Below, piece after piece: positions 1-64,000 of a stretch of 64,000 nucleotides of DNA. Source of the DNA: [Archangium] primigenium (lineage in GTDB: Bacteria; Myxococcota; Myxococcia; Myxococcales; Myxococcaceae); the NCBI RefSeq assembly GCF_016904885.1, contig NZ_JADWYI010000001.1, forward strand, positions 7,113,224 through 7,177,223, written 5' to 3'. How positions within the stretch are numbered: the first letter of the stretch is position 1; each line of letters starts with the position of its first letter. The notes under the pieces were generated by a model. That model did no database searches. It was not told the origin of the DNA and worked only from the letters and a program-made list of their open reading frames with translations. Made by a program: the position numbers and the translations under genes.

Positions 1-851
1 GCGAGGGCGAGGCGTGCACCCCCTTCGACAGCCCCACGGTGCAGGCCTCGGGCACCAAACGCTTCGCGGACGGCACGCCCTTCGAGCGCGCCGGGTGCAC
101 CAGCCGCCCCTACCAGGACGCGCCCTGGACGAGCGGCCACTGCAACTGGACGGACGCGGAGCTCGAGTCCTTCTTCCGCCAGCAGCTCGCCCAGCCCGCG
201 GGCCCCGAGTCCCAGGTGTTGGTGCACGCCATGGGGGACAAGGCACTCACCCAGGTGCTCGACGCCATGGAGGCCACGGGTGGAGCGGCCGCCTGGAAGG
301 GCCGCCGGCTGCGGGTGGAGCACGGCACCATGCTCTACAGTGCCAACGACGTCGCCCGGGCCAGCGCCCTGGGCGTGTACGTGAGCCAGCAGGGCAACCA
401 CCTGGCCTTCGTCGACCCGGTGGATGGCGTGCCCTCCTACGCCAAGCGCTTCGAGGGCGACATCTTCGTGCAGATGGATCCGATCCGCTCGCTGGCCACG
501 GCGGGCCTCCACCTGAACTTCGGCACGGACGGCGTGGGCTTCCCCATCTCCAGCTACCTGGACCTGGCGCTCACCACCACCCACCCCATGCGCCCGGGCG
601 AGGCCCTGCCCATGCGTGAGGCCCTGGTGGCCTACACCCGGGGCTCGGCCGAGTCCGCCTTCGACGAGGACAAGCGCGGCTCCATCCAGGTGGGCCTGGA
701 CGCGGACTTCCAGGTGCCCACGGTGGACGTGCTCCAGGAGGGCCTGCCCTTCACGGCGGTGGCGAGTGCCATGGCCCACGCCACCTTCATCGCGGGCAAG
801 CCCGTGTGGGACGACGGCAGCCTGACGCCCGAAGGTGGTTGGCGGCAGTAG
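1..851 (+). CDS. Amidohydrolase-family metal-dependent hydrolase, C-terminal part; 5' end lies outside the window
   Basis: Reading frame is open from window start; motifs HAMGDKA, VEHGTML and NFGTDG are typical of amidohydrolase-3 family C-termini. Confidence 0.5.
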   Translation, partial: EGEACTPFDSPTVQASGTKRFADGTPFERAGCTSRPYQDAPWTSGHCNWTDAELESFFRQQLAQPAGPESQVLVHAMGDKALTQVLDAMEATGGAAAWKGRRLRVEHGTMLYSANDVARASALGVYVSQQGNHLAFVDPVDGVPSYAKRFEGDIFVQMDPIRSLATAGLHLNFGTDGVGFPISSYLDLALTTTHPMRPGEALPMREALVAYTRGSAESAFDEDKRGSIQVGLDADFQVPTVDVLQEGLPFTAVASAMAHATFIAGKPVWDDGSLTPEGGWRQ

Positions 852-976
852 CGCCCCGGCAGTGAGAGCAACGGGCCCGGCCTCCACCTCGGAGTCCGGG
901 CCCGTCGTGTTTCCAAGCACCCCTTCTGCCTCCTGGGTCCGGCCGAGCCCCTCGCGCCGCCCAGGAGACACACCCC

Positions 977-1657
977 ATGAAGCTGTCCACCTGGCTCAAG
1001 CGGTTTCCCCTCATCGCCGTCCTCTCCCTCTCCACCCTTCTGCCGCCCCAGGTGGCCCGCGCGATGGACTTCTCGGGCCCTCTGCGGACGGCCCCGCTCG
1101 AGGAAGCCATCCCCCGGCTGCGGACGCCCACGAAGTTGAAGCGCGACACCGTCCTGACGATCTCCAAGCTCATGTCCCACCCGGCCATGCAGAAGGCGAA
1201 GGCCAAGGCCAGCGAGGCGTCTGTGCAGTGCTACCTCATCCACCTCTGGCTGGCGGCCTACAAGGTGTACAAGGACGCCGCGAACACGCCCCTGTCGACG
1301 CTGTCCGTCGCGGGAGTGGCCTCGGACATCGAGGATCTGAATCGCATGTCCGAGCACTGGTGTGACGACAAGGGCGGTGGACCCGGAGCGCACGCGTTGC
1401 TCGCCAACCAGCGCGCTGCCGGCCTCAAGCTGACCCTCCCAGCCTTGGAGGCCCCGGGCGTTGCTCGGGACACCACGTCGCCGGCCGCGCGCATGTACCA
1501 GGCCTTCATGGCCGCGGGGGTGCTCATCGAGCAGGCGGTGTCCGTCGCGGGCTCCAAGCTCGTGGTGGAGGGCGTGCCGTCCGGCGCGTTCATCCTCGTC
1601 AACCCCACCTACCTGTACGACCCGACGAAGCAGGCGGATCCGCGCCAGGGCCTGTAG
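977..1657 (+). CDS. Secreted hypothetical protein
   Basis: 226-aa ORF with N-terminal signal peptide (MKLSTWLKRFPLIAVLSLSTLLPPQVARA); codon usage matches the window. Confidence 0.45.
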   Translation: MKLSTWLKRFPLIAVLSLSTLLPPQVARAMDFSGPLRTAPLEEAIPRLRTPTKLKRDTVLTISKLMSHPAMQKAKAKASEASVQCYLIHLWLAAYKVYKDAANTPLSTLSVAGVASDIEDLNRMSEHWCDDKGGGPGAHALLANQRAAGLKLTLPALEAPGVARDTTSPAARMYQAFMAAGVLIEQAVSVAGSKLVVEGVPSGAFILVNPTYLYDPTKQADPRQGL

Positions 1658-1735
1658 CCCGCCAGCGCCAGACGCGAAAGGGCCCGGTCTCCGAGATGGA
1701 GGCCGGGCCCTTCGTGTTTCAGCAACTGGTGCGGC

Positions 1736-2305
1736 TCAGCGGATGGAGGCGGCCACCGCGCGCTGGGCCGTCACCTTCGCCGCGGAGGAGAGCTTCTTCC
1801 CCCAGGAGAAGAGGCCCGAGGCGCCGGCGGCGGTGAGCAGGGCGCCGAGCACCAGGGAGAAGGTGAGCGGCGTGCCCGTCTTGAGCGCGCCCACCAGGGA
1901 CATGGAGACAGCGGTGGCCATGGAGAGCGCCACGCCCGCCACGTCCGAGGAGAGCCACGGCACGCGCGAGGCGAGGAAGCGGCGCACCACCCACACCGCG
2001 CCCAACACCAGGGCGCACGCGAGCAGGCCCCAGTTGCGCGAGGTGAGCGACTGCACCAGCAGCTTCACCACCTCCCCCACCCCCACCTCGTCCATGGGCA
2101 CGGGCGCCTCGGCCTGGTCCTGCACGGCCGGGGTGGCGCGGGGGGTGGACTTCACGGCGGCCGGGCGCGCGGGGTGCGCGTCCAGCACCTGGGAGAAGTG
2201 CGTGCCCAGCGCCAGGTCATCGGCGGGCGGCGCGTCGGCGAGCGCGGGCGAGGAGAGGGAGAGCAGCGAGAGGACGGCGAGGGACGGCAGGGACATGCAA
2301 CGCAT
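1736..2305 (-). CDS. Hypothetical membrane protein
   Basis: 189-aa ORF with signal peptide and C-terminal hydrophobic segments. Confidence 0.4.
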   Translation of the reverse strand: MRCMSLPSLAVLSLLSLSSPALADAPPADDLALGTHFSQVLDAHPARPAAVKSTPRATPAVQDQAEAPVPMDEVGVGEVVKLLVQSLTSRNWGLLACALVLGAVWVVRRFLASRVPWLSSDVAGVALSMATAVSMSLVGALKTGTPLTFSLVLGALLTAAGASGLFSWGKKLSSAAKVTAQRAVAASIR

Positions 2306-2363
2306 GGGTGCTCCAGGGAAAGTAGGCGGCCGAGCTGGCCCGCCCGGGTGAAAGGGCTCGGGC

Positions 2364-2576
2364 TCAGGTGCGCGGCGGCCACCACCAGGTCCGCTCGGGC
2401 TGGGGCGCCTTGAGGTCCTGCTGGAGGTTGCCGTCCGCGACGAGATGGTCCGTGGGCTTGAGGACGTGCAGATCCACCCGACCGTCCTCGTACGCCGTGG
2501 TGATGACGGCGGGACGGGCCTTGCCGTCGACGTTAGTGAGGACGATGCGGCCGGGGCTGGGCTTCTGCTGATTCAT
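2364..2576 (-). CDS. Small hypothetical protein
   Basis: 70-aa ORF, no recognisable motifs. Confidence 0.25.
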   Translation of the reverse strand: MNQQKPSPGRIVLTNVDGKARPAVITTAYEDGRVDLHVLKPTDHLVADGNLQQDLKAPQPERTWWWPPRT

Positions 2577-2622
2577 GGTGTTGCTCCTCGGTGAGGGGCG
2601 GACGACGCCCGGGTGAAAGGCA

Positions 2623-2934
2623 TCAGGGGACGGCGTGGGCCGAGCGGGACGGCGCGGGCCCGTCGGACAGGCGCTCGACGGCCTTCGCGAGCCGGGTCAA
2701 CTCCTCCTTCACGCCGTCCAGCCGCGCCTCAATGCGCGCGGCCTGGGTGTCGGCCTTGGACTGGGCGGAGGACACGCGCGCCAGCTCCGACTCAGCGGTG
2801 GTGACGCGGCGCTCGAGGTGGCGCACGTCCGAGCCCAGCGTGCCCCACTGCCCGGCGATGCCGGCCAGCGTGACGGCGAGGGTCACGGCCAGCGGCAGCC
2901 ACGGGGAAGGCTTCGACTCAGGGGACGTGCTCAT
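2623..2934 (-). CDS. Membrane-anchored coiled-coil hypothetical protein
   Basis: 103-aa ORF with one TM helix followed by heptad-like charged repeat. Confidence 0.3.
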   Translation of the reverse strand: MSTSPESKPSPWLPLAVTLAVTLAGIAGQWGTLGSDVRHLERRVTTAESELARVSSAQSKADTQAARIEARLDGVKEELTRLAKAVERLSDGPAPSRSAHAVP

Positions 2935-2969
2935 GCCCGCCGAGAAGGGGCGCGCCGCTTCTCCGGGCC

Positions 2970-3548
2970 ATGCACGACGCCGACATCCGCCGGGCGCTTC
3001 TCGGGCGCCTTGCCGCTCTCCACGCAGGCGTGCCGGACGTCGTCGTGCGTGAGGAGTTGGGCCTGGAGCAGGGGCAGTGCTTCGTGGACGTGGCGGTGCT
3101 CGCTCACGCGCTCCACGGCTATGAGCTCAAGAGCGAGCGCGACACGTTGCGCCGGCTGCCCCGACAGGTGGAGGTGTACGGGGCCGTGCTCGACAAGGCC
3201 ACGCTCGTGGTGAGCGCCACCCACCTGGCTGCCGCCCTTCCCCTCCTTCCCTCCTGGTGGGGCGTCGAAGTGGCCACCACGCAGCAGGGTGGCGACGTGC
3301 GCCTGGAGACCGTGCGCGAGCCCGGGGCCAACCCCCAGCAGCAGCCGCGCTCCGTGGCCCGGTTGCTCTGGCGCGAAGAGGCCCAGGCGATCCTGGAGGC
3401 GCTGGGGGCGGCGAGAGGGGTGCGCGGCAGGTCGCGCGAGGTGCTCTTCGCCCGTCTCCTCGAAGTTCTGTCGCCGCCCGCGCTCACCGCGGCTGTCTGC
3501 CGCTCGTTGAGGGCGAGGACCTCGTGGGGGCCCGAGCGGGCGCCGTGA
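2970..3548 (+). CDS. PD-(D/E)XK nuclease-fold protein (MmcB/sce7726-like)
   Basis: Segment FVDVAVL...GYELK fits the D...(D/E)XK restriction-endonuclease-like core; size about 190 aa. Confidence 0.4.
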   Translation: MHDADIRRALLGRLAALHAGVPDVVVREELGLEQGQCFVDVAVLAHALHGYELKSERDTLRRLPRQVEVYGAVLDKATLVVSATHLAAALPLLPSWWGVEVATTQQGGDVRLETVREPGANPQQQPRSVARLLWREEAQAILEALGAARGVRGRSREVLFARLLEVLSPPALTAAVCRSLRARTSWGPERAP

Positions 3549-3839
3549 GACGCGCGAGGCTGTAAAAAGCACACCCCCACCCTCAAAAAACCGGCCGCCC
3601 GGCTCGGATTTGGATTGCTCGGCGCGGTGCAATCTCGCGCTCGCGGCTACCCCACGGCACCCCACCGGACTCTCCGGCCGAAACTGTCCGACGACCCCCC
3701 GAAAAATCGGGGTGAAGGGCCCTACCCCGGCCTCTAAACGCCCGGAATCACATCCGGGGTGCCCGCCGGAGGGGGTGCGGAAAGGAGCAAAACGGCGCGC
3801 GCCACGCCCCTTCTGAGGGGTGTCACCTCGTCACCCACG

Positions 3840-4832
3840 ATGGAGCGCCCCATGTCGAAGCAGTCGAAGCCCGCCGCCCTCACCTCTCCCACCACCCCGG
3901 CCTACGTGCCCCCGCCCGAGCTCGTGGCCGCCGCCGAGGCGTCCCTCGGAGGCGCCTCGGAGCACGAGCGTTCCGACTCCGCCCGGGCGTACATGGCCTA
4001 CGGCCGCGCCACCGCGCACCGCTCGGCCGTCACCGGCAACGAGCTGCCCGGCTTCACCCTCTGCCCCACCCTCGTCCGGGCTGGCTGGCTCGAAGTGGTG
4101 CGCGAACTGCGCCCGGACGCCGAGGTGGAGCGGGCGCGGGCGGGGTTGGTGGCGGTGGCGAATTCGATGAACCAGGAGATCGCCGAGGCCCAGCAGAAGC
4201 TCGACGACCTCAATCAGGAGATCGCCACGCTCTCCCAGCAGAGGGACGACATGCGGGGCGTGGTGGTGAGGGGCATCAACGTCCGTGAGGGCAAGCCCCT
4301 CTTCGACGAGGTGGTGGTGAGTCTCGCGATCGCCACGGGCTCCGAGGCGATGGCCGACCAGCACGGCATCGTGGTCGTGGGGCACCGCGAGGAGGCGGAC
4401 GGCCTGCCCCACACGTACCTCCTGCAGGACCTGTCGCTCCAGGCCCCGGACCCGTCCGCCTGGGCGAAGGTGGCCGTGGATGCCGTGCACCGCTGGGCGC
4501 ACTGTGCTCCACCCCAGAAGGCGTACGTCCTCGCGGAGGAGAACACCGGGGGCGCCATGGTGGCGAACATCATCCACGCCGTGGATCCCTCGGTGACGGT
4601 GAAGACGGCGCGCATCCTCGCCACGTCGGAACTCGCCTCCTCGGTGGACGACAGCGAGGAGTGCCACATCGATCCCTTCCTCATGGGCATCAGCCAGATC
4701 TCCGCGGCGGCGAAGGACTTGGCCAAGGCCCAGCAGGACGGCCAGGGCGAGGTGGCCGCGCTCGTCACGACCACGGCCAAGGCGCTGCACGAGCGCGTGA
4801 AGGCGCTCGCCCTGCCCGCCTCCGAGCGCTGA
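3840..4832 (+). CDS. Terminase large-subunit nuclease-domain paralog with unrelated N-terminus; first catalytic Asp replaced
   Basis: C-terminal 170 aa align residue-by-residue with the C-terminus of the terminase at 5512..7050 (LLQDLSLQAP..AWAKVAV.AVHRW), but VSVDPATGE is VSLAIATGSE here. Confidence 0.5.
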   Translation: MERPMSKQSKPAALTSPTTPAYVPPPELVAAAEASLGGASEHERSDSARAYMAYGRATAHRSAVTGNELPGFTLCPTLVRAGWLEVVRELRPDAEVERARAGLVAVANSMNQEIAEAQQKLDDLNQEIATLSQQRDDMRGVVVRGINVREGKPLFDEVVVSLAIATGSEAMADQHGIVVVGHREEADGLPHTYLLQDLSLQAPDPSAWAKVAVDAVHRWAHCAPPQKAYVLAEENTGGAMVANIIHAVDPSVTVKTARILATSELASSVDDSEECHIDPFLMGISQISAAAKDLAKAQQDGQGEVAALVTTTAKALHERVKALALPASER

Positions 4833-4876
4833 TGCGCGCACCGGGGAGGAGGCGGTAGCACCCCTTCTCTCCGGGC

Positions 4877-5512
4877 ATGGCCCGGCCCAAGGGACTTCCG
4901 CCAGCGTTTGGAGGCGAGCCCTCGGACGGGCCTGGGGAGGACGCGCCCGAGCTGCCGGATCCACTGGCGGGCTACCATCCCCGGCCTGGCGCGCGCGGCC
5001 CGCGCACCTCCCTCACCCGGGCGATGATCCCCATCATCGCCCGGGTGCTCGCGCGCACCGGGGTGCAGCGCATCGCCGCGGCGAAGGCGGGCACCACCGA
5101 GGCCTGCCTGGGCAAGTGGCTGAGCCGGGGCCGGGACGCCGTGGAGCGCCGCAAGACGAGCCTCTACACCGAGCTGCTCTTCGCGTGCGAGGAGGCGTGG
5201 GCGCACCGCTACAGCCACCTCATCGAACTGGGCGAGCGCACGGTGGTGGACCGGCACGCCAACCCGAGATTCATCACCTGGCTCATGGGCGTCACCGCGC
5301 CCAAGCAATTCACCGTGCCGCGCGAGCCCGCCGCCCAGGCCCAGGGCCACGCGCTCGGCCCCGCCTTCGAGCTCGTGTCTCCCGAGGCCGCCGCCAAGGC
5401 AATCCACGAGAAGCTCCTGCGCTTCCTCGAGGAGGACGACAAGAGCCAGGTGCCCCCACCCACCGAGGAGCCCGCGCCGAGCCCTGACGGGGCCGCGCCG
5501 GGGGCCGGGTAG
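4877..5512 (+). CDS. Putative terminase small subunit / DNA-binding packaging protein
   Basis: 211-aa ORF immediately upstream of and overlapping (TAGTG) the terminase large subunit start. Confidence 0.4.
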   Translation: MARPKGLPPAFGGEPSDGPGEDAPELPDPLAGYHPRPGARGPRTSLTRAMIPIIARVLARTGVQRIAAAKAGTTEACLGKWLSRGRDAVERRKTSLYTELLFACEEAWAHRYSHLIELGERTVVDRHANPRFITWLMGVTAPKQFTVPREPAAQAQGHALGPAFELVSPEAAAKAIHEKLLRFLEEDDKSQVPPPTEEPAPSPDGAAPGAG

Positions 5513-7050
5513 TGGTGGCCTCGGCCGCCGTCCAGGAGGCGGGCGACAACCTCCTGGCCGGGCTCACCATCATCCGCCCGGAGACGCACGGCCGCTATTC
5601 GCTCTCCGAGCTCGCCGTGCGCAAGTTCCGCGCGCAGCTCGGCCGCGCGGGGCGGCTCGCGGCGAGCCCCTCCATCACCGAGCACCTGCGGGCCACGCAG
5701 GCCGAGGTGCTCGCCTGGCACTACGACCCCACGCTCTGGCGCCGCCCGGTGCAGACGCCGCCCGCGGGCGTCTGGCGCACTTGGTTCCTCCTGGGCGGGC
5801 GCGGCGCCGGCAAGACGTACGCCGGCAGCGTGGCCGTCCTCGAGGAGGCGATGGCGGACCCCGAGGCCCGCATCCTCATCGTCGGCCCCACCGACTCGGA
5901 GATTCGCAAGACGCAGTTGGAGGGGCCCAGCGGCATCCTCTCGCTCGCGCCGCCCTGGTTCCGCCCGGTGCACCGGCGCAGCAAGCGCACGCTCGACTTC
6001 CCCAACGGAGCCAAGGCCTTCTACGTCCCCGCGCAGAACCCGGACAAGTTGCGCGGGTACAACGTCTCGCTCGTCTGGGCGGACGAGGTGGTGGCCTGGA
6101 AGAAGTCCCCGCTGGAGGTGTACGCGGAATGCCGGCGCGTGGCGCGAATCCAGACGCCGCGCATGCGCGCGCTCGGCCTGCCCGCGCGCCTCATCATCAC
6201 CACCACGCCCCAGCCCACCCAGCTCTTCCGGGAGATTCTGGCGGACCGGGACGGCCTGGTGCTCGCGCGCAGCAGCACCTTCGACAACGCGGCCAACCTG
6301 GACGGCAAGTACCTCGCCTACGCGCGCCGGGTGCAGCACACCACCGAGGGCCGCCGGGAGTTCCTCGGCGAGCTCTTCTTCGCGCTCGACGCCTGCCTCT
6401 ACCGCAAGGTGGACTGGAATGCCTCGCGCGTGCCCTCGGTGGAGGCCATTGCTCCGCGGGAGGGCAAGGCGCTCTTCGACAAGGTGGTGGTGAGCGTCGA
6501 CCCCGCCACCGGCGAGAAGAAGGGCAGCGACTTGCACGGCGTGGTGGTGGAGGGCATCCGCGAGGAGGCGGACGGCCTGCTGCACTCCTACGTCCTGCAG
6601 GACTTGTCCCTCCAGGCCCCGGAGGCCTCGGCCTGGGCGAAGGTGGCCGTGGAGGCCGTGCACCGCTGGAAGCACCTGGCGCCGCCGCGGAAGACTTTCA
6701 TCTTCGCGGAGACGAACACCGGCGGCTCCATGGTCAAGCAGACCATCCGCACGGTGGACGCCAAGGTGCGGGTGAAGGGCCAGCGCGCCATGCAGTCCAA
6801 GGCCGAGCGCGCGGCGCCCGTCACGGCAATGGCCGAGGTGGGGCTCATCCACATGGTGGGCAAGCACCACAAGCTCGAGGAGCAGCTGGGCAAGTTCACC
6901 GGCCAGGACGGCGGCCACGGGCGGGATGACCGGGCGGACGCCTTCGCGTGGCCGGTGTTCCTCTACGTGTGCCCGAAGCGGCAGAACGCCGGCGTCGCCG
7001 GGCGCCCGGCCCAGGCGGAGGAGGACACGGACGCCGAGGACGACGAGTAG
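5512..7050 (+). CDS. Phage terminase large subunit
   Basis: Walker A GRGAGKT, Walker B VSLVWADEV, C-terminal RNaseH-like nuclease motifs; GTG start overlapping upstream stop. Confidence 0.85.
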   Translation: MVASAAVQEAGDNLLAGLTIIRPETHGRYSLSELAVRKFRAQLGRAGRLAASPSITEHLRATQAEVLAWHYDPTLWRRPVQTPPAGVWRTWFLLGGRGAGKTYAGSVAVLEEAMADPEARILIVGPTDSEIRKTQLEGPSGILSLAPPWFRPVHRRSKRTLDFPNGAKAFYVPAQNPDKLRGYNVSLVWADEVVAWKKSPLEVYAECRRVARIQTPRMRALGLPARLIITTTPQPTQLFREILADRDGLVLARSSTFDNAANLDGKYLAYARRVQHTTEGRREFLGELFFALDACLYRKVDWNASRVPSVEAIAPREGKALFDKVVVSVDPATGEKKGSDLHGVVVEGIREEADGLLHSYVLQDLSLQAPEASAWAKVAVEAVHRWKHLAPPRKTFIFAETNTGGSMVKQTIRTVDAKVRVKGQRAMQSKAERAAPVTAMAEVGLIHMVGKHHKLEEQLGKFTGQDGGHGRDDRADAFAWPVFLYVCPKRQNAGVAGRPAQAEEDTDAEDDE

Positions 7051-7052
7051 CC

Positions 7053-7076
7053 GCACCCCTTCTCCCCGGGCATGGC
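7053..7076 (+). promoter_or_regulatory. Conserved intercistronic motif CACCCCTTCTCCCCGGGCATGG (instance before portal gene); other instances at 4858..4881, 8437..8460, 13464..13486, 21364..21386, variants at 3801..3821 and 9277..9290
   Basis: Near-identical 20-22-mer ending in the start codon of seven prophage late genes. Confidence 0.45.
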
Positions 7077-8436
7077 CTCCCTCCGCTCGCGCTTCAAGGC
7101 CGCCCTCACGGGCCTGCTCCTCGGCCCCTCCGCGGGGCGCCCCCTCGTGCACACCCTGCCTCTCCTGCCCTTCTCCCCGCGGAGCGGCTCGCGCCAGGTG
7201 CTCGCCGCCTACCGGGAGAACGCGTGGCTGCAGGCGGTGGTGGACACGGTGGCCGAGGCCACGGCCACGCCCCGCTGGCGGGTGCTCCTCCCCGTCACCA
7301 GCAAGGGCAAGGGCCTCGCCCGCTCCCTCAAGGCCGTGGGCGCGCTCGAGCGGACGCGGGACGGACGCCTCTCCCGGCACAAGGCGCTCGCCCGGGGCGT
7401 GGAGCGGGGGGACCTGGTGGAACTCCACCAGCACGAGCTGCTCAACTTCCTGGACAGCCCCCACCCCCTTTTCACCGGCCGCGACCTGCGCAAGCTGCAG
7501 CAGGTGCACCTGGACCTGGTGGGCGAGACGTTCCTGTACCTGCGCCGCACCCTGGACGACGAGCGGCGCGTCGCGGGCTACGAGGTGTTGCCCCCGCACT
7601 GCGTGCACCAGACGCCCACCGACACGGGCACCCACTACGTCGTCACCTACAACCGCGCCGCCACCAGCGTCCTGCCCTCGGAGATTGTGTGGCTCAAGCG
7701 GTTGGATCCGGAGAACCCCTATGGCCGGGGCGTCGGCCGAGGCCTCGCCATGGGGGACGAGCTCGACACGGCCGAGGCCCTGCAGGTGGCGCGCAAGGCC
7801 ACCTTCCTCCGCGGAGGCCTGCCCGCCGCGGTGGTGGGCATTGACGAGGGGGGCGCCGGGGACGACAGGGCGGAGGAGATCGAGTCCGAGTACCAGGAGA
7901 AGTTCAACCGGCCCGAGGCCGCCGGGCGCGTCTGGTTCGTCAACGGCAAGGTGTCGCTCAGCCAGATTCAGCAGGACTTCCGCGCGCTGCAGATGGACGA
8001 GACGGAGAAGGGCCTGCGCGACTTCGTGCGGCAGTGCTTCAACGTGTCCCCCGAGCTGCTCGGCGACCTGACGAGCGCCAACCGCTCCACGAGCGAGGAG
8101 GCCAAGTACACGCTCGCGGAGTACGCCGTGCTTCCGCGCCTGGAGTTTCAGCGCAACCATTACCAGCTGCACGTGGTGCCGCGCATCGACCCCGACGCGC
8201 TGCTCGAGTACGAGGACCCGAGGCCGCAGAGCTGGGAGCGCACGCTGGCGGTGGTGACGTGCTCGCCCAACGAGGGCTTCACCTGGAACGAGGTGCGCGC
8301 CCTGGCGGGCTTCGCGCCGGACCCGTCGCTCAACGGCCGCCGCCCCCGTCCCCTGCCGGGCGCGATGCCGGTGCAGGACAAGCCCCAGGCGCCGAAGAAT
8401 CCCCCGCCCCCGCGCGGGCCCGCCAAGGCGGCGTGA
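7072..8436 (+). CDS. Phage portal protein
   Basis: 454-aa ORF directly after terminase; size and position typical of HK97-type portal. Confidence 0.65.
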   Translation: MASLRSRFKAALTGLLLGPSAGRPLVHTLPLLPFSPRSGSRQVLAAYRENAWLQAVVDTVAEATATPRWRVLLPVTSKGKGLARSLKAVGALERTRDGRLSRHKALARGVERGDLVELHQHELLNFLDSPHPLFTGRDLRKLQQVHLDLVGETFLYLRRTLDDERRVAGYEVLPPHCVHQTPTDTGTHYVVTYNRAATSVLPSEIVWLKRLDPENPYGRGVGRGLAMGDELDTAEALQVARKATFLRGGLPAAVVGIDEGGAGDDRAEEIESEYQEKFNRPEAAGRVWFVNGKVSLSQIQQDFRALQMDETEKGLRDFVRQCFNVSPELLGDLTSANRSTSEEAKYTLAEYAVLPRLEFQRNHYQLHVVPRIDPDALLEYEDPRPQSWERTLAVVTCSPNEGFTWNEVRALAGFAPDPSLNGRRPRPLPGAMPVQDKPQAPKNPPPPRGPAKAA

Positions 8437-8456
8437 GCCGCCACTTCTCCTCCGGC

Positions 8457-9275
8457 ATGACTCGCTCCGCCGCCGCTCGCCCCGCGCCCCCCGAGGACGC
8501 GTGCTTCAAGTCCCTCGGCCACCTCGTGAAGAAGAGCGAGGGCAGCAGCGGGACGCCTGTCTTCCGCATCAGCACCGCGGTGCTCGACCGACACAACGAC
8601 CGCGTGCCGCCAGAAGCCGTCAAGACGGAGAACTTCGAGAAGAACCCCGTCCTCCTCTGGAACCACGACGACCGCGTCCCGGCGATCGGCACGTGCAAGG
8701 TCTACCGCGAGGGGGACGAGTGGTTCATGGAGCCCACCTTCGACGAGCTCGACGAGCTGTCGAAGACGGTGGCGGCCAAGGTGAAGGCCGGCACCCTGCG
8801 CACCTGCAGCATCCGCTTCCGCTTCAAGGAGTTCGAGTTCAACGCCGAGGGCGGGCTCGACTACGCGGAGGTGGAACTGCTGGAGGTGTCGATCGTCAAC
8901 ATCCCCGCCAACCCCGAGGCCTACCGCGTGAAAGCCAACCAGCAGCCGAAGCCCAAGCAGAAGAACGAAGCCGCTCCCGAGGAGACGCCCGTCGAGGAGA
9001 CGAGCTCCAAGGGCCTCGCGCCCGAGGACTTGGAGGCGATTCGCGCCACCGTCACCGAGGCGATGGTGCCCGTCCTGGAGCAACTCGCCGCGCTCCAGTC
9101 CGCGCTCGCGGGCGACACCGCCCAGTCCGAGGACGGTGAGCCCGAGGAGCCGGTGGACGAGGAAGAGAAGAGCGAGGGGGACGACGAGGACGACGTGCAG
9201 CTCAGCGACGAGGACATGGAGGAGCTGAAGAACTTCCTCGCCCCCCCGACCCCGAAGGCGAAGCCGCGGAAGTAG
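8457..9275 (+). CDS. HK97-family prohead protease with acidic scaffold-like C-terminal extension
   Basis: Prohead protease (S78/U35) N-terminal domain pattern; C-terminus extremely acidic (EEPVDEEEKSEGDDEDD) like fused scaffolds. Confidence 0.6.
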   Translation: MTRSAAARPAPPEDACFKSLGHLVKKSEGSSGTPVFRISTAVLDRHNDRVPPEAVKTENFEKNPVLLWNHDDRVPAIGTCKVYREGDEWFMEPTFDELDELSKTVAAKVKAGTLRTCSIRFRFKEFEFNAEGGLDYAEVELLEVSIVNIPANPEAYRVKANQQPKPKQKNEAAPEETPVEETSSKGLAPEDLEAIRATVTEAMVPVLEQLAALQSALAGDTAQSEDGEPEEPVDEEEKSEGDDEDDVQLSDEDMEELKNFLAPPTPKAKPRK

Positions 9276-9340
9276 CCACACCCCTTTTCAACGACAGACA
9301 CCCCTGGCGCCTCCCCTGCGCCCCTCCCCTGGAGTACACC

Positions 9341-10210
9341 ATGTCGAAAGTCCCCAAGGCCCTGCAGAAGCTCGTCGACGCGAGTGTGCAGAAAGCCGTC
9401 GCGGCCGACCGCGCCCTCCGCACCCAAACCGCCCCCGCCGACGTCTCCGGCAAGGGGGCGGCGGGCAAGATCGACATGCGCACGGCCATCGGCTTGCGGC
9501 TGAAGAGCCTGTACATGAACCACCCCCTCTTGGGCATCCAGGCGAGCGACAGCGAGAAGGCCTGGGTGAAGAAGTCCGCCAGCGCCTACGAGGGCGTGTA
9601 CGGCCAGGGCGGCTCCCTCCTGCGTGAGGAGTACAGCTCGGAGATCATCGAGTTCCTCCGGCCCGCCACTGCGCTCCTGCGTGCGGGCGCCCGGACCCAG
9701 ACGTACGTCGGACGACTCACGATCGGCCGCCTCAACGGTGGCGCCGTGGCCCAATTCGTGTCGGAGGCGCAGGCGCCCACGGTGAGCGAGGTGAAGACGA
9801 GCGCCGTCGTGCTCGGCTCTCATAAGCTCATGGGGCTCTACGAGCCGAGCAATGACTTGCTCCGCAATCCGGACATCGACAGCGCAGGCATCCTCTCGGA
9901 CGATCTGTTCGCCGCCATGGGGGTTGCCTCGGACCAGGCGGGCCTGCTTGGCGACGGCACGGGCCCCAACCCCCTGGGGCTCCTGCACCAGGTGAAGACG
10001 GCCAACAAGGTGGATGGCGTGGCCATCACCAACGCCAACCGCAACAACGTCATCCGCTTCCTCGACAGCTTCGAGCACCGCGTGAAGTCCAGCAACCTGT
10101 CGTTGGAGGGCAACAAGCCCTTCTGGACGTTCTCCAGCGGCGTGGAGATGGCGCTCAAGGGACTGACAGCGGAGATCACGTGGCTTGAGGCTGAAAGCCA
10201 CAGGCTTTGA
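9341..10210 (+). pseudogene. Major capsid protein (HK97 fold), 5' portion; ORF runs into an IS630-family insertion
   Basis: Position after protease; sequence has HK97-MCP-like character; the reading frame ends inside sequence that encodes the transposase C-terminus on the other strand. Confidence 0.55.
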
Positions 10211-11177
10211 ACCATTGGGCCGCATCCGAGGCAGAAATGAGCAGCATGGCGTCCTCGACCGCCTGACGAAGTGCTGTGACGGTGCGCGCTTCTGCCGTCC
10301 GGAGCAATCCCTTGAGCTTGGACCATGCGAATTCAATGGGGTTGAGGTCGGGTGAATACGGAGGCAGGTAGAGCACCTGGCCTCCATGCTGCTCAATGAG
10401 GGCGATGGCTTCCTTTCGAAAGTGCGCCCCCGCTCTGTCCAACAAGACGATGTCTCCAGGCCGCAGCATCGTCAGGAGATAATGGCTGACGAAATGGAGG
10501 AAGACATCCCCAGTCGTGGCTCCCTCATTCATCATGACGGTTTCCAGCCCATCGAGACTGAGCGCGCCAATCATGCTCAGCACGGTGCCTCGATTGCGAG
10601 GGACAGCTTGCGCCACGCGTTGTCCCGTCGGGGCCCAGGCTCGTTCGCGCATCATGTCGATGGTGCAGCCCGCCTCGTCGATGCTCAACACCTTGGGAGT
10701 CGGAAGCTCGGGTTGTCGTTGGTGAAAGGCCTCTCGTTGGGCTTGGACGTCGGGTCGTTCGCGTTCGGTCGGGTAGCGGACTTTTTTTGAGCGTGTAGCC
10801 CAATCGCGTCAGCGTCCGGCCGATGGTTGCCACGCTCACTCGCACGCCTGTGCGCTCCGTCCACGCTCGCGCCATCTCGGCTCGGGTCCGGTCGGGTTGT
10901 TCATCGACCAGGCGACGAAAAGCGCTCAGCTCCCCATCGCCTATTAGGTGGGTTTGCCCACCCCCGTGCGGCCGCGGAGCAGGGCTTCCCGTCTCACGAG
11001 TGAGACGCATCCAGCGTTGGACCGTGGCCCTACCCACTCCGAAGCGACGTGCCAATTGCTTGGACGTCCCCTCTCCTTGCTGGAAGGCCTCAACCACCCG
11101 TTGCCTCAAGTCCATCGAGAGTGCTGTCGTTCCCATCGCTCCCGATCAACCCCTGGGCGCCTCAGCTCATTCGATTC
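10160..11177 (-). mobile_element. IS630-family insertion sequence (copy 1) inserted in the capsid gene; boundaries approximate
   Basis: Transposase ORFs fill the interval; imperfect terminal inverted repeat around ctgacagcggagatc (left) and gattcccgctgtgac (right). Confidence 0.6.
10176..11136 (-). CDS. IS630-family transposase (HTH ORF 10525..11136 plus DDE ORF 10176..10691, joined by frameshift or disrupted)
   Basis: N-terminal HTH (RFGVGRATVQRW) and C-terminal DDE region (YLPPYSPDLNPIEFAWSKLK) typical of IS630/Tc1. Confidence 0.7.
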
Positions 11178-11473
11178 CCGCTGTGACGTTCGACTCGGGC
11201 GGCTTCGTCTACCGCGACCAGTTGGAGCAGGGCAAACTCAACGGCAAGCCCGTGTTCATCACCGAGGCCTTCGGTGACAACCACCTCGTCTTCGGGCTCG
11301 CCAACCAGATCTACTTCGGCATGGACCTCAAGGGCGGAAAGAACATCCTTCTGGAGTTGAGCCAGCCGCGCTTCGCGGAGGACGTCACCACCATCAAGGC
11401 GATCACCTACATCGACTGGAAGCTCCGGCACGACACCGCGCTGGCCTACTCCAACAACGTCACCCTCAACTGA
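11177..11473 (+). pseudogene. Major capsid protein, 3' portion downstream of the IS
   Basis: Frame 2 continues with AVTFDSGGFVYRDQ...AITYIDWKLRHDTALAYSNNVTLN, consistent with an HK97 MCP C-terminus; same frame as the 5' part. Confidence 0.45.
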
Positions 11474-11510
11474 CACGCGGTCGCGCCTCAACCCCAGACA
11501 GGAGCACCAC

Positions 11511-11948
11511 ATGCACCCGAGTTTCGTCGACGCTGGCGCCCACCTGCGCACCACCACCCTGGACGGCAAGGCGCTGGGCTACCCGCCCGCGCGCCTGTCC
11601 GCCGGCACCACCTACGGTGACAGCTTCAACGCGGTGGGCGCGAAGAGCTGTGTCCTCACCGCGAGCACCGGCACCGCCACTGGCGCGCCCACCGCGCAGA
11701 AGTGCACGGCCTCCCTCGAGTCCGCGCCCACCGGAACCTCGCCCTCCTGGGTGGCGGTGGACGGCAGTGCGGTGTTCGTGGACGGAGACAAGAAGAGCGC
11801 GCGCAGGAATGTGGACCTGACGCGCCTGCCCAGCGGCCACGCCCTGCTGCGCGTGAAGGTGGTGGCCGAGCTCACCGGCGGCACCACGCCCACCCAGGAC
11901 GTGGCCGCCGCGGTGGTGCTCGCGGGCTTCTCCACCCTGCCCGCCTGA
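11511..11948 (+). CDS. Phage structural protein with Ig-like/beta-rich character (possible head decoration)
   Basis: 145-aa Thr/Ala/Gly-rich ORF directly after the capsid gene. Confidence 0.3.
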   Translation: MHPSFVDAGAHLRTTTLDGKALGYPPARLSAGTTYGDSFNAVGAKSCVLTASTGTATGAPTAQKCTASLESAPTGTSPSWVAVDGSAVFVDGDKKSARRNVDLTRLPSGHALLRVKVVAELTGGTTPTQDVAAAVVLAGFSTLPA

Positions 11949-12038
11949 CACGCCCCGCCCGCACTACACCCCGGGGAGGTGGCCCGCGCCCCGGGCCCCT
12001 CCCCGGTTCTCGTTTTGCCTCCTTGTTTGAGGTACCCC

Positions 12039-12710
12039 ATGCCCACGGCGCTCGACTTCACCACCCTCGCCCGGGCGGCCACCCGCCTCCGGGTGTCCCC
12101 CACGGACGCGGAGTTGCCCGCGCAGCTCGCCGCCGCAAGCCAGGCACTGGCCGACTGGCTCGGCTACCCGGCCCACCTGCGCGAGGGTGTGGTGGAGACG
12201 GTGCCCAGCGAGGGCGGGCGCTGCCTGCAGCTGCGCGCCGGGGCCGTGCGGCGCGTCTCCCGCGTCACCGTCCAGGGTGTCGAGGTGCCCCCGGAGGAGT
12301 ACTTCCTCGAGTCCCCTCGCGCGGGGCGCATCACCCGGCGTCGGGGTCGCTGGCCCTTCACCGGGGACTGGGGAGGTAGCGTGGCCCCCGTGCCCCTCTC
12401 CGCGCGGGACACCGGGGAGGTGGAAGTCACCTTCGACGCGGGCTGGCTCACCCCCGGCCAGGTGGCCCTGGCCCTGGCCCTGGAGGTGGACGCCACCAGG
12501 ACCTGGGTGAGCGACGTGCCCCCCGTCCTGGAGGAGGCGACGCTGGTGGTGCTCACCGCCCTGCGCTCGGCGGCGGGGAGAGACCCCAACGTCGTCTCCC
12601 GCTCCCTGGGCGGCGGCTCGGTGAGCTGGGCGGCCCAGCGCCCCGCGGTGCCCGAGCTGGCCCAGCTGCTCGCCCGGCCCTACTACAAGCTCCTCCGGAG
12701 GGGCCCGTGA
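12039..12710 (+). CDS. Head-tail connector protein (gp6-like)
   Basis: N-terminus LDFTTLARAATRLRVSPTDAELPAQL resembles gp6-type connector N-termini; GAGG 7 nt upstream of ATG. Confidence 0.5.
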   Translation: MPTALDFTTLARAATRLRVSPTDAELPAQLAAASQALADWLGYPAHLREGVVETVPSEGGRCLQLRAGAVRRVSRVTVQGVEVPPEEYFLESPRAGRITRRRGRWPFTGDWGGSVAPVPLSARDTGEVEVTFDAGWLTPGQVALALALEVDATRTWVSDVPPVLEEATLVVLTALRSAAGRDPNVVSRSLGGGSVSWAAQRPAVPELAQLLARPYYKLLRRGP

Positions 12711-13036
12711 GTCTCTTCGGCGAGGACATGCGCGAGACGTTCCACGTGCGGCGCTTCCAGGGCATGGCGGACAACGGCCGCCGCGAGGCGTACGGCGAGC
12801 CGGAGGCGCACCCCTGCCGGTGGGAGCCCGGCGCGCGCCTGGTGCGCACGGCCGAGGGCAAGCAGCAGGTGTGCGAGGGCACGCTCTGGACTACCGCGCG
12901 CCTCACGCCCAAGGACTTGTTCTGGCTGCCGGGCAACTCGCCCGAGGACTACGGGGCCAGTCGCCGCGCGCTCAACGCCTACGAGCGCAAGGGCCTGGAG
13001 ACGGGGGAGTTCGACCACTCCGAGGTGGTGGTGTGA
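12707..13036 (+). CDS. Head closure / head-tail adaptor protein
   Basis: 109-aa ORF overlapping neighbours (ATGA), in a head-tail joining gene series. Confidence 0.35.
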   Translation: MSLFGEDMRETFHVRRFQGMADNGRREAYGEPEAHPCRWEPGARLVRTAEGKQQVCEGTLWTTARLTPKDLFWLPGNSPEDYGASRRALNAYERKGLETGEFDHSEVVV

Positions 13037-13455
13037 GCCGCCTCAAGGACGTGGAGGTGGACGTGGCGCGCCTCCTGGAGGCCGCCGGGCTGGGCAGCCT
13101 CGCGGACGGCTCGCCCACGCTCTACGCCGGGCCCTTCCCGGCCAGCGCCCCGGACAGCTTCATCGCCTGCCGCGAGTCCACGGCCGAGCAGCCGGAGAAG
13201 TACCTTGCCCGCGCGGGCACCGCGCTCCACCGCGGCCTCGTCACGGTGCTGGTGCGCCAGGCGCGCGGGCCCAACGCCTACGTGGAGGGCCGCACGCGGG
13301 CCCAGGCCGCCTGGGAGGCGCTCTTCGACAGGCACCCCGAGGGCTACGTGCACGTGGACGCCCGGGACGGCGCGCCCACCTTCCTCGGCGAGGACGAAGA
13401 CGGGCGCCCCCGGTGGAGCCTCACCGTGGACGTCCAGTACCTCTCCCGCGCGTAG
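13033..13455 (+). CDS. Neck / tail completion protein (HK97 gp10-like)
   Basis: About 140 aa, GTG start overlapping upstream stop (GTGTGA), synteny. Confidence 0.3.
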   Translation: MSRLKDVEVDVARLLEAAGLGSLADGSPTLYAGPFPASAPDSFIACRESTAEQPEKYLARAGTALHRGLVTVLVRQARGPNAYVEGRTRAQAAWEALFDRHPEGYVHVDARDGAPTFLGEDEDGRPRWSLTVDVQYLSRA

Positions 13456-13480
13456 CCGCCCCGCGCCCCTTCTCCCGGGC

Positions 13481-13918
13481 ATGGGACGCGGCGCGCGCTT
13501 CAAGGTGAAGGTGGAGGTGGACAAGCGCCTCCTGCTCTTGCTGCGCGACAACCCCGAGGTGGCGCTCAAGGCCATGGACACGCCGCTGCACGCGGCCACC
13601 CGGCGCATTCTCGACATCTCCCTCTTCCTCGTGCCCCGCGGCGGTGCGCCGGACGACCCGGTGGACCTGGCGGACACCGCCTTCCTCTCCGGGCCCCTGC
13701 ACAACCCCGAGAAGAAGAGCACCACCTGGACGTGCGGCTACGCGCACCCCGCCGCCGGCGCCATCCACCAGGGCTTCCACTGGGGCGCGGCGCTGCTCGC
13801 GCCCCCGGACTTCCTGCGCCGCGCCACCAAGGGCGTGCGCGCCGAGCTCAAGAAGCCCGTGGGCAAGGCGCTCATGGGGGCCATCGCTTCTCTCACCCCG
13901 AAAGGACACCGCCCATGA
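13481..13918 (+). CDS. Phage structural protein (tail terminator-like)
   Basis: 145 aa; preceded by conserved CCCCTTCTCCCGGGCATG motif; overlaps next gene by ATGA. Confidence 0.3.
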   Translation: MGRGARFKVKVEVDKRLLLLLRDNPEVALKAMDTPLHAATRRILDISLFLVPRGGAPDDPVDLADTAFLSGPLHNPEKKSTTWTCGYAHPAAGAIHQGFHWGAALLAPPDFLRRATKGVRAELKKPVGKALMGAIASLTPKGHRP

Positions 13919-14349
13919 GCACCCCTGACTTCGTCGAGGCCCACCTCGACGCCATCCACATCACCGGCACCAAGGCCGAGGCCCTGTCGGACGCCAACAA
14001 GCCCGCCACGCTCAAGAAGTTCGACGTCCCGGACACAACGGAGCTGCGCGAGCTCAAGTACCTGAACAACCCCCAGGGACTCACCCAGTACTCGCCGGGC
14101 TTCCGGACGATGAAGGGCACCTTGGAGATGGACCTCGAGCGCGACAGCCCGATCATCGCCCTGCTCAGGCAGCGCTACCTCGAGCGGAAGCCGGTGTTCA
14201 TCCACTGCATCGAGGACGCCGAGGCCGCCACCGGCGCCCAGGGCATCGGTTACGAGGCCGTGCTCGGCTCCTTCCCCGCCACCCGCGAGGCCGGGGCGCT
14301 CCGATCCATCAGCGTTGAGCTGGGTGTCAACGGCTTCTGGCTCATCTGA
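13915..14349 (+). CDS. Major tail (tube) protein
   Basis: 144 aa, position immediately upstream of G/GT chaperone genes; composition like siphovirus tail tube proteins. Confidence 0.45.
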   Translation: MSTPDFVEAHLDAIHITGTKAEALSDANKPATLKKFDVPDTTELRELKYLNNPQGLTQYSPGFRTMKGTLEMDLERDSPIIALLRQRYLERKPVFIHCIEDAEAATGAQGIGYEAVLGSFPATREAGALRSISVELGVNGFWLI

Positions 14350-14384
14350 CGCTTCCCCCCCCACGCCGCACCTGAAAGGCAACC

Positions 14385-14759
14385 ATGTCCAACGTCGACG
14401 AAATCAAGCAGCGCCTCCAGCAGCGCACCTGGCCCGAGTACAAGCGCGTCTCCGTGGAGGCAGAGGGCGGCCCCGTGGAGCTCGTCATCCGCCGGCCGCC
14501 GGACCGCGTGCTCGAGCGGCTCCTCACGCAGGCGCGCGAGGCGGGCCTCAACCTGGCCAAGGGCGAGGCGGACAACCCCGTGGCCGCCGTGCGCTTCCGC
14601 GCCGAGCTGGTGGCCGCGACGGTGTTCCTCCCCAACGCCGTCACCTCCCTCTTCACCCCGGAGGAGGTGCTCGACTGGCCCGGCTGCGCCGACGTCTCCG
14701 AGCACTGCATGGCCGCGCTCGCCCCCAGCAAGGGCCTGGAGCAGGCCAAGGGAAACTGA
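14385..14759 (+). CDS. Tail assembly chaperone (gpG-like)
   Basis: 124 aa; ends ...AKGN directly at a GGGAAAC slippery heptamer; located before the tape measure gene. Confidence 0.6.
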   Translation: MSNVDEIKQRLQQRTWPEYKRVSVEAEGGPVELVIRRPPDRVLERLLTQAREAGLNLAKGEADNPVAAVRFRAELVAATVFLPNAVTSLFTPEEVLDWPGCADVSEHCMAALAPSKGLEQAKGN

Positions 14760-15001
14760 CGGGCGATCCGCTCCTCGCCTTGAGGGTGCGGATCGCCCGC
14801 CAGCTCGGGTGGACGGAAGCCGAGGCCTTCGCCCAGCCCCTGGAGTACCTCTACCTCCTCGCCGCCGACGCGCAGCTGGAGAATGAGGCCGTGGAGGCCG
14901 CCGCGCCCCGGACACCACCGGGCTCGGCGCCGCGCCTGGGTGGGGGCAGCAGCGCCACCCGGGAGCGTGTCGTCTCCTACTCGCTCAAACCGCGGCGGTG
15001 A
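14385..15001 (+). CDS. Tail assembly chaperone G-T fusion produced by programmed -1 frameshift
   Basis: -1 frame is open from the slip site to 15001 (GKLTGDPLLALRVRIARQLGWTEAEAF...), mirroring lambda G/GT. Confidence 0.5.
14750..14756 (+). promoter_or_regulatory. Programmed -1 ribosomal frameshift heptamer GGGAAAC (coordinates +/-1 nt)
   Basis: X XXY YYZ heptamer in register with the G frame, immediately before its stop. Confidence 0.5.
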
Positions 15002-15108
15002 CGGCCACACGGGGCCCTGGGAGTCAATCCCTCCGAGGGCCCGGTGTCGCACCTGGTGCAGCGCGGCGCGCTGGCGGGGCCGGCGCGGGGCATGGCAGCC
15101 TCCCGGCC

Positions 15109-15400
15109 ATGACGCCCCGTCCCGTCCTCTCCGCACTCCTCGTCCTGGCGCTCACGCCGGGGTGCTCATTCTACAAGACAACCGGCCCCGCCCAGGGATG
15201 GCGCCAGGGACGGGATCCACGGTGTGAGCCCAACCGCACGCCCGCCGTCGTCGACACCGTGCTGACGGGCGTGCTGGCTGCTGCCGCCACGTTCGCGGTC
15301 GTTGACGCGAACACGGCATCAACAGCCAAAGAACGAGACACCGCCGCACAGGCGGTTCTGGGGCTCTCCCTGGGCTCGTTAACGCCGAGATCAGTTGAGC
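15109..15400 (+). pseudogene. Phage-borne lipoprotein (moron), 5' portion truncated by IS630 copy 2
   Basis: MTPRPVLSALLVLALTPGC signal/lipobox-like start; ORF runs into the IS. Confidence 0.35.
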
Positions 15401-16385
15401 TGAGGGAAGGAAAGGCAGTGGCGGAACCAGGCGGAGAGCTTCGCGAGGGAAGTTGAGGCGCGAAGCCGCCGCACGGTCTGGCGCAGGTCAGCCAAAGCGC
15501 GAGGCTCAAGGCGGCGCAGATGCCGCTTGAGGTCCGCCCACCACAGCTCGATGGGGTTGAAGTCAGGGCTGTAGGTGGGCAGGTACACCACGCAGGCGCC
15601 CACGGCCGCGATGGCCTGGCGTACGCCCCGCACCTTGTGGGCGCCCAGGTTGTCCATCAGCACGATGTCTCCGGGCCTGAGCCACGGGCAGAGCCGCTCA
15701 CGCACGAAGCTCAGGAAGACAGCACCGTTGACGGCTCCGCGGTGCGTCATCAGCTTGGGGCGGCTGTCCAGGCGGATGGCACCTATCAGGGTCAGGCTCG
15801 TCCACCAGCCGCCCGGACGCAGACCCACGGCGCGCTCACCCACGGGGGCCCAGCCGTACTCGCGCGTCATGCAGGTGTTGCAGAAGGACTCGTCCAGGAA
15901 GACGAGTCGACGGGCATCCACGAGGCACAGCAGGGCGGCGATAATCCTACGACGCCAGAGGTTGGGGGGCGCGTCACGCTCGGTGGCGACGAGGGACTTT
16001 TTTTGTGTGAGAAACCCAGCCGGTGCAGGGCGCGCTGAAGCGAGGGGCGGCTGGTGACGACGCCCGTGCGCGCCTTCAGCTCGCGGAGCAACTCCCGCAC
16101 GGTGGCCCCCGGGCGCTCGCGCACCAAGCGCTTGAGTTGCTCGGCCACCGCCCCTCGCAGAGGCGAGAAATTGCCACCCCCTCGCGGCCGGGGCGTGACG
16201 TCGCCCGTCTCCCGATGCAGCCGAAGGACTCGGCTGACCGTGGCTTGCGCTACGCCCAGCAGGTGGGCGATGCGCGCGTAGCTCATGTCCTCCTCGTGGA
16301 AGGCCCGAACAATCGCCTGCCTCAGCTTCTCCGGGGTGGCCTGACCGACGCTCATCCCCTCAGTTGGACATGACTTCTGAGGTCA
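15385..16385 (-). mobile_element. IS630-family insertion sequence (copy 2, a different family member); boundaries approximate
   Basis: Two overlapping transposase ORFs; nucleotide sequence differs from copy 1. Confidence 0.55.
15391..16355 (-). CDS. IS630-family transposase (ORFs 15867..16355 and 15391..15921)
   Basis: HTH N-terminus (IAHLLGVAQATVSRVL) and DDE C-terminus (YLPTYSPDFNPIELWWADLK). Confidence 0.7.
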
Positions 16386-16991
16386 TGTCAATCGAGCCTT
16401 GGGTTAGCTGCCGCCGGGTCAGCCACATACGGATATGTCCGCTCCCACCAGTGCTCGGTCGCACAGACGGCCTGGGCCGCTGGATCCGACGCGCGCCAAC
16501 GTGAGGCCGAGGAGAAGGCCGAGGCGGCTCGCAAGGCCGCCGAGGCGAAGGTCGAGGCGGCTCGCAGAGAGGAGGAGGCACGAACGTCGGCCGCTGCCGC
16601 TGCGGAAGCTGCGAAGGCCGAGGAGGAGGCTGCGGCGGCCCAGAGGATCATGCAAGCGCGGGCAGTACCCGTCCAGACGGCGGACCTGGTCATCGTCAAC
16701 AACCACGCCGACGCCATCTTTCGCGTCGAGGTGATCATGCCCGAATCGGACGAAACCGTTGCAGCCATTGACGAGGAGCGCGTGCAAGGACTCTCGACGC
16801 GCAACTTCAAAGGAGCCCTGGTCGCACGCCCCGGCCAGGAGGCGCTCCTGGAGTTCGGCGCAATGCACATGGGGATGTGGCACTTCCTGGGGAAGATCCC
16901 TCTCACGATCCAACCTGGAAAGACCTTCTACATCCTCTATGAGTTCGACACCGCTCGGGGTCGACTTGGGGCGCAGACGATGTGGCGCTAG
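16374..16991 (+). pseudogene. Coiled-coil plus C-terminal domain protein, 3' portion after IS630 copy 2 (possibly same gene as 15109..15400)
   Basis: Frame open from 16374 with no start codon before 16650; Ala/Glu/Lys-rich coiled coil then a globular C-terminal region; same frame as the upstream lipoprotein fragment. Confidence 0.35.
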
Positions 16992-17016
16992 CTGAATGGC
17001 GCCCCTTGTCTGATGC

Positions 17017-19647
17017 ATGTCAGGGGCCCTGAAGGTCGGTGATGTCTTCGTCGCAGTGAGCGCCTCACTGGGCGAGTTCTCCAAGAGCATGGACAGGCTC
17101 TTGAAGGATGTCGAAAAAGCAGCGGACGGGATCGCCAAGTCGATGCAGGCGGCCGCCGATGCGGTCTCCGGTTTCTCGGAGAACCTCCTCGCCGTCGCTG
17201 GTGTCGCCGCCGCCGCCGTGGCTGGCGCGGCGGAGACGAGTGAGGTGGCCCAGAAGGCCAATGACGAGTTAAAGCGGAGCATCCTTCAACTTTCTCGGGA
17301 CGTGGGGACGGCTTTCCTGCCTCTCGTCAGGGAACTCACGCGAGGCGTCCGAACGCTTACGGCCACGTGGCGCGGGCTCTCGACTGAAACCCGCGCCAGT
17401 GTCGTCGCCTTCGTGCGACACGCCGCGATTGTTGGCGCGGTCGGGATGGCGATGAGTCGTGCCCTGCTCGTCGGGAAGGCGCTGGCGGAGGGGGTAGTCG
17501 TCCTCACGAAACTCACGCGTGCGATGGGGCCCGGTGTGGTGGATAGGCTCGCAGACGTCACCAAGAGTATGGGCGCGGCGCTCGCCCGGTTCGGCGCCTT
17601 CATGCGCGTGCCTGTCGGAACCCATGTCCATGGAATTTCGTCAGGACTGGCTGCGCTCAAGAGCCAAATCCGCCAGCTCCCAGGGATGGCTTCTGACCTG
17701 CTCAAGGCGTTTCGGGGAATGGTGCCAACCCTGACGGCGCTCCTTGTCCCCGTCCTCGCGGTTGCAGCCGCCGTCGGTGCTCTTGTCCTTTTGGCGGGCT
17801 CGATCTACGGCGCATGGAACGACGCTTCCACGGGCCTCAAATCGGCCGTTGAGCAGCTTGGTGTCGCCATTGTCGAATGGGCCGAAATGCTCAGACTCAA
17901 GCTCGCCTCGGCGCTTGGATGGTTCGTCGACCACACCATCAAGGTGGCCAAAACCATTCGGGACGTCTTTGTGGCGATGTTCGATTCATTCAGAGACTTC
18001 GCCCTTGGAATGGCTACAGTGTTGTTCGAGGTTATCGCGGAAAAGATGCGGCGCATCGCGGCGGTCGCCGAAGCTGCCGCCCGTGTCGCGGGCAAGGACA
18101 CACTCGCTGACCACCTCGCAGCGGTCCAGAATCTAACCGCCACAGGCATTGCCAAGTTCGTCTCCAAGACGCTCGCCGCCACGACCGATGCGGCACGACG
18201 GGGGATGGATGAATCCGTCGAGAAGCTCGCCGAAATGAGCAACGCTGTTGTCGAGTCTGGAAAAAGCGGAGTGGGTGCGCTGAAGGAGGGGCTTGAGTTC
18301 GGCATTGGCAAGGCCTGGGATGGAACGAAGATGATGGCCGCCGATCTCACCAAGACGCTGGGCGCTGCCGAGTGGGCTACCGCTCTCAAGAATTGGCTCG
18401 GCAAGATATTGGGTGATCCGGACGAGGTCGGGGAAGTCCCCAGGCTTGAGAAAGACCCCGAGCTCGCCGGTGGACATGACTACAGTGACTTTCAGAAAGT
18501 CCGGGAGTTGGGACGCCAAGAGGTAACGCCGATCCAACGCGCACTCCGAGACATGTCTGAGGCGTACGCCAAGGCTCTTGAAGAAGCGACGCAAGCAGCG
18601 CGAGCGGAATTGGTTCATCGGGCGACTGCCGCAATGGGGGCGATCAAGGACAGCATCGATGTCTTTGCGAACGGTGTCGCAGCCACAGGGAGCACTCTTG
18701 GAGGTATTGCGGCAGCTCTTGGTGACATGCTCATTAAATCGGAGGGATTTGCCACGCTGATGGGCATGGTGACCACTGCGCTCCAACAAGCCGCCAATGT
18801 CGTTGGGGCTGTTCTGGATCCGCTTCAAGGCATTGTTGGAGCCGTGGCGTCGATCTTGGGCGGACTAATGAGCGTGTTGACGCCAGTCCTGGGTGTCGTT
18901 GTGGCGCTCGTGCAACCCCTTGCTCCAGCGTTAATTCTTCTCGGTGATGCGTTGAGCGCGTTGGCGCCGGTGTTCGAGGCGCTGGCGCGTGTCGTCACGG
19001 CGATCGCCGAGGTAGTCCTGTGGCCTCTGATGAAGGGCATTTGGTATGCACTCAAGGGGGTATCCCTCGCCATCATGGGCGTGGTGTGGGGCCTGGGAAA
19101 GGCGTGGAACGGCATCGTCTCCGCGGTGCAGTGGGTGTTCCGAAAGCTGGGGAACATCGAGATCCTCGGTGGCAAGCCGCTCGACTTCCTCAATGACTGG
19201 GCGGACAGCATGGAGTCCGCGAAAGCGCCGGTGGACGAACTCGCCGACAGCATGGCGAAGCTCCGGGACATGTCCATGGAGGAGGCTCAGGCCAAGGCCA
19301 ACGCCACGGCGGAGCAGCTCAAGAACACCCAGGCCCTGCAGAACGCCACCGAGGCCCTCACCAACGTGCCGCCGGCCTGGCGGATTGCCCAGCGACGCTA
19401 CCTCGCGCAGGATCCTCAAGCGGGCGCGAGCGGGCCCCCCATACCCGTGCAGCAGGGCCCTGCGGCTCCGGCGCCGAGCCCCGTGCAGCAGGCGCCGGCG
19501 GCGCCCGCGCCCACCCAGAGCCAGAACTTCATCCAGTTCGTCCTGTCCGGGGACATGGAGGCGTGGCTGGAGCAGGCCAAGCGCCAGAAGCGAGAGGCGG
19601 CGCTCCGCCTCGGCCGGGGCTTCGGCGGCCTGGGGTTCGGCTCATGA
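17017..19647 (+). CDS. Tail tape measure protein
   Basis: 876-aa Ala/Gly-rich helical protein after the G/GT genes; hydrophobic central segments. Confidence 0.8.
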   Translation: MSGALKVGDVFVAVSASLGEFSKSMDRLLKDVEKAADGIAKSMQAAADAVSGFSENLLAVAGVAAAAVAGAAETSEVAQKANDELKRSILQLSRDVGTAFLPLVRELTRGVRTLTATWRGLSTETRASVVAFVRHAAIVGAVGMAMSRALLVGKALAEGVVVLTKLTRAMGPGVVDRLADVTKSMGAALARFGAFMRVPVGTHVHGISSGLAALKSQIRQLPGMASDLLKAFRGMVPTLTALLVPVLAVAAAVGALVLLAGSIYGAWNDASTGLKSAVEQLGVAIVEWAEMLRLKLASALGWFVDHTIKVAKTIRDVFVAMFDSFRDFALGMATVLFEVIAEKMRRIAAVAEAAARVAGKDTLADHLAAVQNLTATGIAKFVSKTLAATTDAARRGMDESVEKLAEMSNAVVESGKSGVGALKEGLEFGIGKAWDGTKMMAADLTKTLGAAEWATALKNWLGKILGDPDEVGEVPRLEKDPELAGGHDYSDFQKVRELGRQEVTPIQRALRDMSEAYAKALEEATQAARAELVHRATAAMGAIKDSIDVFANGVAATGSTLGGIAAALGDMLIKSEGFATLMGMVTTALQQAANVVGAVLDPLQGIVGAVASILGGLMSVLTPVLGVVVALVQPLAPALILLGDALSALAPVFEALARVVTAIAEVVLWPLMKGIWYALKGVSLAIMGVVWGLGKAWNGIVSAVQWVFRKLGNIEILGGKPLDFLNDWADSMESAKAPVDELADSMAKLRDMSMEEAQAKANATAEQLKNTQALQNATEALTNVPPAWRIAQRRYLAQDPQAGASGPPIPVQQGPAAPAPSPVQQAPAAPAPTQSQNFIQFVLSGDMEAWLEQAKRQKREAALRLGRGFGGLGFGS

Positions 19648-20459
19648 GCCTGCTCCTGCTCAACGGCTTCGAGTTCCCCCTCACCCAGGCCAACGCGGAG
19701 CCGGTGCGCGCGGGCGCGCTGGAGCGGGGCCCGGGCCTCGGAGTACGCTCGGGCGTGCGCGCTGCCGCGTGGGACCTGACGTGCGCCACCGGGTGGCTCT
19801 CCCAGGCGGACGCGCGTCAGGTGCGCGGCCTCGTGGAGGGAGAGGGGCACGTGCTCGCCTTCGACTCCACCCTCACGGCCACCTCGTACCTGTGGAGCTC
19901 GCGGGGCGCGGTGCCCAGCACCCAGGTAACGCCGGCGGTGGGCGGGCGCGTGCCGGGCCGCTGGGGTGGCGGCGCGCTCCGGGTGCGCGAGGACTACCAG
20001 GTGTTGTGGCCGGGGGTGTGCTCGGGCAGCGAGTGGACGGTGCTCGCATGGGCGCACCCGAGCGACACCGACACGGGGTACTGGGAGCACCGCACGTGGC
20101 GCTCGGACGGCGCCGTCTGGTTCAACGGCGTGGGGCCGCAGTTCGGCTACGGCCAGCAGGCCTATGTGGAGGGCGGGGCGCTGGTGCTTACCGCGGGCAC
20201 GGACACCCACCAGGACTGGGACGAGGTGGTGCTCCTCCCCTACTTCCTATCGGACGCGTGGGTGGCCCAGGCGTACGGCTTCCACCAAGCCACCCGCTGG
20301 CCTCCCCTGCCCTACGTGCTCGCCTCGGGCGCGGCGGTGCCCGGGGGAGCGGCCGAGGTGCAGGGACAGGCGGGCGGACTGCAACGGGTGGTGGCCGGGC
20401 CCGGCGCGTGGTGGGAGTCCTTCGACTTCACCCTCAATCGCTCACCATCCTCACCATGA
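19644..20459 (+). CDS. Phage tail protein (distal-tail-like)
   Basis: 271 aa, start overlaps tape measure stop (ATGA). Confidence 0.4.
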   Translation: MSLLLLNGFEFPLTQANAEPVRAGALERGPGLGVRSGVRAAAWDLTCATGWLSQADARQVRGLVEGEGHVLAFDSTLTATSYLWSSRGAVPSTQVTPAVGGRVPGRWGGGALRVREDYQVLWPGVCSGSEWTVLAWAHPSDTDTGYWEHRTWRSDGAVWFNGVGPQFGYGQQAYVEGGALVLTAGTDTHQDWDEVVLLPYFLSDAWVAQAYGFHQATRWPPLPYVLASGAAVPGGAAEVQGQAGGLQRVVAGPGAWWESFDFTLNRSPSSP

Positions 20460-20506
20460 AGCAGCAGTGGCGTGTGCGCTGCTTCAGCGTCAATCCCCTG
20501 TACCTA

Positions 20507-21334
20507 TTATGGCACCAAACCCTTGACGGATGACAGGTCGATCGGATCCAGGCGCTGCCCATCTCGGCTAAAGTACAAAGCACTCGGTAGCGAGTCGAAA
20601 TACAAGTACAGGCTATGAGCATGGTCGAGCGGACTGCCGTCACATCCCACTGTCCTCATCGGACCTAGAGTGGTGCCGATTATGTCATCGACTACAGCGA
20701 ACATCGCGGATGCACCGAACGCTGAGTTTGGGGGCCTAACACTAAATAATTTGAGTCGATCTTTTTCGGCCTCATTCACGCAAGCACGCCAGATATTGAT
20801 CGTCTCAAGACGAGGTTGGATTTCGAGAGCAAAAACGTATTTCTCACCAGGCGGAGATCGGTGTACCCGCATCTTCAGTGGACCGAGATTTCCGAGATCC
20901 ACTTGGTAGGCCTGCCCATTGACAGCTGCAACAACCTGCTTAACCCAATTAGGATCCCTCAACATCACGCCGAGGCGAGTAGTTAGCTTGGCGGGCATCT
21001 GCCGCGGCTCTATCTTGTGAATGAGCGCTATTAACGGAAACGCCACCCCGCGAGTACTGAGCGCGCGATCCAAGGCGTAGTTGAGCTCCTCCTGACATGG
21101 GTTGCTTGTAAGGCTGTCTGCTGTCACAACGACCGCATATGCGTCACTTCGTTCTGGGTTAACGATTTCAGACGCAATGTTGTCCCATATTCGCTGTCCC
21201 GCAGGAAGCTGCCTTCGGTCGAAGTGAACCTCAAGCTCTCCAGACTTCTCAAGCTCGCTTATGATGTAGTCCACATCCTGATCGCGGTTATCCGCCCAAG
21301 CGTAAGTCACCCAAAGTCGTTTTTTGGTGGTCAT
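20507..21334 (-). CDS. TIR-domain protein with uncharacterised C-terminal domain (moron)
   Basis: N-terminal RLWVTYAWADNRDQDVDYIISELEKSG...AVVVTADSLTSNPCQEELNYAL matches TIR beta-A/alpha-A and the conserved Glu motif; local GC about 50% against 70% in flanks; antisense to tail genes. Confidence 0.6.
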   Translation of the reverse strand: MTTKKRLWVTYAWADNRDQDVDYIISELEKSGELEVHFDRRQLPAGQRIWDNIASEIVNPERSDAYAVVVTADSLTSNPCQEELNYALDRALSTRGVAFPLIALIHKIEPRQMPAKLTTRLGVMLRDPNWVKQVVAAVNGQAYQVDLGNLGPLKMRVHRSPPGEKYVFALEIQPRLETINIWRACVNEAEKDRLKLFSVRPPNSAFGASAMFAVVDDIIGTTLGPMRTVGCDGSPLDHAHSLYLYFDSLPSALYFSRDGQRLDPIDLSSVKGLVP

Positions 21335-21382
21335 GGTCGCTCATTGTATCGCCAAATATGGCCCCGTCACTTCTCCGAGGGC

Positions 21383-23827
21383 ATGCGAACCCTTACGGAA
21401 GCGGAGCGGGCGGCCCTCTCTTGTCGGGCCGGGTATTCCACGTGGCACCGGGTGCTGCTGTTCGGCCCGGGCAACCGGTGGTGGGACTTGGGCGCGCTGC
21501 CCGTGGGCGAGCGCGCCACGGACTTCCTCGAGGAGGCCACGCTCGACGACTCCCAGGACGCGCCGGTGGCCCAGTTGCGCGTGCGCCTCAAGCGCCAGGT
21601 GCTGCTCGCCTCCCTCGCGCCGCTCATGGCCGAGAGCCCCCTCAACAACCTCGGCGGCGCGTACGAGCCGCTCGTGCGCACCGGGCGCCTGGTGGTGCTG
21701 GAGGTGGCCCTCGCTCCGCTGGGCCAGCAACCCCATGCGGTGGACTGGCAGGAGCTCTTCCGCGGGCGGGTGGACACGCCCACGGACGCGGGGGAGACGC
21801 TGGAGTTCGGCGCGCGGGACTACTCGGGCCTGCTCCAGGACTGTTTCATCGAGGTGGAGCGGCCCTACTCCTCCGACGCCGGCACGCCCGTGCAGGCCGT
21901 CATGCAGCAAATTCTCTCCGACAACGGCCAGGGCGCCTTCGGCCTCTACACGCCGGTGGACCCCGAGTGGGCGGTGGGCCGCTACCTGCAGAAGAAGGAG
22001 CCAGTGCTCGAGGCCCTGCGCGCGCTCGCGGGCCAGCTCGGCGCGGACGTGCGCTACCGCTGGAGCCCGGTGGCCCAGGCCTTCGCCCTCACCTTCGCCG
22101 CGCCCCAGCGCGAGGCCACCGAGCCCGTGTGGCACTTCCTCGCCGAGGACTACCGCGCCCTGCCGGACGTGGAAATGCCCATGGACGAGGTGCGCAACGC
22201 GGTGACGGGCTACTTCTACGACTCGCTCGACAGGGACGCCGCCGGGCAGCCGAAGCTCAAGCGGGTGGATCGGGACGCGGGCACCGCCTCGCTCCAGGCC
22301 TACGGGCGCCGGTGGATGGAGATTGTCCTGGCGGCGACGGACAACATCGACACCGAACCGGAGATGGTGCGCCTGCTCGAGTCGGCCATGAGCGACTTGG
22401 GCCAGCCGCCGCTGGGGCTCTCCTTCGAGGTGGCGTGCCACCCGGGCCTGGAGCTCGGCGACGTGGTGGCCCTCGCGCCCAACGGCGTGCAGTGGAGCAG
22501 CACCCAGACGGGCGCGGTGGTGGCGCTCACGCACACCTTCACCCGGGACAAGGCGACGACGAAGGTGGTGGTGCGCGGCAAGCCCTCCCTCGCGCCGCGG
22601 CAGTGGCTGCAGCTGGAGACGGGCCGTCCGGGCCAGGCGCCGGCCGCGCCGTACACCGGGCCGCGCCCGCCCACGGTGGTGTCCGCGAGCGCCCTGCCCC
22701 AGGGACTCGCCGTCTCCGTCGCCCCGGCCACCGGCGGCGCGGACACGGCCGAGTACGAGGTGCACGTGAGCACCACCTCGGGCTTCGCCCCGGACACGAG
22801 CTACCCCTCCTCCACGCTCAAGGAGGTGGGGGCGCGCACGCGCTTCGAGCTGCAGGGCCTCACCCCGGGCCGCACCTACTACGTGCGCATGGTGGCCCGG
22901 GACGCCGCGGGCAACCGGGGCGCGGCCTCTCCGGAGGTGGCCCTCTCCCCGAGCTACCTCTCCCCGGGCGCGCTGGCGACGCTCGTGTCCTACGGCGCTC
23001 TGCCCCTCAATGGGGACTTCGAGGCCCAGGCGGACCCGGCGGGCCCGCCGGACGGCAGCTACATGCTCCAGGGCACCTGGGGCGTGGACGCGGTAGTGGA
23101 CACCTCCACGGCCTTCGCGGGCACCCGGTGCGTGCGCCTGCGCGCGAGCGGCACGCGTCTGGGCCTGCAGGCCTTCGTGGCCCGGCCCGGCGAGCGCCTC
23201 GCGCTCAAGGCCCATGCCTACAGCCAGGTGCAGGCCTACGCCGAGCTGCAGGTGGTGTGGCTCGACAGGCAGCTCACCCCCGTGGGCGAGCCCGTCACCG
23301 TCTGGGGAGACTACCTCCAGGCCAACACCTGGACGACGCTGGGCAACTACCTCACCGTGCCCGCGGGAGCGCGCGTGGCCCGCCTGTCGGTGCGCGCCGC
23401 CGGCAACTACCCCGACGCCTTCGTCTGGTTCGACTCGGTGTCCGCGGTGCCGGGCGTGTCCCTCGCCGTCCCCTGGCAGCGCCTGCGCCACCCCTCCCTT
23501 GGCGGCGGCGGCAACGTGAGCGACTACCTCGGCAACTGGAAGCCCAATCCCGTGCGCCCGGTGCGCTGGCGGGTGAATGCCCTGGGCGAGCTGGAGCTCC
23601 AGGGCAGCCTCTATGACGGCCAGCCCGGCACCGAGGCCTTCCGCCTGCCGGGCGTGGCGCCCGCGGGCTACACCTCGCCGGCGGACCCTGCCCGCTTCGT
23701 CGCGGCGGCGGGCCCCACGGGCCGGGCCACCGTCTCGGTGCACTCAGTGGGCACGGACGCGGCCTTCGTCATCACCGTGGACAACGCCTACGTGGTGCTC
23801 GACGGCGTGCGCTACCCGCTCGCGTGA
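21383..23827 (+). CDS. Tail fibre / host-specificity protein with fibronectin type III domain
   Basis: 814 aa; FN3-like segment (EYEVHVSTTSGFAPDTSYPSS...LTPGRTYYVRMVARDAAGNRG); preceded by conserved motif; last large tail gene. Confidence 0.55.
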   Translation: MRTLTEAERAALSCRAGYSTWHRVLLFGPGNRWWDLGALPVGERATDFLEEATLDDSQDAPVAQLRVRLKRQVLLASLAPLMAESPLNNLGGAYEPLVRTGRLVVLEVALAPLGQQPHAVDWQELFRGRVDTPTDAGETLEFGARDYSGLLQDCFIEVERPYSSDAGTPVQAVMQQILSDNGQGAFGLYTPVDPEWAVGRYLQKKEPVLEALRALAGQLGADVRYRWSPVAQAFALTFAAPQREATEPVWHFLAEDYRALPDVEMPMDEVRNAVTGYFYDSLDRDAAGQPKLKRVDRDAGTASLQAYGRRWMEIVLAATDNIDTEPEMVRLLESAMSDLGQPPLGLSFEVACHPGLELGDVVALAPNGVQWSSTQTGAVVALTHTFTRDKATTKVVVRGKPSLAPRQWLQLETGRPGQAPAAPYTGPRPPTVVSASALPQGLAVSVAPATGGADTAEYEVHVSTTSGFAPDTSYPSSTLKEVGARTRFELQGLTPGRTYYVRMVARDAAGNRGAASPEVALSPSYLSPGALATLVSYGALPLNGDFEAQADPAGPPDGSYMLQGTWGVDAVVDTSTAFAGTRCVRLRASGTRLGLQAFVARPGERLALKAHAYSQVQAYAELQVVWLDRQLTPVGEPVTVWGDYLQANTWTTLGNYLTVPAGARVARLSVRAAGNYPDAFVWFDSVSAVPGVSLAVPWQRLRHPSLGGGGNVSDYLGNWKPNPVRPVRWRVNALGELELQGSLYDGQPGTEAFRLPGVAPAGYTSPADPARFVAAAGPTGRATVSVHSVGTDAAFVITVDNAYVVLDGVRYPLA

Positions 23828-23831
23828 GGCT

Positions 23832-24116
23832 TCACGCCCGGGCGGCACAGGCGGGGCAGTCCACCGCCCAGTCCTTGCCGCCCCCACTCGCGCCCCCGTC
23901 CTCCACGAGGCGCAGGCGGCCCTCCTGGGCGCGCACCCACGTGCCGCACGCGCACCGGGTCGCCCGGGAGTTGGGGCGGAAGCGCGGCGGCGCGCGGGCG
24001 CACTGGGGCTCGGGGTGGGAGAGGCCCTGCTCGGCGGAGAAGTCCGCTTCCTCCCCCTTGCGCACGAGTCCGCCGCAGGCCCGGCAGGTGCCCGCCCTCT
24101 TCGCCGTCAGAATCAC
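23832..24116 (-). CDS. Small zinc-ribbon protein
   Basis: About 94 aa with CxxC...CxC...CPAC pattern; GTG start overlapping upstream stop (GTGA). Confidence 0.3.
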   Translation of the reverse strand: MILTAKRAGTCRACGGLVRKGEEADFSAEQGLSHPEPQCARAPPRFRPNSRATRCACGTWVRAQEGRLRLVEDGGASGGGKDWAVDCPACAARA

Positions 24117-25100
24117 GCCGCCTCCAGCTCGGCGCGCAGGGCGGCGAGCCCCGCGGCGCGCGCGGCCTGCAGCTCGGGCAGCGAGCACTGGAGGCGTTGG
24201 GCGAGCCGGACGTCTCCCAGGGCCAGCCCGCCCAGACCCAGGGGCACGGCCACCGCCAGGCGCTGGCGCTCGGGCAGGCGCGCGAGGAGCGCGGTGGCGG
24301 CCGCGCCCAGGTGCACCCGCCCCAGGGACTCGTCGCTCTCGTCGGCGAGGCGCTCGGCCTCGGACTCCTCCACGCGCGTGGCCCCCAGGGAGAGGGCCAG
24401 CGCGGTGGCCCCGTCCGCCCCCTCCACCCGTAGCGCTTCCTCGTAGGCGAGGCCCTCGGACTCCACGCGCCGGCGCGCGCGGGCGGCGAGCTTGCGGCCC
24501 CACTGGGTGGGCCCCACGAGCCGCCCCTCGGCGAGCACGTTGCCCAGGTGCTGGCGCACCGCGCGCTGCACGTAGGCCGGGTACAGCGTGCGGCCCGGGC
24601 CTCCCTGGCCCGGGGTGAAGCCCTCCCAGAGACGCTGGGCGCGCAGCAGCGCCTCCTGCAGCAAGTCCGCGCGCGAGAGGAAGGTGCGCTCGTGGGTGCC
24701 CCACGCGCGGCGCGCCTCCTGCTCGAGTAGCGGGTGCAGCAGGCGGAGGAGCTCCCCCTCCGCCGCGCGCTGGCGCGGGCTGCCCCGTGTGGTGCCCCGC
24801 GCCTCACGCAGTGCGCGCTCGAAGGACTCGGCCACCTCGGGGGTGAGCCAGGTGCCGCGCGGGGCCCGGGTGAAGGGCAGCACCAGCTGCGCGCGGCCGG
24901 TGGTGGGGGCGGTGCGCTCGCGCAGGTGCGGCTGGTGTGCACGCCTCTCGCGGCGGCGGGCGCGCGCGGGCAGGTCGGCGAGGAAGGTGAAGGCCTGCTG
25001 CGCGGGCTGCCCGCCAGGCGCGGTGGGCGTCCGCTGCAAGTGGGAGGTGCGTGAGGAGGGAGCGCGGGACGTCGACGAAGGGCGGGCGGCGCACGGCATG
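24113..25100 (-). CDS. Sigma-70-family (ECF-like) sigma factor homolog
   Basis: Region-2-like DLLQEALLRAQRLWEGF and region-4-like LARLPERQRLAVAV; start taken at MPCAARPS. Confidence 0.4.
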
Positions 25101-25249
25101 GGCTCCACCACGCCGCGACTTCGCCGCTGTGTCCATTCTCCGACGCATGGGCCTGCGGCATGGCGGTCCGAGCGAGGGGCGCGTGAATAACGGCCGTCGG
25201 CTGGCGTCAGGACACGCCGTGGTACAACCCGGCGCGGGAGGGCCGCGCC

Positions 25250-26032
25250 ATGTCCAGCAGCCAACGGGGAAACCAACTCGGGCCGTACAAGCTCGAGCAG
25301 AGGTATCGGAACACGGGCGATCTGGGCCGCGTCTACCGCGCGCGCAACACCCTCACGGGAGCACCTGCGCTGGTGGTGAAGCCCACGGAGCGCTCGGCGG
25401 AGGACGATCCCCTCGCCGACTGGGAGCTCCATCTCTTCTCGTCCGTGTCGCCCGCCTACCTCGCGCTCGAGGTGAAGTCCGCCCCCGAGGCGGCCAACGC
25501 GGAGGCGGCAGGAGAGGAGCTCGAGTACATGTTGGACGACTTGCTGGAGGCGGTCATCCACACGAGGAAGCGCCCGGAGACCCTGCGCCACCTGCGCTCG
25601 CCCCGGCGTGTCCCGCGACGGCCGGTGAGCCACCTGCACCGGGTGTTCGGCGCGGCCCTCGCCGCCGCCTTCACGGGGCTAATTCTCTTCGCGGGAAACT
25701 CCGGCCCGCCGCTGACGCCCGTGGCGGAGCGCGAGCTCGCCCTGGCGCGGCACGACGCGGGCTGGGATGGCTCAGGGGACCTGACGGGCGGCGCGCTCAC
25801 CGGACTCGTGGACTTCGAGCCGTTCGCGCTCACGCGGCCGATGCCCACGAAGCCCTTCAAGGTGCAGAAGAAGCCGCCGTGCAAGACGACGATCGAGGAG
25901 GAGCACGCGAACGGCTGCTGGGTGCGCCTCCACGTCAACGCCCCTTGCCCCGACGAGGCGTACGAGCGCGACGGGCGCTGCTACCTGCCCGCCATCCCGG
26001 CAGCACCGCCGCCCGCATCAATCATGCCGTAG
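25250..26032 (+). CDS. Hypothetical protein with degenerate protein-kinase-like N-terminus and Cys-rich C-terminus
   Basis: LGPYKLEQRYRNTGDLGRVYRARNTLTGAPALVVKP resembles a kinase ATP-binding lobe; no catalytic loop follows. Confidence 0.3.
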   Translation: MSSSQRGNQLGPYKLEQRYRNTGDLGRVYRARNTLTGAPALVVKPTERSAEDDPLADWELHLFSSVSPAYLALEVKSAPEAANAEAAGEELEYMLDDLLEAVIHTRKRPETLRHLRSPRRVPRRPVSHLHRVFGAALAAAFTGLILFAGNSGPPLTPVAERELALARHDAGWDGSGDLTGGALTGLVDFEPFALTRPMPTKPFKVQKKPPCKTTIEEEHANGCWVRLHVNAPCPDEAYERDGRCYLPAIPAAPPPASIMP

Positions 26033-26553
26033 TCGCGCGGGCTTGACCGTGCGCACACCCAGTGCGTAGAGTCACCGCTGACGTACCGCGCCGTGCTTGC
26101 CGGGCTTGTCAGGCACGAAGCGCACCCCAAAATTCGCTGACGTGTCATCGCGTCGGCCGACGTGTGCCCGCCACTACGGACTGCCCTGGTGGTCGGCCGC
26201 GGACGCCTCGCATGAGTTTTACAAGCCCCTCATGCTGAGGCGTCTGTTTTTTTGGGGTGGAACAGATGCGCCTGGGGCTTGATCGCGAAGTTCTCGTCAC
26301 CGTGTCACCGGCTGCTCGCGCCTCGCGCGCTGGAGCACCCTCCCCCTCTACCGCTCCGCGTGGAGCCGTCGACCCGGACGTGGACGCCAGTCCGCTCATT
26401 CGGATGCGCCTGACGCACCGTCCACCGTGGAGACGGTGGCACGAAGGTTGGTAGCGCGGCGGTCGAAGTGCGGGCGGCGGCGGAGTGAATAGGACGCTGG
26501 ACACGAGAGCACGGACGCAGGGCGTCCGGCACTACACCTTGGGTGAAGACACC

Positions 26554-26754
26554 ATGATGGACGTGGACGTCACGACGGATGCGGCATGGACGGTCGACGA
26601 GGCCTCGCGCTTCCTCGGCATCAAGCCGAAGACGCTCTACCGGAAGGCCGCCGAGGGCACGGTCCCCTCCTTTAAGGTGGGCGGAGCGCTTCGGTTCAGT
26701 CCGGCGCGACTGGCCGAGTGGCGCGAGGCGCAGGCGCGCGGGGGTCGGGGGTAG
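26554..26754 (+). CDS. Excisionase-family helix-turn-helix protein
   Basis: About 66 aa, WTVDEASRFLGIKPKTLYRKAAEG HTH; immediately upstream of the integrase. Confidence 0.55.
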   Translation: MMDVDVTTDAAWTVDEASRFLGIKPKTLYRKAAEGTVPSFKVGGALRFSPARLAEWREAQARGGRG

Positions 26755-26756
26755 CC

Positions 26757-28358
26757 ATGGCCTTCGCCTTCTTCCGCCCCAGCACGCGCACCCAGAAAGC
26801 GGGGGCGAGCCTCGTTCGCTACCGGGGCCAGTACGGCGTCTGGTACGTGGGCTACAAGGACGATCACGGCCGACAGCGGCAGAAGAAGTCCGCCGCCTGC
26901 ACTCAGGCCGAGGCGGAGAAGCTCGCGGCGGAGCTCGAGCGGGCCGCGGAGCGCGTACGCCTGGGGCTGGACGCGAAGGTGAAGGAGGACATGCCCTACC
27001 GGGAGGCGGTGGCGCTGTACCTGGAGTCCCTGCCGCCCGAGTACCGCAGCAAGCCCCACCTGGAGTCGCGCTTCCGGTTGAGGATCCTCCCCCACCTGGG
27101 CGAACTGCCGTGCCGGGCCATGACGCCGGCGGACGTGAAGCGGATGCTCGCCGCCAACAGCACCGCCGCGCCGCAGACGCGCGAGCACCTGCGCATCGCG
27201 GTCCAGGGCAGCTACACCTTCCTTATAGAGGAGCTGAAGCTCGTCACGGGGGAGAACCCCGCGGCGAAGCTGGGCCGGGTGTCCATCCCCCGGCGTCGGC
27301 CGAAGTTCCTCCAGCAGGAGGACGTGCCGCGCCTGCTCGCGGCGGTGCCGGAGCAGCACCGGGCCGTTTTCACCGTGGCGGTGGGGACGGGGCTGCGCAA
27401 GGGGGAGCTCCTGGCGCTGCGCTGGGAGGACGTGGACCTTGTGCGCCGTTGCCTACATGTGGCGCGCAGCAACGACAACGACACCACCAAGGGCGGGCGC
27501 ACCCGGGTGATTCCGCTGCCCGCCTGGCTGGTGCCCCTCGTGCAGGAGCTGGCGCGCGAGGCCCGGAGCGCCTTCGTCTTCCCGGACCCCCGCGGGGCCC
27601 AGCAGAAGAAGTGGGTCGCCTTCCACCGCATCATGAAGACGGCCCTCAAGCAGGCGGGCTTGGTGGAGGGGTTCGACCACCGCTGCGTCACCCGGGGGAC
27701 CCGCCGGGGGTGTGGCCACGTGGAACGGCGCGCCGGAAGCGCCCGGGCGTCCTGCCCGACGTGCTCCGCGCTGCTGTGGCCCACTGCGGTGCCACTTTCT
27801 TTGAGCTTCAAGGACCTGCGCTCCACCTTCGGCACATGGGCCTACGCCCAGACCGGGAACATCCGCTTCGTCCAGGAGGTGCTCGGGCACCAGGACGTCC
27901 GGGTGACCGAGCAGCGCTACAGCCACGTGCTGGAGACGAACCTTCTCCAGCTCGCGGACCAGGTCCGCTTCGGGGCGCCCCCCAGTCTTATCAGCCAGTT
28001 GCAAGTGACGGACGGGCAAGCCCGGGGAAGACCGGGCACGGGCGAGAACGTCTTAACCAGGAGTACAGAGGGAGCAGGACACATGAGGGGAAACGAGGGG
28101 AAACGAGGGGAAAGCCGGGTAGACGTAGGAGTCGGCCTCCGAAGCCAAAGGCCGCTGGTTCGACTCCAGCATCGCGCACACAGGCAAGGGCCCGGAATCG
28201 TTGGGGAAAACCCCCATCAGTTCCGGGCCCTTCGCTTTCCCCGGACTCGCCTTGCAGCAAGGATGCAGCAAAGCCGTTCGCGGCCACTCCTTGCCGCACG
28301 GCGCTCCCCCTCAAGACCTTCCCGGTGGCGGCCTCCGCCTCGACGCTCGGCGGGATGA
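26757..28358 (+). CDS. Tyrosine integrase (phage integrase family) with Cys-rich insert; true 3' end uncertain because the ORF reads through the att repeat
   Basis: Catalytic-domain R...HxxR...Y layout (LRKGELLALRWEDV, VTEQRYSHV); insert CVTRGTRRGCGHVE...CPTC. Confidence 0.8.
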   Translation: MAFAFFRPSTRTQKAGASLVRYRGQYGVWYVGYKDDHGRQRQKKSAACTQAEAEKLAAELERAAERVRLGLDAKVKEDMPYREAVALYLESLPPEYRSKPHLESRFRLRILPHLGELPCRAMTPADVKRMLAANSTAAPQTREHLRIAVQGSYTFLIEELKLVTGENPAAKLGRVSIPRRRPKFLQQEDVPRLLAAVPEQHRAVFTVAVGTGLRKGELLALRWEDVDLVRRCLHVARSNDNDTTKGGRTRVIPLPAWLVPLVQELAREARSAFVFPDPRGAQQKKWVAFHRIMKTALKQAGLVEGFDHRCVTRGTRRGCGHVERRAGSARASCPTCSALLWPTAVPLSLSFKDLRSTFGTWAYAQTGNIRFVQEVLGHQDVRVTEQRYSHVLETNLLQLADQVRFGAPPSLISQLQVTDGQARGRPGTGENVLTRSTEGAGHMRGNEGKRGESRVDVGVGLRSQRPLVRLQHRAHRQGPGIVGENPHQFRALRFPRTRLAARMQQSRSRPLLAARRSPSRPSRWRPPPRRSAG

Positions 28359-29616
28359 GCGGTTGGGCTCGTAGCCCGAACTGGAGGCTGTCCACCTCCG
28401 TGCGGAGATAGTCCGGCGTCAGGTGACCGTAGACCTCGCTGGTGATGCGCGGGTCGCGATGTCGGAGGAGCTTCTGCACCCCGACCAGCGGAACGCCCGC
28501 CCGTAGGAGCAGCGTCGCGGTCGTGTGCCGCAGATCATGGAACCGGATGGGCCGCACCTGGGGCGAGGGCCAGAGCCGCATGCCGCACCGTGGGCACTGC
28601 CGGGGCTCGGCGTCTGGCGCCATCTCCGCGTCCCCGCAACCCTTCCGGCGGCAGACGTGGCGGTAGCCCGTCACGACGCCCGCGCGCCCCAAGGCCCGGC
28701 GCAGCACGTCCTCCAAGGCCACGTCCCGGCGCATCATGGAACCGTCCTCGGAAGGGAACACCAGCGCCGAGGGCGAGCGGCGGATCGCCTCCTCCAGGAA
28801 GGGCACCAGTTCGGTGGCGATGGGGATGACGTCCGCGTGGCCCCCCTTGGTCGTGTCGCGCTGCCATGACCGGCCCACGGTGAGCAACCGGCTCGGCACG
28901 TCCACGTCCGTCTTCCGCATGGCCAGCAGCTCTCCCTTGCGCAGCCCCGTATAGAGGGCGGTGGCGAAGAGAGGGCGCCAACGCTCGGGCAGCGCGTCGA
29001 ACAGGCGCGGCACTTCCTCCATGCGCAGGAAGTCACCGATGCGGCGCGGGACGGTGCGCTTCTTCACGTCCGCGACGGGGTTGGGTCCGCTGTAGCGTCC
29101 GACCGCGCGCGCCTCATTGAACGCACGGCTGACGAACCCCCGCAGGTGGTTGATCGTCTGCGGAGAAAGCTCCTGCTCCTTCTCCTTCAAGAACGCCCGC
29201 AGCCGGGGCGCCGTCACCGCCGTGAGGGGAAGCGCGGCGAGGCTGGAGGGGAGCAGGTGGCGCGAGACCTGGCTCAAGTTGCTCGCATGGGAGGGAGAGT
29301 TGACCGAGCAGGTGTCGAGCCACCAGCGCAGCAACTCCGCGAGTGTCCCGCCGCCGTCCTCGGGCAGTGGCGCCTCCAAGCCGAGCCGTTGCCGCTCGGC
29401 CTTCTGCTCAAGCTCCGCCGCGATCCGCCGGGCCTCCGTCTTCGTGCGCGCCTGGGTCACCTTGTCGCGCCACCGCCCCCCCGCGTCCTTGAACCGCAGA
29501 TACCACTTGCCCGCCTTCTCATAGACGCTCGCCATGGCTATCGCTTCCCCTTCTGGCGCGTCGGCTTCGCGGACGCGGGCTCGGTGGTCGTGAGGTAGCC
29601 CCGGGCCGTCAGCCAC
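27991..29616 (-). CDS. Tyrosine integrase 2 (paralog of 26757 integrase); 3' end reads antisense through att copy A, real stop probably near 28180-28250
   Basis: HDLRHTTATLLLRAGVPLVGVQKLLRHRDPRITSEVYGHL catalytic block; Cys-rich insert CRRKGCGDAE...CPRCG. Confidence 0.8.
   Translation of the reverse strand: MADGPGLPHDHRARVREADAPEGEAIAMASVYEKAGKWYLRFKDAGGRWRDKVTQARTKTEARRIAAELEQKAERQRLGLEAPLPEDGGGTLAELLRWWLDTCSVNSPSHASNLSQVSRHLLPSSLAALPLTAVTAPRLRAFLKEKEQELSPQTINHLRGFVSRAFNEARAVGRYSGPNPVADVKKRTVPRRIGDFLRMEEVPRLFDALPERWRPLFATALYTGLRKGELLAMRKTDVDVPSRLLTVGRSWQRDTTKGGHADVIPIATELVPFLEEAIRRSPSALVFPSEDGSMMRRDVALEDVLRRALGRAGVVTGYRHVCRRKGCGDAEMAPDAEPRQCPRCGMRLWPSPQVRPIRFHDLRHTTATLLLRAGVPLVGVQKLLRHRDPRITSEVYGHLTPDYLRTEVDSLQFGLRAQPLIPPSVEAEAATGKVLRGSAVRQGVAANGFAASLLQGESGESEGPGTDGGFPQRFRALACVRDAGVEPAAFGFGGRLLRLPGFPLVSPRFPSCVLLPLYSWLRRSRPCPVFPGLARPSLATG
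28085..28114. repeat. Short tandem repeat (GAGGGGAAAC) x3 adjacent to att copy A
   Basis: Direct reading of the sequence. Confidence 0.6.
28137..28241 (+). repeat. att-type direct repeat copy A: 3' 42 nt of a tRNA-like gene (T-arm GCTGG-TTCGACT-CCAGC, acceptor ATCGCGC-A) plus degenerate downstream hairpin
   Basis: 53 nt identical and about 105 nt at roughly 88% identity to copy B at 37306..37410; no matching 5' tRNA half upstream. Confidence 0.55.
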
Positions 29617-29735
29617 TCGGCCAGGATGTGAACCGCCATGCCGGAGGATGAGCGGAGGTCCTTCGTCGCTGCCCGCGCGAGCGCCTCCTTCACCGTGACC
29701 GGCAACCTCAGATTCAAGGTGGAATCTCTCTTCAT
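29538..29735 (-). CDS. Ribbon-helix-helix-like small DNA-binding protein
   Basis: MKRDSTLNLRLPVTVKEALARAA beta-strand-then-helix pattern. Confidence 0.3.
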   Translation of the reverse strand: MKRDSTLNLRLPVTVKEALARAATKDLRSSSGMAVHILAEWLTARGYLTTTEPASAKPTRQKGKR

Positions 29736-29766
29736 GGGGTCAGTGTAACACAAGTGGCAACACACC

Positions 29767-29988
29767 CTAGCGGGTGGACTTCTGGGGGAACGTCAGGAGC
29801 CGGGATGCGGGGGGACGCTCGCCCTTCACCCACGCGCGCACGGCCTCCGGCTCGAAGCGCAAGAGCCCCCCGACATGCAGGCACGGCAACTCGCCCGCCG
29901 CCGTCTTCTGGTAGACCCAAGAGCGGCTCACCTGGAGGAAGCGCGCGACGTCCTGCACCGTCCAGAGGGGTGCTGGGTTGCTGCTCAT
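29767..29988 (-). CDS. AlpA/excisionase-family HTH regulator
   Basis: WTVQDVARFLQVSRSWVYQKTAAGELP HTH; adjacent to the integrase as in P4-like islands. Confidence 0.55.
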   Translation of the reverse strand: MSSNPAPLWTVQDVARFLQVSRSWVYQKTAAGELPCLHVGGLLRFEPEAVRAWVKGERPPASRLLTFPQKSTR

Positions 29989-31373
29989 GACTCATGCTCC
30001 ATGGTGCTGGCCGAAGCCGGTGGATTCTTCGCTTCCTTCTCTTTCTTCGCCTCGGCGGTGCCGAAGAACCACCGCTCCGAGGGACGCCCGCCAGTGGGTT
30101 TCACTTGCTTGTAAGCAACGCCCGCGCTGGAGAGGTCGTCCAACGCTCTGCCGAGTTCCGCGCTCGTCACATGCCCGGTGAAGAGCTTCATCAGCTCCGA
30201 CCGGGAAACGCCCTCGGGGCACTCTCGCAGGGCCGCAAGAATGCGGTTCGCGCGTGGGTCCTGCCGCGCCCCGCCGAAGATGTGGCGCGCGCTGCTGCTC
30301 GCGTATTCCATGAGCGCCAACGCGGCGGAGAGGTGCGCCTCCTCGATGACCTTCGATCTGTCGAGCAGCGCGTAGAGCAGGGACAGCCGGACGACTTGCG
30401 CCTCCGCTCGCGAAGTGGCCTGACCGAATAGTCCGGGCTTGTCGCTGGACAGCGACTCGTAGACCTCATGCCAGAGCGTCCGGGCCGCTTCCGACCTCCT
30501 GACCTCCTCCACGTCGCGGGCCCACATCTGGACCTGAGCGAGGCGCGAAGAAAGCGAAGAAAGCGAACCATCGTCGAGGTTCCCGCCCTCGGGCAGGAGC
30601 TTGGAGCGACGCGCGAACACCCAGAGGAACCGGTTCGCGAGGCCGTTGGCCATGTCCGTGGCCGAGAGCAACGCGCGCAGTTCCGGAATCGTGATGTGCG
30701 CCACGACGGACACATGGGCCTCGGTGGCGCGCTGAGGCGCACCCTTGGTGAGGACCTGGAGCGAGCCAGAATCCCACGCCTCGCGGAGGACTGCGGAGAG
30801 GCTGTTCCCCTCTCGGTTCATCCTGCGAAGCGCCGAAGCGAACTCCGTCTCCACCATCATCAAGCGCTTGTCGGAAACCCCCTGATCGTCGGAGTCCCCA
30901 TCGCGAACGGCATGGATGAGCCCCTCTCCGGTGCTGAGGCCCTTTTGAAGACGGGGACCCCACCCCGGCTCCGAGGTGTTCAGGACTCGTTCCACCCATG
31001 ACCAGGAAGTGCCCTTCCTCGCCTTGGCACTCTGGCCGACGATGGCCGCGAACAGGTTGGCGTGATGCCGGGTCGCCTCGACCTTGAAGAACGGTGAGCG
31101 GCACATGGCGTTGCCTGCGGCCACCAGGAACTGAATCAGGATGGCGGCGGGATCGGCTTCCGTGTGCGGCTCGATGGTCCGCACGAGGTCGCCAGCCAGA
31201 CCGTGAAGCGCGGGTGATTCCAGCGACAGAGGCGCGGGTGGAGGCTCCTCCCGCCCCGGGCCCGTGGCTGAGGGTGGTGCCGCGGCACCTGCCGCGAGGT
31301 CGGGAATCGTCGCGAGGGCCGGGGGCCGTTGACCGGCACGTCTACGGGCGTTCGCGTCCATGCCGCCCATCAC
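29985..31373 (-). CDS. DUF3987-like (YfjI-like) protein of P4-type integrative elements
   Basis: 462 aa, position between AlpA-like and primase genes; compositional resemblance to DUF3987 proteins. Confidence 0.35.
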   Translation of the reverse strand: MMGGMDANARRRAGQRPPALATIPDLAAGAAAPPSATGPGREEPPPAPLSLESPALHGLAGDLVRTIEPHTEADPAAILIQFLVAAGNAMCRSPFFKVEATRHHANLFAAIVGQSAKARKGTSWSWVERVLNTSEPGWGPRLQKGLSTGEGLIHAVRDGDSDDQGVSDKRLMMVETEFASALRRMNREGNSLSAVLREAWDSGSLQVLTKGAPQRATEAHVSVVAHITIPELRALLSATDMANGLANRFLWVFARRSKLLPEGGNLDDGSLSSLSSRLAQVQMWARDVEEVRRSEAARTLWHEVYESLSSDKPGLFGQATSRAEAQVVRLSLLYALLDRSKVIEEAHLSAALALMEYASSSARHIFGGARQDPRANRILAALRECPEGVSRSELMKLFTGHVTSAELGRALDDLSSAGVAYKQVKPTGGRPSERWFFGTAEAKKEKEAKNPPASASTMEHES

Positions 31374-32456
31374 TCAGCCCTCCCCGTGTTGTCGCGCTTC
31401 AACCTGCACCGTCCGGTGAGGCTGGCGGCAATGGTCCGTGCATACCTGTCCCCCGCCGCGTCCTGGTGGGTCTCGATGGCCACGGTGGTGCCGTCGGGGA
31501 CTCGTGCCGCGATGGCGGGCGACCAACTTCCCGACAGGACGCTGAGCACGGCGGGCGCGGCTTCGTCCGCGTCGCTGTAGTCCGTGGCTCGCGTGAGGAA
31601 GTCTGGAAGCCCTTCCATCACCCACAGGCCGTTTCGAGCGACCAGTTCCGAAGCGGGTATTCCGTCCGCCAAGGCCCCCCTTTCAAGCATGCGCAGGCCG
31701 AGGGCATCGGCCATTACGAGACCGCGCACCTCCGCTCCCGCAGGGCTCGCGGCCTTGTGGGCGGGCTGAACATCCGGCCTCACGCTCCGCGCGTGCAGAC
31801 TGGCCAGGGCGCCCATGTCGCTCCACAGAGGCACGACGAGCCGATGGCCGCTCTGACTCCACGCCTGACCCATGAAGCGGGCCCAGCGCGGCAGGAGGGC
31901 GCCTTCGGGGAGAACTCGGGCAAGGCCCCGATCATCCACATCGCCCGCGTTGAGCCCACGAGAGGCGAGCCAGGCGCTCACCTCCGCGTCCTCCACCACC
32001 CGCCGCGCGGAGTTCCAGACCTCCGCAACCTCGGCCGCGTTGGCGCGCATGGGCCGCACTTCTTCTCGGAGGCGCGGAGGTGCCCAAGCCCGCACCTGCG
32101 GACCGAGGGGCGTGTTCGTGGGATCGGGCGAGCAGAGGCCACGCTCGGCGCATGCGCGGTGGAGTTCACCCCACTCCGGACCTGTCGCCCGTCGCTTGCC
32201 CGAGATGCACCAGGACACGAGATGGAGGGCATCGCCCTTCTCTCCGCACTCGAAGCACTCCCAGCCGGAATCGTCGGGTCGGACCCCAATGGCCCCGCGC
32301 TTATCGCGTCGGCCCGGGTGCCGTGTTGCCGCCGAACACGCCGGGCACGGAGACAGACCATTGCGTCCCCGTAGCAGGAGCCCGAGGGAACGCGCGACAT
32401 GCCTCACCCCCCGAGCCCTCACGCATGCCATCCACTCCGAGATCGCGCCACTCATG
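31370..32456 (-). CDS. DNA primase: CHC2-type zinc finger plus Toprim-like domain
   Basis: CPAC...H...CFEC zinc-binding motif near the N-terminus; C-terminal acidic Toprim-like block (VMEGLPDFLTRATDYSDADE); ATGA overlap with upstream XRE gene. Confidence 0.45.
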
Positions 32457-32685
32457 CGCCCCCCTTGCGACCAAGGAGCGAATCCACGTCCGTGGCCAGC
32501 GCTTGGGCCAGGAGGGTGAGCGTTTCGGTCGTGGCGGCGCCGAAGCGCTCGGCATCCCGGAGCCGGGGGATGGAAATGCCCGCCCTGGTCGCGAGCACCT
32601 GTTGAGAAAGGCCACGGCTTTTTCGGAGCGCAATGATGCGCTCTCCGAGGCCAGGGACACTGCGCTTCCGCATGTGCATGAGCAT
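32455..32685 (-). CDS. XRE-family HTH transcriptional regulator
   Basis: LGERIIALRKSRGLSQQVLATRAGISIPRLRDAERF. Confidence 0.45.
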
Positions 32686-32737
32686 GGGAGTGACGGTGCA
32701 CTCCGGCGGCTTGTTCCACGAGCGGTCGTGGAAAGAA

Positions 32738-33493
32738 TCAGCGCTTCTCCAATTCCGCCTTCCAGTTCCCACGCTTCGCTCGCGCGTACACCGCGCTCTG
32801 CCCGAAGCCACTGGCCTCCATGGCGTCCTTTACGGCCCGGTGTGCCCTGCCGCGCCTATGCGCGTTGAGCCACGCCTGTTTTGCGCGCGCCCAACGGGGT
32901 TCATCTTTCTGCTGTCCCGTGTTGAAACGGCGACCGAGCGATAACAATGCGTTCGCGACCTCAGAGCTATCGCTCGACACCGCAGCGACCAGCACCTTGC
33001 TGCGTGGCTCTAGCGCGAAACCTTCGGTCTGAAGAAGGATGCTGGCGAAAAGCATCCGATGGTCATGCGTATCGCGAAGCTTGGGTGATATCCCCTCGAA
33101 TATGCGCCTCGACTCTGGATTAAGCTGGCCGAGAGCATGTGAGAGCTGTTCCTCTTGTTGCCGTGCTTCTTCCGCCCTCAGGTCTGCCCACTTCTTCTGC
33201 TGGCGTGCTACCTGCTCAGGATCCTGAGGCGCCTTCAGTAACTCAGCCATCGCCAGTTGCATACGCATCGCTTCACTCAAATCCGGAGCGCCCCCAAAGG
33301 AGAATGGAGGTGGCGTTGATGAGGGTGCGCGCAGTCGTTGGATCGCACTTGAACTCTGGCTCGGAGCAGCACTGGTAAGGCCGCGACCACGCTGGACCGG
33401 CTTCGCTCGGGTACCCCGGGCCTTTGAACGAGTTTTGGACGTGGAGGGAGAACCGCTCTTCGGTGTTTTCTTGGGCACTTGTGCGGGCTCCAT
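32738..33493 (-). CDS. Hypothetical protein with basic disordered N-terminus
   Basis: ORF with window-typical codon usage; start chosen at MEPAQVPKK. Confidence 0.3.
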   Translation of the reverse strand: MEPAQVPKKTPKSGSPSTSKTRSKARGTRAKPVQRGRGLTSAAPSQSSSAIQRLRAPSSTPPPFSFGGAPDLSEAMRMQLAMAELLKAPQDPEQVARQQKKWADLRAEEARQQEEQLSHALGQLNPESRRIFEGISPKLRDTHDHRMLFASILLQTEGFALEPRSKVLVAAVSSDSSEVANALLSLGRRFNTGQQKDEPRWARAKQAWLNAHRRGRAHRAVKDAMEASGFGQSAVYARAKRGNWKAELEKR

Positions 33494-33874
33494 CCGCGCT
33501 CTGGGCACAAGGGCGGGTCGTTCGCAGCGGTGCCGCCCTACTCTTACTGACCTAGCGTGAGGGCGAGAGCCTAGCCAAGTCCCCCCCCCCCCCTCCATCC
33601 ATGCGGTCGATGCCCATGGACGACTGCGCGCATGTGGCGCCCCGTCACCGCGATTGAATGACGAGGGCAGAATTCCAAGGTGGCGGCCGTTGGGGAGGTC
33701 GCGGTCTGCACAGCCGGAGCACGACCACGACAGCATGGGAGCCCCTTGCCTCGCGCTCGTTGAGCCAACGCTGTGCCGCAGCATCGTCGTCATCCTCGTA
33801 CAGGTCCAGAACGGACAGGGAGGACTTGTCCTGGCTAGCTCGCCGCTCCAGGGCCTCGATTCGGGAGCGCAGAT

Positions 33875-34165
33875 TTACCGCGCGCAAGACAGTGCCCCTG
33901 GATGTGAAGGACCTTCTCGCCGAGCTGAGGCTTCGAGCTTGGCGAGGCGCTCCTCCAGTTCGGTCCCCTGGATGATGCCCGCGAGCACCGAATAGGCGTA
34001 GATGAGCGCCCGGGCCTTTCCCGCGTCCATAGTGCCGTCCTCCAAGGCGCGAATGCAGTCAGCAAGCCCAGTCTTCACGTTCCCGAGGCTCGCCAGTCGC
34101 CGACGCCGCCCACGGGGGGGAGGGAGGGGCGGTGCTTGCTGATTTTCTCTTGTGTTCACGGGCAC
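33875..34165 (-). CDS. Hypothetical protein
   Basis: 96-aa ORF. Confidence 0.25.
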   Translation of the reverse strand: MPVNTRENQQAPPLPPPRGRRRRLASLGNVKTGLADCIRALEDGTMDAGKARALIYAYSVLAGIIQGTELEERLAKLEASARREGPSHPGALSCAR

Positions 34166-34334
34166 TTACCTCTCTCAGCCTTGGCGCTGGAGGCTCGATT
34201 ATACCCACTAGATGGCTGCATAGCCGCAGCAAGAACAATTAGTAGGCGATGTAACTCAAGGAGCCTTTGCGGAGTGGAAGGTCAGCACTTTGGCAGCCCC
34301 TTCCTTTCGATGTGATCCGCTGTAAGCTCAAGCT

Positions 34335-35501
34335 ATGCAACCAAGCGGCAAAGAGCCCTTTGACCCCAACGCCGAAGAGACGCTCAGTCCTGACGAAAAA
34401 GCCCTTTCTGACTCTAATGATGAAGAGCCTTCTGCCTCTGTTCGCGCTAAAGACAGCAATGCATGGCTTGCATACTGGCTGATTGGCTCGGGCATGTGCG
34501 TTGTATGCGGACTTGCATGGGGGGGTGTATTTCGGCCTCAAGTAGGTGCCATCGGCATCGTTACGGGGACGGTATTTTACCTGGGTGGGTTCGCCCTTCG
34601 CGTTGCCAGCTGGAAAACTGGTGATCGGGGACACTCCTATGAAAAATCTCTATCCCTCAGGCGTTTGGTAACAATCGCCTGGAGTTGTCTCTGCTGGATG
34701 AGCGCGGGTCTTGCGCCTGCGATTCTTTATCCTTCGGCGCTGCGGGGGCCACGCGCCACGCGATTGGAGGAGTTTGGCCTCATGTGCATGACTGGCCTTG
34801 CTACCTTGCTGTTGTCCCAAATGGCAGGCTGGAGTGTTCAGCATCCTGAGCGCATCAAGATGCTCTTAGCATTCATTGGCATACACAGCAAAAGCATGCG
34901 TCGGGAAGCACATCAAGACATGCTCGCAATGGCACAGGACATTCTCGGGAAGTTTCCTGAGCCGGAGCGCAGCCGGAGTGGGGAGGTTTACTTCGATGTT
35001 CGGTCATACCCGCTTGAATTTCGATTGCAGGCTGCCGAAACACTAAGAGATCTTCTCTGGCACTGCGAGCTGCCGCAGATAAAGCCTAAGAAGCTAGGAA
35101 ATTCAGCCGTCATGAGGGACCTCTCAGAAGGCATTGAACTCATGAAGGCAAATTTGAGCGGAATATACAGTCCCCACTCAAGACTGCGTGCTCGTGCGCT
35201 CTTCTATGCTGAGATATTTGCGCTTCTGAAAGATCAAGCAAAGTCTGTCGAAGAAAGCCCTGGCATGGCTCTTTACTTCATGAAGAGTGCAAATGCCGAA
35301 GATGGGCTTACGTCGACCTCACGCCTGGTCCTGTCTTGGTTTCCGACTGAGGCATCACTTGAAGCCGCACGTAGAGCGCTTGGCGGAAATGACTCAATCT
35401 TCCGACTGGAGCCTCGCGCAGATGCCATCGCACTACTAAACAAGCTCGAAGTGAAAAGTGAGGAGCTTGGTTTGTCTGTTCGCTCGGATAAAGATGGCTG
35501 A
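34335..35501 (+). CDS. Four-TM membrane protein with about 210-aa cytoplasmic C-terminal domain; low-GC cargo of the integrative element
   Basis: Four hydrophobic helices at residues about 45-170; locus GC about 50%; AT-rich upstream region. Confidence 0.5.
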   Translation: MQPSGKEPFDPNAEETLSPDEKALSDSNDEEPSASVRAKDSNAWLAYWLIGSGMCVVCGLAWGGVFRPQVGAIGIVTGTVFYLGGFALRVASWKTGDRGHSYEKSLSLRRLVTIAWSCLCWMSAGLAPAILYPSALRGPRATRLEEFGLMCMTGLATLLLSQMAGWSVQHPERIKMLLAFIGIHSKSMRREAHQDMLAMAQDILGKFPEPERSRSGEVYFDVRSYPLEFRLQAAETLRDLLWHCELPQIKPKKLGNSAVMRDLSEGIELMKANLSGIYSPHSRLRARALFYAEIFALLKDQAKSVEESPGMALYFMKSANAEDGLTSTSRLVLSWFPTEASLEAARRALGGNDSIFRLEPRADAIALLNKLEVKSEELGLSVRSDKDG

Positions 35502-35608
35502 GAAGGTACCTCCGAGTCTGCCTTGTTCGGAGTCTTTTTGAGGCTGCTTAATGCTATCCTCGGCGCCTATGCGGGTATTCTTCCTGCTTTCCTGCTGACG
35601 TGGCCTTC

Positions 35609-35908
35609 TCAATCAGCTTTTTCTTCCTCGGGAAACAAGTCCCTTAAAGGAACCTTGTAGGCCACGGCAGCGGCCACCAGGGTGGCCATGGTGAAGTTCG
35701 CGTTCCCCTGCTCCATCTTGATCACGTGCTTTGGGTGCACCCCGATGGCCTCGGCGGCCTGCTCCTGAGTCAGCCCGCGCTCTTGCCGAAGTTCGCGCAG
35801 TCGAACCCCGACGCGGCGCAGCTCCCGCTTGATGGCTCGGGCCGTCGGGCCTCGGGTCCAGACCTCTGAACGACCTCGCTTCGTGGACGTCTTCCCTGTG
35901 GTGGGCAC
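35609..35908 (-). CDS. XRE-family HTH regulator
   Basis: LRELRQERGLTQEQAAEAIGVHPKHVIKMEQG. Confidence 0.5.
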   Translation of the reverse strand: MPTTGKTSTKRGRSEVWTRGPTARAIKRELRRVGVRLRELRQERGLTQEQAAEAIGVHPKHVIKMEQGNANFTMATLVAAAVAYKVPLRDLFPEEEKAD

Positions 35909-36037
35909 GAGGTCGGCTTATCCAGGGTCGCTCTTGAGCTACACAGCTTATGAACTACATGACGCAGGTAGTTCTTGAGCTACGTAGCTTATGGGCTACC
36001 ATGGAAGTAGGCCCCAACCTACGAAAGGACGGCCTAC

Positions 36038-36604
36038 ATGCCCGAAGAGACCGAAGCCAGGAGCCCCGACCCGATGGCGGTCAGCCTGGACCTCGAACTG
36101 TTGACCCTCGCGGACGCGATCCGAGGCGCGGAGATGCTCGCGGACTACCAGGCCCGCCAAGGGTTCATGGACGAGGCATCGGAGAAGGATGCACCCGTGT
36201 GCGTCTTCTCCATCCTCTCGCTCGTGGGAGGACGCCTCAAGCAACTGCGCCGGGTGGTCCGTGGTGAAGAGGACCCGGTGCACCTCTGGGGGCCGCACAA
36301 CGAGACCGACCTCCCCGAGACGCTGGCCGAGGGTGTCGGGGACATCATCCTGTTCCCGTGGAAGGCCCGAGGGAGACCGCTGGTCTTCGCCCGGCCATCC
36401 ACCTGGAGGGTTGAGCCGGAGGAGAAGAAGGGGCGAGCAGCGGTGGGCCACGAGGCCACGCGGCAGAAGGGCCAGAAGAGCCCGAAGGGACGAAAGGCGA
36501 AGACGCCGAAGCACTCTGGGGCGAAGAAAGCGGCCGGGCCGGTTGGCGAGACCCCGAACGCCCAAGGGGACGAGCAGCGGGCGACCGCTCCAGTCTCACC
36601 GTAG
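36038..36604 (+). CDS. Hypothetical protein with lysine-rich basic tail
   Basis: 188-aa ORF. Confidence 0.35.
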   Translation: MPEETEARSPDPMAVSLDLELLTLADAIRGAEMLADYQARQGFMDEASEKDAPVCVFSILSLVGGRLKQLRRVVRGEEDPVHLWGPHNETDLPETLAEGVGDIILFPWKARGRPLVFARPSTWRVEPEEKKGRAAVGHEATRQKGQKSPKGRKAKTPKHSGAKKAAGPVGETPNAQGDEQRATAPVSP

Positions 36605-36610
36605 TCCAGA

Positions 36611-36656
36611 GGACCGGTTCCGGTTCCCCCTATAGGGACGGGAACCGGGAACCACC
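36611..36656. repeat. Imperfect palindrome ggaccggttccggttccccctatagggacgggaaccgggaaccacc (copy 1)
   Basis: Dyad symmetry centred on CTATAG; related copy about 300 bp downstream. Confidence 0.6.
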
Positions 36657-36906
36657 CGCAGCACCCTGGCAGCGGCTCCGCACGGCGTCAGCACCCACCC
36701 CTCGCCCCCTCGCCTCGGCCAGCAACCGGCATCCACCCCAAGAATAAATTTAATGAGGGTCAGCAATAAAGCTCCACCGGAAGTGGTGAGGTCGCTTCAT
36801 GCAGCGCCGACAAGCGACCACTTTAGACCACCTATCACCACCTGCCCTCATGCTCCGCAGCAGCCACGCCGAAGCCACCCGCGCCGGTCGTGGCGTGGGC
36901 CAGGGA

Positions 36907-36952
36907 GGTGGTCCCGGTTCCCCTATATTAAGGAGGGAACCAGGAACCACGG
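36907..36952. repeat. Imperfect palindrome ggtggtcccggttcccctatattaaggagggaaccaggaaccacgg (copy 2)
   Basis: Shares cccggttcccctata and gggaacc.ggaaccac with copy 1. Confidence 0.6.
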
Positions 36953-36961
36953 CCCTGCCCC

Positions 36962-37210
36962 TCAGCGCTGCCCCCGGGCAAGGAACGTGTCCAGGGACTC
37001 CAAGGGGACGCGGATCGCGTTGCTGACCCGCACGTGCGCCAGCTCGCCCCGCTCGCAGAGCCGGTAGACGGTCGCGGTGCTGAGGCCCAACCACTCCGCC
37101 ACCTCGCGCACGGTGAGCAGGCGCCCCGGCGCTCCCGGCAGGGCGCGGAGCCGGGTGAGGGCCGGGGCTTGCAGCACGGGTGCAGCAAACGGCTTGCGAC
37201 CCCCTGCGAC
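36962..37210 (-). CDS. Excisionase-like HTH protein (start codon uncertain)
   Basis: C-terminal LLTVREVAEWLGLSTATVYRLCERGELAHVRV HTH. Confidence 0.35.
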   Translation of the reverse strand, partial: VAGGRKPFAAPVLQAPALTRLRALPGAPGRLLTVREVAEWLGLSTATVYRLCERGELAHVRVSNAIRVPLESLDTFLARGQR

Positions 37211-37305
37211 CGGATGGGACGATTGGACGGAGGACGAGCCCTCACCCCCAATGATTCCAAGGGGTTGCGAAGGACTGGTAACGGCTGGACGGCTTCCCCC
37301 TTCGC

Positions 37306-37410
37306 CTCCGAAGCCAAAGGCCGCTGGTTCGACTCCAGCATCGCGCACACAGGCAAGAGCCCGGAACCGTTGGGGAGAACTCCCCGCTGGTTCCGGGCTT
37401 TTGTTTTTCA
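37306..37410 (+). repeat. att-type direct repeat copy B: same tRNA 3' fragment followed by an intact terminator
   Basis: Identical 53-nt core with copy A; downstream GCCCGGAAC...GTTCCGGGC hairpin plus TTTTGTTTTT. Confidence 0.55.
37358..37409 (+). terminator. Rho-independent terminator following the tRNA-like 3' end
   Basis: GC-rich hairpin gcccggaaccgttggggagaactccccgctggttccgggc followed by T-run. Confidence 0.55.
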
Positions 37411-37774
37411 TTGTCCTCGTCGTGTGGCGGGCACCATCGGAACCGCCTGTGCACGTGCGCCCTCCGTGCGAAGTGAGCGCCCCACTCCCATCACCCGTCC
37501 GCCAGGTCCTCACGGCAAGCGGGGAACCTCCATGGCAAGCGAGCACCTCCGGCGAAAGAACGCCGCATCACGACGCGCGGAGAGCCCTTCTCAAACGGAA
37601 TTCGGCGCATGCACGGCATCGACAACGGCCTCGTGCTGATTGTCCGCGCCCATCGCCAATGAAGGTCCCCTTCGCAAGACAGGACCACACGCGTCGCGCC
37701 ATGGAATGCGCCACGCACGCGGCGTGGCCAATGCCAGGCGCGAGGTGCCTCCGTGGGTTCAAGCGCTTGGAAAT

Positions 37775-37860
37775 TGCACGAGCCGGGGATCGAACCCGGA
37801 CGGCCCCTTCGGGCCAGCGGATTTTAAGTCCGCTGCGTCTGCCAGTTTCGCCACTCGTGC
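37775..37860 (-). tRNA. tRNA-Leu (anticodon TAA), class II with long variable arm
   Basis: Manual fold: acceptor GCACGAG/CUCGUGC, anticodon stem GCGGA/UCCGC with loop CUUAAAA, variable stem-loop GGCCC-GAAG-GGGCC, T-arm CGGGG-UUCGAUC-CCCGG, discriminator A. Confidence 0.8.
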
Positions 37861-38160
37861 ACAGGCGCCACACAGCCCCGGCTGGCGGGCTCACTTCAAC
37901 ACGATCCCCAGGCAGCGAAAAAGGGGGATGCGCGAAACGATACGCCAGGCCTGGAGGCGGAGGGGGCGTGACCCAGGACCCTTCCCCCCAAGCGACTCGC
38001 GAGCGGCCCGGACAGCCGCGAGGGAACGCCTCGGGCCGACCTGCCCACCGGGGGAGAACGCACCCAAACGGAGCGCGGAAATCCGAGAATTCATCCAGTG
38101 GACGGAGGAAGGCGCACATGGGCATCCCGTCCGGGACGCCGCTGTTATATAGCGACCGCC

Positions 38161-39789
38161 ATGCTCGAAACCGTCACCAAGGGCTTCCGCGCCGCCAAGA
38201 ACCGCCTCGCGGGCAAGAGTGAGATCACCGCCGAGATGGTGGACGAGTCGCTGCGCGACATCCGCGTCTCCCTGCTCGAGGCCGACGTGGCCTTCGATGT
38301 CGTGAAGAAGTTCGTCTCCCGGGTGCGCGAGAAGGCCGTGGGCGAGGTGGTGCAGACGACCATCACGGACAAGACGGGCAACAAGCGTCGCGTCTCCGCG
38401 GGCGACCACTTCGTGAAGATCTGTCACGACGAACTCGAGGCCCTGATGGGCCCGGTGGACACGTCGCTGCAGCTCAAGCCGAGAGACCAACTCAGCGGCA
38501 TCATGATGGTGGGCCTGCAGGGCTCGGGCAAGACGACGACCACGGGCAAGCTGGCCAGCAAGCTGCTCAAGGAGGGCCGCAAGCCCCTCCTGGTGGCGGC
38601 GGACATCTACCGGCCGGCGGCGGTGGACCAGCTCAAGGTGTTGGGCGAGCGGCTGAATGTCCCGGTGTATCACGAGCCCAACGTGTCGCCCCCGGAGCTG
38701 GCGAAGCGTGGGTATGCCGCCGCGCGCGAGCAGAAGTGCGACGTGGTGCTCATCGACACCGCGGGCCGCCTGGCCATCGACGAGGCCCTGATGACGGAGC
38801 TCGAGGCCATCAAGGGCAACGTGCGGCCGGACAACATCCTGCTGGTCTGCGACGCGATGATCGGCCAGGACGCGGTGCGCACGGCGGCCGAGTTCGATCG
38901 GCGCCTGAGCCTGGACGGCTTCATCCTCACGAAGCTCGACGGTGATGCGCGCGGTGGCGCGGCGCTGTCGATCAAGGAGGTGACGGGCAAGCCCATCAAG
39001 TTCCTCGGCATGGGCGAGTCGATGGACAAGCTCGAGGAGTTCCGCCCGGATGGCCTGGCGAGCCGGATCCTCGGTTTTGGCGACATCGTTGGCCTGATGA
39101 AGGACTTCGAGCAGGTCGTCGACGAGAAGAAGGCGGCCGAGGACGCGCAGAAGCTCCTGTCGGGCAACTTCACGATGAAGGACTTCGTGGAGCAGATCCG
39201 GATGGTGCGGCGCATGGGCCCGCTGAAGGATCTCCTGGAGAAGTTCCCCCTCTTCGGGGAGATGACCGAGCAGCTCAACCCGGATGAGACGGAGCTGACG
39301 AAGATCGAGTCCATGTACGACTCGATGACCGCGCAGGAGCGGCTGCGCCCGCAGCTCATCAATGACAGCCGGGTGAAGCGCATCGCCAAGGGCAGCGGTC
39401 GCAAGCCCGAGGAGGTGCGGGACCTGCTGCAGAAGTTCGGGATGATGCAGCAGGTGATGGGGACGATTGGCCAGAACCCGGGCCTGCTGGGACGGATTCC
39501 GGGCTTCAAGCAGATGGGCCAGCTCGCGCAGCTCAAGAACATGGACCTGTCGAGCGTCTTCGGAAAGGACCCGAAGGCGATGGAGCGGGCCATGGCGGGG
39601 ATGGGGGGCATGCAACTGCCGCAGATCGCGCCGGGCTACACCGCGCCCATGGGCCAGGCGGCGATGGCGAAGGCCCGCATGATGGGCTACGCCCCGCCCT
39701 CCGCCGCGAAGCCGGAGAACAAGGACGCCATCAAGGAGCGCCGCAAGCGCGAGAAGGAAAACAAGAAGAAGAACCGGAAGAAGAAGTAG
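38161..39789 (+). CDS. ffh: Signal recognition particle protein Ffh
   Basis: N-domain, G-domain motifs GLQGSGKTTT, DTAGR, TKLDGD, Met-rich M-domain and basic C-terminal tail. Confidence 0.9.
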   Translation: MLETVTKGFRAAKNRLAGKSEITAEMVDESLRDIRVSLLEADVAFDVVKKFVSRVREKAVGEVVQTTITDKTGNKRRVSAGDHFVKICHDELEALMGPVDTSLQLKPRDQLSGIMMVGLQGSGKTTTTGKLASKLLKEGRKPLLVAADIYRPAAVDQLKVLGERLNVPVYHEPNVSPPELAKRGYAAAREQKCDVVLIDTAGRLAIDEALMTELEAIKGNVRPDNILLVCDAMIGQDAVRTAAEFDRRLSLDGFILTKLDGDARGGAALSIKEVTGKPIKFLGMGESMDKLEEFRPDGLASRILGFGDIVGLMKDFEQVVDEKKAAEDAQKLLSGNFTMKDFVEQIRMVRRMGPLKDLLEKFPLFGEMTEQLNPDETELTKIESMYDSMTAQERLRPQLINDSRVKRIAKGSGRKPEEVRDLLQKFGMMQQVMGTIGQNPGLLGRIPGFKQMGQLAQLKNMDLSSVFGKDPKAMERAMAGMGGMQLPQIAPGYTAPMGQAAMAKARMMGYAPPSAAKPENKDAIKERRKREKENKKKNRKKK

Positions 39790-39821
39790 CCGGGACGCGA
39801 ACACCCAGGGAGTGGATGTTC

Positions 39822-39878
39822 CACCGCGCCGCTCGGAAGCCTCGTGAGGCGCTTCCTGGAGCGGCGCGGTTGTTTGGG
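39822..39878 (+). terminator. Rho-independent terminator after ffh
   Basis: Compound hairpin CCGCGCCGCTC...GAGCGGCGCGG followed by TTGTTTGG. Confidence 0.5.
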
Positions 39879-40035
39879 GGGGGGAATCCAGACCACGAGA
39901 CGGGTGACGGGCGCCTGGACGAGGACCGCGGGCGTGGGGGTTGAACGCCGCGAGTCATCCTGGGCAGTTGCGTGCGGGTAAGCTCAGCGGTGCGTGCTGG
40001 AATGGACCCTGCACTCACCCCGCCGCATGCCAACC

Positions 40036-41991
40036 ATGAAACGCATTCTTCCGCTGTTCCTCGTCGGGTGGACGTTCGCCTGCATCAACGTCCCCGACAT
40101 CGAACCCGAGCCCGTGCCTGAAATCCCGGAGGAGAACAGCCCACCGGACGCGGGAACGCCCCTGGCTGACTTGCGCGTCTCCATCACGGAGCCGGTGGAC
40201 AGGGCCTACACGAGCACCGCGGTCACGCTGACGGTGGAGGTTCGAGGAGGGGTCGCGGACACGGTCCAACTGCTCAAGGACGGGGAGCGCCTGACGACGC
40301 TCACGCCGCCCTGGAAGTACACCTGGGACACGACCCATGAGGCGGAGCGGGACTACAGCCTCACGGCACGCGCCCTGCGCGGGACCAAGGCCTTCACCAG
40401 TTCGCCCGTGGTCGTGGTCGTGGATCGAACCCACCTCCAGGTGGCCACGCGCACGCCCGCCCACAACGCCGCCAACGTGGATTCCAGTCAGCCCATCCGG
40501 GTGACCTTCACCAAGCCCGTACGAGCGGAGACGCTCGGTGACACCACGGTGAGCCTCGCGGTCGCGGGCGTGCTGGCAGACAAGACCCTTACGCTGTCCG
40601 CGGACGGCAAGGAGCTGACGATCACGCCCAAGGAGACGCCCGACTTGCCCGCGAGGTTTTCGATCGGGCTGAGCCGAGGCATCACCGACCTGGCGGGCAA
40701 CGCCCTGATGTTGCCCGGCACGCCATGGAGCTTCGAGGTTCCCGAGTGGTACGTCCTCAGCGATGCCCTTCAGGCGGTGCCCACGGAGGGCACGGGGTTG
40801 AAGGATCCCGCGATGGTCCTCGACTTGAATGACAACCCCATCGTGGCGTGGAGCGAGGAACTGACACCGGGAGGCCGAACGGCGATCTTCGCCTCCAGAT
40901 GGAATGGGCAGGGCTTCGAATCCTTGGGGGGAGCGCTCAATGGAACCTTCACGGGCTCGGCGTACCACCCGGAACTCGCGCTCATGGGAGATGGACACCC
41001 TGTCGTCGCCTGGCACGAGTCCGACGGCTTCAACGAAAACATCTACGTGAAGCGTTGGACGGGAACGACGTGGCAAACGGTTGGGAACGGGGCGTTGTCC
41101 GCGGAAACCGACACCCGCTCCAAGCCGGTGCCAACGCCCGCGATCAAACCGACCATCGCCGCGCGTCAAGAAGAACTCTACGTCGCATGGGAGGAGAAGA
41201 CCGTCGAGGGGTACTCGACGATCCACGTGTGGAAGTCATCTCAGGGTGGACCCTTTATGGGTGTGGGCAACGCAACAGGCACGGTGAAGGCGTACCCGGG
41301 TGCGACGAATGGAGCGAGTCCAGCGCTGACCCTGACCGCCGAGGGTCAGCCCATCATCTGCTTCCAGGAACAGACAGCACCCCAAGGCGAGGAATCACGA
41401 ATTCACGTGATGTCGCTGGTGTCTGGCTCATGGGCCTTCGCGACTCCCCCTCCCCGGCTGGATTCGACGCCTCCGAATCCAGGGGGATTGACCGCGAACC
41501 CGGCGTACTCAGAGTCCACTGACTGCTCTCTGTCGACCAATGACCTCAACAGTACAACGTATCTCTCCTGGACCGAACCGTCCCAAAAAGACGGTCCGAC
41601 AGACATTCATGTATTCCAGATGGCTGGTGCGCAGACGTGGAGCAGAGTCGGCACTCCACTGAGCCAATATCCTGGCCGCACTTTCGCCAGCCACTCCAAG
41701 ATCCGTTCGTCGTCACACGCCATGCCATTCGTAACTTGGCAAGAGCAGGAATGGCAAGAGAACGGCGAACTCAAGAAAAATCTACTAATCAGTGCGTGGA
41801 ATGAAAAGTGGCGCACTACATCTTCTCCTCAAAATCGCCTCACCCTCAAACACAGCAATCGCGCAGACCTATTAGTAGATTCGCACAATCGGCCAATGAT
41901 TTCATGGTTTGAGAGTACACACAATGGCTCCACATTTACAGGAAGCGAACTTCGACTCAGCAGACAAAACAAAACCGCCATACAGGACTGA
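40036..41991 (+). CDS. Secreted protein with Ig-like N-terminal domains and C-terminal repeated W..E...I.V..W.G..W...G blades (beta-propeller-like); 3' third low-GC
   Basis: Signal peptide MKRILPLFLVGWTFAC; at least five internal repeats (VVAWHESDG..IYVKRWTGTTWQTVGN etc.); GC falls from about 65% to about 48% after about 41.4 kb. Confidence 0.45.
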   Translation: MKRILPLFLVGWTFACINVPDIEPEPVPEIPEENSPPDAGTPLADLRVSITEPVDRAYTSTAVTLTVEVRGGVADTVQLLKDGERLTTLTPPWKYTWDTTHEAERDYSLTARALRGTKAFTSSPVVVVVDRTHLQVATRTPAHNAANVDSSQPIRVTFTKPVRAETLGDTTVSLAVAGVLADKTLTLSADGKELTITPKETPDLPARFSIGLSRGITDLAGNALMLPGTPWSFEVPEWYVLSDALQAVPTEGTGLKDPAMVLDLNDNPIVAWSEELTPGGRTAIFASRWNGQGFESLGGALNGTFTGSAYHPELALMGDGHPVVAWHESDGFNENIYVKRWTGTTWQTVGNGALSAETDTRSKPVPTPAIKPTIAARQEELYVAWEEKTVEGYSTIHVWKSSQGGPFMGVGNATGTVKAYPGATNGASPALTLTAEGQPIICFQEQTAPQGEESRIHVMSLVSGSWAFATPPPRLDSTPPNPGGLTANPAYSESTDCSLSTNDLNSTTYLSWTEPSQKDGPTDIHVFQMAGAQTWSRVGTPLSQYPGRTFASHSKIRSSSHAMPFVTWQEQEWQENGELKKNLLISAWNEKWRTTSSPQNRLTLKHSNRADLLVDSHNRPMISWFESTHNGSTFTGSELRLSRQNKTAIQD

Positions 41992-42069
41992 TCCGCTTTT
42001 ATGATCTCCCGCATGGTAGAGAGTCTAACTTAAATTGCGGAGTAACCCGGGCGTAACCACCTTGAGGGT

Positions 42070-42255
42070 ATGGCCCGAGAACTGCTGCCAGACACCTTGT
42101 CGGTCCGCGTGAAGGACTTGCTGCCCGTCCATCCTCCGCAACCCAAGGGCGGACGGCCCTGGAAGGAGGACCGGCTCGCGCTGCGCGGCATCATCTTCGT
42201 CCTCAAGGTCAACATCACGTGGGACTCGCTGGCCCGCCTAAGCACCCGGACATAG
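42070..42255 (+). pseudogene. IS5-family transposase N-terminal fragment
   Basis: GGRPWKEDRLALRGIIFVLKVNITWDSL matches the conserved IS5/IS427 N-terminal block. Confidence 0.5.
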
Positions 42256-42272
42256 ATAATGTCCACCCCAGC

Positions 42273-42810
42273 ATGGAACCGCTGAGGGTGGACGATTCGG
42301 TGCGTGAGCGGCTGCGGGACATCAGCCGCTCCTCGGATGTGGATGCCGACGAGCGCGACCGGGTCCAGATGGTCCTGCTTGCCGCCGAGGGCTGGAGTGC
42401 ACCGCACATCGCACGCCACCTGGGCGTCAGTGACAAGACAGTGCGCCGACTGCTCAAGGGCTGGCGTGAGCGCGGCGAGCAGGCCCTCTTCAAGACTTTG
42501 CCTGGGCCAGCGCCTGACTTCGAGCACCAGCAGCGCGTGCACCAGGCACTGCACCTGCTGCTGCAGCAGCCACGCACCTGGAGCGCCAGCCAGTTGTCTC
42601 ACGCCCTGCAGGAGCATAGCCTCCGTCTCGGCGTGCGTCAGGTGCGCCGCTACCTCGCGGCCATGGGCGCCAGCTGGCGGCGTACCCAGCTGAGCCTGGC
42701 CCACAAACAACAGCCCGCTGCCGTCACTCGGGCGCGAGCGCGCCTCAAGCGCATGGAAAAAAAGCCCGCGAGGGAAGGTTAGACCTCTACTTCCTGGACG
42801 AGTGCGGCTT
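42273..42810 (+). pseudogene. IS630-family transposase 5' fragment truncated by IS3 insertion
   Basis: HTH RVQMVLLAAEGWSAPHIARHLGVSDKTVRRLLKGWRE, then LDLYFLDECGF (start of DDE domain) running into the IS3 end. Confidence 0.55.
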
Positions 42811-42871
42811 CTGGGACTGGCCCGCTTTTGTGGACATACCTCGTAAGTCGGCTACACGGGAGGTAGTGTCC

Positions 42872-43183
42872 ATGGAACGAAGGAAGAGGCGCAGCTTCAA
42901 CGAGGAGTTCAAGGCCGAGGCGGTCCGACTGGTGCGCGAGGGCGGCAAGAGCGTGCCTCAAGTGGCCAGGGACTTGGACCTGACGGATTCGGCCCTGCGC
43001 AACTGGGTGAGGCAGGCGGAGGTGGACGAGGGCAAGGGCCCGGCGGGCGCGCTCACCACGGCCGAGCGGGAGGAATTCGCACGGCTGCGCAAGGAGGTGC
43101 GCCAGCTGACGATGGAGCGTGACTTCCTAAAAAAAGCGGCGGCCTTCTTCGCGAAGGAGGGCTCGACGTGCAGTTCGAGCTGA
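42872..43183 (+). CDS. IS3-family transposase OrfA (HTH)
   Basis: MERRKRRSFNEEFKAEAVRLV...LRKEVRQLTMERDFLKKAAAFFA. Confidence 0.7.
   Translation: MERRKRRSFNEEFKAEAVRLVREGGKSVPQVARDLDLTDSALRNWVRQAEVDEGKGPAGALTTAEREEFARLRKEVRQLTMERDFLKKAAAFFAKEGSTCSSS
43126..43133 (+). promoter_or_regulatory. IS3 programmed -1 frameshift site A-AAA-AAG
   Basis: ctaaaaaaagc run at the OrfA/OrfB overlap. Confidence 0.6.
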
Positions 43184-44043
43184 TGGACGCGCAGAAGGCC
43201 CACTTCCCCGTGAAGTTCATGAGCCAGCAGTTGGGGGTGTCGCGCTCGGGCTACTATGCGTGGCGAGGGCGCCCGGAGTCCGCGCGGCGGGCGTCGGACC
43301 GTGCACTGTCCGAGGAAGTCACCCGGGTGCACCACGCCAGTCGCCGCACGTACGGCAGCCCGCGAGTGCATGCGGAGCTGCGAGCCCGCGGCCAGCGGGT
43401 GAGCCGCAAGCGCGTGGTGCGGCTCATGCGCGAGCAGGGCCTGGCCGCACGCAGGCGGCGGCGCTACGTGGTCACCACGGACTCGCGCCACCACCAGCCC
43501 GTGGCGCCCAATGTGCTCGCGCGGGACTTCTCTCCGGCGCAACCCAACACCACCTGGGCAACAGACATCACGTACGTCGGCACGCGCGAGGGATGGCTGT
43601 ACCTGGCGGTGGTGCTCGACCTGTTTTCGCGCAGGGTGGTGGGCTGGTCCATGAGCGATGCCATCGAGCGGCACCTGGTGCTGGCCGCCCTGGATATGGC
43701 GCTCGAGGGCCGTCAGCCCCCACGCGGGCTGGTGCACCACTCGGACCGGGGCAGTCAGTACGCCAGCGAGGACTACAGACGTGCCCTGGCGACACGGGGC
43801 ATTGAGTGCAGCATGTCGCGCAAGGGCAATTGCTGGGACAACGCCGTGGTGGAGAGTTTCTTCAGCACCCTGAAGCAAGAGCTCGTCTACACCACGGACT
43901 TCACCACGCGCGCGCAGGCCCGGCTGGCCCTCTTCGAGTACATCGAGGCCTTCTACAACCGGCAGCGTCGCCACTCGACCCTGGGCTATGTCAGTCCTGT
44001 GGCTTTTGAGCTTGCGGCCTTACCGCAGAAGTTGGCAGCATAA
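43168..44043 (+). CDS. IS3-family transposase OrfB (DDE integrase core)
   Basis: WATDITYV...HSDRGSQY...NAVVESFFSTLKQE rve-domain motifs. Confidence 0.8.
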   Translation: MQFELMDAQKAHFPVKFMSQQLGVSRSGYYAWRGRPESARRASDRALSEEVTRVHHASRRTYGSPRVHAELRARGQRVSRKRVVRLMREQGLAARRRRRYVVTTDSRHHQPVAPNVLARDFSPAQPNTTWATDITYVGTREGWLYLAVVLDLFSRRVVGWSMSDAIERHLVLAALDMALEGRQPPRGLVHHSDRGSQYASEDYRRALATRGIECSMSRKGNCWDNAVVESFFSTLKQELVYTTDFTTRAQARLALFEYIEAFYNRQRRHSTLGYVSPVAFELAALPQKLAA

Positions 44044-44131
44044 CCTCACTGTCCACGTCAGCGGGCCAAGCTCAGGAGAGCCACGCCAGCCGAGCAAACC
44101 CACACGACAAATGCACAAGCCCAAACGAGTC

Positions 44132-45172
44132 TCAACCTTGTCGCCTGGGAACAACAAGTCCTCTTGAGAGACGACGAAGAACACGCCGCCTTTGGCGATG
44201 CTTGTATAGTTTATGAGCATTGTCTCCTTGCTCATTCTGCAAAGCAGTCTCTTCATCCATTATCTGGAATTCAACAAGCGTAAAAACGATTCGGTTCTTT
44301 CGCTCGCGTGAATCCTCCTCTGGGCGAGGGAGATACGCATCCATCCGGAGAGGCACATCAACAATGAAATTCAATGCACGGTAAGTATTCCCTGAATATA
44401 AATTACGACCGCGATCTTCTCGGTCCTCATAGTCAGGGTCCAACTGCAACTGCGACGCAAATTGCCTCAAATGAGGATTGCCTTCCAAAATCAACCTGAA
44501 GGGCAGCAATGTGTTTTCGGTTTGACCAGGAACAACAAAATTGAACGGGAAAAGATGTTGCGTCAGGAAGTACAGGACGGGAAGAACATCTTCTCTCGTC
44601 TTTGTAATAATGCGAAAGCGCGTTCGGTCATAAATCTGCGCCGCAACCGTTTCCTTTTTCGCCAACAATTTCGTAATTAGGGAATCCTGCGTCTTGATTG
44701 AGTGCGCGAACTCAACCACAGGCAAACCCTTTTCCTGAATCAAATTCGCAACCCGAAGAACCTTGGCCAACACCAATCTGGACAACTCTACTTCTGAAAA
44801 AGACAAACGGTGAAGCAAATCCCTTCCCTCTATATGCTGAATAACGTGCATCACCTTTAAGACGATACACGCGATGCGGCGGTACCGAGGCAAACCTTTC
44901 ACGCCAGAGGCAAACAAAAACAAGTCATGAATCTCGTTTGGCTCCGCGACAACATCCGCAACACGATAATCAAACGTCTTTCTTAAATACTCAACGGCAT
45001 CAGCAAGAACTTTTCGCGCCCATTGTTCATCTTCGACGCGATTCGTGTCGATTTGACACAGCTGTAGAAAACGATCGACTTCGTCTCGCCCCTGGAAGTG
45101 CATCCGACGCCAGTCGATGACAGAGCCTCCACGGAGGATGAGTCGAATGCGCTCAAGCTCACGGAGACCCAT
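44132..45172 (-). CDS. RelA/SpoT-homolog (RSH) synthetase-domain nucleotidyltransferase, small-alarmone-synthetase-like; alternative start further upstream possible
   Basis: Ordered motifs HSIKTQDSLITKLLAKKE, DRTRFRIITKTRED, YRALNFIVDV and VEFQIMDEETALQNE parallel the RelQ/SAS motifs GRVKPVASILEKARRK, DIAGLRIM, YRSYHLVV and EIQIRTLAMNFWA; locus GC about 46%. Confidence 0.5.
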   Translation of the reverse strand: MGLRELERIRLILRGGSVIDWRRMHFQGRDEVDRFLQLCQIDTNRVEDEQWARKVLADAVEYLRKTFDYRVADVVAEPNEIHDLFLFASGVKGLPRYRRIACIVLKVMHVIQHIEGRDLLHRLSFSEVELSRLVLAKVLRVANLIQEKGLPVVEFAHSIKTQDSLITKLLAKKETVAAQIYDRTRFRIITKTREDVLPVLYFLTQHLFPFNFVVPGQTENTLLPFRLILEGNPHLRQFASQLQLDPDYEDREDRGRNLYSGNTYRALNFIVDVPLRMDAYLPRPEEDSRERKNRIVFTLVEFQIMDEETALQNEQGDNAHKLYKHRQRRRVLRRLSRGLVVPRRQG

Positions 45173-45340
45173 GTCCGCAACGGAACACACGGGGATGTCG
45201 GGCAGTTGTCGAATAGCTGGGTCGGACTTCACGCCCGCGTTTCTAGCCGAGCGGTAACCCCGTGGGAAGGGGAACCCCCAAAAGAAAGGCCGCCACCCCC
45301 TTGGGTGACGGCCGTTCACGAAGACAGCTCGGGGTACAGT

Positions 45341-45829
45341 CTACTTCGCAGCCACTTCCCGATTGTCGCGGTACTCGGTCTGCTTCACCAGACGACCGTC
45401 GGCGGAGAACTCCTTGACCATGCCCTGGCGAAGTCCGTCCGCGTACTGCTCCACCTTCTTGACCGTTCCGCTAGCGAACAACTCAGTAACCTCTCCATGG
45501 AAGTTACTGCGCTTGAAGTTGGCGGTCCCCGTCTTCTGGCCCTTTTCATCGAAGAAGGTCCACAGGCCCATGCGGAGACCATTCTCCGACAGGCCTTCCG
45601 CCTGCTTCATCCCATTGGGATGGAAATAGACCGTCGTCCCATGCGGAGTGAACTCTTTCACATCCGCTTTGATGCACGCGGCCATATCGCCCAGCTTCTT
45701 GTTGGCCTTCCGCTCTTGCCGCGTTCCACTGGGGCAGTTCAAATCGGTGGAATCCTTGGCGAACGAAGTCGGCGCAACAACCATCGCCGCGAACACACCA
45801 ACAACTCCGGTCCACTTCTTAAGCGACAT
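45341..45829 (-). CDS. Secreted MORN-repeat protein (YwqK-family-like)
   Basis: Signal peptide then repeated G..V.YH.NG....G...NG...G.W..Y..G MORN-like units; co-directional and 22 bp upstream of the RSH gene. Confidence 0.45.
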   Translation of the reverse strand: MSLKKWTGVVGVFAAMVVAPTSFAKDSTDLNCPSGTRQERKANKKLGDMAACIKADVKEFTPHGTTVYFHPNGMKQAEGLSENGLRMGLWTFFDEKGQKTGTANFKRSNFHGEVTELFASGTVKKVEQYADGLRQGMVKEFSADGRLVKQTEYRDNREVAAK

Positions 45830-45943
45830 GACGCGTTCCTTTCGACTGAGCGGCAATGCTCTCTCCGCTAATTAATAGACGCGATCGAAAACGCTCTATT
45901 CATTTACCTCAGCGGAGCGCAACACGAAACCCGTTGCTCACAA

Positions 45944-45990
45944 AATGAAAAGCCCCACCCTCTAAAGGGTGAGGCTCCGCAAAACGTTCA
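45944..45990 (-). terminator. Rho-independent terminator downstream of the cysteine-rich lipoprotein gene
   Basis: On minus strand GCCTCACCCTTTAGAGGGTGGGGC followed by TTTTCATTTT. Confidence 0.4.
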
Positions 45991-46021
45991 ACCCCAAGCA
46001 GTATAAATCAACCGCACGAAG

Positions 46022-46945
46022 CTATCGCCGCAGCTGCTGGCACACGGGATTGCCACCCGTGAAGAAGTAGCCCGCCTGGATAGTGGTCGAACCAGAAGGA
46101 CGGCACAGATACGTGTCGAAGTAAGCGTCCTTCAAGTTCCCCGAAGTGCGAGTGAAATTCAGCAGCAATCCCTCGTTCAGAATATCGAACTGCCGAGCGG
46201 CCGTGTTCACGTAGAAGAACTGAGCCAGCCCAGCGCGCGTCGAAGGCCAATCCGCATCAGTCCGGTACGCACGAACGCGAACAAGGAAGGCGTCCGGATT
46301 GGTTGCGCCAGCGCACTTGTTGGAGTTCACCTCGTAGCCCGTGCTCTCCACGGAGTAGATCACGGGGCCCGAGCTGGACGCGCTGCTCCACGCAGGACGA
46401 CCCGTCGAGAAGTTCTCGCAGCTCGCCTCGGCAACGGGGGCCGGAGCGCACTTGCTGCTGCTGCAGTACTGGCCGTAGCTGCAAGTGGTCTGACCGCTGC
46501 CCGAGCAGGTGGTCTCGGCGGGGCGGTTCTCGCAGGTCTTCGTCGCCGTGTTGCAGGTCTGGTTCGCGGCGCACTGCGCATCCGACGTGCAACCCGCGGG
46601 GGCCGGCGTGGTGCCATCCGTGCAGACGCTGTACGAGGTGGAGCACGACAGGGTCGAGGCGTCCGACACCCGCGTGTCGCCCTGGCACAGCGGCGTCGTG
46701 TCGCACTTGCAGATCAGGGGCGTTCCCGTGCCGCTCAGCGCCTCGCACCGCTTCGCGGAGGTCGGGCAGTCCAGGTTGGTCGTACACGTCTGCACACAGA
46801 CCTGAGCCTGGGGGTGACAGATCTCACCCTCGATGCAATCCCCATCCGACGAGCACGCCAGGCTCGTGCGGCCACCATCACACGCCATCATCAGGCTCGC
46901 GGCGCTCAGCGCGGCGAACATCAACATCATCTTCCGAAGCTGCAT
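46022..46945 (-). CDS. Cysteine-rich repeat lipoprotein (Myxococcus cysteine-rich repeat type)
   Basis: Lipobox-like LMMAC, then many C-x(3-4)-C/DCP repeats. Confidence 0.5.
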   Translation of the reverse strand: MQLRKMMLMFAALSAASLMMACDGGRTSLACSSDGDCIEGEICHPQAQVCVQTCTTNLDCPTSAKRCEALSGTGTPLICKCDTTPLCQGDTRVSDASTLSCSTSYSVCTDGTTPAPAGCTSDAQCAANQTCNTATKTCENRPAETTCSGSGQTTCSYGQYCSSSKCAPAPVAEASCENFSTGRPAWSSASSSGPVIYSVESTGYEVNSNKCAGATNPDAFLVRVRAYRTDADWPSTRAGLAQFFYVNTAARQFDILNEGLLLNFTRTSGNLKDAYFDTYLCRPSGSTTIQAGYFFTGGNPVCQQLRR

Positions 46946-47168
46946 TCTCGGCTTCCTCCTGAAGGAATACGTCGCATCGAGGCGGGCTGCCGGCCCTCAA
47001 GGCCCTCCTCGTCCTGCAGCGCGGGGCTTAGTCCCGCGACTCCAGGCGTGTCAACGACTGTCGACACCTCTCCTCGACGCTCTTTTCAGAGGGAGATTCA
47101 TTCGCTTCAAGAGGAACAGCCATACGAGAGATGTGTACCGTATGTGACTGTTCCTCTCGAAGATGCTG

Positions 47169-49205
47169 TCAGAACGTGAACGGGAAATCGATGGGCTCTC
47201 CCTGAACCTTGTGCTTCGGGAAGTTCCACCCCTTGATGAGCCCCGAGATGCAGGTCGCCATGTAGGTCGACCGGAACTCCCCCGTCTGACAGGACACGTT
47301 CTTCGTCTTGCCATTGGGCTGGATCGTCCAACGCATCACCAGCTTGCCGCTCAAGCCCGGGTCCTTCTTCTTCTGCTCTCCCACGCACTTCACGATGGCG
47401 GGCTTGTTGTTGAGCACCACCTGCATGATGTCCGACTGACCCAGCTTGTCGATCGTCGCGCCGCCTTCACCCGGCTCGGGCGGGATGTAGGCCGTGCGGC
47501 CCTTCGCCGAGGCGCTGCTCGTGGCACTGGCCTTCTTCGTGCCAAAGAGCTCGTCGAACTCGTCATCCGCGTTCCCACCCCCGCTGCTCTTCGCCGCGGG
47601 CTTGGCACGCGCCGTGATCTCCTCGGCATCGTCGTTGCTCGAGCCGCGCGAGGGCGCGGACGCGCCACGGCTCGTGGACGTGCCTCGCTTGGTCCCCGTG
47701 CGGTCCGGAATCTCGGCACGCGCCACCTGCGCGGGCGCCGTCTTGGGCTCCTCCGCGGGCTTCGTCGGCTCGGCGGCGGGCGGAGGCGTCGCCGCGGGAG
47801 GCGTCGCCGCGGGCGTGCCCGCGGCCGCCACGGCGGGAGGCGTCGTCGTGGGCGTGGCGGCGGTGGGAGGAGGCGTCGTCTCCGCCGGGGGCGTCGGCGC
47901 GGCGGCCACCGCCGTGGCCGGGGGCGTCGGAGCCGGCTCGGCGGGCTTCACGGCGGCGGGAGCCTGGGCCTGGGCCACGGGCTGGGGCGCCGCGGGCGGC
48001 TCCGACGGACGGGACGCCAGGAAGAAGCCCACACCCCCCAACATCAACAGGGCCCCGGCGGCGATGCCAATCACCATGCCCGTCTTGCCGCCTTGCTTGG
48101 GCGCCGCCGGGGGCGGGTAGCCCGGGTAGGCCGGAGGCGGTGCGTAGGCCGGAGGCGGCGCGTACTGCTGCGGCATGGGCTGAGGGTAGCCCTGGGGCGC
48201 GGGCGCATAGCCCGGCGCGGGGGCGGGCATGTACGGCGCCGGCGCGGGCGCGTCCGGCAGCAACGGGCTCTTGGTCACGGCCGCGTCGGGGGGCGGCACG
48301 TCCAGCAGGCCCGACGAGGCGGGCACGGCCTTCTCCTCGGCCGCGGCCTTGGCGGCGGGCTTGGACAGGGCCTCGTTCTCCTCCTTCACCAGCGAGGCGA
48401 GCACACTCGCCGCCGAGGGCTTCCAGCCCGAGTCCTGTGCCGAGGGCGCCACGGGGGCCGGGGTCTCGGCCCGAGCGGCGCGCGAGGAGGCGCCCGCGCT
48501 GAACGCGGATTCCACCGGGCCCGAGGACGCGGACGACGACGCCGCCACCGGCGTGGGCTCCACGATGACCGGACGCGTCGGTCGCGGCGCGAGCACCGAG
48601 GCGAGCTCCGTGGCCTCGGAGAGCGGAATCCAGTCGCTGAAGCCCGCGCGCCAGCACAGGCTGTCCGGACCCACCTCGCCCTTCTCCCAGTGGTCCTTCA
48701 CCTTCTCCATGGTGAGCGGGCCCACCTGCTTCTCGTCGATGGCGACGAACCACTCGTGAGAGACGGCGGGCTTGGTGCTGCTCGCCTCGGCCTCGGCGAG
48801 CTTGCGCACCGCATCGCTCGCGTCCGACACCGCGGCGACATCCGCATCGCCCACCTCGCCCGCGGGGAGCTTGTGGGAGCCCGAGTTGAGCACCTGGTCG
48901 AACACGGCGCCAATCTCGTCGTCCTCGACGCCCCCGAAGATGCCTCCTTCGGGAGGCGTCCCCAGGCTCGCCGGAAGACCGAAGCCGTCCTTCTGATCCT
49001 GGGCGCCCGAGGACGAGCCGTTCGAGGCCGAGGCCTCGTGGGCCGACCCCTCATCCTTCGCCGCCGCCGAGCCAGCGGAGCGAACCACAATGTTATGGCC
49101 GCACTTCTTGCAACGAACCTTGACGCCCTTGGCGCCCACCTTGTCGTCGCTAATGGAGTACTGCGCGCGGCAGCTGTCGCAGACGAAACGCATCGTTCCC
49201 CGCAA
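47169..49205 (-). CDS. AgmX-like protein: MJ0042-type zinc ribbon, GYF-like domain, Pro-rich linker, TM helix, TonB-C-like domain
   Basis: N-terminal FVCDSCRAQYSI...VRCKKCGH zinc ribbon; GYF-like WFVAIDEKQVGPLTMEKVKDHWEKGEV; C-terminal region TonB-C-like; directly downstream of the giant TPR gene as agmX is of agmK. Confidence 0.5.
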   Translation of the reverse strand: MRGTMRFVCDSCRAQYSISDDKVGAKGVKVRCKKCGHNIVVRSAGSAAAKDEGSAHEASASNGSSSGAQDQKDGFGLPASLGTPPEGGIFGGVEDDEIGAVFDQVLNSGSHKLPAGEVGDADVAAVSDASDAVRKLAEAEASSTKPAVSHEWFVAIDEKQVGPLTMEKVKDHWEKGEVGPDSLCWRAGFSDWIPLSEATELASVLAPRPTRPVIVEPTPVAASSSASSGPVESAFSAGASSRAARAETPAPVAPSAQDSGWKPSAASVLASLVKEENEALSKPAAKAAAEEKAVPASSGLLDVPPPDAAVTKSPLLPDAPAPAPYMPAPAPGYAPAPQGYPQPMPQQYAPPPAYAPPPAYPGYPPPAAPKQGGKTGMVIGIAAGALLMLGGVGFFLASRPSEPPAAPQPVAQAQAPAAVKPAEPAPTPPATAVAAAPTPPAETTPPPTAATPTTTPPAVAAAGTPAATPPAATPPPAAEPTKPAEEPKTAPAQVARAEIPDRTGTKRGTSTSRGASAPSRGSSNDDAEEITARAKPAAKSSGGGNADDEFDELFGTKKASATSSASAKGRTAYIPPEPGEGGATIDKLGQSDIMQVVLNNKPAIVKCVGEQKKKDPGLSGKLVMRWTIQPNGKTKNVSCQTGEFRSTYMATCISGLIKGWNFPKHKVQGEPIDFPFTF

Positions 49206-49347
49206 GTCTCAGGAATAACGAGAGAAAATCCGTTGGAATCGTAGAGGTGGCGTCCGGGGGGGTCAAGGACACCGCTCTTGCCCGCCCGGTCGCTCTTTCA
49301 ACGCGTGAACTCCGAAGGGGATCTCACGCTCACTGCACATCTCCTGG

Positions 49348-52300
49348 CTACTTCCGCACCTGCACCTCCACATCCGTACCTATCGCGACACGCAGCTCGC
49401 GCAATTCCTCGGAGGTCGCGAAGACGAGCAGTTCCTTGAGCTTCGCCTTGGGCGTCACCCGGAAGGCCGAGCCGGTCTCCTCCAGCACCATGCGCTTGAC
49501 CGGTTCGCACTCGCCCGCGGCCAGGAGGCCCGCGCGCGCCGCCGTCAGCTCCACGTGGTCGAAGTACTGGCGGACATCCGCGGGTGTGGCCACCGGCACG
49601 TAGACGCGTGCCACCTTGGCCAGCGCCGCGCGACCCTGCTCGCTGAAGCCCTTCTCCAGCACGCGCCGCTCGGCGTCCACCCCGCGGGGGTCCACCGTGA
49701 GGCGCAGGTTGGGCACCACCAGGCTGAGCGCCGCCTGGACCACCGCCTCGAGCCGCTCCGGGGCCAGGCGCTGGCTCCACGCCAGTTCCGGGCGTGCGAG
49801 CGCGAACGCGCGGCCCAGCATGTAGTACGCCTCCTTCTGGCCCTGTTCGGCGAAGAAGCGGCCGCCGGCGCGAATGCACGCCGGATGCGTCTGCAGCACC
49901 TCCACGTGGAGCCGGGGGTCTGGCGTCGGCTCGTTGGAGCGCTTGGCCATGTTCTCGCGTCGGGCCACCAGGTGCGGCGAGTACAGCTCCACCGCGTCCA
50001 TTCCGAAGAGCCGCGCCACGTAGCGGTAGTGCTGCACGTGGTACTCCTGCGAGCTCGGCAGATCGATCCGGTGCTTCTTGGGGATGATCTGGTAGTTCGT
50101 GAAGGGCACCGCGTACAGGTGGCCGATCTGCTCGAAGAGCAGGCCCATCAGCTCGGTGAAGGGCCCGCGCAGCCGGGGATGCAGCAGGTGCGACTGCCAC
50201 ATGCGATCCGGCAGTGCCCGCTGGGCCACCTCCTTGAGCTTCGCGTAGGGACCGAGCCGCGAGAGGATCTCCTTCTCGTCCTCCCCCGCCTCGCCGAGCA
50301 GGCCCGACACGGCTTGGGCGGCCATCCACGCGCCGTCGTAGTCCTTGCGCCGCGCGAACAGCCGCACCAACTGGGAGCAGACCTTGTGCGTGTCCGTGGT
50401 GTGCGGCAGGGCCCGGCGCAGCGCCGCGATGGCCTCGTCCTCCTTGCCCGGGGAGGCCGCCGCCAGCTCGGCGTAGGTCTCCTGCACGGAGGCATCATCG
50501 GGCAGGCCCTTGGCGACGAGCCCGTAGGCCGCCACCGCGTTCTCCTGGTTCTTGAGCACCTGGCGGTAGAGGTCACCCAGCGCGCGCCACAGCCCCATGC
50601 GCGCCCCGTGCGTGTCGGGCGTCTTCGGCATGCGCCCGATCATCTTCGCGTAGTTCTCCTCCAGCGCGCGCCACTGGCCCGCACCACCCAGCATCGCCTC
50701 GAGCGCGCTGAAGGCCTCGATGAATCGGTGATCCAGGTCCAGCGCCGTGTTGAAGGCCTCCGCCGCGCCGTCCACGTCCCGCAGCTCGTCCCGACGCAGC
50801 TCGCCGAGCGCGAACCACACCCGCCGGGCCTTGTTCGGCTCGGACGCCAGCGCGGGCAGCCGCAGCATGCGCTGCAGCATGTCCGCGGCCTTCTGGCTCT
50901 GGCGCGTCTCGCGCAGCAGCACATAGAGCGCGTCCAGCACCTCGAGCGACTCCGGAACCAGCTTGAGCGCGCCGGAGTACGCGTCGATCGCCTGGTACGG
51001 GTCCTTGAGCTTCTCGCGCGCGAGCTGACCGAGATCCAGGAGCACCTTCGCCTTGGCCTCGCCCTCCAACACCTGGGCGAGCTGCTGGCGCAGGTCACCC
51101 GCGCGCTCCCACCGGCCCGAGGCATCCATGAGCGTCACCAGTGCGCGCAGGGAGGCCTCGTGGTTGGAGTCCACCGAGAGCGCCTTCTCGAAGTGGTTCT
51201 GCGCGCGGTCCGTCTGGTTCAGCTTGGCGTGGATGTCACCCAGCTGCCAGTAGACCTCCACCACCTCCATGTCGGTGAGCTCCTCGCGGTGGTGGATGAG
51301 GATCGTCTGGAAGATGCGCAGCGCGTCCTCGTAGCGCTTGGCGTGCTGCACGAGCAGGTGGCCGTAGCCCTCGAGCACCGGCAGGTAGGTCGCGTCGAGA
51401 TCGTAGGCCTTCTTGTACGAATCGAGCGCCTTGCCGCGGTTGCCCAGCTTGTCCGCCACGTAGCCCAGGCGGTAGAGCTGACGGCACAGCTCCGCGGCCA
51501 GCGCCGTGTCCTTCTCCGCGATGGCGCGCTCGGCCATGCGGCGCACCACGATGTCGAGCATGCGCTCGCACGCGAGCCAGTCCTCGCGCGCGCTGTAGAC
51601 CTCCGACAAGGGCTGGGCGGCCTCCAGGCTGTCCGGGGCGTAGCGCAGCGTCTCCTCGTAGTAGTGCGTGGCCGTCTCGGGGTCGCCCTTGGTCTCGGCG
51701 TTGTAGCGCGCCACCTCGAGCAGGGCCTTGGCCTTGGCCTCGGCGTCCTCGGTCTGCTGCGCCTCCTGCAAGAGGGTCTGCTCGTAGCCGCCCCAGTCCT
51801 TCTCCTGCTCCTGGATGCCCTTGAGGGCCCGGATGCTGGCCAGGTGGCCCGGGTCGATCGCGATGGCGCTCTGGTAGGCCGTACGCGCGCTGCCCGAGTC
51901 CATCAGCATGTCCTCGTGCATGCGGCCCATGCGGTAGTACAGCTCCACCGCCTCGGGGGTGTGCCCCGCGAGCTGCGCCTCCTGCTGTAGGACGTCCAGC
52001 GCGTAGGGCCAGTTGCCGCTGCGCTCGTAGAGGTTGCCCAGCGCGTGCAGCGCGGGACGGCAGCCCGGATCCATGCTCAGCGCGTAGTGGTACGTGTTGA
52101 CCGCCCGGTCCACCTGCTTGAGCTGCTGGTGGTAGACGTTGCCGATCTCCACGTACAGCTCGGCCTGCTCCTGCGTGGACGTGGCCAGCTGGAGCTGCCG
52201 CTCGTAGGCGACCACCAGGTCCTCCCACCGGCCCTGGTCCCGACGCAGGCGGATGAGGGTCTTGATGGCCTGGAGGTTCTGCGGGTCGATGGCGAGCACG

Positions 52301-55300
52301 CCCTCGATGAAGGCGTCCGCGTTGGCCGGGTTCTGGTAGGTGTCCTCCCAGATGCTCGCCGAGCGGAACAGCACCCGCACGCGCTCGCGGTAGTCGGTGA
52401 TGACCTCGAGCATGCGCTCGTAGATGGCCAGCAACTCCGCCGGTTGATCCAACCGCGTGTGCAGCCGCTCCAACGACTCCAGGGCCTGGAGGTTGTAGGG
52501 CTCGAACTCGAGCGCCTGCCGGTAGGCGGCCACCGCGGGCTCGTCGTCTCCGATGTCGCGCTCGTAGACGCTCGCGACGTCGAGCTGGATGCGGGCCCGC
52601 TCCTCGACGGTGGCCGCCAGGTCGCGCGCGCGCATCAGCGTGGAGGCCACGTCCTTCCAGGCCTTCTGGCGACGGTAGAGCGCGGTGAGCACGCCCAACG
52701 TCTCCGCGTCCGGCTCCAAATCCAGGGCCCGCAGCAGCGCGCTCGCGGACTCGTCGGGGTCACCCTGCTCGTCATGGACGCGGGCGATCTCCCGGAGGAT
52801 GGACTTGCGCGTCTCGATGGAGTCCGCGGCCTCGATCTTCTGCTCGAGGGCCACCACGTACTCGCGCGAACGGCCCCGGCGCTGGAACATCCCCGCCAGG
52901 CCATCGAGCGCGGTGACGTTCGTCGGATCGAACTCCAGGATCTTCCGCAGCGAGGACTCCGCCGCCTGGGCATCGTCCAGCTTCAGGTCGTGGACGCGCG
53001 CCAGCGTGGCGTACATGCGCTCGGCCAGGGGACCTCGCGGCAGGGCATCCGCCACCTCCTCGTAGACGGCGGCCAGCTCCTCGTGGGAGCCCGTCTCGTC
53101 GGCGAGTCGCTCCACCTCCTCGCGCAGCGTGTCGTCCGAGGCGTCGAGCTGCAGCGCCCGGCAGAGCGCCAGGAAGGCCACGTCCTTCTGGCCCAGGCGC
53201 TCTTCCTGCACGCGCGCCAGTTCCTTGAGGGTGGCCAGCTTCTCCTCTTCCGTGACGAGGTGCGGCAGGTAGCGGTCCACCACCTGCGCGTAGGCCCGCC
53301 AGTCGTTGTTCGTCCGGTAGAGCTCGCACACGCGCCCGTACGCGTCCCGGTGGGCGGGGTCCAGCTCCAGCACCTTCTCCAGCGCGCCCGCGGCGAGCTC
53401 CGGCTTGTTGCCCGCGCCCGACCACAGGTCCGCCACGGCGAACCACGTGGCCACCGCCAGGTCGCGCTCCTCGGCCTGCAGGTGCACCTGCACCTTGAGC
53501 TCGAGCGCGCGGACGGCGTCGTTGTAGGCCCGCAGGGACACGAAGAGCGCGTGGACCCGCTCCAGGTCCGCCACCGCGTGGGGCTCCACTTCCAGCGCGC
53601 GGCGGGCCGCGTCCAGCGCCTCCTCGCGGCGACCCACGCCGGAGAGCACCTCGGCCAGACGCAGGCGCAGCGCCTTCACGCCCTCGGCCGACTCCTGCAA
53701 CGGCACGAGCCGCCGCAGGATGCCCACCAGCTCCTCGGCGGGCCCCGTCTCCTCGTACAGCTCGCGCAGCGTGTCCAGCACGCCCCGGTGGCGGGGATCG
53801 CGCTCGAGCGCCGCCTTGAGGTGGCCCACCGCCGTCTCGGGCTGCTTGAGCAGGCGGTAGAGCACCTGGCCCAGGCGCTCGTTGAGCCGCACGACCTCGC
53901 GCGGGTCCAACGTCTGCGCCAGCCGCTCCGCCAGGAGCGTCCGCAGCTCCTCGTGCCGCCCCGCCCGCTCGTACAAGGCCTCCAGCGAGGTGAACGCCTG
54001 CTCGTTGCGCGCGTTCTTCGCCAGCAGCTCGCGGTACAGGTCGATGGCGCCGTCCAGTTGGCCCAGCCCCTCGGAGGACACCTGCGCCATGCGCATGAGG
54101 ACGCGCTCGCGCTCCGGGCCCGTGACGCGCTCGGACTGCAGCTTCAGGATGTTGTACAGCTTGTCCTGGGCTCCGGCCGCGTCATAGAGGCCCTCGAGCA
54201 GCCGCGCCGACGCGAGGTGCGAGGCGTCCAGCGCCAGCACCTGCTCGAAGGCGGACGCCGCGCGGTCCATGCTCTGGAGCTTCTCCTGGGCGAGCTGCCC
54301 CAGGCGGAAGAGGAAGCCCACCTTGTCGGCGGTCTGCTCCGCCGTGGCGGCGAGCGCCTCCAGCACTGGCGCCAGCTCCTCCCAGGCCTCCAGCGTGATG
54401 TACAGCCGGTCCAGCGCCACCAGCGACCGGGTCTGCGACGAGGGGTCCAGCGTGCGCGCGCGCTCGTAGTAGATGATGGCGCGCTCGGGCTCGCGCAGGC
54501 GCGACTCGAAGAGATAGCCCAGCTTGAGGCACATCTCCGCCGCGTCGCGCACCTCGGCCACGCGCGGCAAGGCCTCCTCGTAGGCCACGACCAGCTCGTC
54601 GTAGGAGCCCGCCGCGTCCGTGGCGTTCTCCAGGCGCGCGCGCAGCTCGCGGTCGTTCGGGTCCTCCTTGAAGGAGCGGAAGAGCGCGAGGAAGGTGAGC
54701 TCCGGCTCCCCCTGGCTCTCGCGCAGCGTGGCCAGCTCGCCGAGCAGCGTCTTGCGCTCGTGCGCGTCCGGGGACACGCCGACGCGCGTCTCGATGAGCG
54801 AGGCGAGCCGCGCCACGTCCCCGCTCGCCCGGAAGGCGCGCAGCAGCGTCTCCACCGCGAGCAGGTTCTGCGGCTCGCGCTGCACCAGCGCCTCCAGGCG
54901 GCCCACCGTGTCGGCGTGGTTGGGCTGCACGGAGAGCACCGCGCCGTAGAGCGCCAGCGCGCCCGCCTTGTCGAGCAGCTTCGTCTCGCGCACCACCGCG
55001 AGGCGGAACTTCAGCTCCAGGCCCTCCTCCGGCGTCACCAGCGCGATGCGGCGGGCAAGCACGTCCGCCAGCTCCGGCCAGCGCTCCAGCTTCTGGCACA
55101 GGCCGTCCATCCGGGTGAGCGCCGCGGCGTCATCCGGCTTCACGTCCAGCAGGCGCCGCAGGGTGGCCAACGCGCCCAGGCCATCCTGGAGCTCCGCCTC
55201 CTGCAGCACGGCGATCTGCAGCAGCACCGAGGCCCGGCGCGCCGGCTCCTCGGCGCTCGCGAGCTGACGGCGCAGCACCTCCAGCAGTTCCTGGGGCGTG

Positions 55301-58300
55301 CCCTGCTCGGACACCAGGCGCACCACGCTGTCGAGCGCCTCGGTGTCCGTGGGGCTGAGCGTCAGCACCTTGCGCCACGAGGCCAGGGACTCGTCGTCCT
55401 CACCCAGGCGCGCCTGCAGCCGGGCCAGCGCGCGGTACAGCTCGGCGCGCGCCGCGTCTCCCGCGCGAGGCGCGATCTCGGAGAGCACCGCCGCGAACTC
55501 CTCCGCGGCCCCCGCCTTGTCCATGAGCTGGAGGCACAACTCCAGCGTGCGCGCGTCGTCCGGCATCTCGCGCAGGGAGCGGGTGGCCGACAGGAAGGCC
55601 ATCTCCGCGTTCTCCAGCGGTCCCGCGTACATCTCCGCGATGCGGCGCAGCAGCACCGAGCGCTCCTGCGGCACGGGCTCGGCGGAGACGCGCGACTCCA
55701 ACATCTGCACCTGCTTGAGGTGGTCACCCACCGCCGCGAACACCGGCTCGAGCGCCACGGCGGCCTGACCGCGCAGCGGGCTGTCCGAGCGCGCCATCTC
55801 CTCCAGGGCCCCCACCGCTCCGGCGTGGCCCGCCCGGCGGCGCAGCACGTCCTGGTACAGCTCCAGCGCGCCGCGCGGATCGTCCAGGCGGCTGAACTTG
55901 AGCCGACCCAGGCGCACGCGCAGATCACTCCCCTCCTCGAGGGCGTTGCGCGCGTCGGTCAGCTGGATCTCCCGCTCGATGTGCTGGGCGAGCTCCGGCC
56001 AGCGCTCCATCTGCGTCAGCACGCGGCCGAGCAGCTTGAGGGCATTGGCGTCCTCGGGGCGGCGCTCCAGCACGTCGCGGTACGTCTGCGCCGCGAGCGC
56101 CTTGTCGGAGAGCGTCTCCTCGGCCAGGTGCGCCAGCTCGAAGAGCAGGTTCACCTGCGCGGGCAGCGACGGCTCCGCCGCCACCTGCCGGCGCATCACC
56201 AGCGCCAGCTCCCGGTGCGCGCCCGTGCGGCGATGCACACGCGAGATGGACTCCAACACCTGCTTGTTCTTCGGGTCGCGACGACTGACCTCCTCCAGCG
56301 CGCGCACCGCCAGGTCGTAGCGCTTGAGCCGCCCGTCGTAGATGGCCGCGAGCCGCCGCCACAGGTCTCCCGCCAGGGGCTCGGTGCTGCCCCGGTCGAG
56401 CTGATCCTCGTAGGCCGCCGCGACTTCCTCGAACGAGCCCGAGTCGGCCGCGAGCCGCTCCAGGTCATCGCACACGCCCTCGCCCTGCGGCGCCTCGTTG
56501 AAGGCGCGCAGCCGCGCGGCGAAGGCGAGCGACGTCTGGCCCAGGGCCTCGCGCAGGGTGGCGATCTCCTGCACCCGCTCCAGGCGCAGCGCCGGCTGCG
56601 TGCCTGGCAGGAGGATCTCCAGCACCTCCACCAGCTTGCGCGTGTCGTTGAGGCCCCGGTGGACGGGCTCCAGCAGACGGGCCGCCTCCACGCGCTGGGC
56701 ATCGAGCTGGAGCATGCGCTCCAGTCCGGCGACGGCCTGCGGGTCGCCCGGGGCCAGGCCCATCAGGGCGCGGTAGGCGCTCAGGGCCTCGGCGTGACTG
56801 CCCTCCTTCTCCAGCAACTGGGCCCGGCGCAGGATGAAGCCCCGGCGCGCCTCGTTGTCCGTGGCCAGCTCCGCGAGCTGATCCAACACGTCCGCCTGCT
56901 CCAGCGGCCGCTTCGTCCGGGAGAACAGCTTGTCCAGCGCGAGCAGGCCGTCCTCGGCCTTGCGGATGGCCAGCGCCGAGCGCCACGTCTCGATGGCCTT
57001 GGCGTCATCGCCCGCGGCGGCATGGGCCTCGCCCGCCTTCACCAGCAGGGCGCGCCGCTCCTCGGGCGCCGTGGCCAGCGCCGACTGGGCGGCGTAGACC
57101 TCCGACAGGCTCTTGGCGTTCTGGCCGCGCTCGTACAGCCGCGAGAGCATCTCGAGCGCCTGACGATCCTGGGGCGCATCCTCGAGGACGCGCTTCCAGA
57201 CACTCGTGGCCTCCTCCGTCTGGCCCATCTGCTCGCGCAGCTCGGCGGCGCGCCGCAGCAGGTTGAGCGCCGTCGAGTCGCCCCGAGGCAGGTCCAACCC
57301 GGCCTCCTCGTACAGCTCGGCCAACATCTCGTGCGAGCCCGTCTCGCGCGCCAGCCGCTCCAGCTCCGGCTGGAGCTTCTCGCGCTCCACGCCCTGCGAG
57401 AAGGCCTTCACCGCCGCCATGAAGGCGAGCGACGGCTGGTGCATGTCCTGCTCGTAGATGCGGCGGATGTCCGCGGTGAGCTGTGCCTTCTCGGCGATGA
57501 GCGCGGACTCCAGACGCGTCTCCCGCAGCGCCACGCGCCGGGCATGGTCGCCCAGCCGCGCGAGCACGGGATCCAGCACCTCCAGCGCGCCCACGCTCAT
57601 GGGCACCGCCGCCCTCACCCACTCCTCGAGCGCCGCGCGGGCACCCGGGTGGCCGGGATCCTCCGCGAGGATGCCCTGGTAGAGCTGGAGCGAGGCGTTC
57701 GGGTCACCCAGCGACGAGCGCAAGAGCTCCGCCAAGCGGAAGGAGACCTCGCGGCCCTGGGGGCTCTGCCCTTCCTGCGTGCGGCGCAGGCCGAGCGCCC
57801 AGGCCAGATCCTTGGGACGGCCCAGCTCGGTGTAGAGCCGGTCCAGGGCGACGGCGGCCTCGCGCTGGAGCGGATCCCGCTCGGCGATGGCGCGCCAGGC
57901 ATTGGCGGCGCTCTCCGAGTCGGACAGCTTGGACTCGTGCAGCAGGGCGGCCTCGCGCAGGTGCGCGAGTTGCTCGGACGGCTCGGACGCGGCGGCGGCG
58001 AGCTTCTCGAGCACCTCGGCGAGCGCGGCCCACTCCTCGCCCGCGCGGTGCAGGCGCTGCAAGGCGCGCAGGCAGTCGAGGCTGCCCGGCTCGAGCAGCA
58101 GCAGGGCCCGGAGCGACTTCAGGGCCGCGGCGCGATCATCGAGCTTCTTCTCCTGGACCTCGGCCAGCTCGCGCAGCAGACCCACGCGGATGGTGTCCGA
58201 GTCCCCTTCCTCGGACAGCTCGATGAGGATCTCCGCGTAGGAGTCCAGCGAGTCGGCGTCCTCGGCCGCCTGACGCGCGGCGGCGCGCAGCGCGGCGTCT

Positions 58301-61300
58301 CCCGGAGCCAGGCGCAGGGCGCGCGCCAACGAGGCGAAGGCCAGCTCGGGCTGGCGCAGCTGGGTCAGGTACACCTGCGCGGTCTGGCGCAGCGCCAGCA
58401 CACGCGCGGAGTCGTCACGCGCCACCTCGGCGAGCACGTCCAGCGCGGTGACGAGCTTGCGGTGATCCTTGGTGGCCTCGTACGCGGGGATGAGCGCACG
58501 GGCGGCTTCCTCCCGCGCGGCCCCGGTACCCAGCATGCCCTCCAGCTCGGCACGCGCCTCCACGTCCGAGGGGCGCTGCCGGAGGATGTCCGAGAAGCGG
58601 CGCACCACGTCCGTACGGTCTCCCGTGGAGTCCTGGAGCACCTGCGAGCGCTTGAGCGTCAGGCGCGCCACGCGGTCGAGATCGCCCGCGTCCTCCGCGA
58701 GCGCGATCTGCCGCGCGAGCACCTCGCCCCACTCGGGCCTGCGGTCCGCCTTCTCGTACAGCTCGGCGAGCAGGGGCAGGTGGCGCACCTCGTCCGCGCC
58801 GGACTGGATGGCCGTCTGCAACGCCTCGGCGGCCTGCAGCGGGCGGCCGAGGCCCGCGTTGAGATCCACCAACTGCATCAGCAGGTCGATCTTCTCCGCG
58901 CGCGTGGCCGTGAGGATGCGCTTGCGCAGCAGGGCGTCCGCCTCCGCCGCGCGACCCGCCTTGCCATACAGGGCGATGAGCCGACCGAGCACCTCGGACG
59001 ACTCGGGCACGCGCTGCAGCGCCGCCTCCAGCGCGCCAATCGCCTCCGGGAGGGCCTTGGACTCCTCGGCCAGCTTCGCCGTCTCGGACAGCAGTTGCAC
59101 GGCGAGCGCCGGGGCTTCCGTCTCGCCAGCCAGGGTGCGCAGCACGCGCACCAGCTCGGCGTGCACGGACAGCTCATGGGCCAGCCGCGCCAGCTCCACG
59201 CGGTTCACCTCGTCCGTGGGCAGCTCCCGCAGGGCCCGGACGCGCAGGTCGAACGCCGAGCGGCCATCGACGAGCTGCTTCTCCTGGAGGTTGGCGATCT
59301 GCGCGAACAGGCGCTGGCGCGCCACCGGCTCGGAGGTGACCTCGAGCTGCTGCAGCAGCGCGGCGGCTTGACGCTGGGGGTCTCCCTGCCGGCCGTAATA
59401 CCGGGCGAGCGCCTCGGCGATCTCCGCCGTGCGCACCTTGGCCGCCATGAGCCGCTCGAGTCCTCCGAGCACCACGCCCGTGGACACGTTGTCGGCGAGC
59501 AGCTGGAGGAAGAGGGTCGCGGCCTCATCGGAACGGTTCAGGCGCTCGGCGAAGAGCCGCGCCTGACGCGCCGCCCAGTCGCTGCGCTCCACCTGCGTCT
59601 CCGCCAGCTTGGAGAGCCGGCCCGCGAGCTCCGCGGCCTCCTCCACCTTCGACACCGCCGCGCACACCGCCTGCAGTCGCCGCAGGCTGGAGGGATCATC
59701 CGGCGCGAACTTCACCAGGTCGCGCACCATGGATTCCAGCTCCGCGGGCGTCGCGCCCTCGGCCTCGCGCCGCACGATCTCGGCCTCCAGGCGCGCCTTG
59801 GGATCCGCCGAGAGGGCCGCGGCGGCGCGCAGCGTGCGCACCGCCTCCTGGGCCGCGCTGTCACCCGGGGCGCGCGCGAGCACTTCCTTCCAAGCGGCCT
59901 CGGCGCCCGCGGGATCCGCCAGGGGTCCTTGCAGCAGCTGGGCGAGGTGCCGCCAGAGCGGGATGGCCGCCTCGGGAGGCAGCGCCACCAGGGCCGCCCG
60001 CCGCAGCGCCGTCGCCAGCGCGGGCTCCGCCTTCGCCTTGCTGGCGTTCTCCATCACCGACTCGAGCAGCAGCGGACGGGTGGGCTCCAGCGCCAGGGCG
60101 CGCGCGAGCACCTCGAAGGCCCCCTGCGCGTTGTCCGCCTCCTCGTACAACGAGGCCAGCGTCTCGCACAGCGCCACGCGCTCGGCGCGCGAGCGCGGCG
60201 CGAGCATCGCCAGATCCAGCAGCGGCTCGAGCGTGGAGAGCTCTTCCTGTTCCGCCAGCAGCCGGGCCAGCAGGAAGGCCGCCTGGGCGTTGAAGGGCTC
60301 CAGCTTGAGCACCGTCTCCAGGTGGGCGCGCATGGCGGGCCCGTTGCGCAGTTGCAGGCAGAGGTCCGCCAGCCGCAGACGCAAGGACACCTGCGTGGTC
60401 CGGTCCTTCACCGAGCCCAGGGAGCGCTCCAGCATGACGAGCGCGTCCTCGGCGCGATCCTGCTCCAGGAGCAACTCCGCGCCGAGGCTCGCCACGTCCG
60501 CGCGCGACGGATCCACGCTCGTGGCCTTCTCGAAGGCGGCGAGCGCACCGGCGGGATCGTTGAGCCGCGTCAGGCGCAGGGTGCCCAGCCGCAGCCACAA
60601 CTCCGCCTGGGCGGTCCGCTCACGCGCCTCGCCCGCCAATCCCTCCAGCCACTCCTGGGCGGGACCGAAGTCGCCCTTGCGCTCGGCGAGCCGCTCGATG
60701 AGGTTGAGGGCATCGGGCATTCCCGGCCACAGCAGGAAGCAGCGCTCGAGCGCCTCCTCCACCTTCTCCATCGAGTCCGGCTCGAACCACGCGTGCAGCT
60801 TGGCCACCAGCAAGGACAGGCGCGCCGCGCTCTTGCGATCCCGCTCCTCGAGCGACATGCCACGCAGCGTGCGGGCCCGGTCACGCCACGATTGCTCGAA
60901 GCGCTGCAGCGTCTGGGTGACCTTCTCCGCCCGCGCGTTGGTCGGCTCGAGCTGCCGCAGCACGGCGAGCGCGCGCTCGGCGAGCGCGTGCTCGGTGGGA
61001 TCCTCCACCAGGCGCTCGCAGAACGCGGCGTACTCCTCCGCCATCCCGTCGCCCCCGAGCGTGGTGCGCTCGCGCTCGAGCAGCTCGAAGATGGGCTGGA
61101 AGCGCTCCTCCACGAGGAGCAGCTGACGGGCCCGCTTGAAGGTGGCCCGATCCGGGCTCGCGCGCACCGCGCGCTGCAGGCACAGCACGGCACGATCCCG
61201 CCGGAAGAGCTTCTGCTCGTGCAGCGTCGCCGCCTGCTGGAAGAAGGCCGACGCCTCCTCGCCCTGGCTCAGCGCGCCCAGCCGCTCCAACACGTCGACG

Positions 61301-61617
61301 AGCGCGTGCGTGTCCTGACGCGACTCGTGCACGGCCTTGAGGCCCAACAGCGCGGGACGCGGATCCTCGGCGAGCAACAGCGCGTGGCGCAGCAGCTCCT
61401 CGGAGCGCGTGGGATTGCGCAGACGCTCCTGCGCGAGCTGGCCCGCGCGCACGAGCACACGCGCCGCCTCGGCACCCGACGTCTCGCGGGCATGTCCCTC
61501 GTAGAGCCGGATGAGATCCTCGACGCGGCCCGCCTTCTCGAGCGAGGCCTCTACCTCGGCGAAAGGCCGGTCGGAGACACCACGCTCGGCGGGTCGGCGG
61601 AGGTTCGACAGATCCAT
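49348..61617 (-). CDS. Giant TPR-repeat protein (4089 aa), AgmK-like gliding-motility-complex protein
   Basis: Single uninterrupted ORF composed of TPR-like helical repeats throughout; size and AgmX-like neighbour match the M. xanthus agmK-agmX arrangement (established knowledge, not searched). Confidence 0.6.
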
Positions 61618-61624
61618 GAAGAGA

Positions 61625-61690
61625 AAGCCTCGCGAAAAAGAAAGGGGCGGGAGAGCGGCACTTTATCGCCCGCTCCCCGCCCCTCGCAAT
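61625..61690 (-). terminator. Putative rho-independent terminator after gene 61718..63577
   Basis: Imperfect GC hairpin GGGGCGGGAGAGCGG...CCGCTCCCCGCCCC followed on the minus strand by a T-rich run. Confidence 0.35.
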
Positions 61691-61717
61691 CGCGTAAATC
61701 CCGCCAACTGTCGAGAT

Positions 61718-63577
61718 TTATTGGCTTTCTTGCCCGTCAGGGCCAGAAGCGGACGAGCTCTGTCCAGCGGTGGCCGTTTCGCCCGTCGCCGACTCCTCGG
61801 CTTCCTCGGCCGCGGCGGCCGCATCCGCCGGCCGCTTGGCGGGAGGCGTGGCGGGCAGGGACTGGGAGCGCTCCACGCCCGCGGTGTCGCCGAGCTTGGT
61901 GTACAGCTCGATGGCGCGGTCGCGCAGCTGCAGCTCCTCGGCGAGGGCCGCGGCCTTGGGCAGGTGGCCGATCTGCTCGTACAGACCCAGGGCCTTCTCC
62001 TTGCGACCGATCTCCTCGTAGAGCGCCGCCGCGGTGGCGGACTCGCCGAGCAGCTCCAGCCACCGGGCACGGCCCGCCGGCTTGTTCTCCGACTCGGCGC
62101 GCGCCAGTTCCTTCTGCGCGAGCGCCTTGGCCTCCTCGTCCAGCTTGAGCCGCTGCAGGAAGTGGAAGGCCTTGGGCGCCGGCAGCGCGCCGAGCACTTC
62201 CGCGGCGTCCTGACGGCGGCCGGCGGACACGAGCAGCGTGGCGGCGCCGAGCCGATCCCCGCGCTCCACCAGGGCCTTTACCTCGAGGTCCCGGATGCGG
62301 TTGGCGGCGGCGAAGTCGCGCGAGCGCTCGTACGCCTTGCGGGCCAGCGCCAGCTTGCCCGCGCGCTCATAGGCGAGCGCCGCCTGATCGAACTGACGGG
62401 CCCGCTCGTACAGACGCGCGACGTTCTCGAAGTCGCCCTTGCCGATGTAGATCTCCATCAGCAGTTCGTAGGCACCCGCCTTCTCCAGCACCTGGGTCAA
62501 CTGCTCGGCGGGCACCGCGGACGTGAGGCGACGAGCGGCCTCGTTGTCCTTGCCGGCCAGCGCCGTGCGCAGCGCGTCCTGGGTCTTGCCACCCGCCTCG
62601 AACAAGCGCGTGGCCTCGACGAAGGAGTTGTTGCGCTCGTGCATGCGCGCCGCGTCGCGGGTGCGGCCCATGCCCTCGAGCTGCTTGGCCTGCTCCTGCC
62701 AGTCGCCCGTCAGCTCGGGCATCGGACGCCGCTCGCCCTCGGGGCGCTCCCGCCGCTCCCGGCGCTCGCCCTCGGGACGGTCGCGACGCTCACCCTCGGG
62801 ACGATCGCGACGCTCCCGGCGCTCACCCTCGGGACGATCGCGACGCTCCCGACGCTCGCCCTCGGGACGATCGCGACGCTCCCGGCGCTCACCCTCGGGA
62901 CGCTCGGCCGCGGGACGCGCGGCGGCCTCCTCGCGCTCGGGCTCGGCGGCGCGGCCACTCAGTCCGAACGCCGCCGAGGAACGCTCCGCATCTCCCGCGG
63001 CGCGCCAGGCGCGACCGACCAGGTGGAGCACGTCGCCGTAGGCCTGGAACTTCTCCTTCGCGGGGTCCACCGCGGGGGCCGCCGGTGCCGGCGTCTCGCT
63101 CGCGGCGGGGGCCTCCGCGCCCTCGGCCGCCGGAGCGGCCTCGACCGCCGGAGCCTCGGCGGGCGCCTCGGCCGGAGCCGCCTCGGAGGGCGCCTCCGGC
63201 TGAGCCGGACGGGTCTGCCGCTGCACGCGCAGCAGCGTGGTCATGAGCCGACCCTTGACGTTGAGCTCCAGCTCGTCGAGCGACTTCACCCGCAGCGCGC
63301 GCAGCGAGCGCACGATGGCCTCGAGCGGCTGCTTCTGGCCGGAGAGGTCCGCCTTGCCCAGGGCCTTCTCCAGGGTGCTCAGCTCCGCGATGACGCGCTG
63401 CCCGGGACCCACGGGGCCCTCGGCCCGGTCCCGACCACGACCCCCGCGGCCCTCACCCCGGCCTCCGTCACGCCCTCCGAAACCTCCACCCGGACCATCC
63501 CGGCGAGGACCCTGACCGGGTCCAGCACCCGGGCCCCGTCCACCGCGAGGTCCACCGCTTCCATTCTCCTGAGGCAC
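61718..63577 (-). CDS. Hypothetical protein: disordered Gly/Arg N-terminus, tandem RPEGERRERRD repeats, TPR-like C-terminal half
   Basis: 619-aa ORF; helical repeat C-terminus (AYERAGKLALARKAYERSRDFAAANR). Confidence 0.4.
   Translation of the reverse strand: MPQENGSGGPRGGRGPGAGPGQGPRRDGPGGGFGGRDGGRGEGRGGRGRDRAEGPVGPGQRVIAELSTLEKALGKADLSGQKQPLEAIVRSLRALRVKSLDELELNVKGRLMTTLLRVQRQTRPAQPEAPSEAAPAEAPAEAPAVEAAPAAEGAEAPAASETPAPAAPAVDPAKEKFQAYGDVLHLVGRAWRAAGDAERSSAAFGLSGRAAEPEREEAAARPAAERPEGERRERRDRPEGERRERRDRPEGERRERRDRPEGERRDRPEGERRERRERPEGERRPMPELTGDWQEQAKQLEGMGRTRDAARMHERNNSFVEATRLFEAGGKTQDALRTALAGKDNEAARRLTSAVPAEQLTQVLEKAGAYELLMEIYIGKGDFENVARLYERARQFDQAALAYERAGKLALARKAYERSRDFAAANRIRDLEVKALVERGDRLGAATLLVSAGRRQDAAEVLGALPAPKAFHFLQRLKLDEEAKALAQKELARAESENKPAGRARWLELLGESATAAALYEEIGRKEKALGLYEQIGHLPKAAALAEELQLRDRAIELYTKLGDTAGVERSQSLPATPPAKRPADAAAAAEEAEESATGETATAGQSSSASGPDGQESQ
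62729..62905. repeat. Tandem 33-nt (one 24-nt) coding repeats, about 5.5 units
   Basis: cgctcccggcgctcaccctcgggacgatcgcga reiterated; encodes (RPEGERRERRD)n on minus strand. Confidence 0.65.
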
Positions 63578-63589
63578 GTGATTCTCCTG

Positions 63590-64000
63590 CTAGAACGCGT
63601 AGCGAAGGTTCGGCGTCAGCGCGAACCCGAAAGACTGAGACTTGACCAGAAAGCTGCCCGTCACCTCGACACCAATCGAGAAGTGACGGAGGCGCGTGTA
63701 GTACTCCACTCCCGGACCCAGGAACACCAGAATGTCGGGGTCGGGCAGGAGTTGCTTCGGCGAGAACAGGGCGTATCCCGCGCCGCCGCGCACGTAGAAC
63801 CAGGTGCGCTTGACGTCCTGGGCATCGGCGAAGCCCACCAGGTGCGCCCGCGCCACGACTCCCGGTACGAGCGTGGAGAAATCACCCGAGGCGGAACCTC
63901 CCGAGTTGCCCGTGTACTCCGAGCCCACGCGGTTGGAGGAGCCCTGGACGAACAGGCCGAGCGACAGCCGCTCTCCCAGGTCCACGCCGACTTCCACCGC
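63590..64000 (-). CDS. Outer-membrane beta-barrel protein, C-terminal part (5' end outside window)
   Basis: Alternating hydrophobic beta-strand pattern and terminal ...NLRYAF ending in Phe. Confidence 0.35.
   Translation of the reverse strand, partial: AVEVGVDLGERLSLGLFVQGSSNRVGSEYTGNSGGSASGDFSTLVPGVVARAHLVGFADAQDVKRTWFYVRGGAGYALFSPKQLLPDPDILVFLGPGVEYYTRLRHFSIGVEVTGSFLVKSQSFGFALTPNLRYAF

Follow-up and report, generated by a model that had tools for sequence, protein, structure and literature searches.

A conserved sequence on the start codons of late genes

The stretch analyzed here, called the window below, comprises 64,000 nucleotides of [Archangium] primigenium DNA and includes a 26-kb prophage late region. 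In a myxobacterial prophage family with its own sigma factor, many late genes have a 21-base conserved sequence, CGCCCCTTCT-N4-GGGC-ATG, on the start codon; the true consensus of this motif reads C G C C C C T T C T S N N N G G G C A T G. The motif occurs in two forms. In class 1, which is the majority and the best conserved form, the ATG lies exactly 7 or 8 nt 3′ of CTTCT and the gene has no Shine-Dalgarno (SD) sequence; eight starts in the window belong to it (2934 on the minus strand, 2970, 4877, 7072, 8457, 13481, 17017 and 21383). Class 2 consists of block 1 alone, 30 to 60 nt 5′ of an SD-led gene, and is found at 918, 3805 and 9279. The sites described below lie on the plus strand unless stated otherwise.

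The class 2 site at 918..928 (CACCCCTTCTG, block 1 only; PWM score of 14.5) precedes an SD-bearing lipoprotein-like gene, the ATG of which (977) is 49 nt downstream. Two class 1 sites then abut back to back as a divergent pair. The one on the minus strand (2932..2952, CGCCCCTTCTCGGCGGGCATG; PWM score of 18.0 and an exact pattern match) sits on the start codon at 2934 of ORF 2623-2934(-), and this gene and its start are kept, with the same motif, in the related loci L003 and L070. Its plus-strand partner (2953..2972, CGCCGCTTCTCCGGGCCATG, spacing 7), detected by the PWM scan, marks the start of a sce7726-family gene (2970-3548; NCBIfam NF033832, E=1.9e-41), whose homologue in L020 also has a motif variant 5′ of its ATG. 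The first late gene (3852-4832; ATG at 3852) has an SD, and the class 2 site at 3805..3815 (CGCCCCTTCTG; PWM score of 17.0) lies within its conserved non-coding leader; L003 and L070 have a conserved, orthologous region.

Class 1 sites were located at the starts of the small terminase gene (4859..4879; gene 4877-5512) and the portal gene (7054..7074; gene 7072-8436) by 22-mer and looser-core pattern searches, and at the start of the prohead protease gene (8439..8459; gene 8457-9275) by PWM and pattern searches. The portal site occupies the whole gap after the large terminase stop codon and is conserved in L001, L009, L014, L023, L060 and L080; sites orthologous to that of the protease gene were found in L001, L009, L023, L056 and L061. 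Right after the protease stop codon lies a class 2 variant, CACCCCTTTTC (9279..9289; PWM score of 13.7), 52 nt 5′ of the ATG (9341) of the capsid gene, which has a GGAG SD. The CCCCTTTT variant of this site recurs at class 1 sites in L100, L101 and L104. A 145-aa tail-region gene (13481-13918), which comes after the head-tail connector genes, starts on a class 1 site with spacing 7 (13464..13483; PWM score of 18.0) that has orthologues in L100 (19595) and L101 (20108). The gene at 17017-19647, with tape-measure PHROG matches, starts on the class 1 variant CGCCCCTTGTCTGATGCATG (17000..17019; PWM score of 12.9), and the motif is present at tape-measure orthologues with the N-terminus MSGALKVGDVF in L023, L100, L102 and L103. 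The site of the tail-fibre-like gene (21365..21385; gene 21383-23827), found by pattern search, is 48 bp away from a divergent TIR-domain gene and has orthologues in L100 (13700), L101 (15081), L102-L104 and L107.

An earlier note on this DNA had described a start-linked 22-nt motif at several of these places. The motif exists there, but its copies are less alike than claimed and the coordinates were 1 nt low. The claim of only one or two substitutions holds for two copies: at up to 3 mismatches, the quoted 22-mer matched only at 4859 (1 mismatch) and 7054 (0), with a chance expectation of 0.01. It fails for 8438, 13464 and 21365, where alignment by hand gave about 5 differences, one deletion plus one substitution, and about 6 differences, respectively. 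The looser core CMCTTCTCNNNNGGCATG gave 5 matches versus 0.00 expected (100 shuffles). The supposed divergent variants at 3801 and 9277 do contain the first block (CGCCCCTTCT at 3805 and CACCCCTTTTC at 9279) but represent the separate class 2, 38 to 50 nt upstream of SD-bearing genes. The divergent pair at 2932-2952(-)/2953-2972(+), the site at 17000-17019 and the class 2 site at 918 had been missed. The names given to the portal, protease, capsid and tail-fibre-like genes agree with our assignments, that of the small terminase is weakly supported (PHROG, E=2.6e-4), and protein family searches gave no support for the name terminase-nuclease paralog for the gene at 3852-4832. As had been noted, the motif fills intergenic gaps, and before the starts at 7072, 8457 and 13481 it makes up the whole gap.

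Form of the motif

The information content of the motif is confined to positions -18 to +3, nothing 5′ of -19 is conserved, and k-mer and positional searches upstream of the motif revealed no further signal; the motif is thus a single block without a -35 element. Its distance from the start codon is sharply defined. Among 105 unique sites, the spacing between CTTCT and ATG was 7 nt in 19 and 8 nt in 47 (66 of the 105), and spacings of 5, 6, 9 or 10 nt did not occur. A C at -1 was present in 95% of the sites. Starts were ATG and GTG in a ratio of 43:6 among sites found without an ATG-containing search pattern, with orthologous sites not being independent; for comparison, GTG makes up 34% of the starts in phage Mx8 and 20% of those of host genes.

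The motif was rejected as a Shine-Dalgarno site, which would require a purine-rich tract complementary to the 16S rRNA 3′ end (CCUCC) 5 to 10 nt upstream. The SD position (-13..-8) of class 1 sites is occupied by CTTCTS, and the sole G run (-4..-2) is too near the ATG, so the view that the motif is not a canonical ribosome-binding site was correct. SD-led genes of the same elements carry GGAG at about -12 to -8. Upstream stop codons lie 2 to 12 nt 5′ of the class 1 motif and none of 34 upstream ORFs overlaps it, and 40 of 74 class 1 sites, including those of divergent and operon-first genes, have no detectable upstream ORF within 120 nt.

Distribution and late-gene specificity

Orthologous late genes have kept the motif across more than 30 related prophage loci, which belong to Archangium, Cystobacter and Corallococcus. 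The early genes of the C. fuscus and A. violaceum prophages are all SD-led and none has the motif, which is found in these prophages at tail genes only. At a PWM score of at least 13, there were 8 hits in the 26-kb late region of the window, compared to 2 in its other 38 kb, 2 in 49.5 kb of Mx8 and 1 in 63.6 kb of host DNA. The motif was absent from the non-late 38 kb of the window, from the starts of 55 host genes in 63.5 kb and from about 100 kb of host DNA. The search of Mx8 proposed in the earlier note likewise found it before none of the 85 annotated genes. The comparisons with Mx8, host DNA and early genes confirm that the motif is phage- and late-specific and not a generic host feature. 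Furthermore, SD and motif interchange at orthologues: the gene at 25250 is SD-led in the window and has the motif in L003, L017 and L070.

Location at gene boundaries, and the presence of an own copy at the sce7726-family gene in two different contexts, would fit a recombination scar, as had been proposed, or a sequence at module boundaries, either of which would drive mosaicism, and also a generic host start context. However, the motif strictly follows the orientation of the downstream gene, is locked to its ATG, and is absent from the host, Mx8, early-gene and non-late comparisons given above. In addition, it is kept at orthologous junctions while the flanking proteins have diverged to 50-60% identity, which points to selection on the sequence and makes these readings very unlikely.

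A sigma-family protein and a Zn-ribbon protein

A candidate trans-acting factor for the motif is the 328-aa product of a minus-strand gene at 24113..25099, identified by profile and structure searches as a divergent sigma-70-family protein. Its own family matches were weak (Pfam Sigma70_r2, E=0.005; TIGR02937, E=0.011). A profile of 19 homologues gave 16 matches in the PDB, all of them sigma factors, with FliA (8.7e-5) and RpoS (1.5e-4) as the best and regions 2-4 matched; the profile also matches group 3 sigma factors, RpoH included. When the AF2 model was compared with the PDB using Foldseek, all top 50 matches were sigma chains.

A divergent sigma-70-family protein, together with a small Zn-ribbon protein to which it is coupled, is encoded in every element examined. 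All of the 17 sigma-bearing loci, 7 contigs among them found independently of the motif, have at least one class 1 motif, a co-occurrence that is confounded by the shared ancestry of the elements. Mx8 has no class 1 motif. The sigma gene of L101 follows RusA and is the last of the early operon, and that of L100 is also the last; in L078, the translation reads as a RusA-like stretch 5′ of the sigma gene. Late regulators classically lie at the end of the early operon. In the window, the Zn-ribbon gene (23832..24116, minus strand) encodes a 94-aa double Zn-ribbon protein and is conserved together with the sigma gene, the stop codon of which overlaps its GTG start (GTGA). Family and fold searches with the Zn-ribbon protein gave no informative match.

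A putative late promoter for leaderless mRNAs

We infer, with a probability of about 50%, that the motif is a compact single-block late promoter that is read by the phage sigma factor and produces leaderless mRNAs. The anatomy, late-gene specificity and conservation of the motif, its absence from host and early genes and its co-occurrence with a sigma-family gene were observed, whereas the reading of the motif by this sigma factor and the transcript start positions are predicted. RNA polymerase with the prophage's own sigma-70-family factor would recognize the motif, possibly assisted by the adjacent Zn-ribbon protein. Block CGCCCCTTCT would act as an extended -10 element, with a core, CCCCTTCT, like the sigma-32 -10 element CCCCATNT; the G-rich stretch, which ends in C(-1)A(+1), would serve as discriminator and start site. 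Class 1 transcripts would begin at the A of the ATG or 1 nt upstream of it and would thus be leaderless; at class 2 sites, the same promoter would give a 30- to 60-nt leader with an ordinary SD. A leaderless promoter would account for the absence of an SD, the fixed spacing of 7 to 8 nt, the ATG preference and the back-to-back siting of divergent copies. The divergent pair at 2932-2952(-)/2953-2972(+) leaves no space between the two coding regions for another upstream promoter. The lack of a common RNA structure among class 1 sites, described below, also favours a promoter. Among the three options in the earlier note, a late regulator binding site comes closest to this promoter.

Phage sigma factors that read a single element are known. 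The gp36 protein of phiEco32 reads one short element, AATGTA, centred at -11.5 without a -35 element (PMC12276001), and the T4 late promoters read by gp55 are a further precedent (PMC2988020). As in these systems, the present elements encode a sigma-family protein and carry one short block near -10 without a -35 element, in many copies before late genes and also inside operons, and early and host genes lack the block. Unlike in these systems, the motif is GC-rich and pyrimidine-cored, the phages are temperate and their hosts are myxobacteria, and recognition by the sigma factor is predicted. The fixed position of the present block on the start codon would also make the transcripts leaderless, and leaderless late transcripts are not mentioned in either paper (PMC12276001 and PMC2988020).

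The sigma-32 -10 consensus is CCCCATNT (PMC6687850), and the dnaK P1 scaffold has CCCC at -15..-12 and a start at C(-1)A(+1) (PMC10216364; positions counted in this analysis). The motif similarly shows a CCCC run followed by a T-containing tetramer, and CCCCTTCT agrees with CCCCATNT at 6 of 7 specified positions (the eighth is N), the conserved A(-11) being replaced by T. Relative to the A of the ATG, CCCC lies at -15..-12 for spacing 7 and at -16..-13 for spacing 8; the spacing-7 class has the same distance from CCCC to C(-1)A(+1) as dnaK P1, and sigma-32 geometry predicts a transcription start on the A of the ATG. In contrast to sigma-32 promoters, nothing is conserved about 14 bp upstream of CCCC, where the -35 element CTTGAA would lie, and the phage protein is a distant relative that is equally close to FliA and RpoS.

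Promoters of leaderless genes, for example in Actinobacteria and Deinococcus, have a -10 box at a fixed distance of 6 to 8 nt from the ATG. The present motif likewise is a conserved non-SD sequence at a fixed short distance from a favoured ATG, with no SD. However, it differs from the housekeeping TANNNT box and occurs in a single class of phage genes, and its leaderless starts are predicted.

Some observations count against a promoter. The stretch that would have to open (TTCTSNNNGGGC) is rich in GC for a promoter, there is no -35 element although the C-terminal part of the sigma protein resembles region 4, and leaderless translation in these hosts is undocumented in the searchable literature. 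The lack of overlap with upstream ORFs (0 of 34) counts against a purely DNA-level element, which needs no such gap. In addition, CCUUCU and the downstream SD are predicted to form a hairpin with contiguous, family-specific stems at 7 of the 16 class 2 sites, which come from 4 independent families. This pairing implies that transcripts include block 1 and that it acts in the RNA, at least where transcription reads through, and it agrees with the earlier remark that the core resembles the anti-SD.

Alternative readings at the RNA level

The conserved block could mainly be the cis anti-SD arm of coupling hairpins. CCUUCU would pair with the following gene's SD, and a ribosome terminating at the stop codon a few nucleotides upstream would melt the hairpin, so that translation of neighbouring late genes is coupled; class 1 would then comprise degenerate or derived forms. 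The whole SD pairs with block 1 in the minimum-free-energy fold of the 7 class 2 sites, the adjoining stems are family-specific (e.g., CCUUCUGAGUC/GACUCAGGAGG and CUUCUGCGUGGUGC/GCACCACGCAGGAG), and the upstream stop codon lies 1 to 7 nt before the block in 14 of the 22 class 2 sites with a detectable upstream ORF. We regard this as improbable. The class 1 majority, which is also best conserved, has no SD to sequester, and structure prediction around its sites, as recommended in the earlier note, did not reveal a common fold: a GCCC/GGGC stem is possible but its changes are uncompensated, fold z-scores range from -3.1 to +1.3 with differing structures, and complementarity to the upstream sequence is not in excess. 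Moreover, this reading accounts neither for the conserved CGCC on the 5′ side of the pairing core nor for the GGGC block, and half of the class 2 families sequester the SD otherwise or not at all.

A possible, if somewhat unlikely, alternative is that the transcribed motif, CGCCCCUUCU-N4-GGGC-AUG, is an SD-independent translation-initiation signal. The reader would be the ribosome, e.g., protein S1 on the pyrimidine tract, or a late protein of the phage, for instance the Zn-ribbon protein, and the factor would recruit ribosomes to, or gate, the adjacent AUG of selected late genes. Consistent with this, the motif lies in the position of a ribosome-binding site, ATG included, with fixed spacing and a favoured ATG; upstream ORFs never overlap it; it swaps with the SD at orthologues of the gene at 25250; and a conserved Zn-finger protein is co-encoded. 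On the other side, block 1 of class 2 lies far from an SD-led start where ribosome recruitment is unnecessary, two adjacent spacings only are tighter than is usual for ribosome-binding elements, the abutting divergent pair would require promoters within both coding regions, and the Zn-ribbon protein lacks an informative fold match. Nor are we aware of a mechanism through which a tract resembling the anti-SD would promote initiation. The translational coupling or enhancer element of the earlier note survives as a live rival of the promoter, weakened by the sites at divergent and operon-first genes, the lack of a shared RNA structure and an ATG spacing far sharper than is usual for an SD. Rather unlikely, in our view, is a combined form in which the motif is a late-specific SD-independent signal and its pyrimidine tract doubles as a cis anti-SD that masks the SDs of other late genes; if true, it would constitute a phage-encoded translational regulon of a previously undescribed type.

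A role as an RNA processing site is very unlikely. In this reading, an endoribonuclease of the host or the phage would cleave polycistronic late mRNA at UU in a GC-rich context, and the monocistronic products would have very short leaders. In favour of it, the motif lies between genes and is specific to one strand and to late genes, its A/U content is limited to the single stretch UUCU, and cleavage of GGAG in intergenic regions by T4 RegB is a precedent for sequence-specific cutting. However, family searches of the element's proteins found no candidate nuclease, divergent and operon-first sites require no processing, and the ATG bias and the conserved C(-1) would be unexplained.

The start-associated sequences (SAS) of Cluster K mycobacteriophages offer a parallel that favours SD-independent initiation in sharing start association, ATG bias, orientation and absence from the host (PMC3203893). 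They are 13-bp GGGATAGGAGCCC repeats with a true SD core in the non-structural arm, with an ATG bias of 80/93, a single orientation and no occurrence in the host (PMC3203893). Both they and the present motif are short asymmetric repeats a few nucleotides before the starts of a subset of genes, restricted to one genome arm (PMC3203893), and the initiation role considered above for the motif would be analogous to that proposed for the SAS. Unlike the SAS, the present motif is pyrimidine-cored, has no SD or AGGAG, and is found in the structural (late) genes.

Gene content of the prophage

The prophage-like element spans roughly positions 900-26000 of the window (GC content 68.5%), and GC3 frame analysis identified the plus strand as the coding strand of its late region. 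The late genes on this strand are a small terminase (4877-5512, with a weak PHROG match, E = 2.6e-4), a large terminase (5512-7050), a portal (7072-8436), an S78 protease (8457-9275), a capsid gene (from 9341), head-tail connector genes (12039-13455), a tape measure (17017-19647) and a tail-fibre-like gene with an fn3 domain (21383-23827). Searches of sequenced phages returned remote portal matches only, none of them from a Myxococcus phage, and thus no close relative was found.

The major capsid gene is seemingly split. The stretch 9341-10210 matches the first half of capsid profiles, and an ORF in the same frame (10823-11473) matches their C-terminal part. The two parts are separated by a segment of lower GC content, in which a DDE_3 (IS630-like) transposase ORF is encoded on the other strand (10176-10691, E = 1e-29); a search for intron-like RNA families there gave none. 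Because the capsid gene appears to be split by this transposase-bearing segment, the prophage is probably defective. A low-GC TIR-domain gene (TIR_2, E = 4e-11) at 20507-21334(-), reversed within the tail module and immediately before the tail-fibre gene, has the appearance of a moron of the defence type.

Anatomy of the start-linked motif

The earlier note had described a 22-nt motif before the late genes whose copies differed by one or two substitutions. The copies at 4859 and 7054 matched the 22-mer with at most three mismatches (0.01 expected), whereas the other cited copies were more diverged and one contained an indel; the motif family is nonetheless clearly real. The sequence CMCTTCTCNNNNGGCATG was found five times against 0.00 expected, and a weight matrix (PWM) of block 1, the first part of the motif including the CTTCT core, gave 11 sites in the late region. 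Sites overlooked before include a variant at 17000 before the tape-measure gene, a block-1-only site at 918, and a divergent pair at 2932-2952(-) and 2953-2972(+), which abut back to back and fill the entire gap between both coding regions.

Related loci were collected by three routes: a Corallococcus prophage with a 55% identical portal, about 25 high-GC IMG/VR prophage fragments retrieved by the motif pattern, and loci retrieved via a sigma-like gene. The logo of 58 unique sites read C-18 G C C C C T T C T S N N N G G G C-1 A T G, with C at position -1 in 95% of sites and no conservation upstream of -19. Two classes of sites were distinguished. At class 1 sites, the motif runs into the ATG and the Shine-Dalgarno sequence (SD) is absent; the spacing from CTTCT to ATG is 7 nt in 19 and 8 nt in 47 of the 105 unique sites, and ATG is absent at neighbouring offsets. 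At class 2 sites, block 1 is followed by a looser G-rich stretch, and the gene downstream begins 30-60 nt further on and is led by a conventional GGAG SD; the supposed divergent variants at 3801 and 9277 both belong here. When sites that had been found through an ATG-containing pattern were left aside, ATG and GTG starts stood at 43:6, compared to 34% GTG starts in phage Mx8 and 20% in host genes. No -35 element appeared in the logo, k-mer enrichment or positional composition.

Several further elements accompany the motif. In several class 2 leaders, belonging to different genes, the GGAG SD is closely preceded by a second recurring element, CGCAGTCC(C) (loci L001, L003, L009, L013, L056, L070 and L076, and weakly at window position 3830). 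Directly upstream of one class 1 motif family, before ATGACAACC / ATGAGCGCC genes, we observed a sigma-54-promoter-like sequence, TGGCATGGCGGGCCGCT, with GG and GC 12 nt apart (L076, L078, L080, L084, L089, L001 and L020). A sce7726-family gene (2970-3548; NF033832, E = 1.9e-41) is seemingly inserted between genes that adjoin divergently in L003 and L070, and brings its own class 1 motif both in the window and in L020, which amounts to cassette-like behaviour. The non-coding stretch of about 300 bp upstream of the first late gene (3549-3850) has counterparts in L003 (~9075-9185) and L070. The 60 nt directly before its class 2 site are kept in related prophages, with a consensus of roughly AATCAC..CGGGG...GGAGGGGGTGC.GAAA.G.GCAAAACGGCGC, and the stretch may harbour a cos site, an operator or the principal control region for the late genes.

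Restriction to late genes

Orthologous small terminase, portal, protease, tail, tape-measure and tail-fibre genes keep the motif, with their proteins diverged to 50-60% identity. In the complete prophages of Cystobacter fuscus and Archangium violaceum, the motif occurs only at tail genes, and the early genes are all SD-led, none carrying it. The motif was not found in Myxococcus phage Mx8 (49.5 kb, same GC content), nor at any start codon of the 55 genes called in 63.5 kb from three Archangiaceae chromosomes. At a PWM score of at least 13, the 26-kb late region contained 8 matches, as opposed to 2 in 49.5 kb of Mx8, 1 in 63.6 kb of host DNA and 2 in the remaining 38 kb of the window. The absence from the sampled host start codons and from Mx8, and the few PWM matches in the controls, argue on this sample against a generic host feature, the outcome that the earlier note had set against its own proposal; the candidate was rejected, as about 100 kb of host DNA did not show the motif. 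That the motif reflects host context, or is a recombination scar, is hardly credible.

A sigma-like protein and its Zn-ribbon partner

The ORF at 24113-25099(-) gave weak matches as a single sequence (Pfam Sigma70_r2, E = 0.005; TIGR02937, E = 0.011). A profile of 19 homologues searched against the PDB matched sigma factors only, across regions 2-4, with FliA (8.7e-5) and RpoS (1.5e-4) best and RpoH, SigF and the ECF factor SigE also matched. The top 50 Foldseek matches of its AlphaFold model (pLDDT 72) were likewise sigma chains only. Judged from these profile and model comparisons, the ORF is a divergent sigma-70-family protein and a candidate trans-acting factor. In L101 the sigma gene follows RusA as the last gene of the early operon, in L100 it likewise ends this operon, and in L078 a RusA-like stretch precedes it (translation read by eye); such a place is where a late regulator is encoded. 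The stop codon of the sigma gene and the start codon of a conserved gene overlap; the latter encodes a 94-aa double Zn-ribbon protein, for which Pfam, PDB sequences and a fold search gave no match. Class 1 motifs were present in all 17 sigma-bearing loci examined, including seven contigs found independently of the motif. This co-occurrence is supportive but does not count as independent evidence, because the elements are related.

Behaviour at the RNA level

The likeness of the pyrimidine tract to the anti-SD, pointed out in the earlier note, was apt. In minimum-free-energy folds of class 2 sites, CCUUCU pairs with the downstream AGGAGG in 7 of 16 cases from four independent families; this helix forms the foot of a longer stem, the inner portion of which varies from family to family. 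Given this pairing in the predicted folds, block 1 is able to serve as a cis anti-SD when transcripts read through it, and at some sites it does so. The same pairing would favour a main role as an anti-SD arm for coupling. However, 40 of the 74 class 1 sites have no co-directional upstream ORF within 120 nt, so translational coupling cannot be the general function, and we consider such an arm improbable as the main one. At the other 34 sites, the upstream ORFs all terminate before the motif, 2-12 nt away, without any overlap.

This avoidance, together with the class 2 hairpins, is also what could be expected of an element acting in RNA, by SD-independent initiation or by binding a regulator. 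Against it, class 1 contexts share neither a fold nor a compensated stem. The eight sites in the window gave unrelated structures (z-scores -3.1 to +1.3), and a GCCC...GGGC mini-hairpin closing on the AUG was rejected since one-sided changes were never compensated. An RNA-level element of this kind seems rather unlikely, and its narrower version, a late-gene-specific initiation signal based on the anti-SD-like tract, is to be doubted slightly more. An RNA processing site, which would also act on the transcript, is very unlikely. Pairing of block 1 with a purine tract within the 43 nt upstream was no stronger than in controls (mean -6.16 versus -6.0 kcal/mol, p = 0.27), a conserved short upstream ORF from the GTG of class 2 sites was rejected on inspection because its frames were inconsistent between families, and an Rfam search for known RNA families gave one tRNA and nothing else.

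The motif as a putative late promoter

We propose, with a probability of about 0.5 and by analogy with known promoters, that the motif is a compact late promoter for the phage sigma factor. The core CCCCTTCT resembles the -10 element of sigma-32, CCCCATNT (PMC6687850). In the dnaK P1 scaffold, CCCC lies at -15 to -12, with the start site at C(-1)A(+1) (PMC10216364; positions counted for this analysis), and in the motif CCCC lies at -15 to -12 (spacing 7) or -16 to -13 (spacing 8) relative to the A of the ATG. Since this distance and C(-1) match the dnaK P1 geometry, transcription would start on the A of the ATG or on the preceding base, and the mRNA would therefore be leaderless. A leaderless mRNA would explain the missing SD, the two-value spacing and the ATG bias. 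The sigma-promoter model would also account for the lack of a -35 element, the restriction to late genes, the abutting divergent pair and the class 2 sites. The latter would be the same promoter giving an mRNA with a leader, and their SD-masking hairpins might, as a speculative corollary, form only in read-through transcripts. Promoters without a -35 element have precedents in phiEco32 gp36 (PMC12276001) and the T4 late promoters (PMC2988020). However, the stretch that would need to melt is GC-rich, the sigma protein seems to retain region 4 although no -35 is visible, and the class 2 hairpins and non-overlapping ORFs point to use in RNA. The earlier observation is partly confirmed and its interpretation partly supported.

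Functionally, the motif looks like the single-element late promoters of phage sigma factors, joined to the signature of leaderless genes that is known in other bacteria of high GC content. Of the sequence features described so far, the start-associated sequence of Cluster K mycobacteriophages comes closest; it shares with the motif the start association, ATG bias, single orientation and absence from the host, but it contains a true SD and is located in the non-structural arm (PMC3203893). A literature search on the motif or on myxophage late promoters found nothing relevant, and the present motif is not described in the literature searched.

If the promoter reading holds, many compact promoters specific to the sigma factor drive the late genes in a family of temperate phages that is widespread among myxobacteria (Archangium, Cystobacter, Corallococcus and relatives), and the late mRNAs are leaderless. 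The motif would then be a portable 21-bp expression signal that moves with genes such as the sce7726-family gene, would offer a working rule by which the start codons of late genes can be called in such GC-rich genomes, and could provide an orthogonal sigma/promoter pair for myxobacterial genetic engineering. If it acts in RNA instead, it would represent a new SD-independent initiation mechanism. Under either reading it is a usable marker of this prophage family.

Neighbouring elements

Beyond the prophage, two tyrosine-integrase ORFs face each other at 26718-28358(+) and 27991-29616(-), their longest forms overlapping. Next come a DUF3987 helicase/primase-like gene (29985-31373(-)) and a tRNA gene (37775-37860(-)). 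The paired integrases, the DUF3987 gene and the tRNA gene suggest that 26718-37860 is a second integrative element beside a tRNA, or a composite island. Within it, an isolated strong block-1 match outside the late region, CGCCCCTTCTT (PWM 16.1) at 36425-36435(-), has no ATG at class 1 distance and may be a chance match or a class 2 site. A giant ORF of 4089 aa with very high GC3 (49348-61617(-)) has a CT-rich leader, CCCCTTTCTTTTTCGCGAGGCTTTCTCTTCATG, which is superficially motif-like but does not fit the motif. An IS3-family element at 42830-44043 has its orfA and orfB arranged for the customary -1 frameshift and shares 99% identity with an annotated transposase of A. primigenium.

Follow-up and report, generated by a model that had tools for sequence, protein, structure and literature searches.

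Large terminase subunits (TerL) with a nuclease domain of the Terminase_6C type (PF17289; T4 gp17-type) are the closest described relatives of the sequence studied here. Two further groups of proteins offer points of comparison. SaPI Ppi and PICI Rpp are packaging-interference proteins of phage satellites that bind the small terminase of the helper phage. Pseudo-enzymes are paralogs that have lost catalysis and serve for binding or regulation instead. In the literature, we found no described decoy, dead paralog or truncated copy of a TerL nuclease domain.

The ORF under study sits within a prophage on the Archangium primigenium chromosome, in a stretch of 64,000 nucleotides that was analysed as a whole (hereafter the window). 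Its central part resembles the Terminase_6C nuclease domain of the resident TerL, with 62% identity over 118 aa and the same b1-b5 order. It differs from a TerL of this type by the lack of an ATPase domain, by an incomplete nuclease domain, by a broken acidic triad and by its position between unrelated modules. We call this central part the cassette. As in pseudo-enzymes, the cassette keeps the fold pattern, with catalytic residues lost independently in several copies. The likeness to Ppi and Rpp is that of small accessory proteins affecting the terminase by binding and not by catalysis, as would be the case under the function proposed here. However, Ppi and Rpp are not derived from TerL, target TerS and are encoded by satellites rather than in a phage's own packaging operon. 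No sequence relationship of the ORF to them was found with Pfam, PHROG or PADLOC.

The ORF and its prophage setting

The reading frame lies on the + strand, with possible starts at positions 3759, 3840 and 3852 and its end at position 4832. The product predicted from the ATG at 3852 (3852..4832, 326 aa; the ATG at 3840 is an in-frame alternative) is 100% identical to P0001, a hypothetical A. primigenium protein at NCBI with the same start. Its GC3 of 0.93 is typical of coding frames in the window. GC3 is 0.93-0.97 across all three parts of the ORF, as in real genes, with 0.95 for the cassette.

At the left end of the region stands a host amidohydrolase-like gene (39..851), followed on the minus strand by small genes for membrane and holin-like proteins. 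The immediate upstream neighbour of the ORF encodes a sce7726-family protein (2970..3548, + strand; NCBIfam NF033832, E 2e-41; PHROG 984). Downstream, on the + strand, lies terS, coding for the 211-aa small terminase subunit (4877..5512). Its match to PHROG 4102 is weak; its position and sequence are conserved in all related loci. The following terL gene (5512..7050, + strand, 512 aa) matches Pfam Terminase_6N and Terminase_6C as well as PHROG terminase families. The resident TerL has an intact Walker A motif (GGRGAGKT), the LVWADE motif and the acidic residues D330, E400 and D472/473/476. Then come the portal gene (7072..8436, + strand; Pfam Phage_portal, E 4e-28) and genes for a prohead protease/scaffold, the capsid and the tail. 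Integrase-like genes are found near 27-29 kb of the window. An IS630-like element (10139..11191, minus strand), delimited by its transposase ORFs and by tblastn with the capsid protein of locus L012, splits the major capsid gene into pieces at 9572-10138 and 11192-11464. This prophage copy is therefore defective.

A pyrimidine-rich motif, CCCCTTCTCTCCGGGCATGGCC, ends on the start codon of terS (4861..4882, + strand) and recurs before the start of the portal gene (7056-7077), giving two matches where none was expected. It is also found before late-gene starts in all related loci. A 24/25-nt match between 4858-4882 and 7053-7077 was considered as the far end of a larger duplication. This was rejected, as the match corresponds to the late-gene start-codon motif.

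Three parts can be distinguished in the protein. N-module A (aa 1-125; 3852..4226, + strand) was delimited with alignment A1, tblastn, HMMER and the AlphaFold secondary structure. In the AlphaFold model, it contains a helical domain at aa ~18-87, after which a long predicted helix or coiled coil begins (aa 90-141, 52 residues; window 4119-4274). Pfam gave weak coiled-coil matches for the module. The TerL-derived cassette (aa 139-256; 4266..4619, + strand) was defined by BLASTP, blastn, AlphaFold and Foldseek. The C-module (aa 266-326; 4647..4829, + strand) is a predicted two-helix unit, DDSEECHIDPFLMGI...ALHERVKALA.

The similarity of the cassette to TerL, which the earlier note had reported from the sequence, is real and does not stem from low-complexity sequence. 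BLASTP aligns residues 143-260 of the ORF (numbered from 3840) with residues 310-427 of the resident TerL, with 73 identities out of 118 and without a gap (E 7e-45). At the nucleotide level, positions 4284-4604 match 6457-6777 with 77% identity over 324 nt (blastn, E 2e-67), the whole counterpart of the cassette in terL being 6457-6792. In tblastn searches, the cassette matched terminases of many phages; used alone, it reaches no terminase model of Pfam (E up to 0.1) or PHROG (E up to 0.01). With the elements b1-b2-b3-a1-b4-a2-b5 of the RNase H-like core, it covers about two thirds of the TerL nuclease domain, whose C-terminal third is missing.

The peptides quoted in the earlier note are correct, and its co-linear alignment holds as a gapless homology, over 118 aa instead of about 170. 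Its extension to the C-terminus of the ORF does not hold, because the last ~70 aa show no relation to TerL and form part of a separate conserved module. For the same reason, we rejected the idea that the last 70 aa are a frameshifted remnant of the TerL C-terminus. As had been stated, the N-terminal part (~140 aa) has no similarity to the ATPase domain: BLASTP found none between the ORF and TerL residues 1-309, and Pfam no Terminase_6N match.

A modular family upstream of terS and the capture of a TerL segment

A search of 5.8 billion proteins returned two metagenomic proteins, P0002 (227 aa) and P0003 (216 aa), that align with the ends of the ORF product. They match its N-terminal ~125 aa and its C-terminal ~60 aa and are devoid of the TerL-like piece (alignment A1). 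Their genes lie directly upstream of terS homologs, and one of the contigs also carries the genes of the left flank of the window. A HMMER search with P0002 and P0003 gave 93 cluster representatives. Most family members, such as P0002, P0003, P0010-P0018 and the member in locus L004, lack the TerL piece. P0034, P0042 and others also belong to the family, most members of which are about 170-230 aa long with a short centre.

The family is modular. The N-module (~80 aa) also exists as a stand-alone small protein or fused to other domains. No part of the family is shared more widely than the C-module (~60 aa), which is paired with at least three different N-modules. Between the two, the centre may be a short linker (L004, P0013), coiled-coil segments (P0002, P0003) or an unrelated insert of ~240 aa (P0012, L006). 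Short central motifs come back in varying combinations, for instance GPVASMTLTAWTPE.GEALVNFAQ in P0012, P0034, P0061 and P0080. The ORF carries the motif of N-module A (..ARAY.AYG..GRSAVTG.ELP.F..C..LVRAGWL..), with 59-65% identity to the members in L001, L002 and L011, and that of the C-module (..[IV]DPFLMGI..I..A.RDLA.A....ALH.RVKALA), with 59-73% identity to the family.

With a TerL alignment, we retrieved related loci from Archangium minus, an Archangium MAG and six IMG/VR contigs, and in most of them the slot upstream of terS is filled by some variant of the family. A family member is encoded directly upstream of terS, on the same strand, in the window and in L001, L002, L003, L004, L006, L010, L011 and L012, and about 1 kb upstream of terS in L008. 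Apart from weak coiled-coil noise, neither the N-module, nor the C-module, nor the central inserts of the relatives had a meaningful match in Pfam, PHROGs, NCBIfam or PADLOC; the family has no name and no entry in these collections. No homolog of the protein hosting the cassette was found among cultured phages, and profile searches of genome contigs and viral contigs with alignment A1 gave no match.

By its sequence, the ORF is a member of this fast-evolving modular family, found upstream of terS in Archangium-type prophages. It resembles the other members by its N-module (about 60% identity), its C-module and its genomic position, and differs from them, together with its ortholog P0009, by a TerL cassette in place of the short centre. 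The earlier view of a partial internal duplication with a new N-terminus has to be revised, as both ends of the protein, ~125 aa at the N-terminus and ~60 aa at the C-terminus, are pre-existing modules of the family. Since most members lack the TerL piece, it was an existing gene that captured it, in frame, in its variable centre.

The ortholog P0009 (307 aa; soil metagenome, locus L011) has the same architecture and the same junctions as P0001. On the left side, both have ..AEAQQKLD.L.QE.., a short spacer and then ..REGK.LFD; on the right side, ..VD..V.VK[ST] is followed by the C-module. P0009 is flanked by a sce7726-family gene and by terS, as here. Between the two genes, the cassette has a dS of 0.62 and the modules on either side of it 0.42-0.48. 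Differences in length amount to whole codons only and are located near the junctions and in one loop. Because it is common to P0001 and P0009, the capture predates the split of the two lineages. Forms without the cassette are far commoner and have a conserved central element (..L.VDVS.L...L..), which the cassette replaced. The abundance of these forms and the existence of an obvious full-length donor family indicate that the direction was capture and not loss. In this event, a copy of the TerL nuclease core (~115-120 aa, b1-b5 only) took the place of a central segment of about 30 aa, with the frame preserved. Among the 5.8 billion proteins, only P0001 and P0009 were found with the chimeric architecture, P0061, described below, being a singleton. 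A metagenome profile search with alignment A4 yielded no contig beyond one already known. So far, such captures are known from one narrow prophage lineage only. Overall, we are confident in this anatomy and evolutionary history, that is, in the ORF as a chimeric family member with a captured TerL nuclease core.

One version of the earlier note's reading is a recent partial duplication of the resident terL, with a novel N-terminus and a role as decoy or exclusion factor. Paralogy with TerL is real, dS is nominally lowest to the resident terL (0.39, against 0.47-0.72 for the others), and a tract at codons 49-66 is identical to it at 35 of 36 nt. This tract may be a short gene-conversion patch. 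However, the termini are family modules and P0009 carries the same capture. Moreover, the cassette shows 67-74% nucleotide identity to all seven terL genes whose DNA was compared and is about equally distant from the terLs of the clade. Only two sites are exclusive to the cassette and the resident terL, whereas up to six are shared in this way with another terL. In a neighbour-joining tree, computed without bootstrap support values, the cassette is placed outside the tight TerL clade. A recent duplication is therefore very unlikely.

We also considered that the cassette and terL form the template/variable pair of a diversity-generating retroelement. With 63 of the 84 mismatches at non-A positions of the terL copy, mismatches affect all four bases, which excludes adenine-directed diversification. 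No reverse transcriptase was seen among the ORFs scanned.

Catalytic residues, fold and constraint

In TerL, metal binding relies on three acidic residues (D, E/D, D). The first, D330 (window 6499-6501), is replaced by Ala159 in the ORF (codon 4326..4328, + strand), the segment S328-V-D330-P-A-T-G (VSVDPATG) of TerL being aligned with S157-L-A159-I-A-T-G (VSLAIATG). This agrees with the substitution announced in the earlier note. At the position of the second, E400 (window 6709-6711), the ORF has Glu229 (codon 4536..4538, + strand); this residue is kept in P0001 and is an Asn in the ortholog P0009. The third acidic cluster of TerL (GRDDRADAF, 470-478) has no counterpart. The triad thus reads Ala, Glu, absent.

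With the first Asp changed to Ala and the segment of the third acidic residue missing, the cassette, a paralogous TerL nuclease core, is almost certainly nuclease-dead, as judged from these residues; the suspicion of an inactive nuclease was well placed. One might argue that the cassette still cuts by means of substitute residues, given that Glu229 and the NTGG motif are kept. Yet these would have to make up for the Ala and for a whole missing segment, and the ortholog P0009 has lost a different catalytic residue. That the two orthologs lose different residues argues against selection for catalysis, and an active nuclease appears extremely unlikely.

The same truncated core was found in two other contexts. 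In A. minus (L003), an ORF of 143 codons between terL and the portal gene (9644..10075) carries the same TerL segment (TLFNNIIVSVTPATG ... VEVRCVRSMR), fused to a diverged duplicate of the start region of the portal gene (the start motif and about 25 codons). Its GC3 is 0.77, and its dS to every terL is about 0.9-1.0. In A. gephyra (L012), the family member P0061 has a different N-module and a far more diverged copy, about 25% identical to TerL and recognisable by ..YESWKDWAPSGRPVVVLETATGGALL.. as compared to ..YHAWKGYAPSGSTWIFAETNTGGSMV.. in TerL. All four copies extend from near b1 to just past b5, without the C-terminal third. The catalytic D and E are kept in 16 of 16 TerLs compared, and each of the four copies has lost one of them: D to A in P0001, E to N in P0009, D to T in the L003 ORF and D to T in P0061. 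The invariant Lys of TerL in ..GGSMVK.. is lost in all four.

AlphaFold, run with a 22-row alignment, modelled the cassette as b1-b2-b3-a1-b4-a2-b5 with a pLDDT of about 90 over most of its length, in a model that leans on the TerL rows. Ahead of the cassette, the model has a helical N-module and a 52-residue helix, and behind it a C-module of two helices. A model from the single sequence was too poor to be used (pLDDT 47). In BFVD, the best Foldseek matches were TerLs (E 3e-7, rmsd about 3 A over 116 columns), and weak matches of the cassette model in the PDB were to RNase H-like folds; a sequence search of the PDB with TerL gave no match. The cassette is thus predicted to have an RNase H-like fold. 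One face of the sheet is normally covered by C-terminal helices; these are missing from the cassette, which may therefore not fold independently.

Positions that are invariant and hydrophobic in TerL stay hydrophobic at 17/18 sites in P0001 and 15/18 in P0009, at 15/18 in P0061 and at 14/18 in the L003 ORF. Invariant polar positions are lost at 4/16, 6/16, 13/16 and 7/16 sites, respectively. The contrast between hydrophobic and polar retention is significant for P0061 (p 4e-4), and TerL-invariant columns are kept more than variable ones in P0001 (p 0.04) and in P0009 (p 0.03). This pattern, in which fold-determining hydrophobic positions are kept and polar TerL-invariant ones are lost, suggests a pseudo-enzyme binding module.

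Neither stops nor frameshifts occur in the two lineages despite a dS of 0.62 in the cassette. For the whole gene, pN is below pS between P0001 and P0009 (z about 2.6), and dN/dS is 0.5-0.75 as compared to 0.17-0.29 for TerL. For the cassette, dN/dS is 0.71, about three times the TerL value, and taken alone it is not significantly below 1 (z about 1.45).

Possible roles of the chimeric protein

As best explanation overall, with a probability of about 0.5, we propose a chimeric accessory protein of the packaging module, with a binding mimic of the TerL core. The cassette would act as a non-catalytic binding module mimicking the nuclease domain of TerL. It would be held on a coiled-coil stalk, with the conserved C-module tethering it to a conserved partner in the packaging machinery, probably a component encoded next door. 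The mimic would modulate, or compete with, the contacts of the real nuclease domain with DNA, TerS, the TerL ATPase ring or the portal, and could thereby regulate cleavage by the prophage itself or interfere with related phages. The binding function of the cassette, taken by itself, is a tentative proposal. Roles as decoy, packaging regulator or superinfection-exclusion factor are possible; for a reading as packaging interference or exclusion, PADLOC gave no match for the ORF. Targeting of "related myxophages", as proposed in the earlier note, has no basis, the TerL of the closest cultured phage being about 36% identical.

The main rival to the binding mimic is a tolerated passenger. The host protein would be functional and the TerL piece mere filler in a permissive centre, without a role of its own and kept in frame solely for translation of the downstream C-module. 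Such a piece would suit a centre that ranges from a short linker through a coiled coil to an unrelated insert of ~240 aa, and the dN/dS of the cassette, not significantly below 1, is compatible with it. Catalytic residues drift independently in the two orthologs, and the rarity of the chimeric architecture fits sporadic, possibly transient captures. Nevertheless, the distribution of the substitutions over hydrophobic and TerL-invariant positions is non-random. In three contexts, the core has the same boundaries, including the stand-alone ORF of A. minus, where there is no downstream module to be translated. Finally, the chimeric genes differ in length by whole codons only, and the alignment with TerL is gapless over 118 aa. 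We regard the passenger as rather unlikely. Still less probable is a relic, in which the entire ORF would be a scar of recombination without function, left in a decaying prophage and open merely owing to high G+C. The capsid gene is indeed interrupted by the IS630-like element, and long spurious ORFs are numerous in the high-GC DNA of this region. But the existence of P0009, with the same architecture and junctions and an intact frame at a dS of about 0.4-0.6, makes a pure relic quite improbable. In addition, GC3 in all three parts matches that of real genes, the family fills the slot in most related elements and the whole gene has pN below pS.

A stronger version of the binding mimic can also be envisaged, in which the dead TerL core is a selected mimic cassette, captured repeatedly beside packaging genes by prophages of this lineage and used in conflicts. 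The truncated core is found in at least three contexts, with two different N-modules and in a stand-alone ORF joined to a duplicate of the portal start. The cassette could act as a poison on the terminase assemblies formed by related phages during superinfection. It could also titrate host immune sensors recognising TerL; STAND/Avs-type receptors sense large terminases (PMC11564622). The conserved C-module would then dock variable payloads onto a conserved component of the virion or of the packaging machinery. We consider this version clearly unlikely.

In-frame domain capture in phage genes is documented by this locus even if the cassette is a mere passenger. If the cassette is functional, this would be a case of a virus employing part of its own packaging enzyme in a non-catalytic role, for which we found no published example in the literature. 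It would then also point to an unstudied, rapidly diversifying accessory family at the head of the packaging operon, in which cassette exchange and a high dN/dS (0.5-0.75) are what one would expect of genes engaged in conflicts between phages or between phage and host.

Start motif of the late genes

The start codons of terS, of the portal gene and of other late genes form the end of a pyrimidine-rich motif, CCCCTTCTCC(N1-4)GGCATG, found in the window at positions 4861-4882, 7056-7077 and 13466-13486. This motif is common to all related prophages (L001-L012), including the distant L010 and L012, and no purine-rich Shine-Dalgarno sequence lies between the motif and its ATG. A purine-rich complement that might pair with it is located upstream, both in the window and in the related locus L002. 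A weaker copy of the motif is visible about 30 nt 5' of the chimeric ORF (around 3806-3822), the gene directly upstream of terS that carries the TerL-derived cassette. The pyrimidine-rich motif may be a control element of the late genes.

Other elements of the window

An IS630-like element on the minus strand (about 10139-11191, within 9341-11473) interrupts the major capsid gene; its transposase is spread over two ORFs, 10176..10691 and 10525..11136, which overlap. Because this gene is split, the prophage is defective. Further along, two tyrosine-integrase-like ORFs on opposite strands, 26718..28358 (plus) and 27991..29616 (minus), overlap by about 370 nt within 26718-29616, possibly at the point where two integrated elements meet. 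The minus strand also contains a single ORF of 4089 codons (49348-61617), whose GC3 (0.95) is of the coding type.

Genes upstream of the chimeric ORF

Directly 5' of the chimeric gene lies a gene for a sce7726-family protein (2970-3548; NCBIfam NF033832), which also matches the PADLOC model 'cll' and is kept in both the window and L011, the locus of the ortholog with the same cassette. On the minus strand, 1.3 kb 5' of the chimeric ORF, lies the gene (2364-2576) for a small protein ending in ..W(W/F)WPPR. (PHROG 2293); L010 5788-6060 belongs to the same observation. Elsewhere, this small protein and N-module A, the conserved N-terminal module of the family, form one polypeptide, the small protein being N-terminal in P0020 and C-terminal in P0046 and P0064. 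These fusions in other genomes hint that the two are functionally linked.

TerL-derived segments and cassette exchange

In Archangium minus (L003), an additional small ORF between terL and the portal gene (9644-10075) consists of two fused parts: a diverged copy of the region where the portal gene starts (start motif and about 25 codons), and a TerL nuclease core that is truncated and has Thr in place of Asp. At 0.77, the GC3 of this ORF is below that of the adjoining genes. Within the TerL of A. minus itself (L003 8001-9620, 539 aa), a stretch of about 27 aa close to the N-terminus is duplicated in tandem (..LASDPEISAHLELNQAKVLVED / LASAPDLTKHLGLNQAEVLAWYY..).

In the window, positions 4247-4277 match 6528-6558 at 26 of 31 nucleotides (DMRGVVVRGI versus DLHGVVVEGI in TerL). 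This match adjoins the left side of the cassette in an order that is not that of TerL; it could be due to chance, or have been left behind by a second small conversion or a template switch.

Other family members encoded upstream of terS, P0012 (L006 5990/6137-7309), P0034, P0061 and P0080, have unrelated central inserts and have short central cassettes in common, such as GPVASMTLTAWTPE.GEALVNFAQ and HGEDPGRW..LHQGG..A..MAL.LM.GPRGG, in varying combinations. These unrelated inserts and differently combined cassettes indicate that recombination exchanges cassettes among the family members upstream of terS.

Follow-up and report, generated by a model that had tools for sequence, protein, structure and literature searches.

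The window analysed here (the whole stretch of 64,000 nucleotides from [Archangium] primigenium) contains two integrative elements lying side by side. The first, termed here X, is a siphovirus-like prophage (1668..28134, plus strand), represented in the window by structural genes, xis and int only: TerS (4877-5512), TerL (5512-7050), portal (7072-8436), capsid (9341-10210), head-tail adaptor (11979-12710), tape measure (17017-19647), and tail (21224-23827); a TIR moron (20507-21334) lies on the minus strand. No att copy for the left end of X was found in the window, and this boundary may lie beyond it. At the right end, a xis/uoi-like HTH_17 gene (26554..26754, plus strand) is placed directly upstream of the gene for a tyrosine integrase, IntA (26757..28358, plus strand; PF00589, E-value 6e-26). 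The second element, termed here Y, occupies 9.1 kb (28189-37303) and is followed by the host genes for tRNA-Leu(taa) (37774..37861, minus strand; detected by ARAGORN and Rfam) and ffh (38098-39789, plus strand). The proposal of the preliminary description that two different integrative elements occur here in tandem is supported.

The genes of Y are arranged in the order Int, RHH, HTH_17/AlpA, DUF3987, primase-like, XRE, variable cargo, XRE, 188-aa ORF, and HTH_17 tail. Int, termed here IntB, is an Mx9-type tyrosine integrase (27991..29538, minus strand; PF00589, E-value 8e-23), whose start codon lies at 29538 and begins the conserved MASVYEK sequence, rather than at 29616. It is preceded by a gene for a 65-aa CopG/Arc-like RHH protein (29541..29738, minus strand), which ends 2 nt upstream of the start codon of IntB, and by a 73-aa HTH_17/AlpA-like gene of the excisionase type (29767..29988, minus strand), the start of which overlaps the stop codon (ATGA) of the gene for a 462-aa DUF3987 protein (29985..31373, minus strand), matched also by a PHROG helicase family. 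Further along are a 361-aa primase-like protein (31370..32455, minus strand) and the first XRE-type HTH regulator (32452..32811, minus strand). The variable cargo region (32738..35501) comprises an ORF at 32738-33793 (minus strand), a conserved 96-aa ORF (33875-34165, minus strand), and a low-GC, 388-aa membrane-like ORF (34335-35501, plus strand), and none of its ORFs has a family match. The second XRE-type HTH regulator (35609..35908, minus strand) is followed by a conserved 188-aa ORF of unassigned function (36038..36604, plus strand), common to the Y-type elements of the loci L095 and L096 discussed below. Searches with domain and PHROG profiles gave no matches to structural genes in Y. 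The gene set attributed earlier to this interval (integrase, AlpA-like, DUF3987, two XRE regulators, a low-GC gene, and no structural genes) was therefore recovered; the zinc-finger/Toprim primase is matched weakly on the protein itself (Zn-ribbon primase, E-value 0.02-0.04), while its homologues show Toprim and zf-CHC2 Pfam matches.

X and Y meet at one of two copies of a direct repeat (28135-28238 and 37304-37407; 104 nt, 87% identical), which contains an unbroken run of identity (54/54), termed here core copy A (28135..28188, plus strand) and core copy B (37304..37357, plus strand), the latter forming the right end of Y. The repeat and its shared core had been noticed before, with coordinates off by about 2 nt and with the core divided into 42 and 11 nt; it comprises the 3'-terminal 44 nt of tRNA-Arg(CCG), from 2 nt 5' of the anticodon loop to the discriminator, and 10 nt downstream. 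The anticodon loop of the core reads CUCCGAA, which gives the anticodon CCG and hence Arg. A 46-nt pattern of the core occurs exactly twice in the window, versus zero occurrences expected by chance. That the core is part of a real tRNA is borne out by a metagenome contig (L093), where a complete tRNA-Arg(CCG) gene of the same allele, its 3' part being identical to the core, is found beside tRNA-Leu and ffh at the syntenic locus; in this close relative the site is empty. At all the junctions examined for both integrase families, tRNA identity begins at the same GCCTCCG position. In the window itself, ARAGORN and Rfam detected no intact tRNA-Arg, the tRNA-Leu(taa) being the sole tRNA found, and a search allowing up to 3 mismatches found no match to the 5' half of tRNA-Arg, in agreement with the earlier failure to find such a half near either copy.

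Copy A is a hybrid junction, with the P arm of X on its left side and the P' arm of Y on its right side. A strong hairpin is located 3' of each copy: at 28182..28237 (plus strand; -40 kcal/mol, z -5.6) for copy A, without a T-run, and at 37351..37406 (plus strand; -43 kcal/mol, z -7.5) for copy B, which is terminator-like, since TTTTGTTTTT comes directly after it. The view that only copy B has kept an intact terminator thus holds for the T-run but not for the hairpin. The copy A hairpin sits within the IntB ORF, on the opposite strand, and is of the kind that IntB-type elements typically have on their P' arm; the copy B hairpin is of the IntB-element/Myxococcaceae type and not the native tRNA-Arg terminator of Cystobacter.

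IntA and IntB are, as first described, paralogous (35% identical, E-value 2e-72) and convergent, with copy A between them, and their ORFs, which both cross the core, overlap by 368 nt. Both carry the Cys4 (CxxC...CxxC) insert, which is conserved across the family including the integrase of phage Mx9; it had been regarded as unusual, but is a hallmark of a large Mx9-related clade with more than 800 matches. IntA differs in having H-x-x-R replaced by K-x-x-R. The opposite orientation of the two genes relative to the tRNA core is normal for each family: IntA is directed as the core, and its family usually shows the order xis, int, sense-oriented core, and host terminator (e.g. L090 from C. fuscus DSM 52655, L089 and L094), while in the IntB family int converges on an intact tRNA-Arg (e.g. 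in L004). Both ORFs had been proposed to read through the core as in phage Mx8; both do cross it, but the read-through is conserved and functional-looking in IntB only. Beyond approximately residue 430, IntA is a non-conserved read-through tail, in a frame different from that of its closest homologues, and three homologues terminate before the core.

IntB is full length with respect to the integrase and retains all catalytic motifs; its ORF passes through the hairpin and core A before continuing for 51 codons into X DNA. As found, it is a truncated, tail-swapped form made by integration. The detached 3' part of the attP form of the gene (36962..37303, minus strand), which encodes a linker and a HTH_17 domain (~36962-37120), lies in frame with core B, so that joining IntB through the core to this far-end segment reconstructs a 580-aa Int-HTH_17 protein. 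The same fused form is present in 16 diverged homologues (30-76% identity), Mx9 Int included, in which the tRNA-complement peptides differ, yet the ORF is kept open. An ORF open by chance is easy to obtain at 70% GC, but the 16 independent fused cases argue against chance. We found the fused form also in phage-like, terminase-bearing contigs (L085, L086) and at the junction of two tandem Y-type elements (L097), while the ordinary IntB homologues (~465 aa) end inside the complement of the tRNA D-arm. In the AlphaFold model, residues 1-385, including the beta-structured insert, are predicted confidently, residues 401-500 are disordered, and residues 501-556 form a confident wHTH; the fold is lambda/Tn1549 Int-like. 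A 22-nt repeat, a candidate arm-type protein-binding site, occurs on the P' arm (TTTGCTGCATCCTTGCTGCAAG, 28251..28272, minus strand) and, with 20 of 22 positions identical, on the P arm (TTTGCTGCACCCGTGCTGCAAG, 37168..37189, minus strand), and the P-arm sequence also flanks the core in L095. The new element of these findings is an Mx9-type integrase with an ORF that spans attP, and that in circularised Y would be fused in frame to the HTH_17 domain encoded at the far end of Y.

The array as seen is incomplete, because both an intact tRNA-Arg and the left att copy of X are absent from the window. Synteny with relatives stops exactly at the 3' end of tRNA-Leu, the Leu-Arg spacer is missing, and both cores are oriented opposite to the ancestral tRNA-Arg, an inversion of the array that the preliminary description had not noted; in addition, the structural block of X is inverted compared to the related C. 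fuscus prophage. Together with the non-native flank of copy B, these features imply at least one rearrangement, given which X may have lost the ability to excise.

We consider it highly probable that two unrelated integrative elements have been inserted in tandem at the anticodon-loop site of tRNA-Arg(CCG), and that the int gene of Y spans attP and is cut by integration. The tyrosine integrases that the two elements use are paralogues from the Mx9-related clade with the Cys4 insert. The Y family comprises ~9-kb myxobacterial islands at three different tRNAs, conserved at 82-85% nucleotide identity across different genomes. In L095 a Y-type element (85% identical) resides at tRNA-Gly between housekeeping genes, with no adjoining prophage; in C. 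ferrugineus (L096) the copy at tRNA-Met has decayed and its int is degraded; and in L087 the same X-int/core junction is followed by Y', with a swapped helicase module. X-type prophages without Y are found in L090 and L089. Because members of the Y family occupy three different tRNAs, whether or not a prophage lies alongside, the adjacency of X and Y reflects a shared target rather than a demonstrated dependence.

It is possible, though we hold it to be somewhat doubtful, that Y is also a helper-dependent minimalist satellite (PICMI-like or P4-like) that would excise and replicate through Int, AlpA and primase-helicase genes of its own and be packaged in the capsids of a helper, possibly X. 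This is a claim on movement between cells and is compatible with the anatomy of the locus given above. The element is small, lacks structural, lysis and conjugation genes alike, possesses the core markers of the PICMI model as defined in PMC10803314 (Int PF00589, AlpA-type PF12728, DUF3987 PF13148), and, like satellites, has a pair of XRE regulators and a slot for variable cargo; its family is mobile, as indicated by its conservation in different genomes at three tRNAs, yet has no visible transfer machinery, and the X-int/core/Y junction recurs in L087. However, no matches to Psu, Sid, delta, epsilon, TerS or capsid-remodelling families were found in Y, and without Psu, Sid and delta Y falls outside the P4 definition. 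The label of a P4/CP4-57-type satellite gene set was too strong, as the set matches the generic core of Int + AlpA + primase found in PICMI or "PICI type C", which according to the authors of SatelliteFinder is too small to separate satellites from other mobile elements (PMC10085698). Moreover, X and Y share no sequence outside the integrases, IntB-type modules occur also in complete phages (L085, L086, Mx9), and the tandem position is no evidence of a helper relationship, as elements of either type occur alone, Y-type in L095 and X-type in L090 and L089.

We regard it as unlikely that Y is what decay has left of a temperate phage similar to Mx9 or L085, now immobile and with only the early and integration region remaining. 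The int-proximal part of the phage-like L085 and L086 does show the same gene order (primase/helicase, HTH_17, small regulator, Int), the copy in C. ferrugineus is decayed, and the array in the window is rearranged; but the ~9-kb architecture, with its genes intact, is found again at different tRNAs in at least four genomes or contigs that are independent of each other, the cores are identical, IntB keeps its catalytic motifs, an in-frame attP-form ORF can be reconstructed for it, and what separates Y from Y' is a whole exchanged module (DUF3987 versus AAA_25) rather than decay. A single composite prophage with two integrases, in which Y would supply the primase, helicase and XRE genes for replication and lysogeny not seen with X in the window and the internal core would be a leftover, is very improbable, as X (L090, L089) and Y (L095) each occur alone, bounded by their own att copies or host genes, and the internal copy of the core is exact over all 54 nt and has a typical IntB-type P' arm.

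An arrangement of a prophage and an island side by side at one tRNA site, as in the tandem array preferred here for this Cystobacter-like myxobacterium, is of a known kind; islands in tandem at tRNA genes, and also integrases crossing attP, have been described (Islander, PMC4383910). Shared features are 3' tDNA fragments as direct repeats, an integrase for each element, an anticodon-centred site, and sizes (here ~9 kb and ~26 kb or more); here, however, the intact tRNA lies outside the window and two integrases with overlapping ORFs face each other across one core. PICMI of Vibrionaceae (PMC10803314) resemble Y in the core of Int, AlpA (PF12728 accepted) and DUF3987 primase, the lack of capsid-remodelling genes, a small gene abutting int and variable cargo, but they are inserted next to fis and their packaging by virulent phages was shown experimentally, whereas Y resides in tRNA genes of Myxococcota and is known here from its genes. 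P4-like satellites (PMC10085698) share with Y the integrase, an AlpA-type regulator, a primase/helicase module, the size of ~10 kb and tRNA integration; in Y, unlike in these, primase and helicase are on two proteins, the integrase is of another clade, and the P4-specific proteins named above have no matches. In the SSV-type "suicidal" integrases of Archaea (PMC7253208, PMC8371274) attP is also inside the ORF and the gene is split by integration, but there the catalytic protein is disrupted, whereas in Y the catalytic part remains whole and only the linker and the accessory DNA-binding domain are lost.

Among the closest known systems is that of Mx9, which is reportedly a complete phage of podovirus-like type with tRNA-Gly as its integration site. 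Its Int (OQ709411 / AY247757) is 36.5% identical to IntB (E-value 2e-31) and has the same Cys4 insert and in-ORF tRNA-complement peptide followed by a C-terminal HTH_17 (E-value 3.5e-11 in Mx9); Y differs in lacking structural genes and in targeting tRNA-Arg(CCG). We found no published description of the HTH_17 architecture of Mx9-type integrases in the literature searched, which did not extend to Julien 2003. In Mx8, attP is inside int and integration changes the 3' end of the gene (PMC6070905, summarising Tojo 1996 and Magrini 1999), as in IntB; a uoi/xis HTH_17 gene precedes int, as with IntA, and the ORF of Mx8 Int, too, continues through a tRNA complement. However, Mx8 Int targets tRNA-Asp, lacks the Cys4 insert, and is not among the significant phage-database matches of IntA or IntB; the analogy is functional and not structural, because Pfam shows no HTH_17 in its C-terminal part.

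In this reading of the tandem array, the xis-IntA module of X lies upstream of the core in the same direction, which places the integrase of X at the junction far from the tRNA. As in Mx9, the int gene of Y spans attP, and in free, circular Y it encodes the catalytic domains, a disordered linker of ~100 residues with the tRNA-complement peptide, and the C-terminal winged-helix HTH_17 domain, which, by analogy, probably binds the 22-nt repeats of both arms. Integration of Y severs the gene within the linker, while recombination between core A and core B would excise Y and restore the 580-aa gene. By analogy with the change from IntP to IntX in Mx8, the full-length IntB may be the efficient form of the integrase, and its truncation may damp excision and so stabilise the integrated state.

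The two att cores in the window are direct repeats that delimit the 9.1-kb island Y (28189-37303), as the Islander criteria for tandem islands in tRNA genes demand: copy A (28135-28238) and copy B (37304-37407) both lie on the + strand and are 87% identical, including 54 consecutive identical bases. They are the only cores in the window (G+C content ~70%), where none would be expected by chance. Also in line with the Islander criteria, each element has its own integrase, with the tyrosine recombinase IntA (26757-28358, + strand) belonging to the siphovirus-like prophage X left of copy A and IntB (27991-29538, - strand) to Y. An intact tDNA in the same orientation at the end of the array, which completes these criteria, was not found in the window and may lie outside it. 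The tandem array is genuine, has well-defined limits and belongs to a known kind, combining integrases of the Mx8/Mx9 type (from myxophages with attP inside int) with tandem islands in a tRNA gene, the latter described previously (PMC4383910).

Rfam alignment identified the anticodon loop, CUCCGAA, as that of tRNA-Arg(CCG); the core runs from 2 nt ahead of this loop to the discriminator base (44 nt) and 10 nt beyond it. The only tRNA of the window is tRNA-Leu(taa) (37774-37861, - strand), and no 5' half of tRNA-Arg was found beside either copy or elsewhere in the 64 kb, which bears out the preliminary description. Its statement that only copy B keeps a terminator holds for the T-run, which follows copy B alone, but copy A is also followed by a strong hairpin; both hairpins were assessed by folding, because they are long and are missed by a simple terminator scan. 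The exact 44-nt core is absent from the 185,579 GTDB representative genomes and from IMG/VR, an absence explained by the tRNA-Arg allele of the relatives, which departs from it in four places (G37, a compensated T-stem pair, and G73). The window (28135-28178) and the metagenome contig L093 (9279-9353) have A37, a CUGG/CCAG T-stem and A73, while the majority of relatives have G37, a CAGG/CCUG T-stem and G73. In L093, detected in a metagenome scan, the exact allele forms an intact tRNA-Arg(CCG) that directly follows tRNA-Leu(taa) and ffh and precedes the native terminator, so that the core does belong to a tRNA, as had been proposed, and this locus is an empty attachment site. The identical allele and native terminator are found in two further loci (L089 and L094) on the 3' side of IntA-type integrases. 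Comparison of the junctions revealed that the position of recombination in tRNA-Arg is the same for both integrase families.

IntA and IntB exhibit 35% identity to each other, and their convergent ORFs overlap by 368 nt and both traverse the core, in agreement with the paralogous pair recognized earlier. The Cys-rich insert reported between the Arg and HxxR blocks is likewise present in both, with the pattern Cys-x(4-8)-Cys...Cys-x2-Cys between the box I arginine and the (H/K)-x-x-R motif. In the phage database, both proteins match the myxophage integrases of Mx9 and Mx4 best (against Mx9 Int, 36.5% identity with E 2e-31 for IntB, and 33% with E 7e-19 for IntA); Mx8 Int is absent from their matches in this database at E<=1e-5. 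The read-through of the core had been likened to that of Mx8, and this comparison stands for IntB, where it is supported by an in-frame reconstruction and by fused homologues, but not for IntA, in which the frame and the extent of the tail are variable. The nearest homologues of IntA (76-87% identity), from Cystobacter fuscus DSM 52655 and metagenome contigs, each show the gene order xis (HTH_17), int, sense-orientation tRNA core and host terminator, which represents the tRNA-distal junction of an X-type prophage integrated alone. Conservation of IntA ends around residue 430, and its tail frame in the window differs from that of the closest homologues because of a perfect 10-nt tandem repeat (GAGGGGAAAC, 2.9 copies) at 28085-28113, just 5' of core A. 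The lack of conservation of this frame, together with three homologues in which a stop codon precedes the core, argues that the read-through of the core by IntA is incidental.

Integration has split the integrase gene of Y. An ORF at 36962-37546 (- strand) crosses copy B in the frame that IntB uses at copy A and ends with an HTH_17 domain (E 4e-13). Joining the two parts in silico via the core, which is equivalent to excision of Y, yields a protein of 580 aa, collinear with the fused homologues, linker region included. Like Mx8 and Mx9, IntB therefore has the att core inside its ORF in the attP form, and integration alters its C-terminus: the integrated gene has a tail of 51 codons of X DNA in place of the linker and the HTH_17 domain. 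The IntB family is large (815 matches at E<=1e-20 among the candidates scored). Its common members, of ~465 aa, terminate when integrated within the tRNA, at a stop codon formed by the complement of the D-arm, as opposed to a subset of 540-610 aa whose frame runs beyond the tRNA-encoded peptide and adds an HTH_17 domain (PF12728) at the C-terminus. The frame is open in all 16 fused proteins, which are at 30-76% identity and contain peptides from differing tRNAs; they include Mx9 Int from the cultured phage, with the four-Cys insert and HTH_17 at residues 489-537. Fused forms occur in the terminase-bearing, phage-like contigs L085 and L086, where they correspond to free attP, and also in L097, where two Y-type elements in tandem meet. 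A homologue with 74% identity to IntB, from Vitiosangium (L004), is convergent with an intact tRNA-Arg. In the AlphaFold model of the 76%-identical protein P0005, residues 1-385 form a confidently predicted recombinase with a beta-structured insert, the linker (401-500), which holds the tRNA-encoded segment, is disordered, and residues 501-556 form a confident winged helix; the fold matches the lambda and Tn1549 integrases. Both arms of the attP of Y carry the 22-nt sequence TTTGCTGCAyCCkTGCTGCAAG (28251-28272 and 37168-37189), also found on both arms in the Y-type element L095, which makes it a candidate arm site.

For Mx8, the full-length integrase was reportedly found by Magrini in 1999 to be efficient, and the truncated prophage form less active. 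By analogy with the Mx8 literature (PMC6070905), the full-length form of IntB would integrate efficiently, and the truncated prophage form would be less active, stabilising lysogeny. The part lost from IntB on integration is an excisionase-type DNA-binding domain, and this HTH_17 domain plausibly binds the arm repeats. The DNA of each element supplies, at copy A, the tail of the other's integrase.

Prophage X (approximately 1668-28134) possesses terminase, portal, capsid, adaptor, tape-measure and tail genes and is related to a prophage of C. fuscus DSM 52655. Several additional features of this region were observed. Between the tape-measure and tail genes, on the opposite strand and in a low-GC patch, a gene (20507-21334, - strand) encodes a TIR-domain protein (PF13676, E 4e-11, with a weak PADLOC SAVED-TIR match), likely a moron or defence gene. 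Within a 357-aa ORF upstream of terS (3759-4832), the stretch 4284-4604 repeats the C-terminal part of terL (6457-6777) at 78-81% identity, so that the nuclease region of the terminase is partly duplicated. Two near-identical GC-rich hairpins of 31 nt (873-903 and 1680-1710), mutually 94% complementary, bracket a lipoprotein gene (977-1657), and the right one recurs within the C. fuscus prophage (L090, 6884-6932).

On the minus strand, the gene order of island Y is IntB, RHH, HTH_17/AlpA-like, DUF3987, a gene for a primase-like protein whose homologues have Toprim and zf-CHC2 domains, an XRE regulator, a variable region that includes a low-GC ORF of 388 aa, another XRE regulator, a conserved ORF of 188 aa, and lastly the HTH_17 tail. 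PADLOC detected no defence system in its cargo, PDB sequence searches yielded no useful match for the DUF3987 protein or the primase-like protein, and a scan of IMG/VR with the DUF3987 protein and IntB revealed no close relatives. Members of the Y family are found elsewhere: an 85%-identical element of ~8.7 kb (L095) lies at tRNA-Gly(CCC) amid housekeeping genes, without an adjoining prophage, a decayed copy is present at tRNA-Met in C. ferrugineus (L096), and the xis-IntA/core/IntB junction of the window recurs in two loci (L087 and L088) at 83% identity, with AAA_25 replacing DUF3987. The occurrence of the family at other loci, also without an adjoining prophage, shows that X and Y are independent elements, whose tandem position is due to the shared target. 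In L095 (5380-5620 and 13780-13960), the displaced tRNA fragment and the regenerated tRNA differ by compensated T-stem changes, and the integrase gene retains 85% nucleotide identity to that of IntB until the end of the catalytic domain, after which another tRNA core follows, an apparent swap of target specificity. In L096, genes with TreTu_C/TriTu domains and a MACPF gene (4257-5887) occupy the position of the low-GC cargo gene of the window.

The surroundings of the array are rearranged. The product of ffh (38098-39789) shows 96-97% identity to its counterparts in C. fuscus Cbf 10 and a metagenome contig, which marks the host as a myxobacterium close to Cystobacter. In all relatives tRNA-Arg is directed away from ffh, in the orientation of tRNA-Leu, whereas in the window both cores are directed towards ffh, i.e. 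inverted with respect to the ancestral orientation. Synteny with L093 and with another comparison locus (L001) stops precisely where tRNA-Leu(taa) ends on its 3' side; in place of the missing Leu-Arg spacer of 195 nt there are 363 nt (37411-37773) without a match anywhere, and the hairpin of copy B is of the element type as opposed to the native type. With the C. fuscus DSM 52655 prophage as reference, the structural block of X (1668-25100) is inverted relative to the xis-int module. A single inversion of the array as a whole would account for the orientation, if X reaches past the left edge of the window; no left att copy for X was found within it, nor was a repeat of the tRNA-Leu 3' end, the sign of a larger island at tRNA-Leu, and a search near ffh in relatives for the amidohydrolase and lipoprotein genes of the left flank, which may be host genes or prophage cargo, gave no matches. 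An integrase-mediated inversion between inverted cores was rejected, as the intact tRNA-Arg that it predicts beside tRNA-Leu is absent. Beyond ffh, an IS whose transposase is of the rve type (43168-44043) lies in a low-GC patch (0.48-0.57; 41000-46000), adjoined by a gene (44132-45319) with a weak RelA_SpoT match that is conserved in relatives, and a single 4089-aa ORF (49348-61617, - strand; GC3 0.95) is conserved in relatives at the DNA level.

Whether Y is a phage satellite was judged against known classes. The integrase (PF00589), AlpA (PF12728), and DUF3987 and primase-like proteins form part of the P4-like core, the function of P4 alpha being divided between two proteins. The gene set had been called P4/CP4-57-type, which is apt for Int, AlpA and primase/helicase, but not for the psu-delta-sid operon and epsilon, for which no remaining ORF of Y has a Pfam or PHROG match, although very distant analogues may escape such searches. 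With Psu, delta, Sid and epsilon undetected, Y falls outside the definition of P4-like satellites by seven core components (PMC10085698). Besides int, a regulator and pri-rep, PICIs carry genes for packaging or capsid morphogenesis (terS, ppi, cpm), while Y has no match to terS, ppi or cpm. According to Fillol-Salom in 2018, PICIs reportedly do not share attachment sites with prophages, whereas the core of Y is shared with X. The marker trio of the PICMI model (Int, AlpA of PF05930 or PF12728, and a DUF3987/DUF5906 primase; PMC10803314) is present in Y as Int, AlpA (PF12728) and DUF3987; PICMIs, however, integrate beside fis, and Y instead lies between tRNA-Arg cores, with relatives at tRNA-Gly and tRNA-Met. 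Since the Y family is mobile without visible transfer genes, helper-dependent transfer is plausible, and a literature search found no report of satellites in Myxococcota; the ~9-kb family is a candidate for the first myxobacterial phage satellite. Only tentatively, and as a rather unlikely reading, do we put forward that Y-type islands are the first satellite family of Myxococcota, minimalist and PICMI-like, moving from one tRNA gene to another, with a self-editing switch in the Mx9-type integrase that couples the fates of neighbours. If such a switch is true, integration strips the C-terminal HTH_17 domain, excision or tandem insertion restores it, and insertion beside another element such as X rewrites the C-termini of both integrases, coupling the fates of both elements.

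The locus would be a new kind of biology only if the satellite or switch functions hold. It offers a clean natural case in which two mobile elements, unrelated to each other, compete for a single tRNA site. Two side results deserve note: the domain order Int-linker-HTH_17 in the Mx9 clade, and the conserved 9-kb islands, which could be satellites. The former characterises a large, so far undescribed clade of integrases, including the laboratory tool Mx9 Int, in which a disordered linker containing attP joins the recombinase to an excisionase-like DNA-binding domain. With this architecture, the old idea from Mx8 of a 'reversible covalent modification of integrase' becomes testable at the level of domains, and it may matter to users of Mx8 and Mx9 int-attP vectors in myxobacteria.

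Follow-up and report, generated by a model that had tools for sequence, protein, structure and literature searches.

A TIGR04552-family RelA/SpoT-like gene beside gltI-gltJ in Myxococcia probably encodes an active, divergent pyrophosphokinase

The described system closest to the gene analysed here is the TIGR04552/TIGR04562 family, which includes MXAN_4858 of Myxococcus xanthus. We follow Luciano 2011 for the glt gene names, for the length of M. xanthus GltI (4132 aa) and for the extent of the G1 gliding cluster, gltD-gltJ (MXAN_4870-4862), which as defined there leaves MXAN_4858 outside. In a barcoded transposon study, insertions in MXAN_4858 resembled glt mutants during development (bioRxiv 10.64898/2026.08.28.747804), and an earlier insertion in the same gene is cited there as having no overt motility defect (Pathak & Wall 2012, as cited in that preprint). 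The M. xanthus protein is probably among the unclassified "SYNTH" matches of the 2011 census of RSH (RelA/SpoT homologue) proteins; its accession there, YP_633016, was equated with MXAN_4858 by accession arithmetic and as the sole ORF with RSH similarity in the M. xanthus locus.

In the window, the 64,000-nucleotide stretch of DNA that we analysed, the Melittangium orthologue of MXAN_4858 lies at 44132..45232 on the minus strand and encodes 366 aa from a GTG start. The intact minus-strand ORF in the ORF listing has its 3' end at 44132, as claimed in the first-pass annotation. The start at 45232 is favoured by orthologue alignments and tblastn over an alternative ATG at 45172 (346 aa), and residues 8-20 (LPDxPV..V), which lie 5' of that ATG, are kept in the alignment of orthologues. 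A 395-aa form beginning at GTG 45319 was rejected as a spurious 5' extension, with which both the alignments and tblastn disagree. With 394.8 bits (E=3.8e-118), the protein is far above the curated cutoff of 125 bits for the NCBIfam model TIGR04552, of whose 352 positions it matches 3-352, and all 44 of the diverse relatives searched match the model too. Its identity is 99% to a Melittangium boletus protein, 75% to the M. xanthus orthologue and 72-83% to orthologues in Archangium, Cystobacter, Corallococcus and Myxococcus. The TIGR04552-type family (745 clusters at 50% identity, E<=0.001) was seen almost only in Myxococcota, together with one annotated Bdellovibrio member. Given the full-length match and the same site downstream of gltJ, nothing substantive separates the present gene from the described family.

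Two domains can be distinguished in the product. Residues 1-170 (44723..45232, minus strand) form an all-helical, family-specific N-terminal domain, and residues 171-366 (44135..44722, minus strand) form a C-terminal RSH (RelA/SpoT synthetase-like) nucleotidyltransferase domain, which closes with a conserved Arg-rich, strongly basic tail where R346, Q347 and R354 are conserved. The domain belongs to the three-dimensional fold of RSH synthetases and is nearer to Rel, RelP and RelQ than to CapRel. The family profile matches RelP in HMMER (E=0.0019), a relationship reached by the profile only, since the single enzyme sequence returned nothing relevant from PDB sequences. The Pfam RelA_SpoT threshold (PF04607) was narrowly missed, at 23.4-23.7 bits against 27 and over positions 3-48 of the 113 in the profile; none of the 44 relatives exceeded it either, 21 of them giving sub-threshold matches (best E=4.8e-5). 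The only other Pfam match of the enzyme, to AIG2_2, was likewise sub-threshold. The first-pass annotation had staked its reading on an RSH synthetase fold, and on that point it withstood the comparison.

The active site can be followed through five motifs, all on the minus strand, with residue roles taken from SaRelP (PMC5794853). The motif S178-I-K180-x3-S184-x3-K188-x3-K192 (44657..44701) aligns in HMMER with R-V-K-x3-S-x3-K-x2-R of RelP (6fgk), which contacts the ATP phosphates; K180, S184 and K188 are kept in 95-99% of 314 relatives, and the equivalents of the stacking Arg78 and of Arg91 are Ser/Gly and Ala/Ser, respectively. D202-R-T-R205-F-R207 (44612..44629) aligns with D-x-x-G-x-R, which supplies the Mg-binding Asp and the adenine-stacking Arg, and among the relatives D202 is conserved in 99-100%, R207 in 98-99% and the family-specific R205 in 99-100%. 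The G-loop Y-R-S-x-H is represented by Y284-R-A-L-N288 (44369..44383); the first position is Tyr in 81-91% of relatives and Phe in 8-16% (Y or F in ~97-99%), and position 288 has N in 97% of close relatives and H/N in 44/38% of distant ones. E321-F-Q323-I-M-D326 (44255..44272) aligns with E-I-Q-I-R-T and its catalytic/Mg Glu; E321 (97-99%) and Q323 (96-99%) are kept, the Arg has become V/M/I and the Thr an invariant D326 (98-99%). Finally, H340-K-L-Y343-K344 (44201..44215) aligns with the ribose-contacting H-x-x-Y-K, with H340 conserved in 95-99%, Y343 in 96-99% and K344 in 95-99%. Of the ten ATP, Mg and catalytic residues of SaRelP, eight are thus kept: the equivalents of K80, S84, K88, D107, R112, E174 and H190 in 95-100% of the 314 relatives, and Tyr151 as Y/F; R78 and R91 are replaced. 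The alignment therefore shows the predicted ATP-phosphate, Mg and ribose contacts and the putative acceptor-stacking Tyr to be retained. Four of these blocks had been picked out beforehand as parallels of catalytic motifs; their columns in the family alignment are invariant, and HMMER pairs the blocks with RelP/Rel motifs.

There are also clear departures from the known enzymes. Compared with RelP, RelQ, Rel, RelA and SpoT, the protein has an extra N-terminal helical domain of 170 residues that is not an HD hydrolase, and it has no TGS or ACT domain. The family has lost the Arg78 and Arg91 equivalents, and it reads DxxRxR in place of DxxGxR and EFQIxD in place of EIQIRT. When motif spacing is set against the SaRelP numbering, the G-loop seems to be flanked by two insertions, of ~38 and ~14 residues. 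Inspection and hydropathy revealed neither a signal peptide nor any hydrophobic segment in the protein; it is cytoplasmic.

Upstream of the enzyme gene, and on the same strand, are the orthologues of gltJ (agmX; 47169..49205, minus strand) and gltI (agmK; 49348..61617, minus strand). The former encodes a zinc ribbon (Pfam Zn_ribbon_4, E=5e-13), a GYF domain (GYF_2, E=3e-17), a Pro-rich region and a C-terminal domain, and is 50-80% identical to the genes upstream of enzyme orthologues; the latter encodes a 4089-aa TPR protein whose C-terminal 1000 aa are 55-91% identical across loci. This linkage is conserved. In 59 of the 67 genomes with enough flanking sequence, and also in Anaeromyxobacter oryzae, the enzyme gene is found where the G1 gliding cluster has its 3' end, downstream of same-strand gltI-gltJ, and in the deeper-branching Myxococcia it comes directly after gltJ. 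The first-pass annotation had called the locus foreign, which is contradicted by the gene order common to Myxococcaceae and Archangiaceae. Enzyme identity tracks GltI identity (r=0.93, 55 loci). The enzyme gene is an old, vertically inherited myxobacterial gene.

The account that we favour, and to which we give roughly even chances, is that of a two-domain cytoplasmic TIGR04552 protein, a divergent RSH pyrophosphokinase predicted to be active, vertically inherited and placed after gltI-gltJ in Myxococcia. Such an enzyme would bind Mg-ATP and make an alarmone-like product by passing the beta,gamma-pyrophosphate on to the 3'-OH of a purine nucleotide. Its acceptor specificity would likely be altered by R205, D326, N333, R346 and Q347 and by the two insertions flanking the G-loop, and the N-terminal domain would regulate or localise the enzyme. 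More speculatively, the enzyme might in Myxococcia be expressed together with the cytoplasmic Agl-Glt platform and act on it or close to it, or else have a part in starvation-induced development; signalling by the enzyme may be linked with gliding or development. The points for this account are the full-length TIGR04552 match, the active-site conservation, the glt synteny, the co-variation with GltI, the glt-like transposon phenotype and the lack of a signal peptide. The points against it are the replaced Arg78 and Arg91 equivalents, the EIQIRT motif reading E-F-Q-I-x-D, the missed RelA_SpoT threshold, the restriction of glt linkage to Myxococcia with other neighbours elsewhere (which makes a gliding-specific core function improbable), the earlier insertion without an overt motility defect (as cited in the preprint), and the terminator upstream of the enzyme gene in this window, with no predicted promoter.

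A possible though rather unlikely alternative is that the protein is an active RSH-like pyrophosphokinase with a role outside gliding, for example in 3'-pyrophosphorylation of tRNA or RNA or in stress or nucleotide metabolism, and that its position after gltJ reflects neighbourhood inertia. In most Myxococcia the enzyme gene immediately follows gltI-gltJ on their strand, whereas other Myxococcota lineages also have family members that are not near glt genes. No glt linkage was seen in the Polyangia-type lineages or in the third clade that we examined. In the Polyangia-type lineages the family genes adjoin lon and a small membrane ORF, and in the third clade, in a setting of housekeeping genes, they adjoin enolase and a downstream ~162-aa ORF (with an Mrr_cat fold in 2 of 3 loci). 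The neighbours are thus conserved but differ from lineage to lineage, and the basic, conserved C-terminal tail (R346, Q347, R354) would suit nucleic-acid binding. However, the gene comes right after gltJ, apparently within one operon, in deep-branching Myxococcia, the transposon fitness pattern is akin to that of glt mutants, and the affinity of the fold to Rel, RelP and RelQ rather than CapRel also speaks against this alternative.

We consider a pseudoenzyme or nucleotide sensor doubtful. In this reading, ATP or an alarmone would be bound by the RSH-like domain but not turned over, and the protein would be a scaffold or regulator at the cytoplasmic side of the Glt machinery. The loss of the Arg78 and Arg91 equivalents, the change of the EIQIRT Arg to a hydrophobic residue and of its Thr to Asp, and the sub-threshold RelA_SpoT scores throughout would all fit such a protein, in which the extra helical domain could mediate protein interactions. 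However, both Mg ligands (D202 and E321), the ribose His, three residues that contact phosphates, and the stacking Arg and Tyr (Y or F) are 95-100% conserved at ~30% identity, and the conservation of Mg/ATP residues among relatives this distant is the pattern expected under selection for catalysis.

The remaining alternatives depend on the neighbouring MORN gene. A gene for a MORN_2-repeat protein is located upstream of the enzyme gene on the same strand (45341..45829, minus strand; 162 aa from an ATG preceded by AGGAA). Its product passes Pfam MORN_2 (PF07661) with 36.5 bits against a gathering threshold of 29.6, as does the M. xanthus orthologue with 49.8 bits, and it carries a Sec signal peptide (MSLKKWTGVVGVFAAMVVAPTSFA, then KD) that is conserved in orthologues, as judged by inspection and hydropathy. 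The co-directional, signal-peptide-bearing MORN protein of the first-pass annotation is thus real, and is predicted to be periplasmic or secreted. The 22-bp spacing claimed for the two genes, however, was an artefact of the spurious GTG at 45319: the gap is 108 nt and holds a strong intrinsic-terminator-like hairpin (45313..45288, minus strand), in which an 11-bp stem with 9 GC pairs is followed by TTTCTTTT, between the MORN stop and the enzyme start. A hairpin is present at the equivalent position in 37 of 43 orthologous loci, with stems of at least 9 bp in 27 of them, compared with 27% and 3% (stems of at least 9 bp) in shuffled controls and 5/43 and 0/43 on the reverse strand. The stem sequences vary between genera, so that it is the structure that is conserved. 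Of the 9 loci in which gltJ directly adjoins the enzyme gene, with gaps of 72-172 bp, 8 have no terminator. A sigma-70 scan found no promoter between the terminator at 45288..45313 and the enzyme start codon, and a search of 41.5-47.5 kb with Rfam gave nothing above the gathering score.

Between the MORN gene and gltJ is a further gene, at 46022..46945 (minus strand), for a Cys-rich putative lipoprotein (307 aa, 25 Cys) that matched no Pfam family; its orthologues carry a lipobox (LAGC, LTGC or LTAC). Another terminator-like hairpin (45949..45978, minus strand) is found downstream of it. The lipoprotein gene is present in 46 of the 67 loci. The MORN gene is upstream of the enzyme gene in only 39 of the 67 (identity 30-65%), being absent in 28, and it is absent from all the distant lineages examined that keep the enzyme gene. 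The two genes are lineage-specific inserts between gltJ and the enzyme gene in one sub-lineage. Their products are predicted to be separately transcribed and exported, and not to be partners of the enzyme of the toxin-antitoxin type. Since the MORN protein is exported and the enzyme cytoplasmic, a role for the former as antitoxin or immunity protein in the cytoplasm is excluded.

What distinguishes the present gene from other TIGR04552 orthologues is an unusually low GC3 and a nearby insertion sequence. A foreign island of ~46% GC had been drawn around both the enzyme and MORN genes; the value is right for the enzyme gene (~46-49%) but not for the MORN gene (57.6%). We rejected the argument that low GC means foreign, as the GC3 of enzyme orthologues at the same syntenic position ranges from 0.50 (here) to 0.99. 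The low GC is a lineage-variable collapse of GC3 and not evidence of transfer. The proposed bounds of the island exist as features, in that there is an IS3-family element, an HTH-only transposase fragment just downstream of the enzyme gene and the hairpin at 45978..45949, but this hairpin belongs to the lipoprotein gene and bounds no island. The IS3 element (42808..44078, plus strand; orfA 42830..43183, orfB 43168..44043; Pfam HTH_Tnp_1 and rve) has inverted repeats at 42808-42836 and 44050-44078 and is located in a convergent intergenic region, 54 bp from the enzyme stop codon. In Archangium and Cystobacter, a convergent Big_5 gene directly follows the enzyme gene. The element is a later insertion into the intergenic region downstream of the enzyme gene.

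The toxSAS toxin-antitoxin or anti-phage pair that had first been suggested, acquired by horizontal transfer and with the MORN protein in the antitoxin role, is therefore very improbable. The suggestion had some basis: the enzyme has the RSH fold in common with toxSAS enzymes, its low-GC gene adjoins IS elements, and MORN_2-repeat proteins are often annotated as YwqK-like. In contrast to FaRel, PhRel and CapRel, however, the enzyme has no conserved adjacent, co-transcribed antitoxin gene; the MORN gene is often missing, is separated from it by a conserved terminator and encodes a protein with a conserved Sec signal. The enzyme gene is chromosomal, vertically inherited and fixed in position, at a syntenic locus with the GC3 range given above and with an IS element that arrived later, and the fold is nearer to housekeeping RSH enzymes than to CapRel. 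PADLOC gave no match, and no enzyme homologues were found on plasmids or in IMG/VR. No NCBIfam model of the YwqK type matched the MORN protein, for which the sole NCBIfam match was a weak one to LIC20035 adhesin, at 23.8 bits against 250. A single "phage" match, to Microcystis phage MaAM05, was not counted as a phage association, the gene there being flanked by glyS, gatD and secDF. Only the nucleotidyltransferase half of the first-pass interpretation, and not its functional and evolutionary half, has survived. Least credible of all is a secreted RSH-type toxin, resembling Tas1 or the MuF-family adenosine 3'-pyrophosphokinase (APK), with the MORN protein as immunity protein: by inspection, hydropathy and Pfam, the enzyme has no signal peptide or LXG, PAAR, Rhs or MuF trafficking domain, an immunity protein must be in the cytoplasm of the producer while the MORN protein is exported, and the neighbours are glt genes rather than secretion-system genes.

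The toxin-antitoxin or defence reading would have meant a new toxSAS system, and the enzyme-MORN pair is not one. What the locus offers instead is an uncharacterised family, TIGR04552, whose members have the fold of RSH synthetases and an ATP/Mg site that looks intact, yet score under the Pfam RelA_SpoT threshold. The M. xanthus orthologue adjoins gliding genes and its insertions have glt-like phenotypes, and therefore biochemistry could reveal a second source of alarmone or new RSH chemistry, and would also show for what purpose a motility cluster employs such an enzyme. In M. xanthus, (p)ppGpp triggers development. A tentative and rather improbable extension is that TIGR04552 is an unrecognised RSH class dedicated to a cellular machine. 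In Myxococcia, the pyrophosphokinase encoded with gltI-gltJ would then work at the gliding-motor platform on the cytoplasmic side, producing an alarmone-like nucleotide or adding pyrophosphate to an RNA or to a protein-bound nucleotide. If this were true, there would be a direct link from starvation or second-messenger signalling to developmental aggregation, MglA-dependent polarity or the assembly of focal adhesions.

Both ORFs of the first-pass annotation, a RelA/SpoT synthetase-like (RSH) enzyme and a MORN-repeat protein, are present in the region, although the enzyme start and the spacing between the genes had to be revised. The longest open frame at the enzyme gene (45319..44132, minus strand) encodes 395 aa, but its start at 45319 is spurious: annotated orthologues have 366 or 346 aa, and its 29 additional codons overlap a strong terminator-like hairpin (45313..45288, minus strand; 11-bp stem with 9 GC pairs, then TTTCTTTT). 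The residues directly 5' of an internal ATG at 45172, LPDxPV..V, are kept across an alignment of 18 orthologues, and tblastn matches in other genomes reach into them. Given the orthologue lengths, this conserved stretch and the hairpin overlap, the enzyme gene is placed at 44132..45232 (minus strand; GTG start, 366 aa), with the ATG at 45172 as an alternative start. With the GTG start, 108 nt rather than the proposed 22 separate the enzyme and MORN genes, and the terminator falls within this gap. ATG 45829, with AGGAA in front of it, is the most likely start of the MORN gene (45341..45829, minus strand), whose 162-aa product matches Pfam MORN_2 (36.5 bits, cutoff 29.6).

The enzyme falls, over its full length and far above cutoff (E=3.8e-118), in the uncharacterised NCBIfam family TIGR04552; TIGR04562 likewise matches it. 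Pfam RelA_SpoT gave 23.4 bits against a cutoff of 27, with only the first 48 positions of its 113-position profile covered. An AlphaFold2 model from an input of 18 orthologues (pLDDT 76, pTM 0.77) has two domains, one all-helical and N-terminal (~17-167), the other alpha/beta and C-terminal (172-356). The RSH synthetase fold suspected earlier is borne out by a search of PDB sequences with a profile built from 44 diverse sequences of the family, which matched RelP at E=0.0019 and, at E=0.045, S. aureus Rel, and by Foldseek, which agreed with weak statistics. A 2011 census of RSH proteins listed unclassified "SYNTH[S]" proteins, one from M. xanthus (YP_633016.1) and one from Sorangium. The former is very probably MXAN_4858, the M. 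xanthus orthologue of the enzyme, since gltJ is YP_633021 and no ORF in the M. xanthus locus other than the TIGR04552 orthologue shows RSH similarity. The family is already catalogued (curated, unnamed) yet uncharacterised, and our literature search found no biochemical study of it.

Residue roles were taken from the SaRelP-AMPCPP structure (PMC5794853; SaRelP is a S. aureus small alarmone synthetase) and mapped by HMMER alignment, with conservation scored over 314 full-length relatives. The phosphate contacts K80 and K88 correspond to K180 (99%) and K188 (98-99%), the alpha-phosphate contact S84 to S184 (95-99%), the Mg ligand D107 to D202 (99-100%), the adenine-stacking R112 to R207 (98-99%), Y151 (G-loop/acceptor base) to Y284 (Y 81-91%, F 8-16%), E174 (Mg/catalysis) to E321 (97-99%) and the ribose contact H190 to H340 (95-99%). 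The adenine-stacking R78 is not conserved (S178 here; S or G in relatives), and Arg occupies the neighbouring position 179 in 76% of distant members; the phosphate contact R91 is replaced by A191 (A or S), adjoined by K192 (94-99%). In place of the EIQIRT motif the TIGR04552 family has E-F-Q-I-(V/M/I)-D, and the D202-Y284 and Y284-E321 spacings are ~38 and ~14 residues longer, respectively, than in SaRelP. Invariant residues specific to the family are R205, D326, N333, G336, R346 and Q347. A pseudoenzyme would suit this pattern less well than Mg-ATP-dependent catalysis under selection, probably with a remodelled acceptor site.

Low GC had been taken to mark both genes as foreign. It is real for the enzyme gene (GC 0.486, GC3 0.50), less so for the MORN gene (0.576 and 0.74), in a window of GC 0.685 where the next large gene, gltJ, has 0.72 and 0.90; the feature is thus mainly one of the enzyme gene. 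At the same syntenic position, orthologue GC3 runs from 0.53 (Cystobacter fuscus) and 0.55 (Citreicoccus) through 0.68 (M. xanthus and Archangium minus) to 0.95-0.99 (Pyxidicoccus, Anaeromyxobacteraceae and many MAGs). Despite this spread, protein identity holds at 62-83% across the fetched loci, and the neighbouring gltI has GC3 >0.9 in most loci, including those of C. fuscus, Citreicoccus, M. xanthus and A. minus. Eighty genomic loci encoding relatives were searched with the window's proteins, 67 having sufficient flank. Of the 67, 59 carry the gliding-motility genes gltI and gltJ 5' of the enzyme gene, on the same strand, and enzyme identity correlates with GltI identity (r=0.93, n=55). The enzyme gene is directly 3' of gltJ (gaps of 72-172 bp) in Anaeromyxobacteraceae and in MAGs of deeper-branching Myxococcia, an order confirmed with called genes in Anaeromyxobacter oryzae. 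The enzyme gene is not foreign. It is vertically inherited and has lost GC3 locally, to a degree that varies between lineages; transfer does not explain this loss.

In the window itself, 47169..49205 encodes a protein built like GltJ (Zn_ribbon_4 + GYF_2), and 5' of this ORF lies a gene for a GltI-sized TPR protein of 4089 aa; Luciano 2011 gives 4132 aa for GltI and MXAN_4870-4862 as the G1 cluster. The minus-strand stretch 47169-63577 is the distal part of that cluster, comprising gltJ, the gene for the 4089-aa protein (GltI/AgmK) and, 5' of these, a TPR/clathrin-like ORF of 619 aa (61718-63577) that may be the AgmV-region gene. MXAN_4858 transposon mutants are reported to resemble glt mutants in development (bioRxiv 10.64898/2026.08.28.747804). 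On the other side, an IS3-family element (orfA/orfB, 42808-44078; imperfect 29-nt inverted repeats 42808-42836 and 44050-44078) and an abutting HTH-only fragment of another transposase (42219-42782) split the intergenic region where the enzyme gene converges with one for a Big_5 surface protein (39994-41991). Both are later insertions, because the same Big_5 gene is directly convergent to the enzyme gene in Archangium and Cystobacter.

The proposed pairing with the MORN gene does not survive comparison. Of 43 orthologous loci, 37 have a terminator-like hairpin separating the MORN stop from the enzyme start, and 27 have one with a stem of at least 9 bp, against 27% and 3% in shuffled sequences and 5/43 and 0/43 on the reverse strand. 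Stem sequences vary between genera, so what is conserved is the hairpin structure; where gltJ is the direct neighbour, no hairpin precedes the enzyme gene in 8 of 9 loci. The MORN gene is present in 39 of the 67 loci, and its product is only 30-65% identical between orthologues, versus 62-83% for the enzyme. By inspection, MORN orthologues keep Sec signal peptides with AxA-type cleavage sites, as expected of the secreted protein first described, and no hydrophobic segment was found in the enzyme sequence; a periplasmic MORN protein, as predicted, cannot neutralise a cytoplasmic enzyme. PADLOC gave no match at the enzyme locus, nor did plasmid and IMG/VR searches with the family. Toxin-antitoxin, defence and toxin-immunity roles are therefore unsupported, given the terminator, divergence, topology and lack of plasmid and IMG/VR matches. 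A lone phage match was rejected: the Microcystis phage MaAM05 record (274 kb) holds a full-length distant homologue (L088 3842-5059 = MW495066.1 123414-124631; 26% identity, E=1e-9) flanked by the housekeeping genes glyS, gatD and secDF/secF, and this stretch looks like cellular rather than phage DNA.

Between gltJ and the MORN gene lies a gene (46022-46945, minus strand), conserved in 46 of the 67 loci and with its own terminator (45978-45949), for a Cys-rich protein of 307 aa with 25 Cys, a lipobox-like N-terminus (canonical in orthologues) and no Pfam family. By gene order we guess that in M. xanthus it may correspond to MXAN_4860, whose hypothetical product is 3.7-fold enriched in outer-membrane vesicles (PMC4158809).

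Of the earlier interpretation, then, the RSH fold stands; the foreign origin, the MORN pairing and the toxin-antitoxin or defence role are rejected. With about even confidence, we read the enzyme as an RSH-type pyrophosphokinase that is divergent, cytoplasmic and probably active, has a new N-terminal domain, is inherited vertically and is encoded alongside gltI-gltJ in Myxococcia.

An exhaustive search gave 745 clusters at 50% identity (E<=0.001); named family members are Myxococcota (Polyangiales, Nannocystaceae, Enhygromyxa, Anaeromyxobacter), and one Bdellovibrio gene carries the TIGR04552 annotation. In Polyangia-type loci lon runs divergently from the TIGR04552 gene, and paired ExbB-ExbD-ExbD triplets are usually 5-9 kb off. 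A conserved same-strand ORF of 45-79 aa sits 7-115 bp 5' of the gene in these loci (~9700-9990 in L082-L087, gene start at 10001), with an LxGC lipobox-like motif and a transmembrane segment (LWGNLAVLAVTVGIF.GTLSLGR), and divergent lon beyond; neither the window nor the Myxococcia loci have this ORF. In one Polyangia-type locus (L084, 11138-18014) the TIGR04552 gene is followed 3' by a histidine phosphatase gene, a CHAD-protein gene, two Ppx/GppA phosphatase genes and a polyphosphate kinase gene, a nucleotide/polyphosphate neighbourhood seen once only. In a third clade the gene is divergent from enolase and followed 3' by an ORF of 161-164 aa (L089 11104-11598; L090 10996-11481; L091 6231-6719), overlapping stop to start by 4 bp in L089 and L090 and otherwise nearly abutting. 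The L089 and L091 ORFs match the Mrr_cat restriction-endonuclease fold, the L090 ORF has no Pfam match, and the pair looks like a lineage-specific two-gene operon. Because the neighbours of the TIGR04552 gene are conserved yet lineage-specific, the comparison speaks for a core function that extends beyond gliding, with the gltIJ linkage a later addition in Myxococcia.
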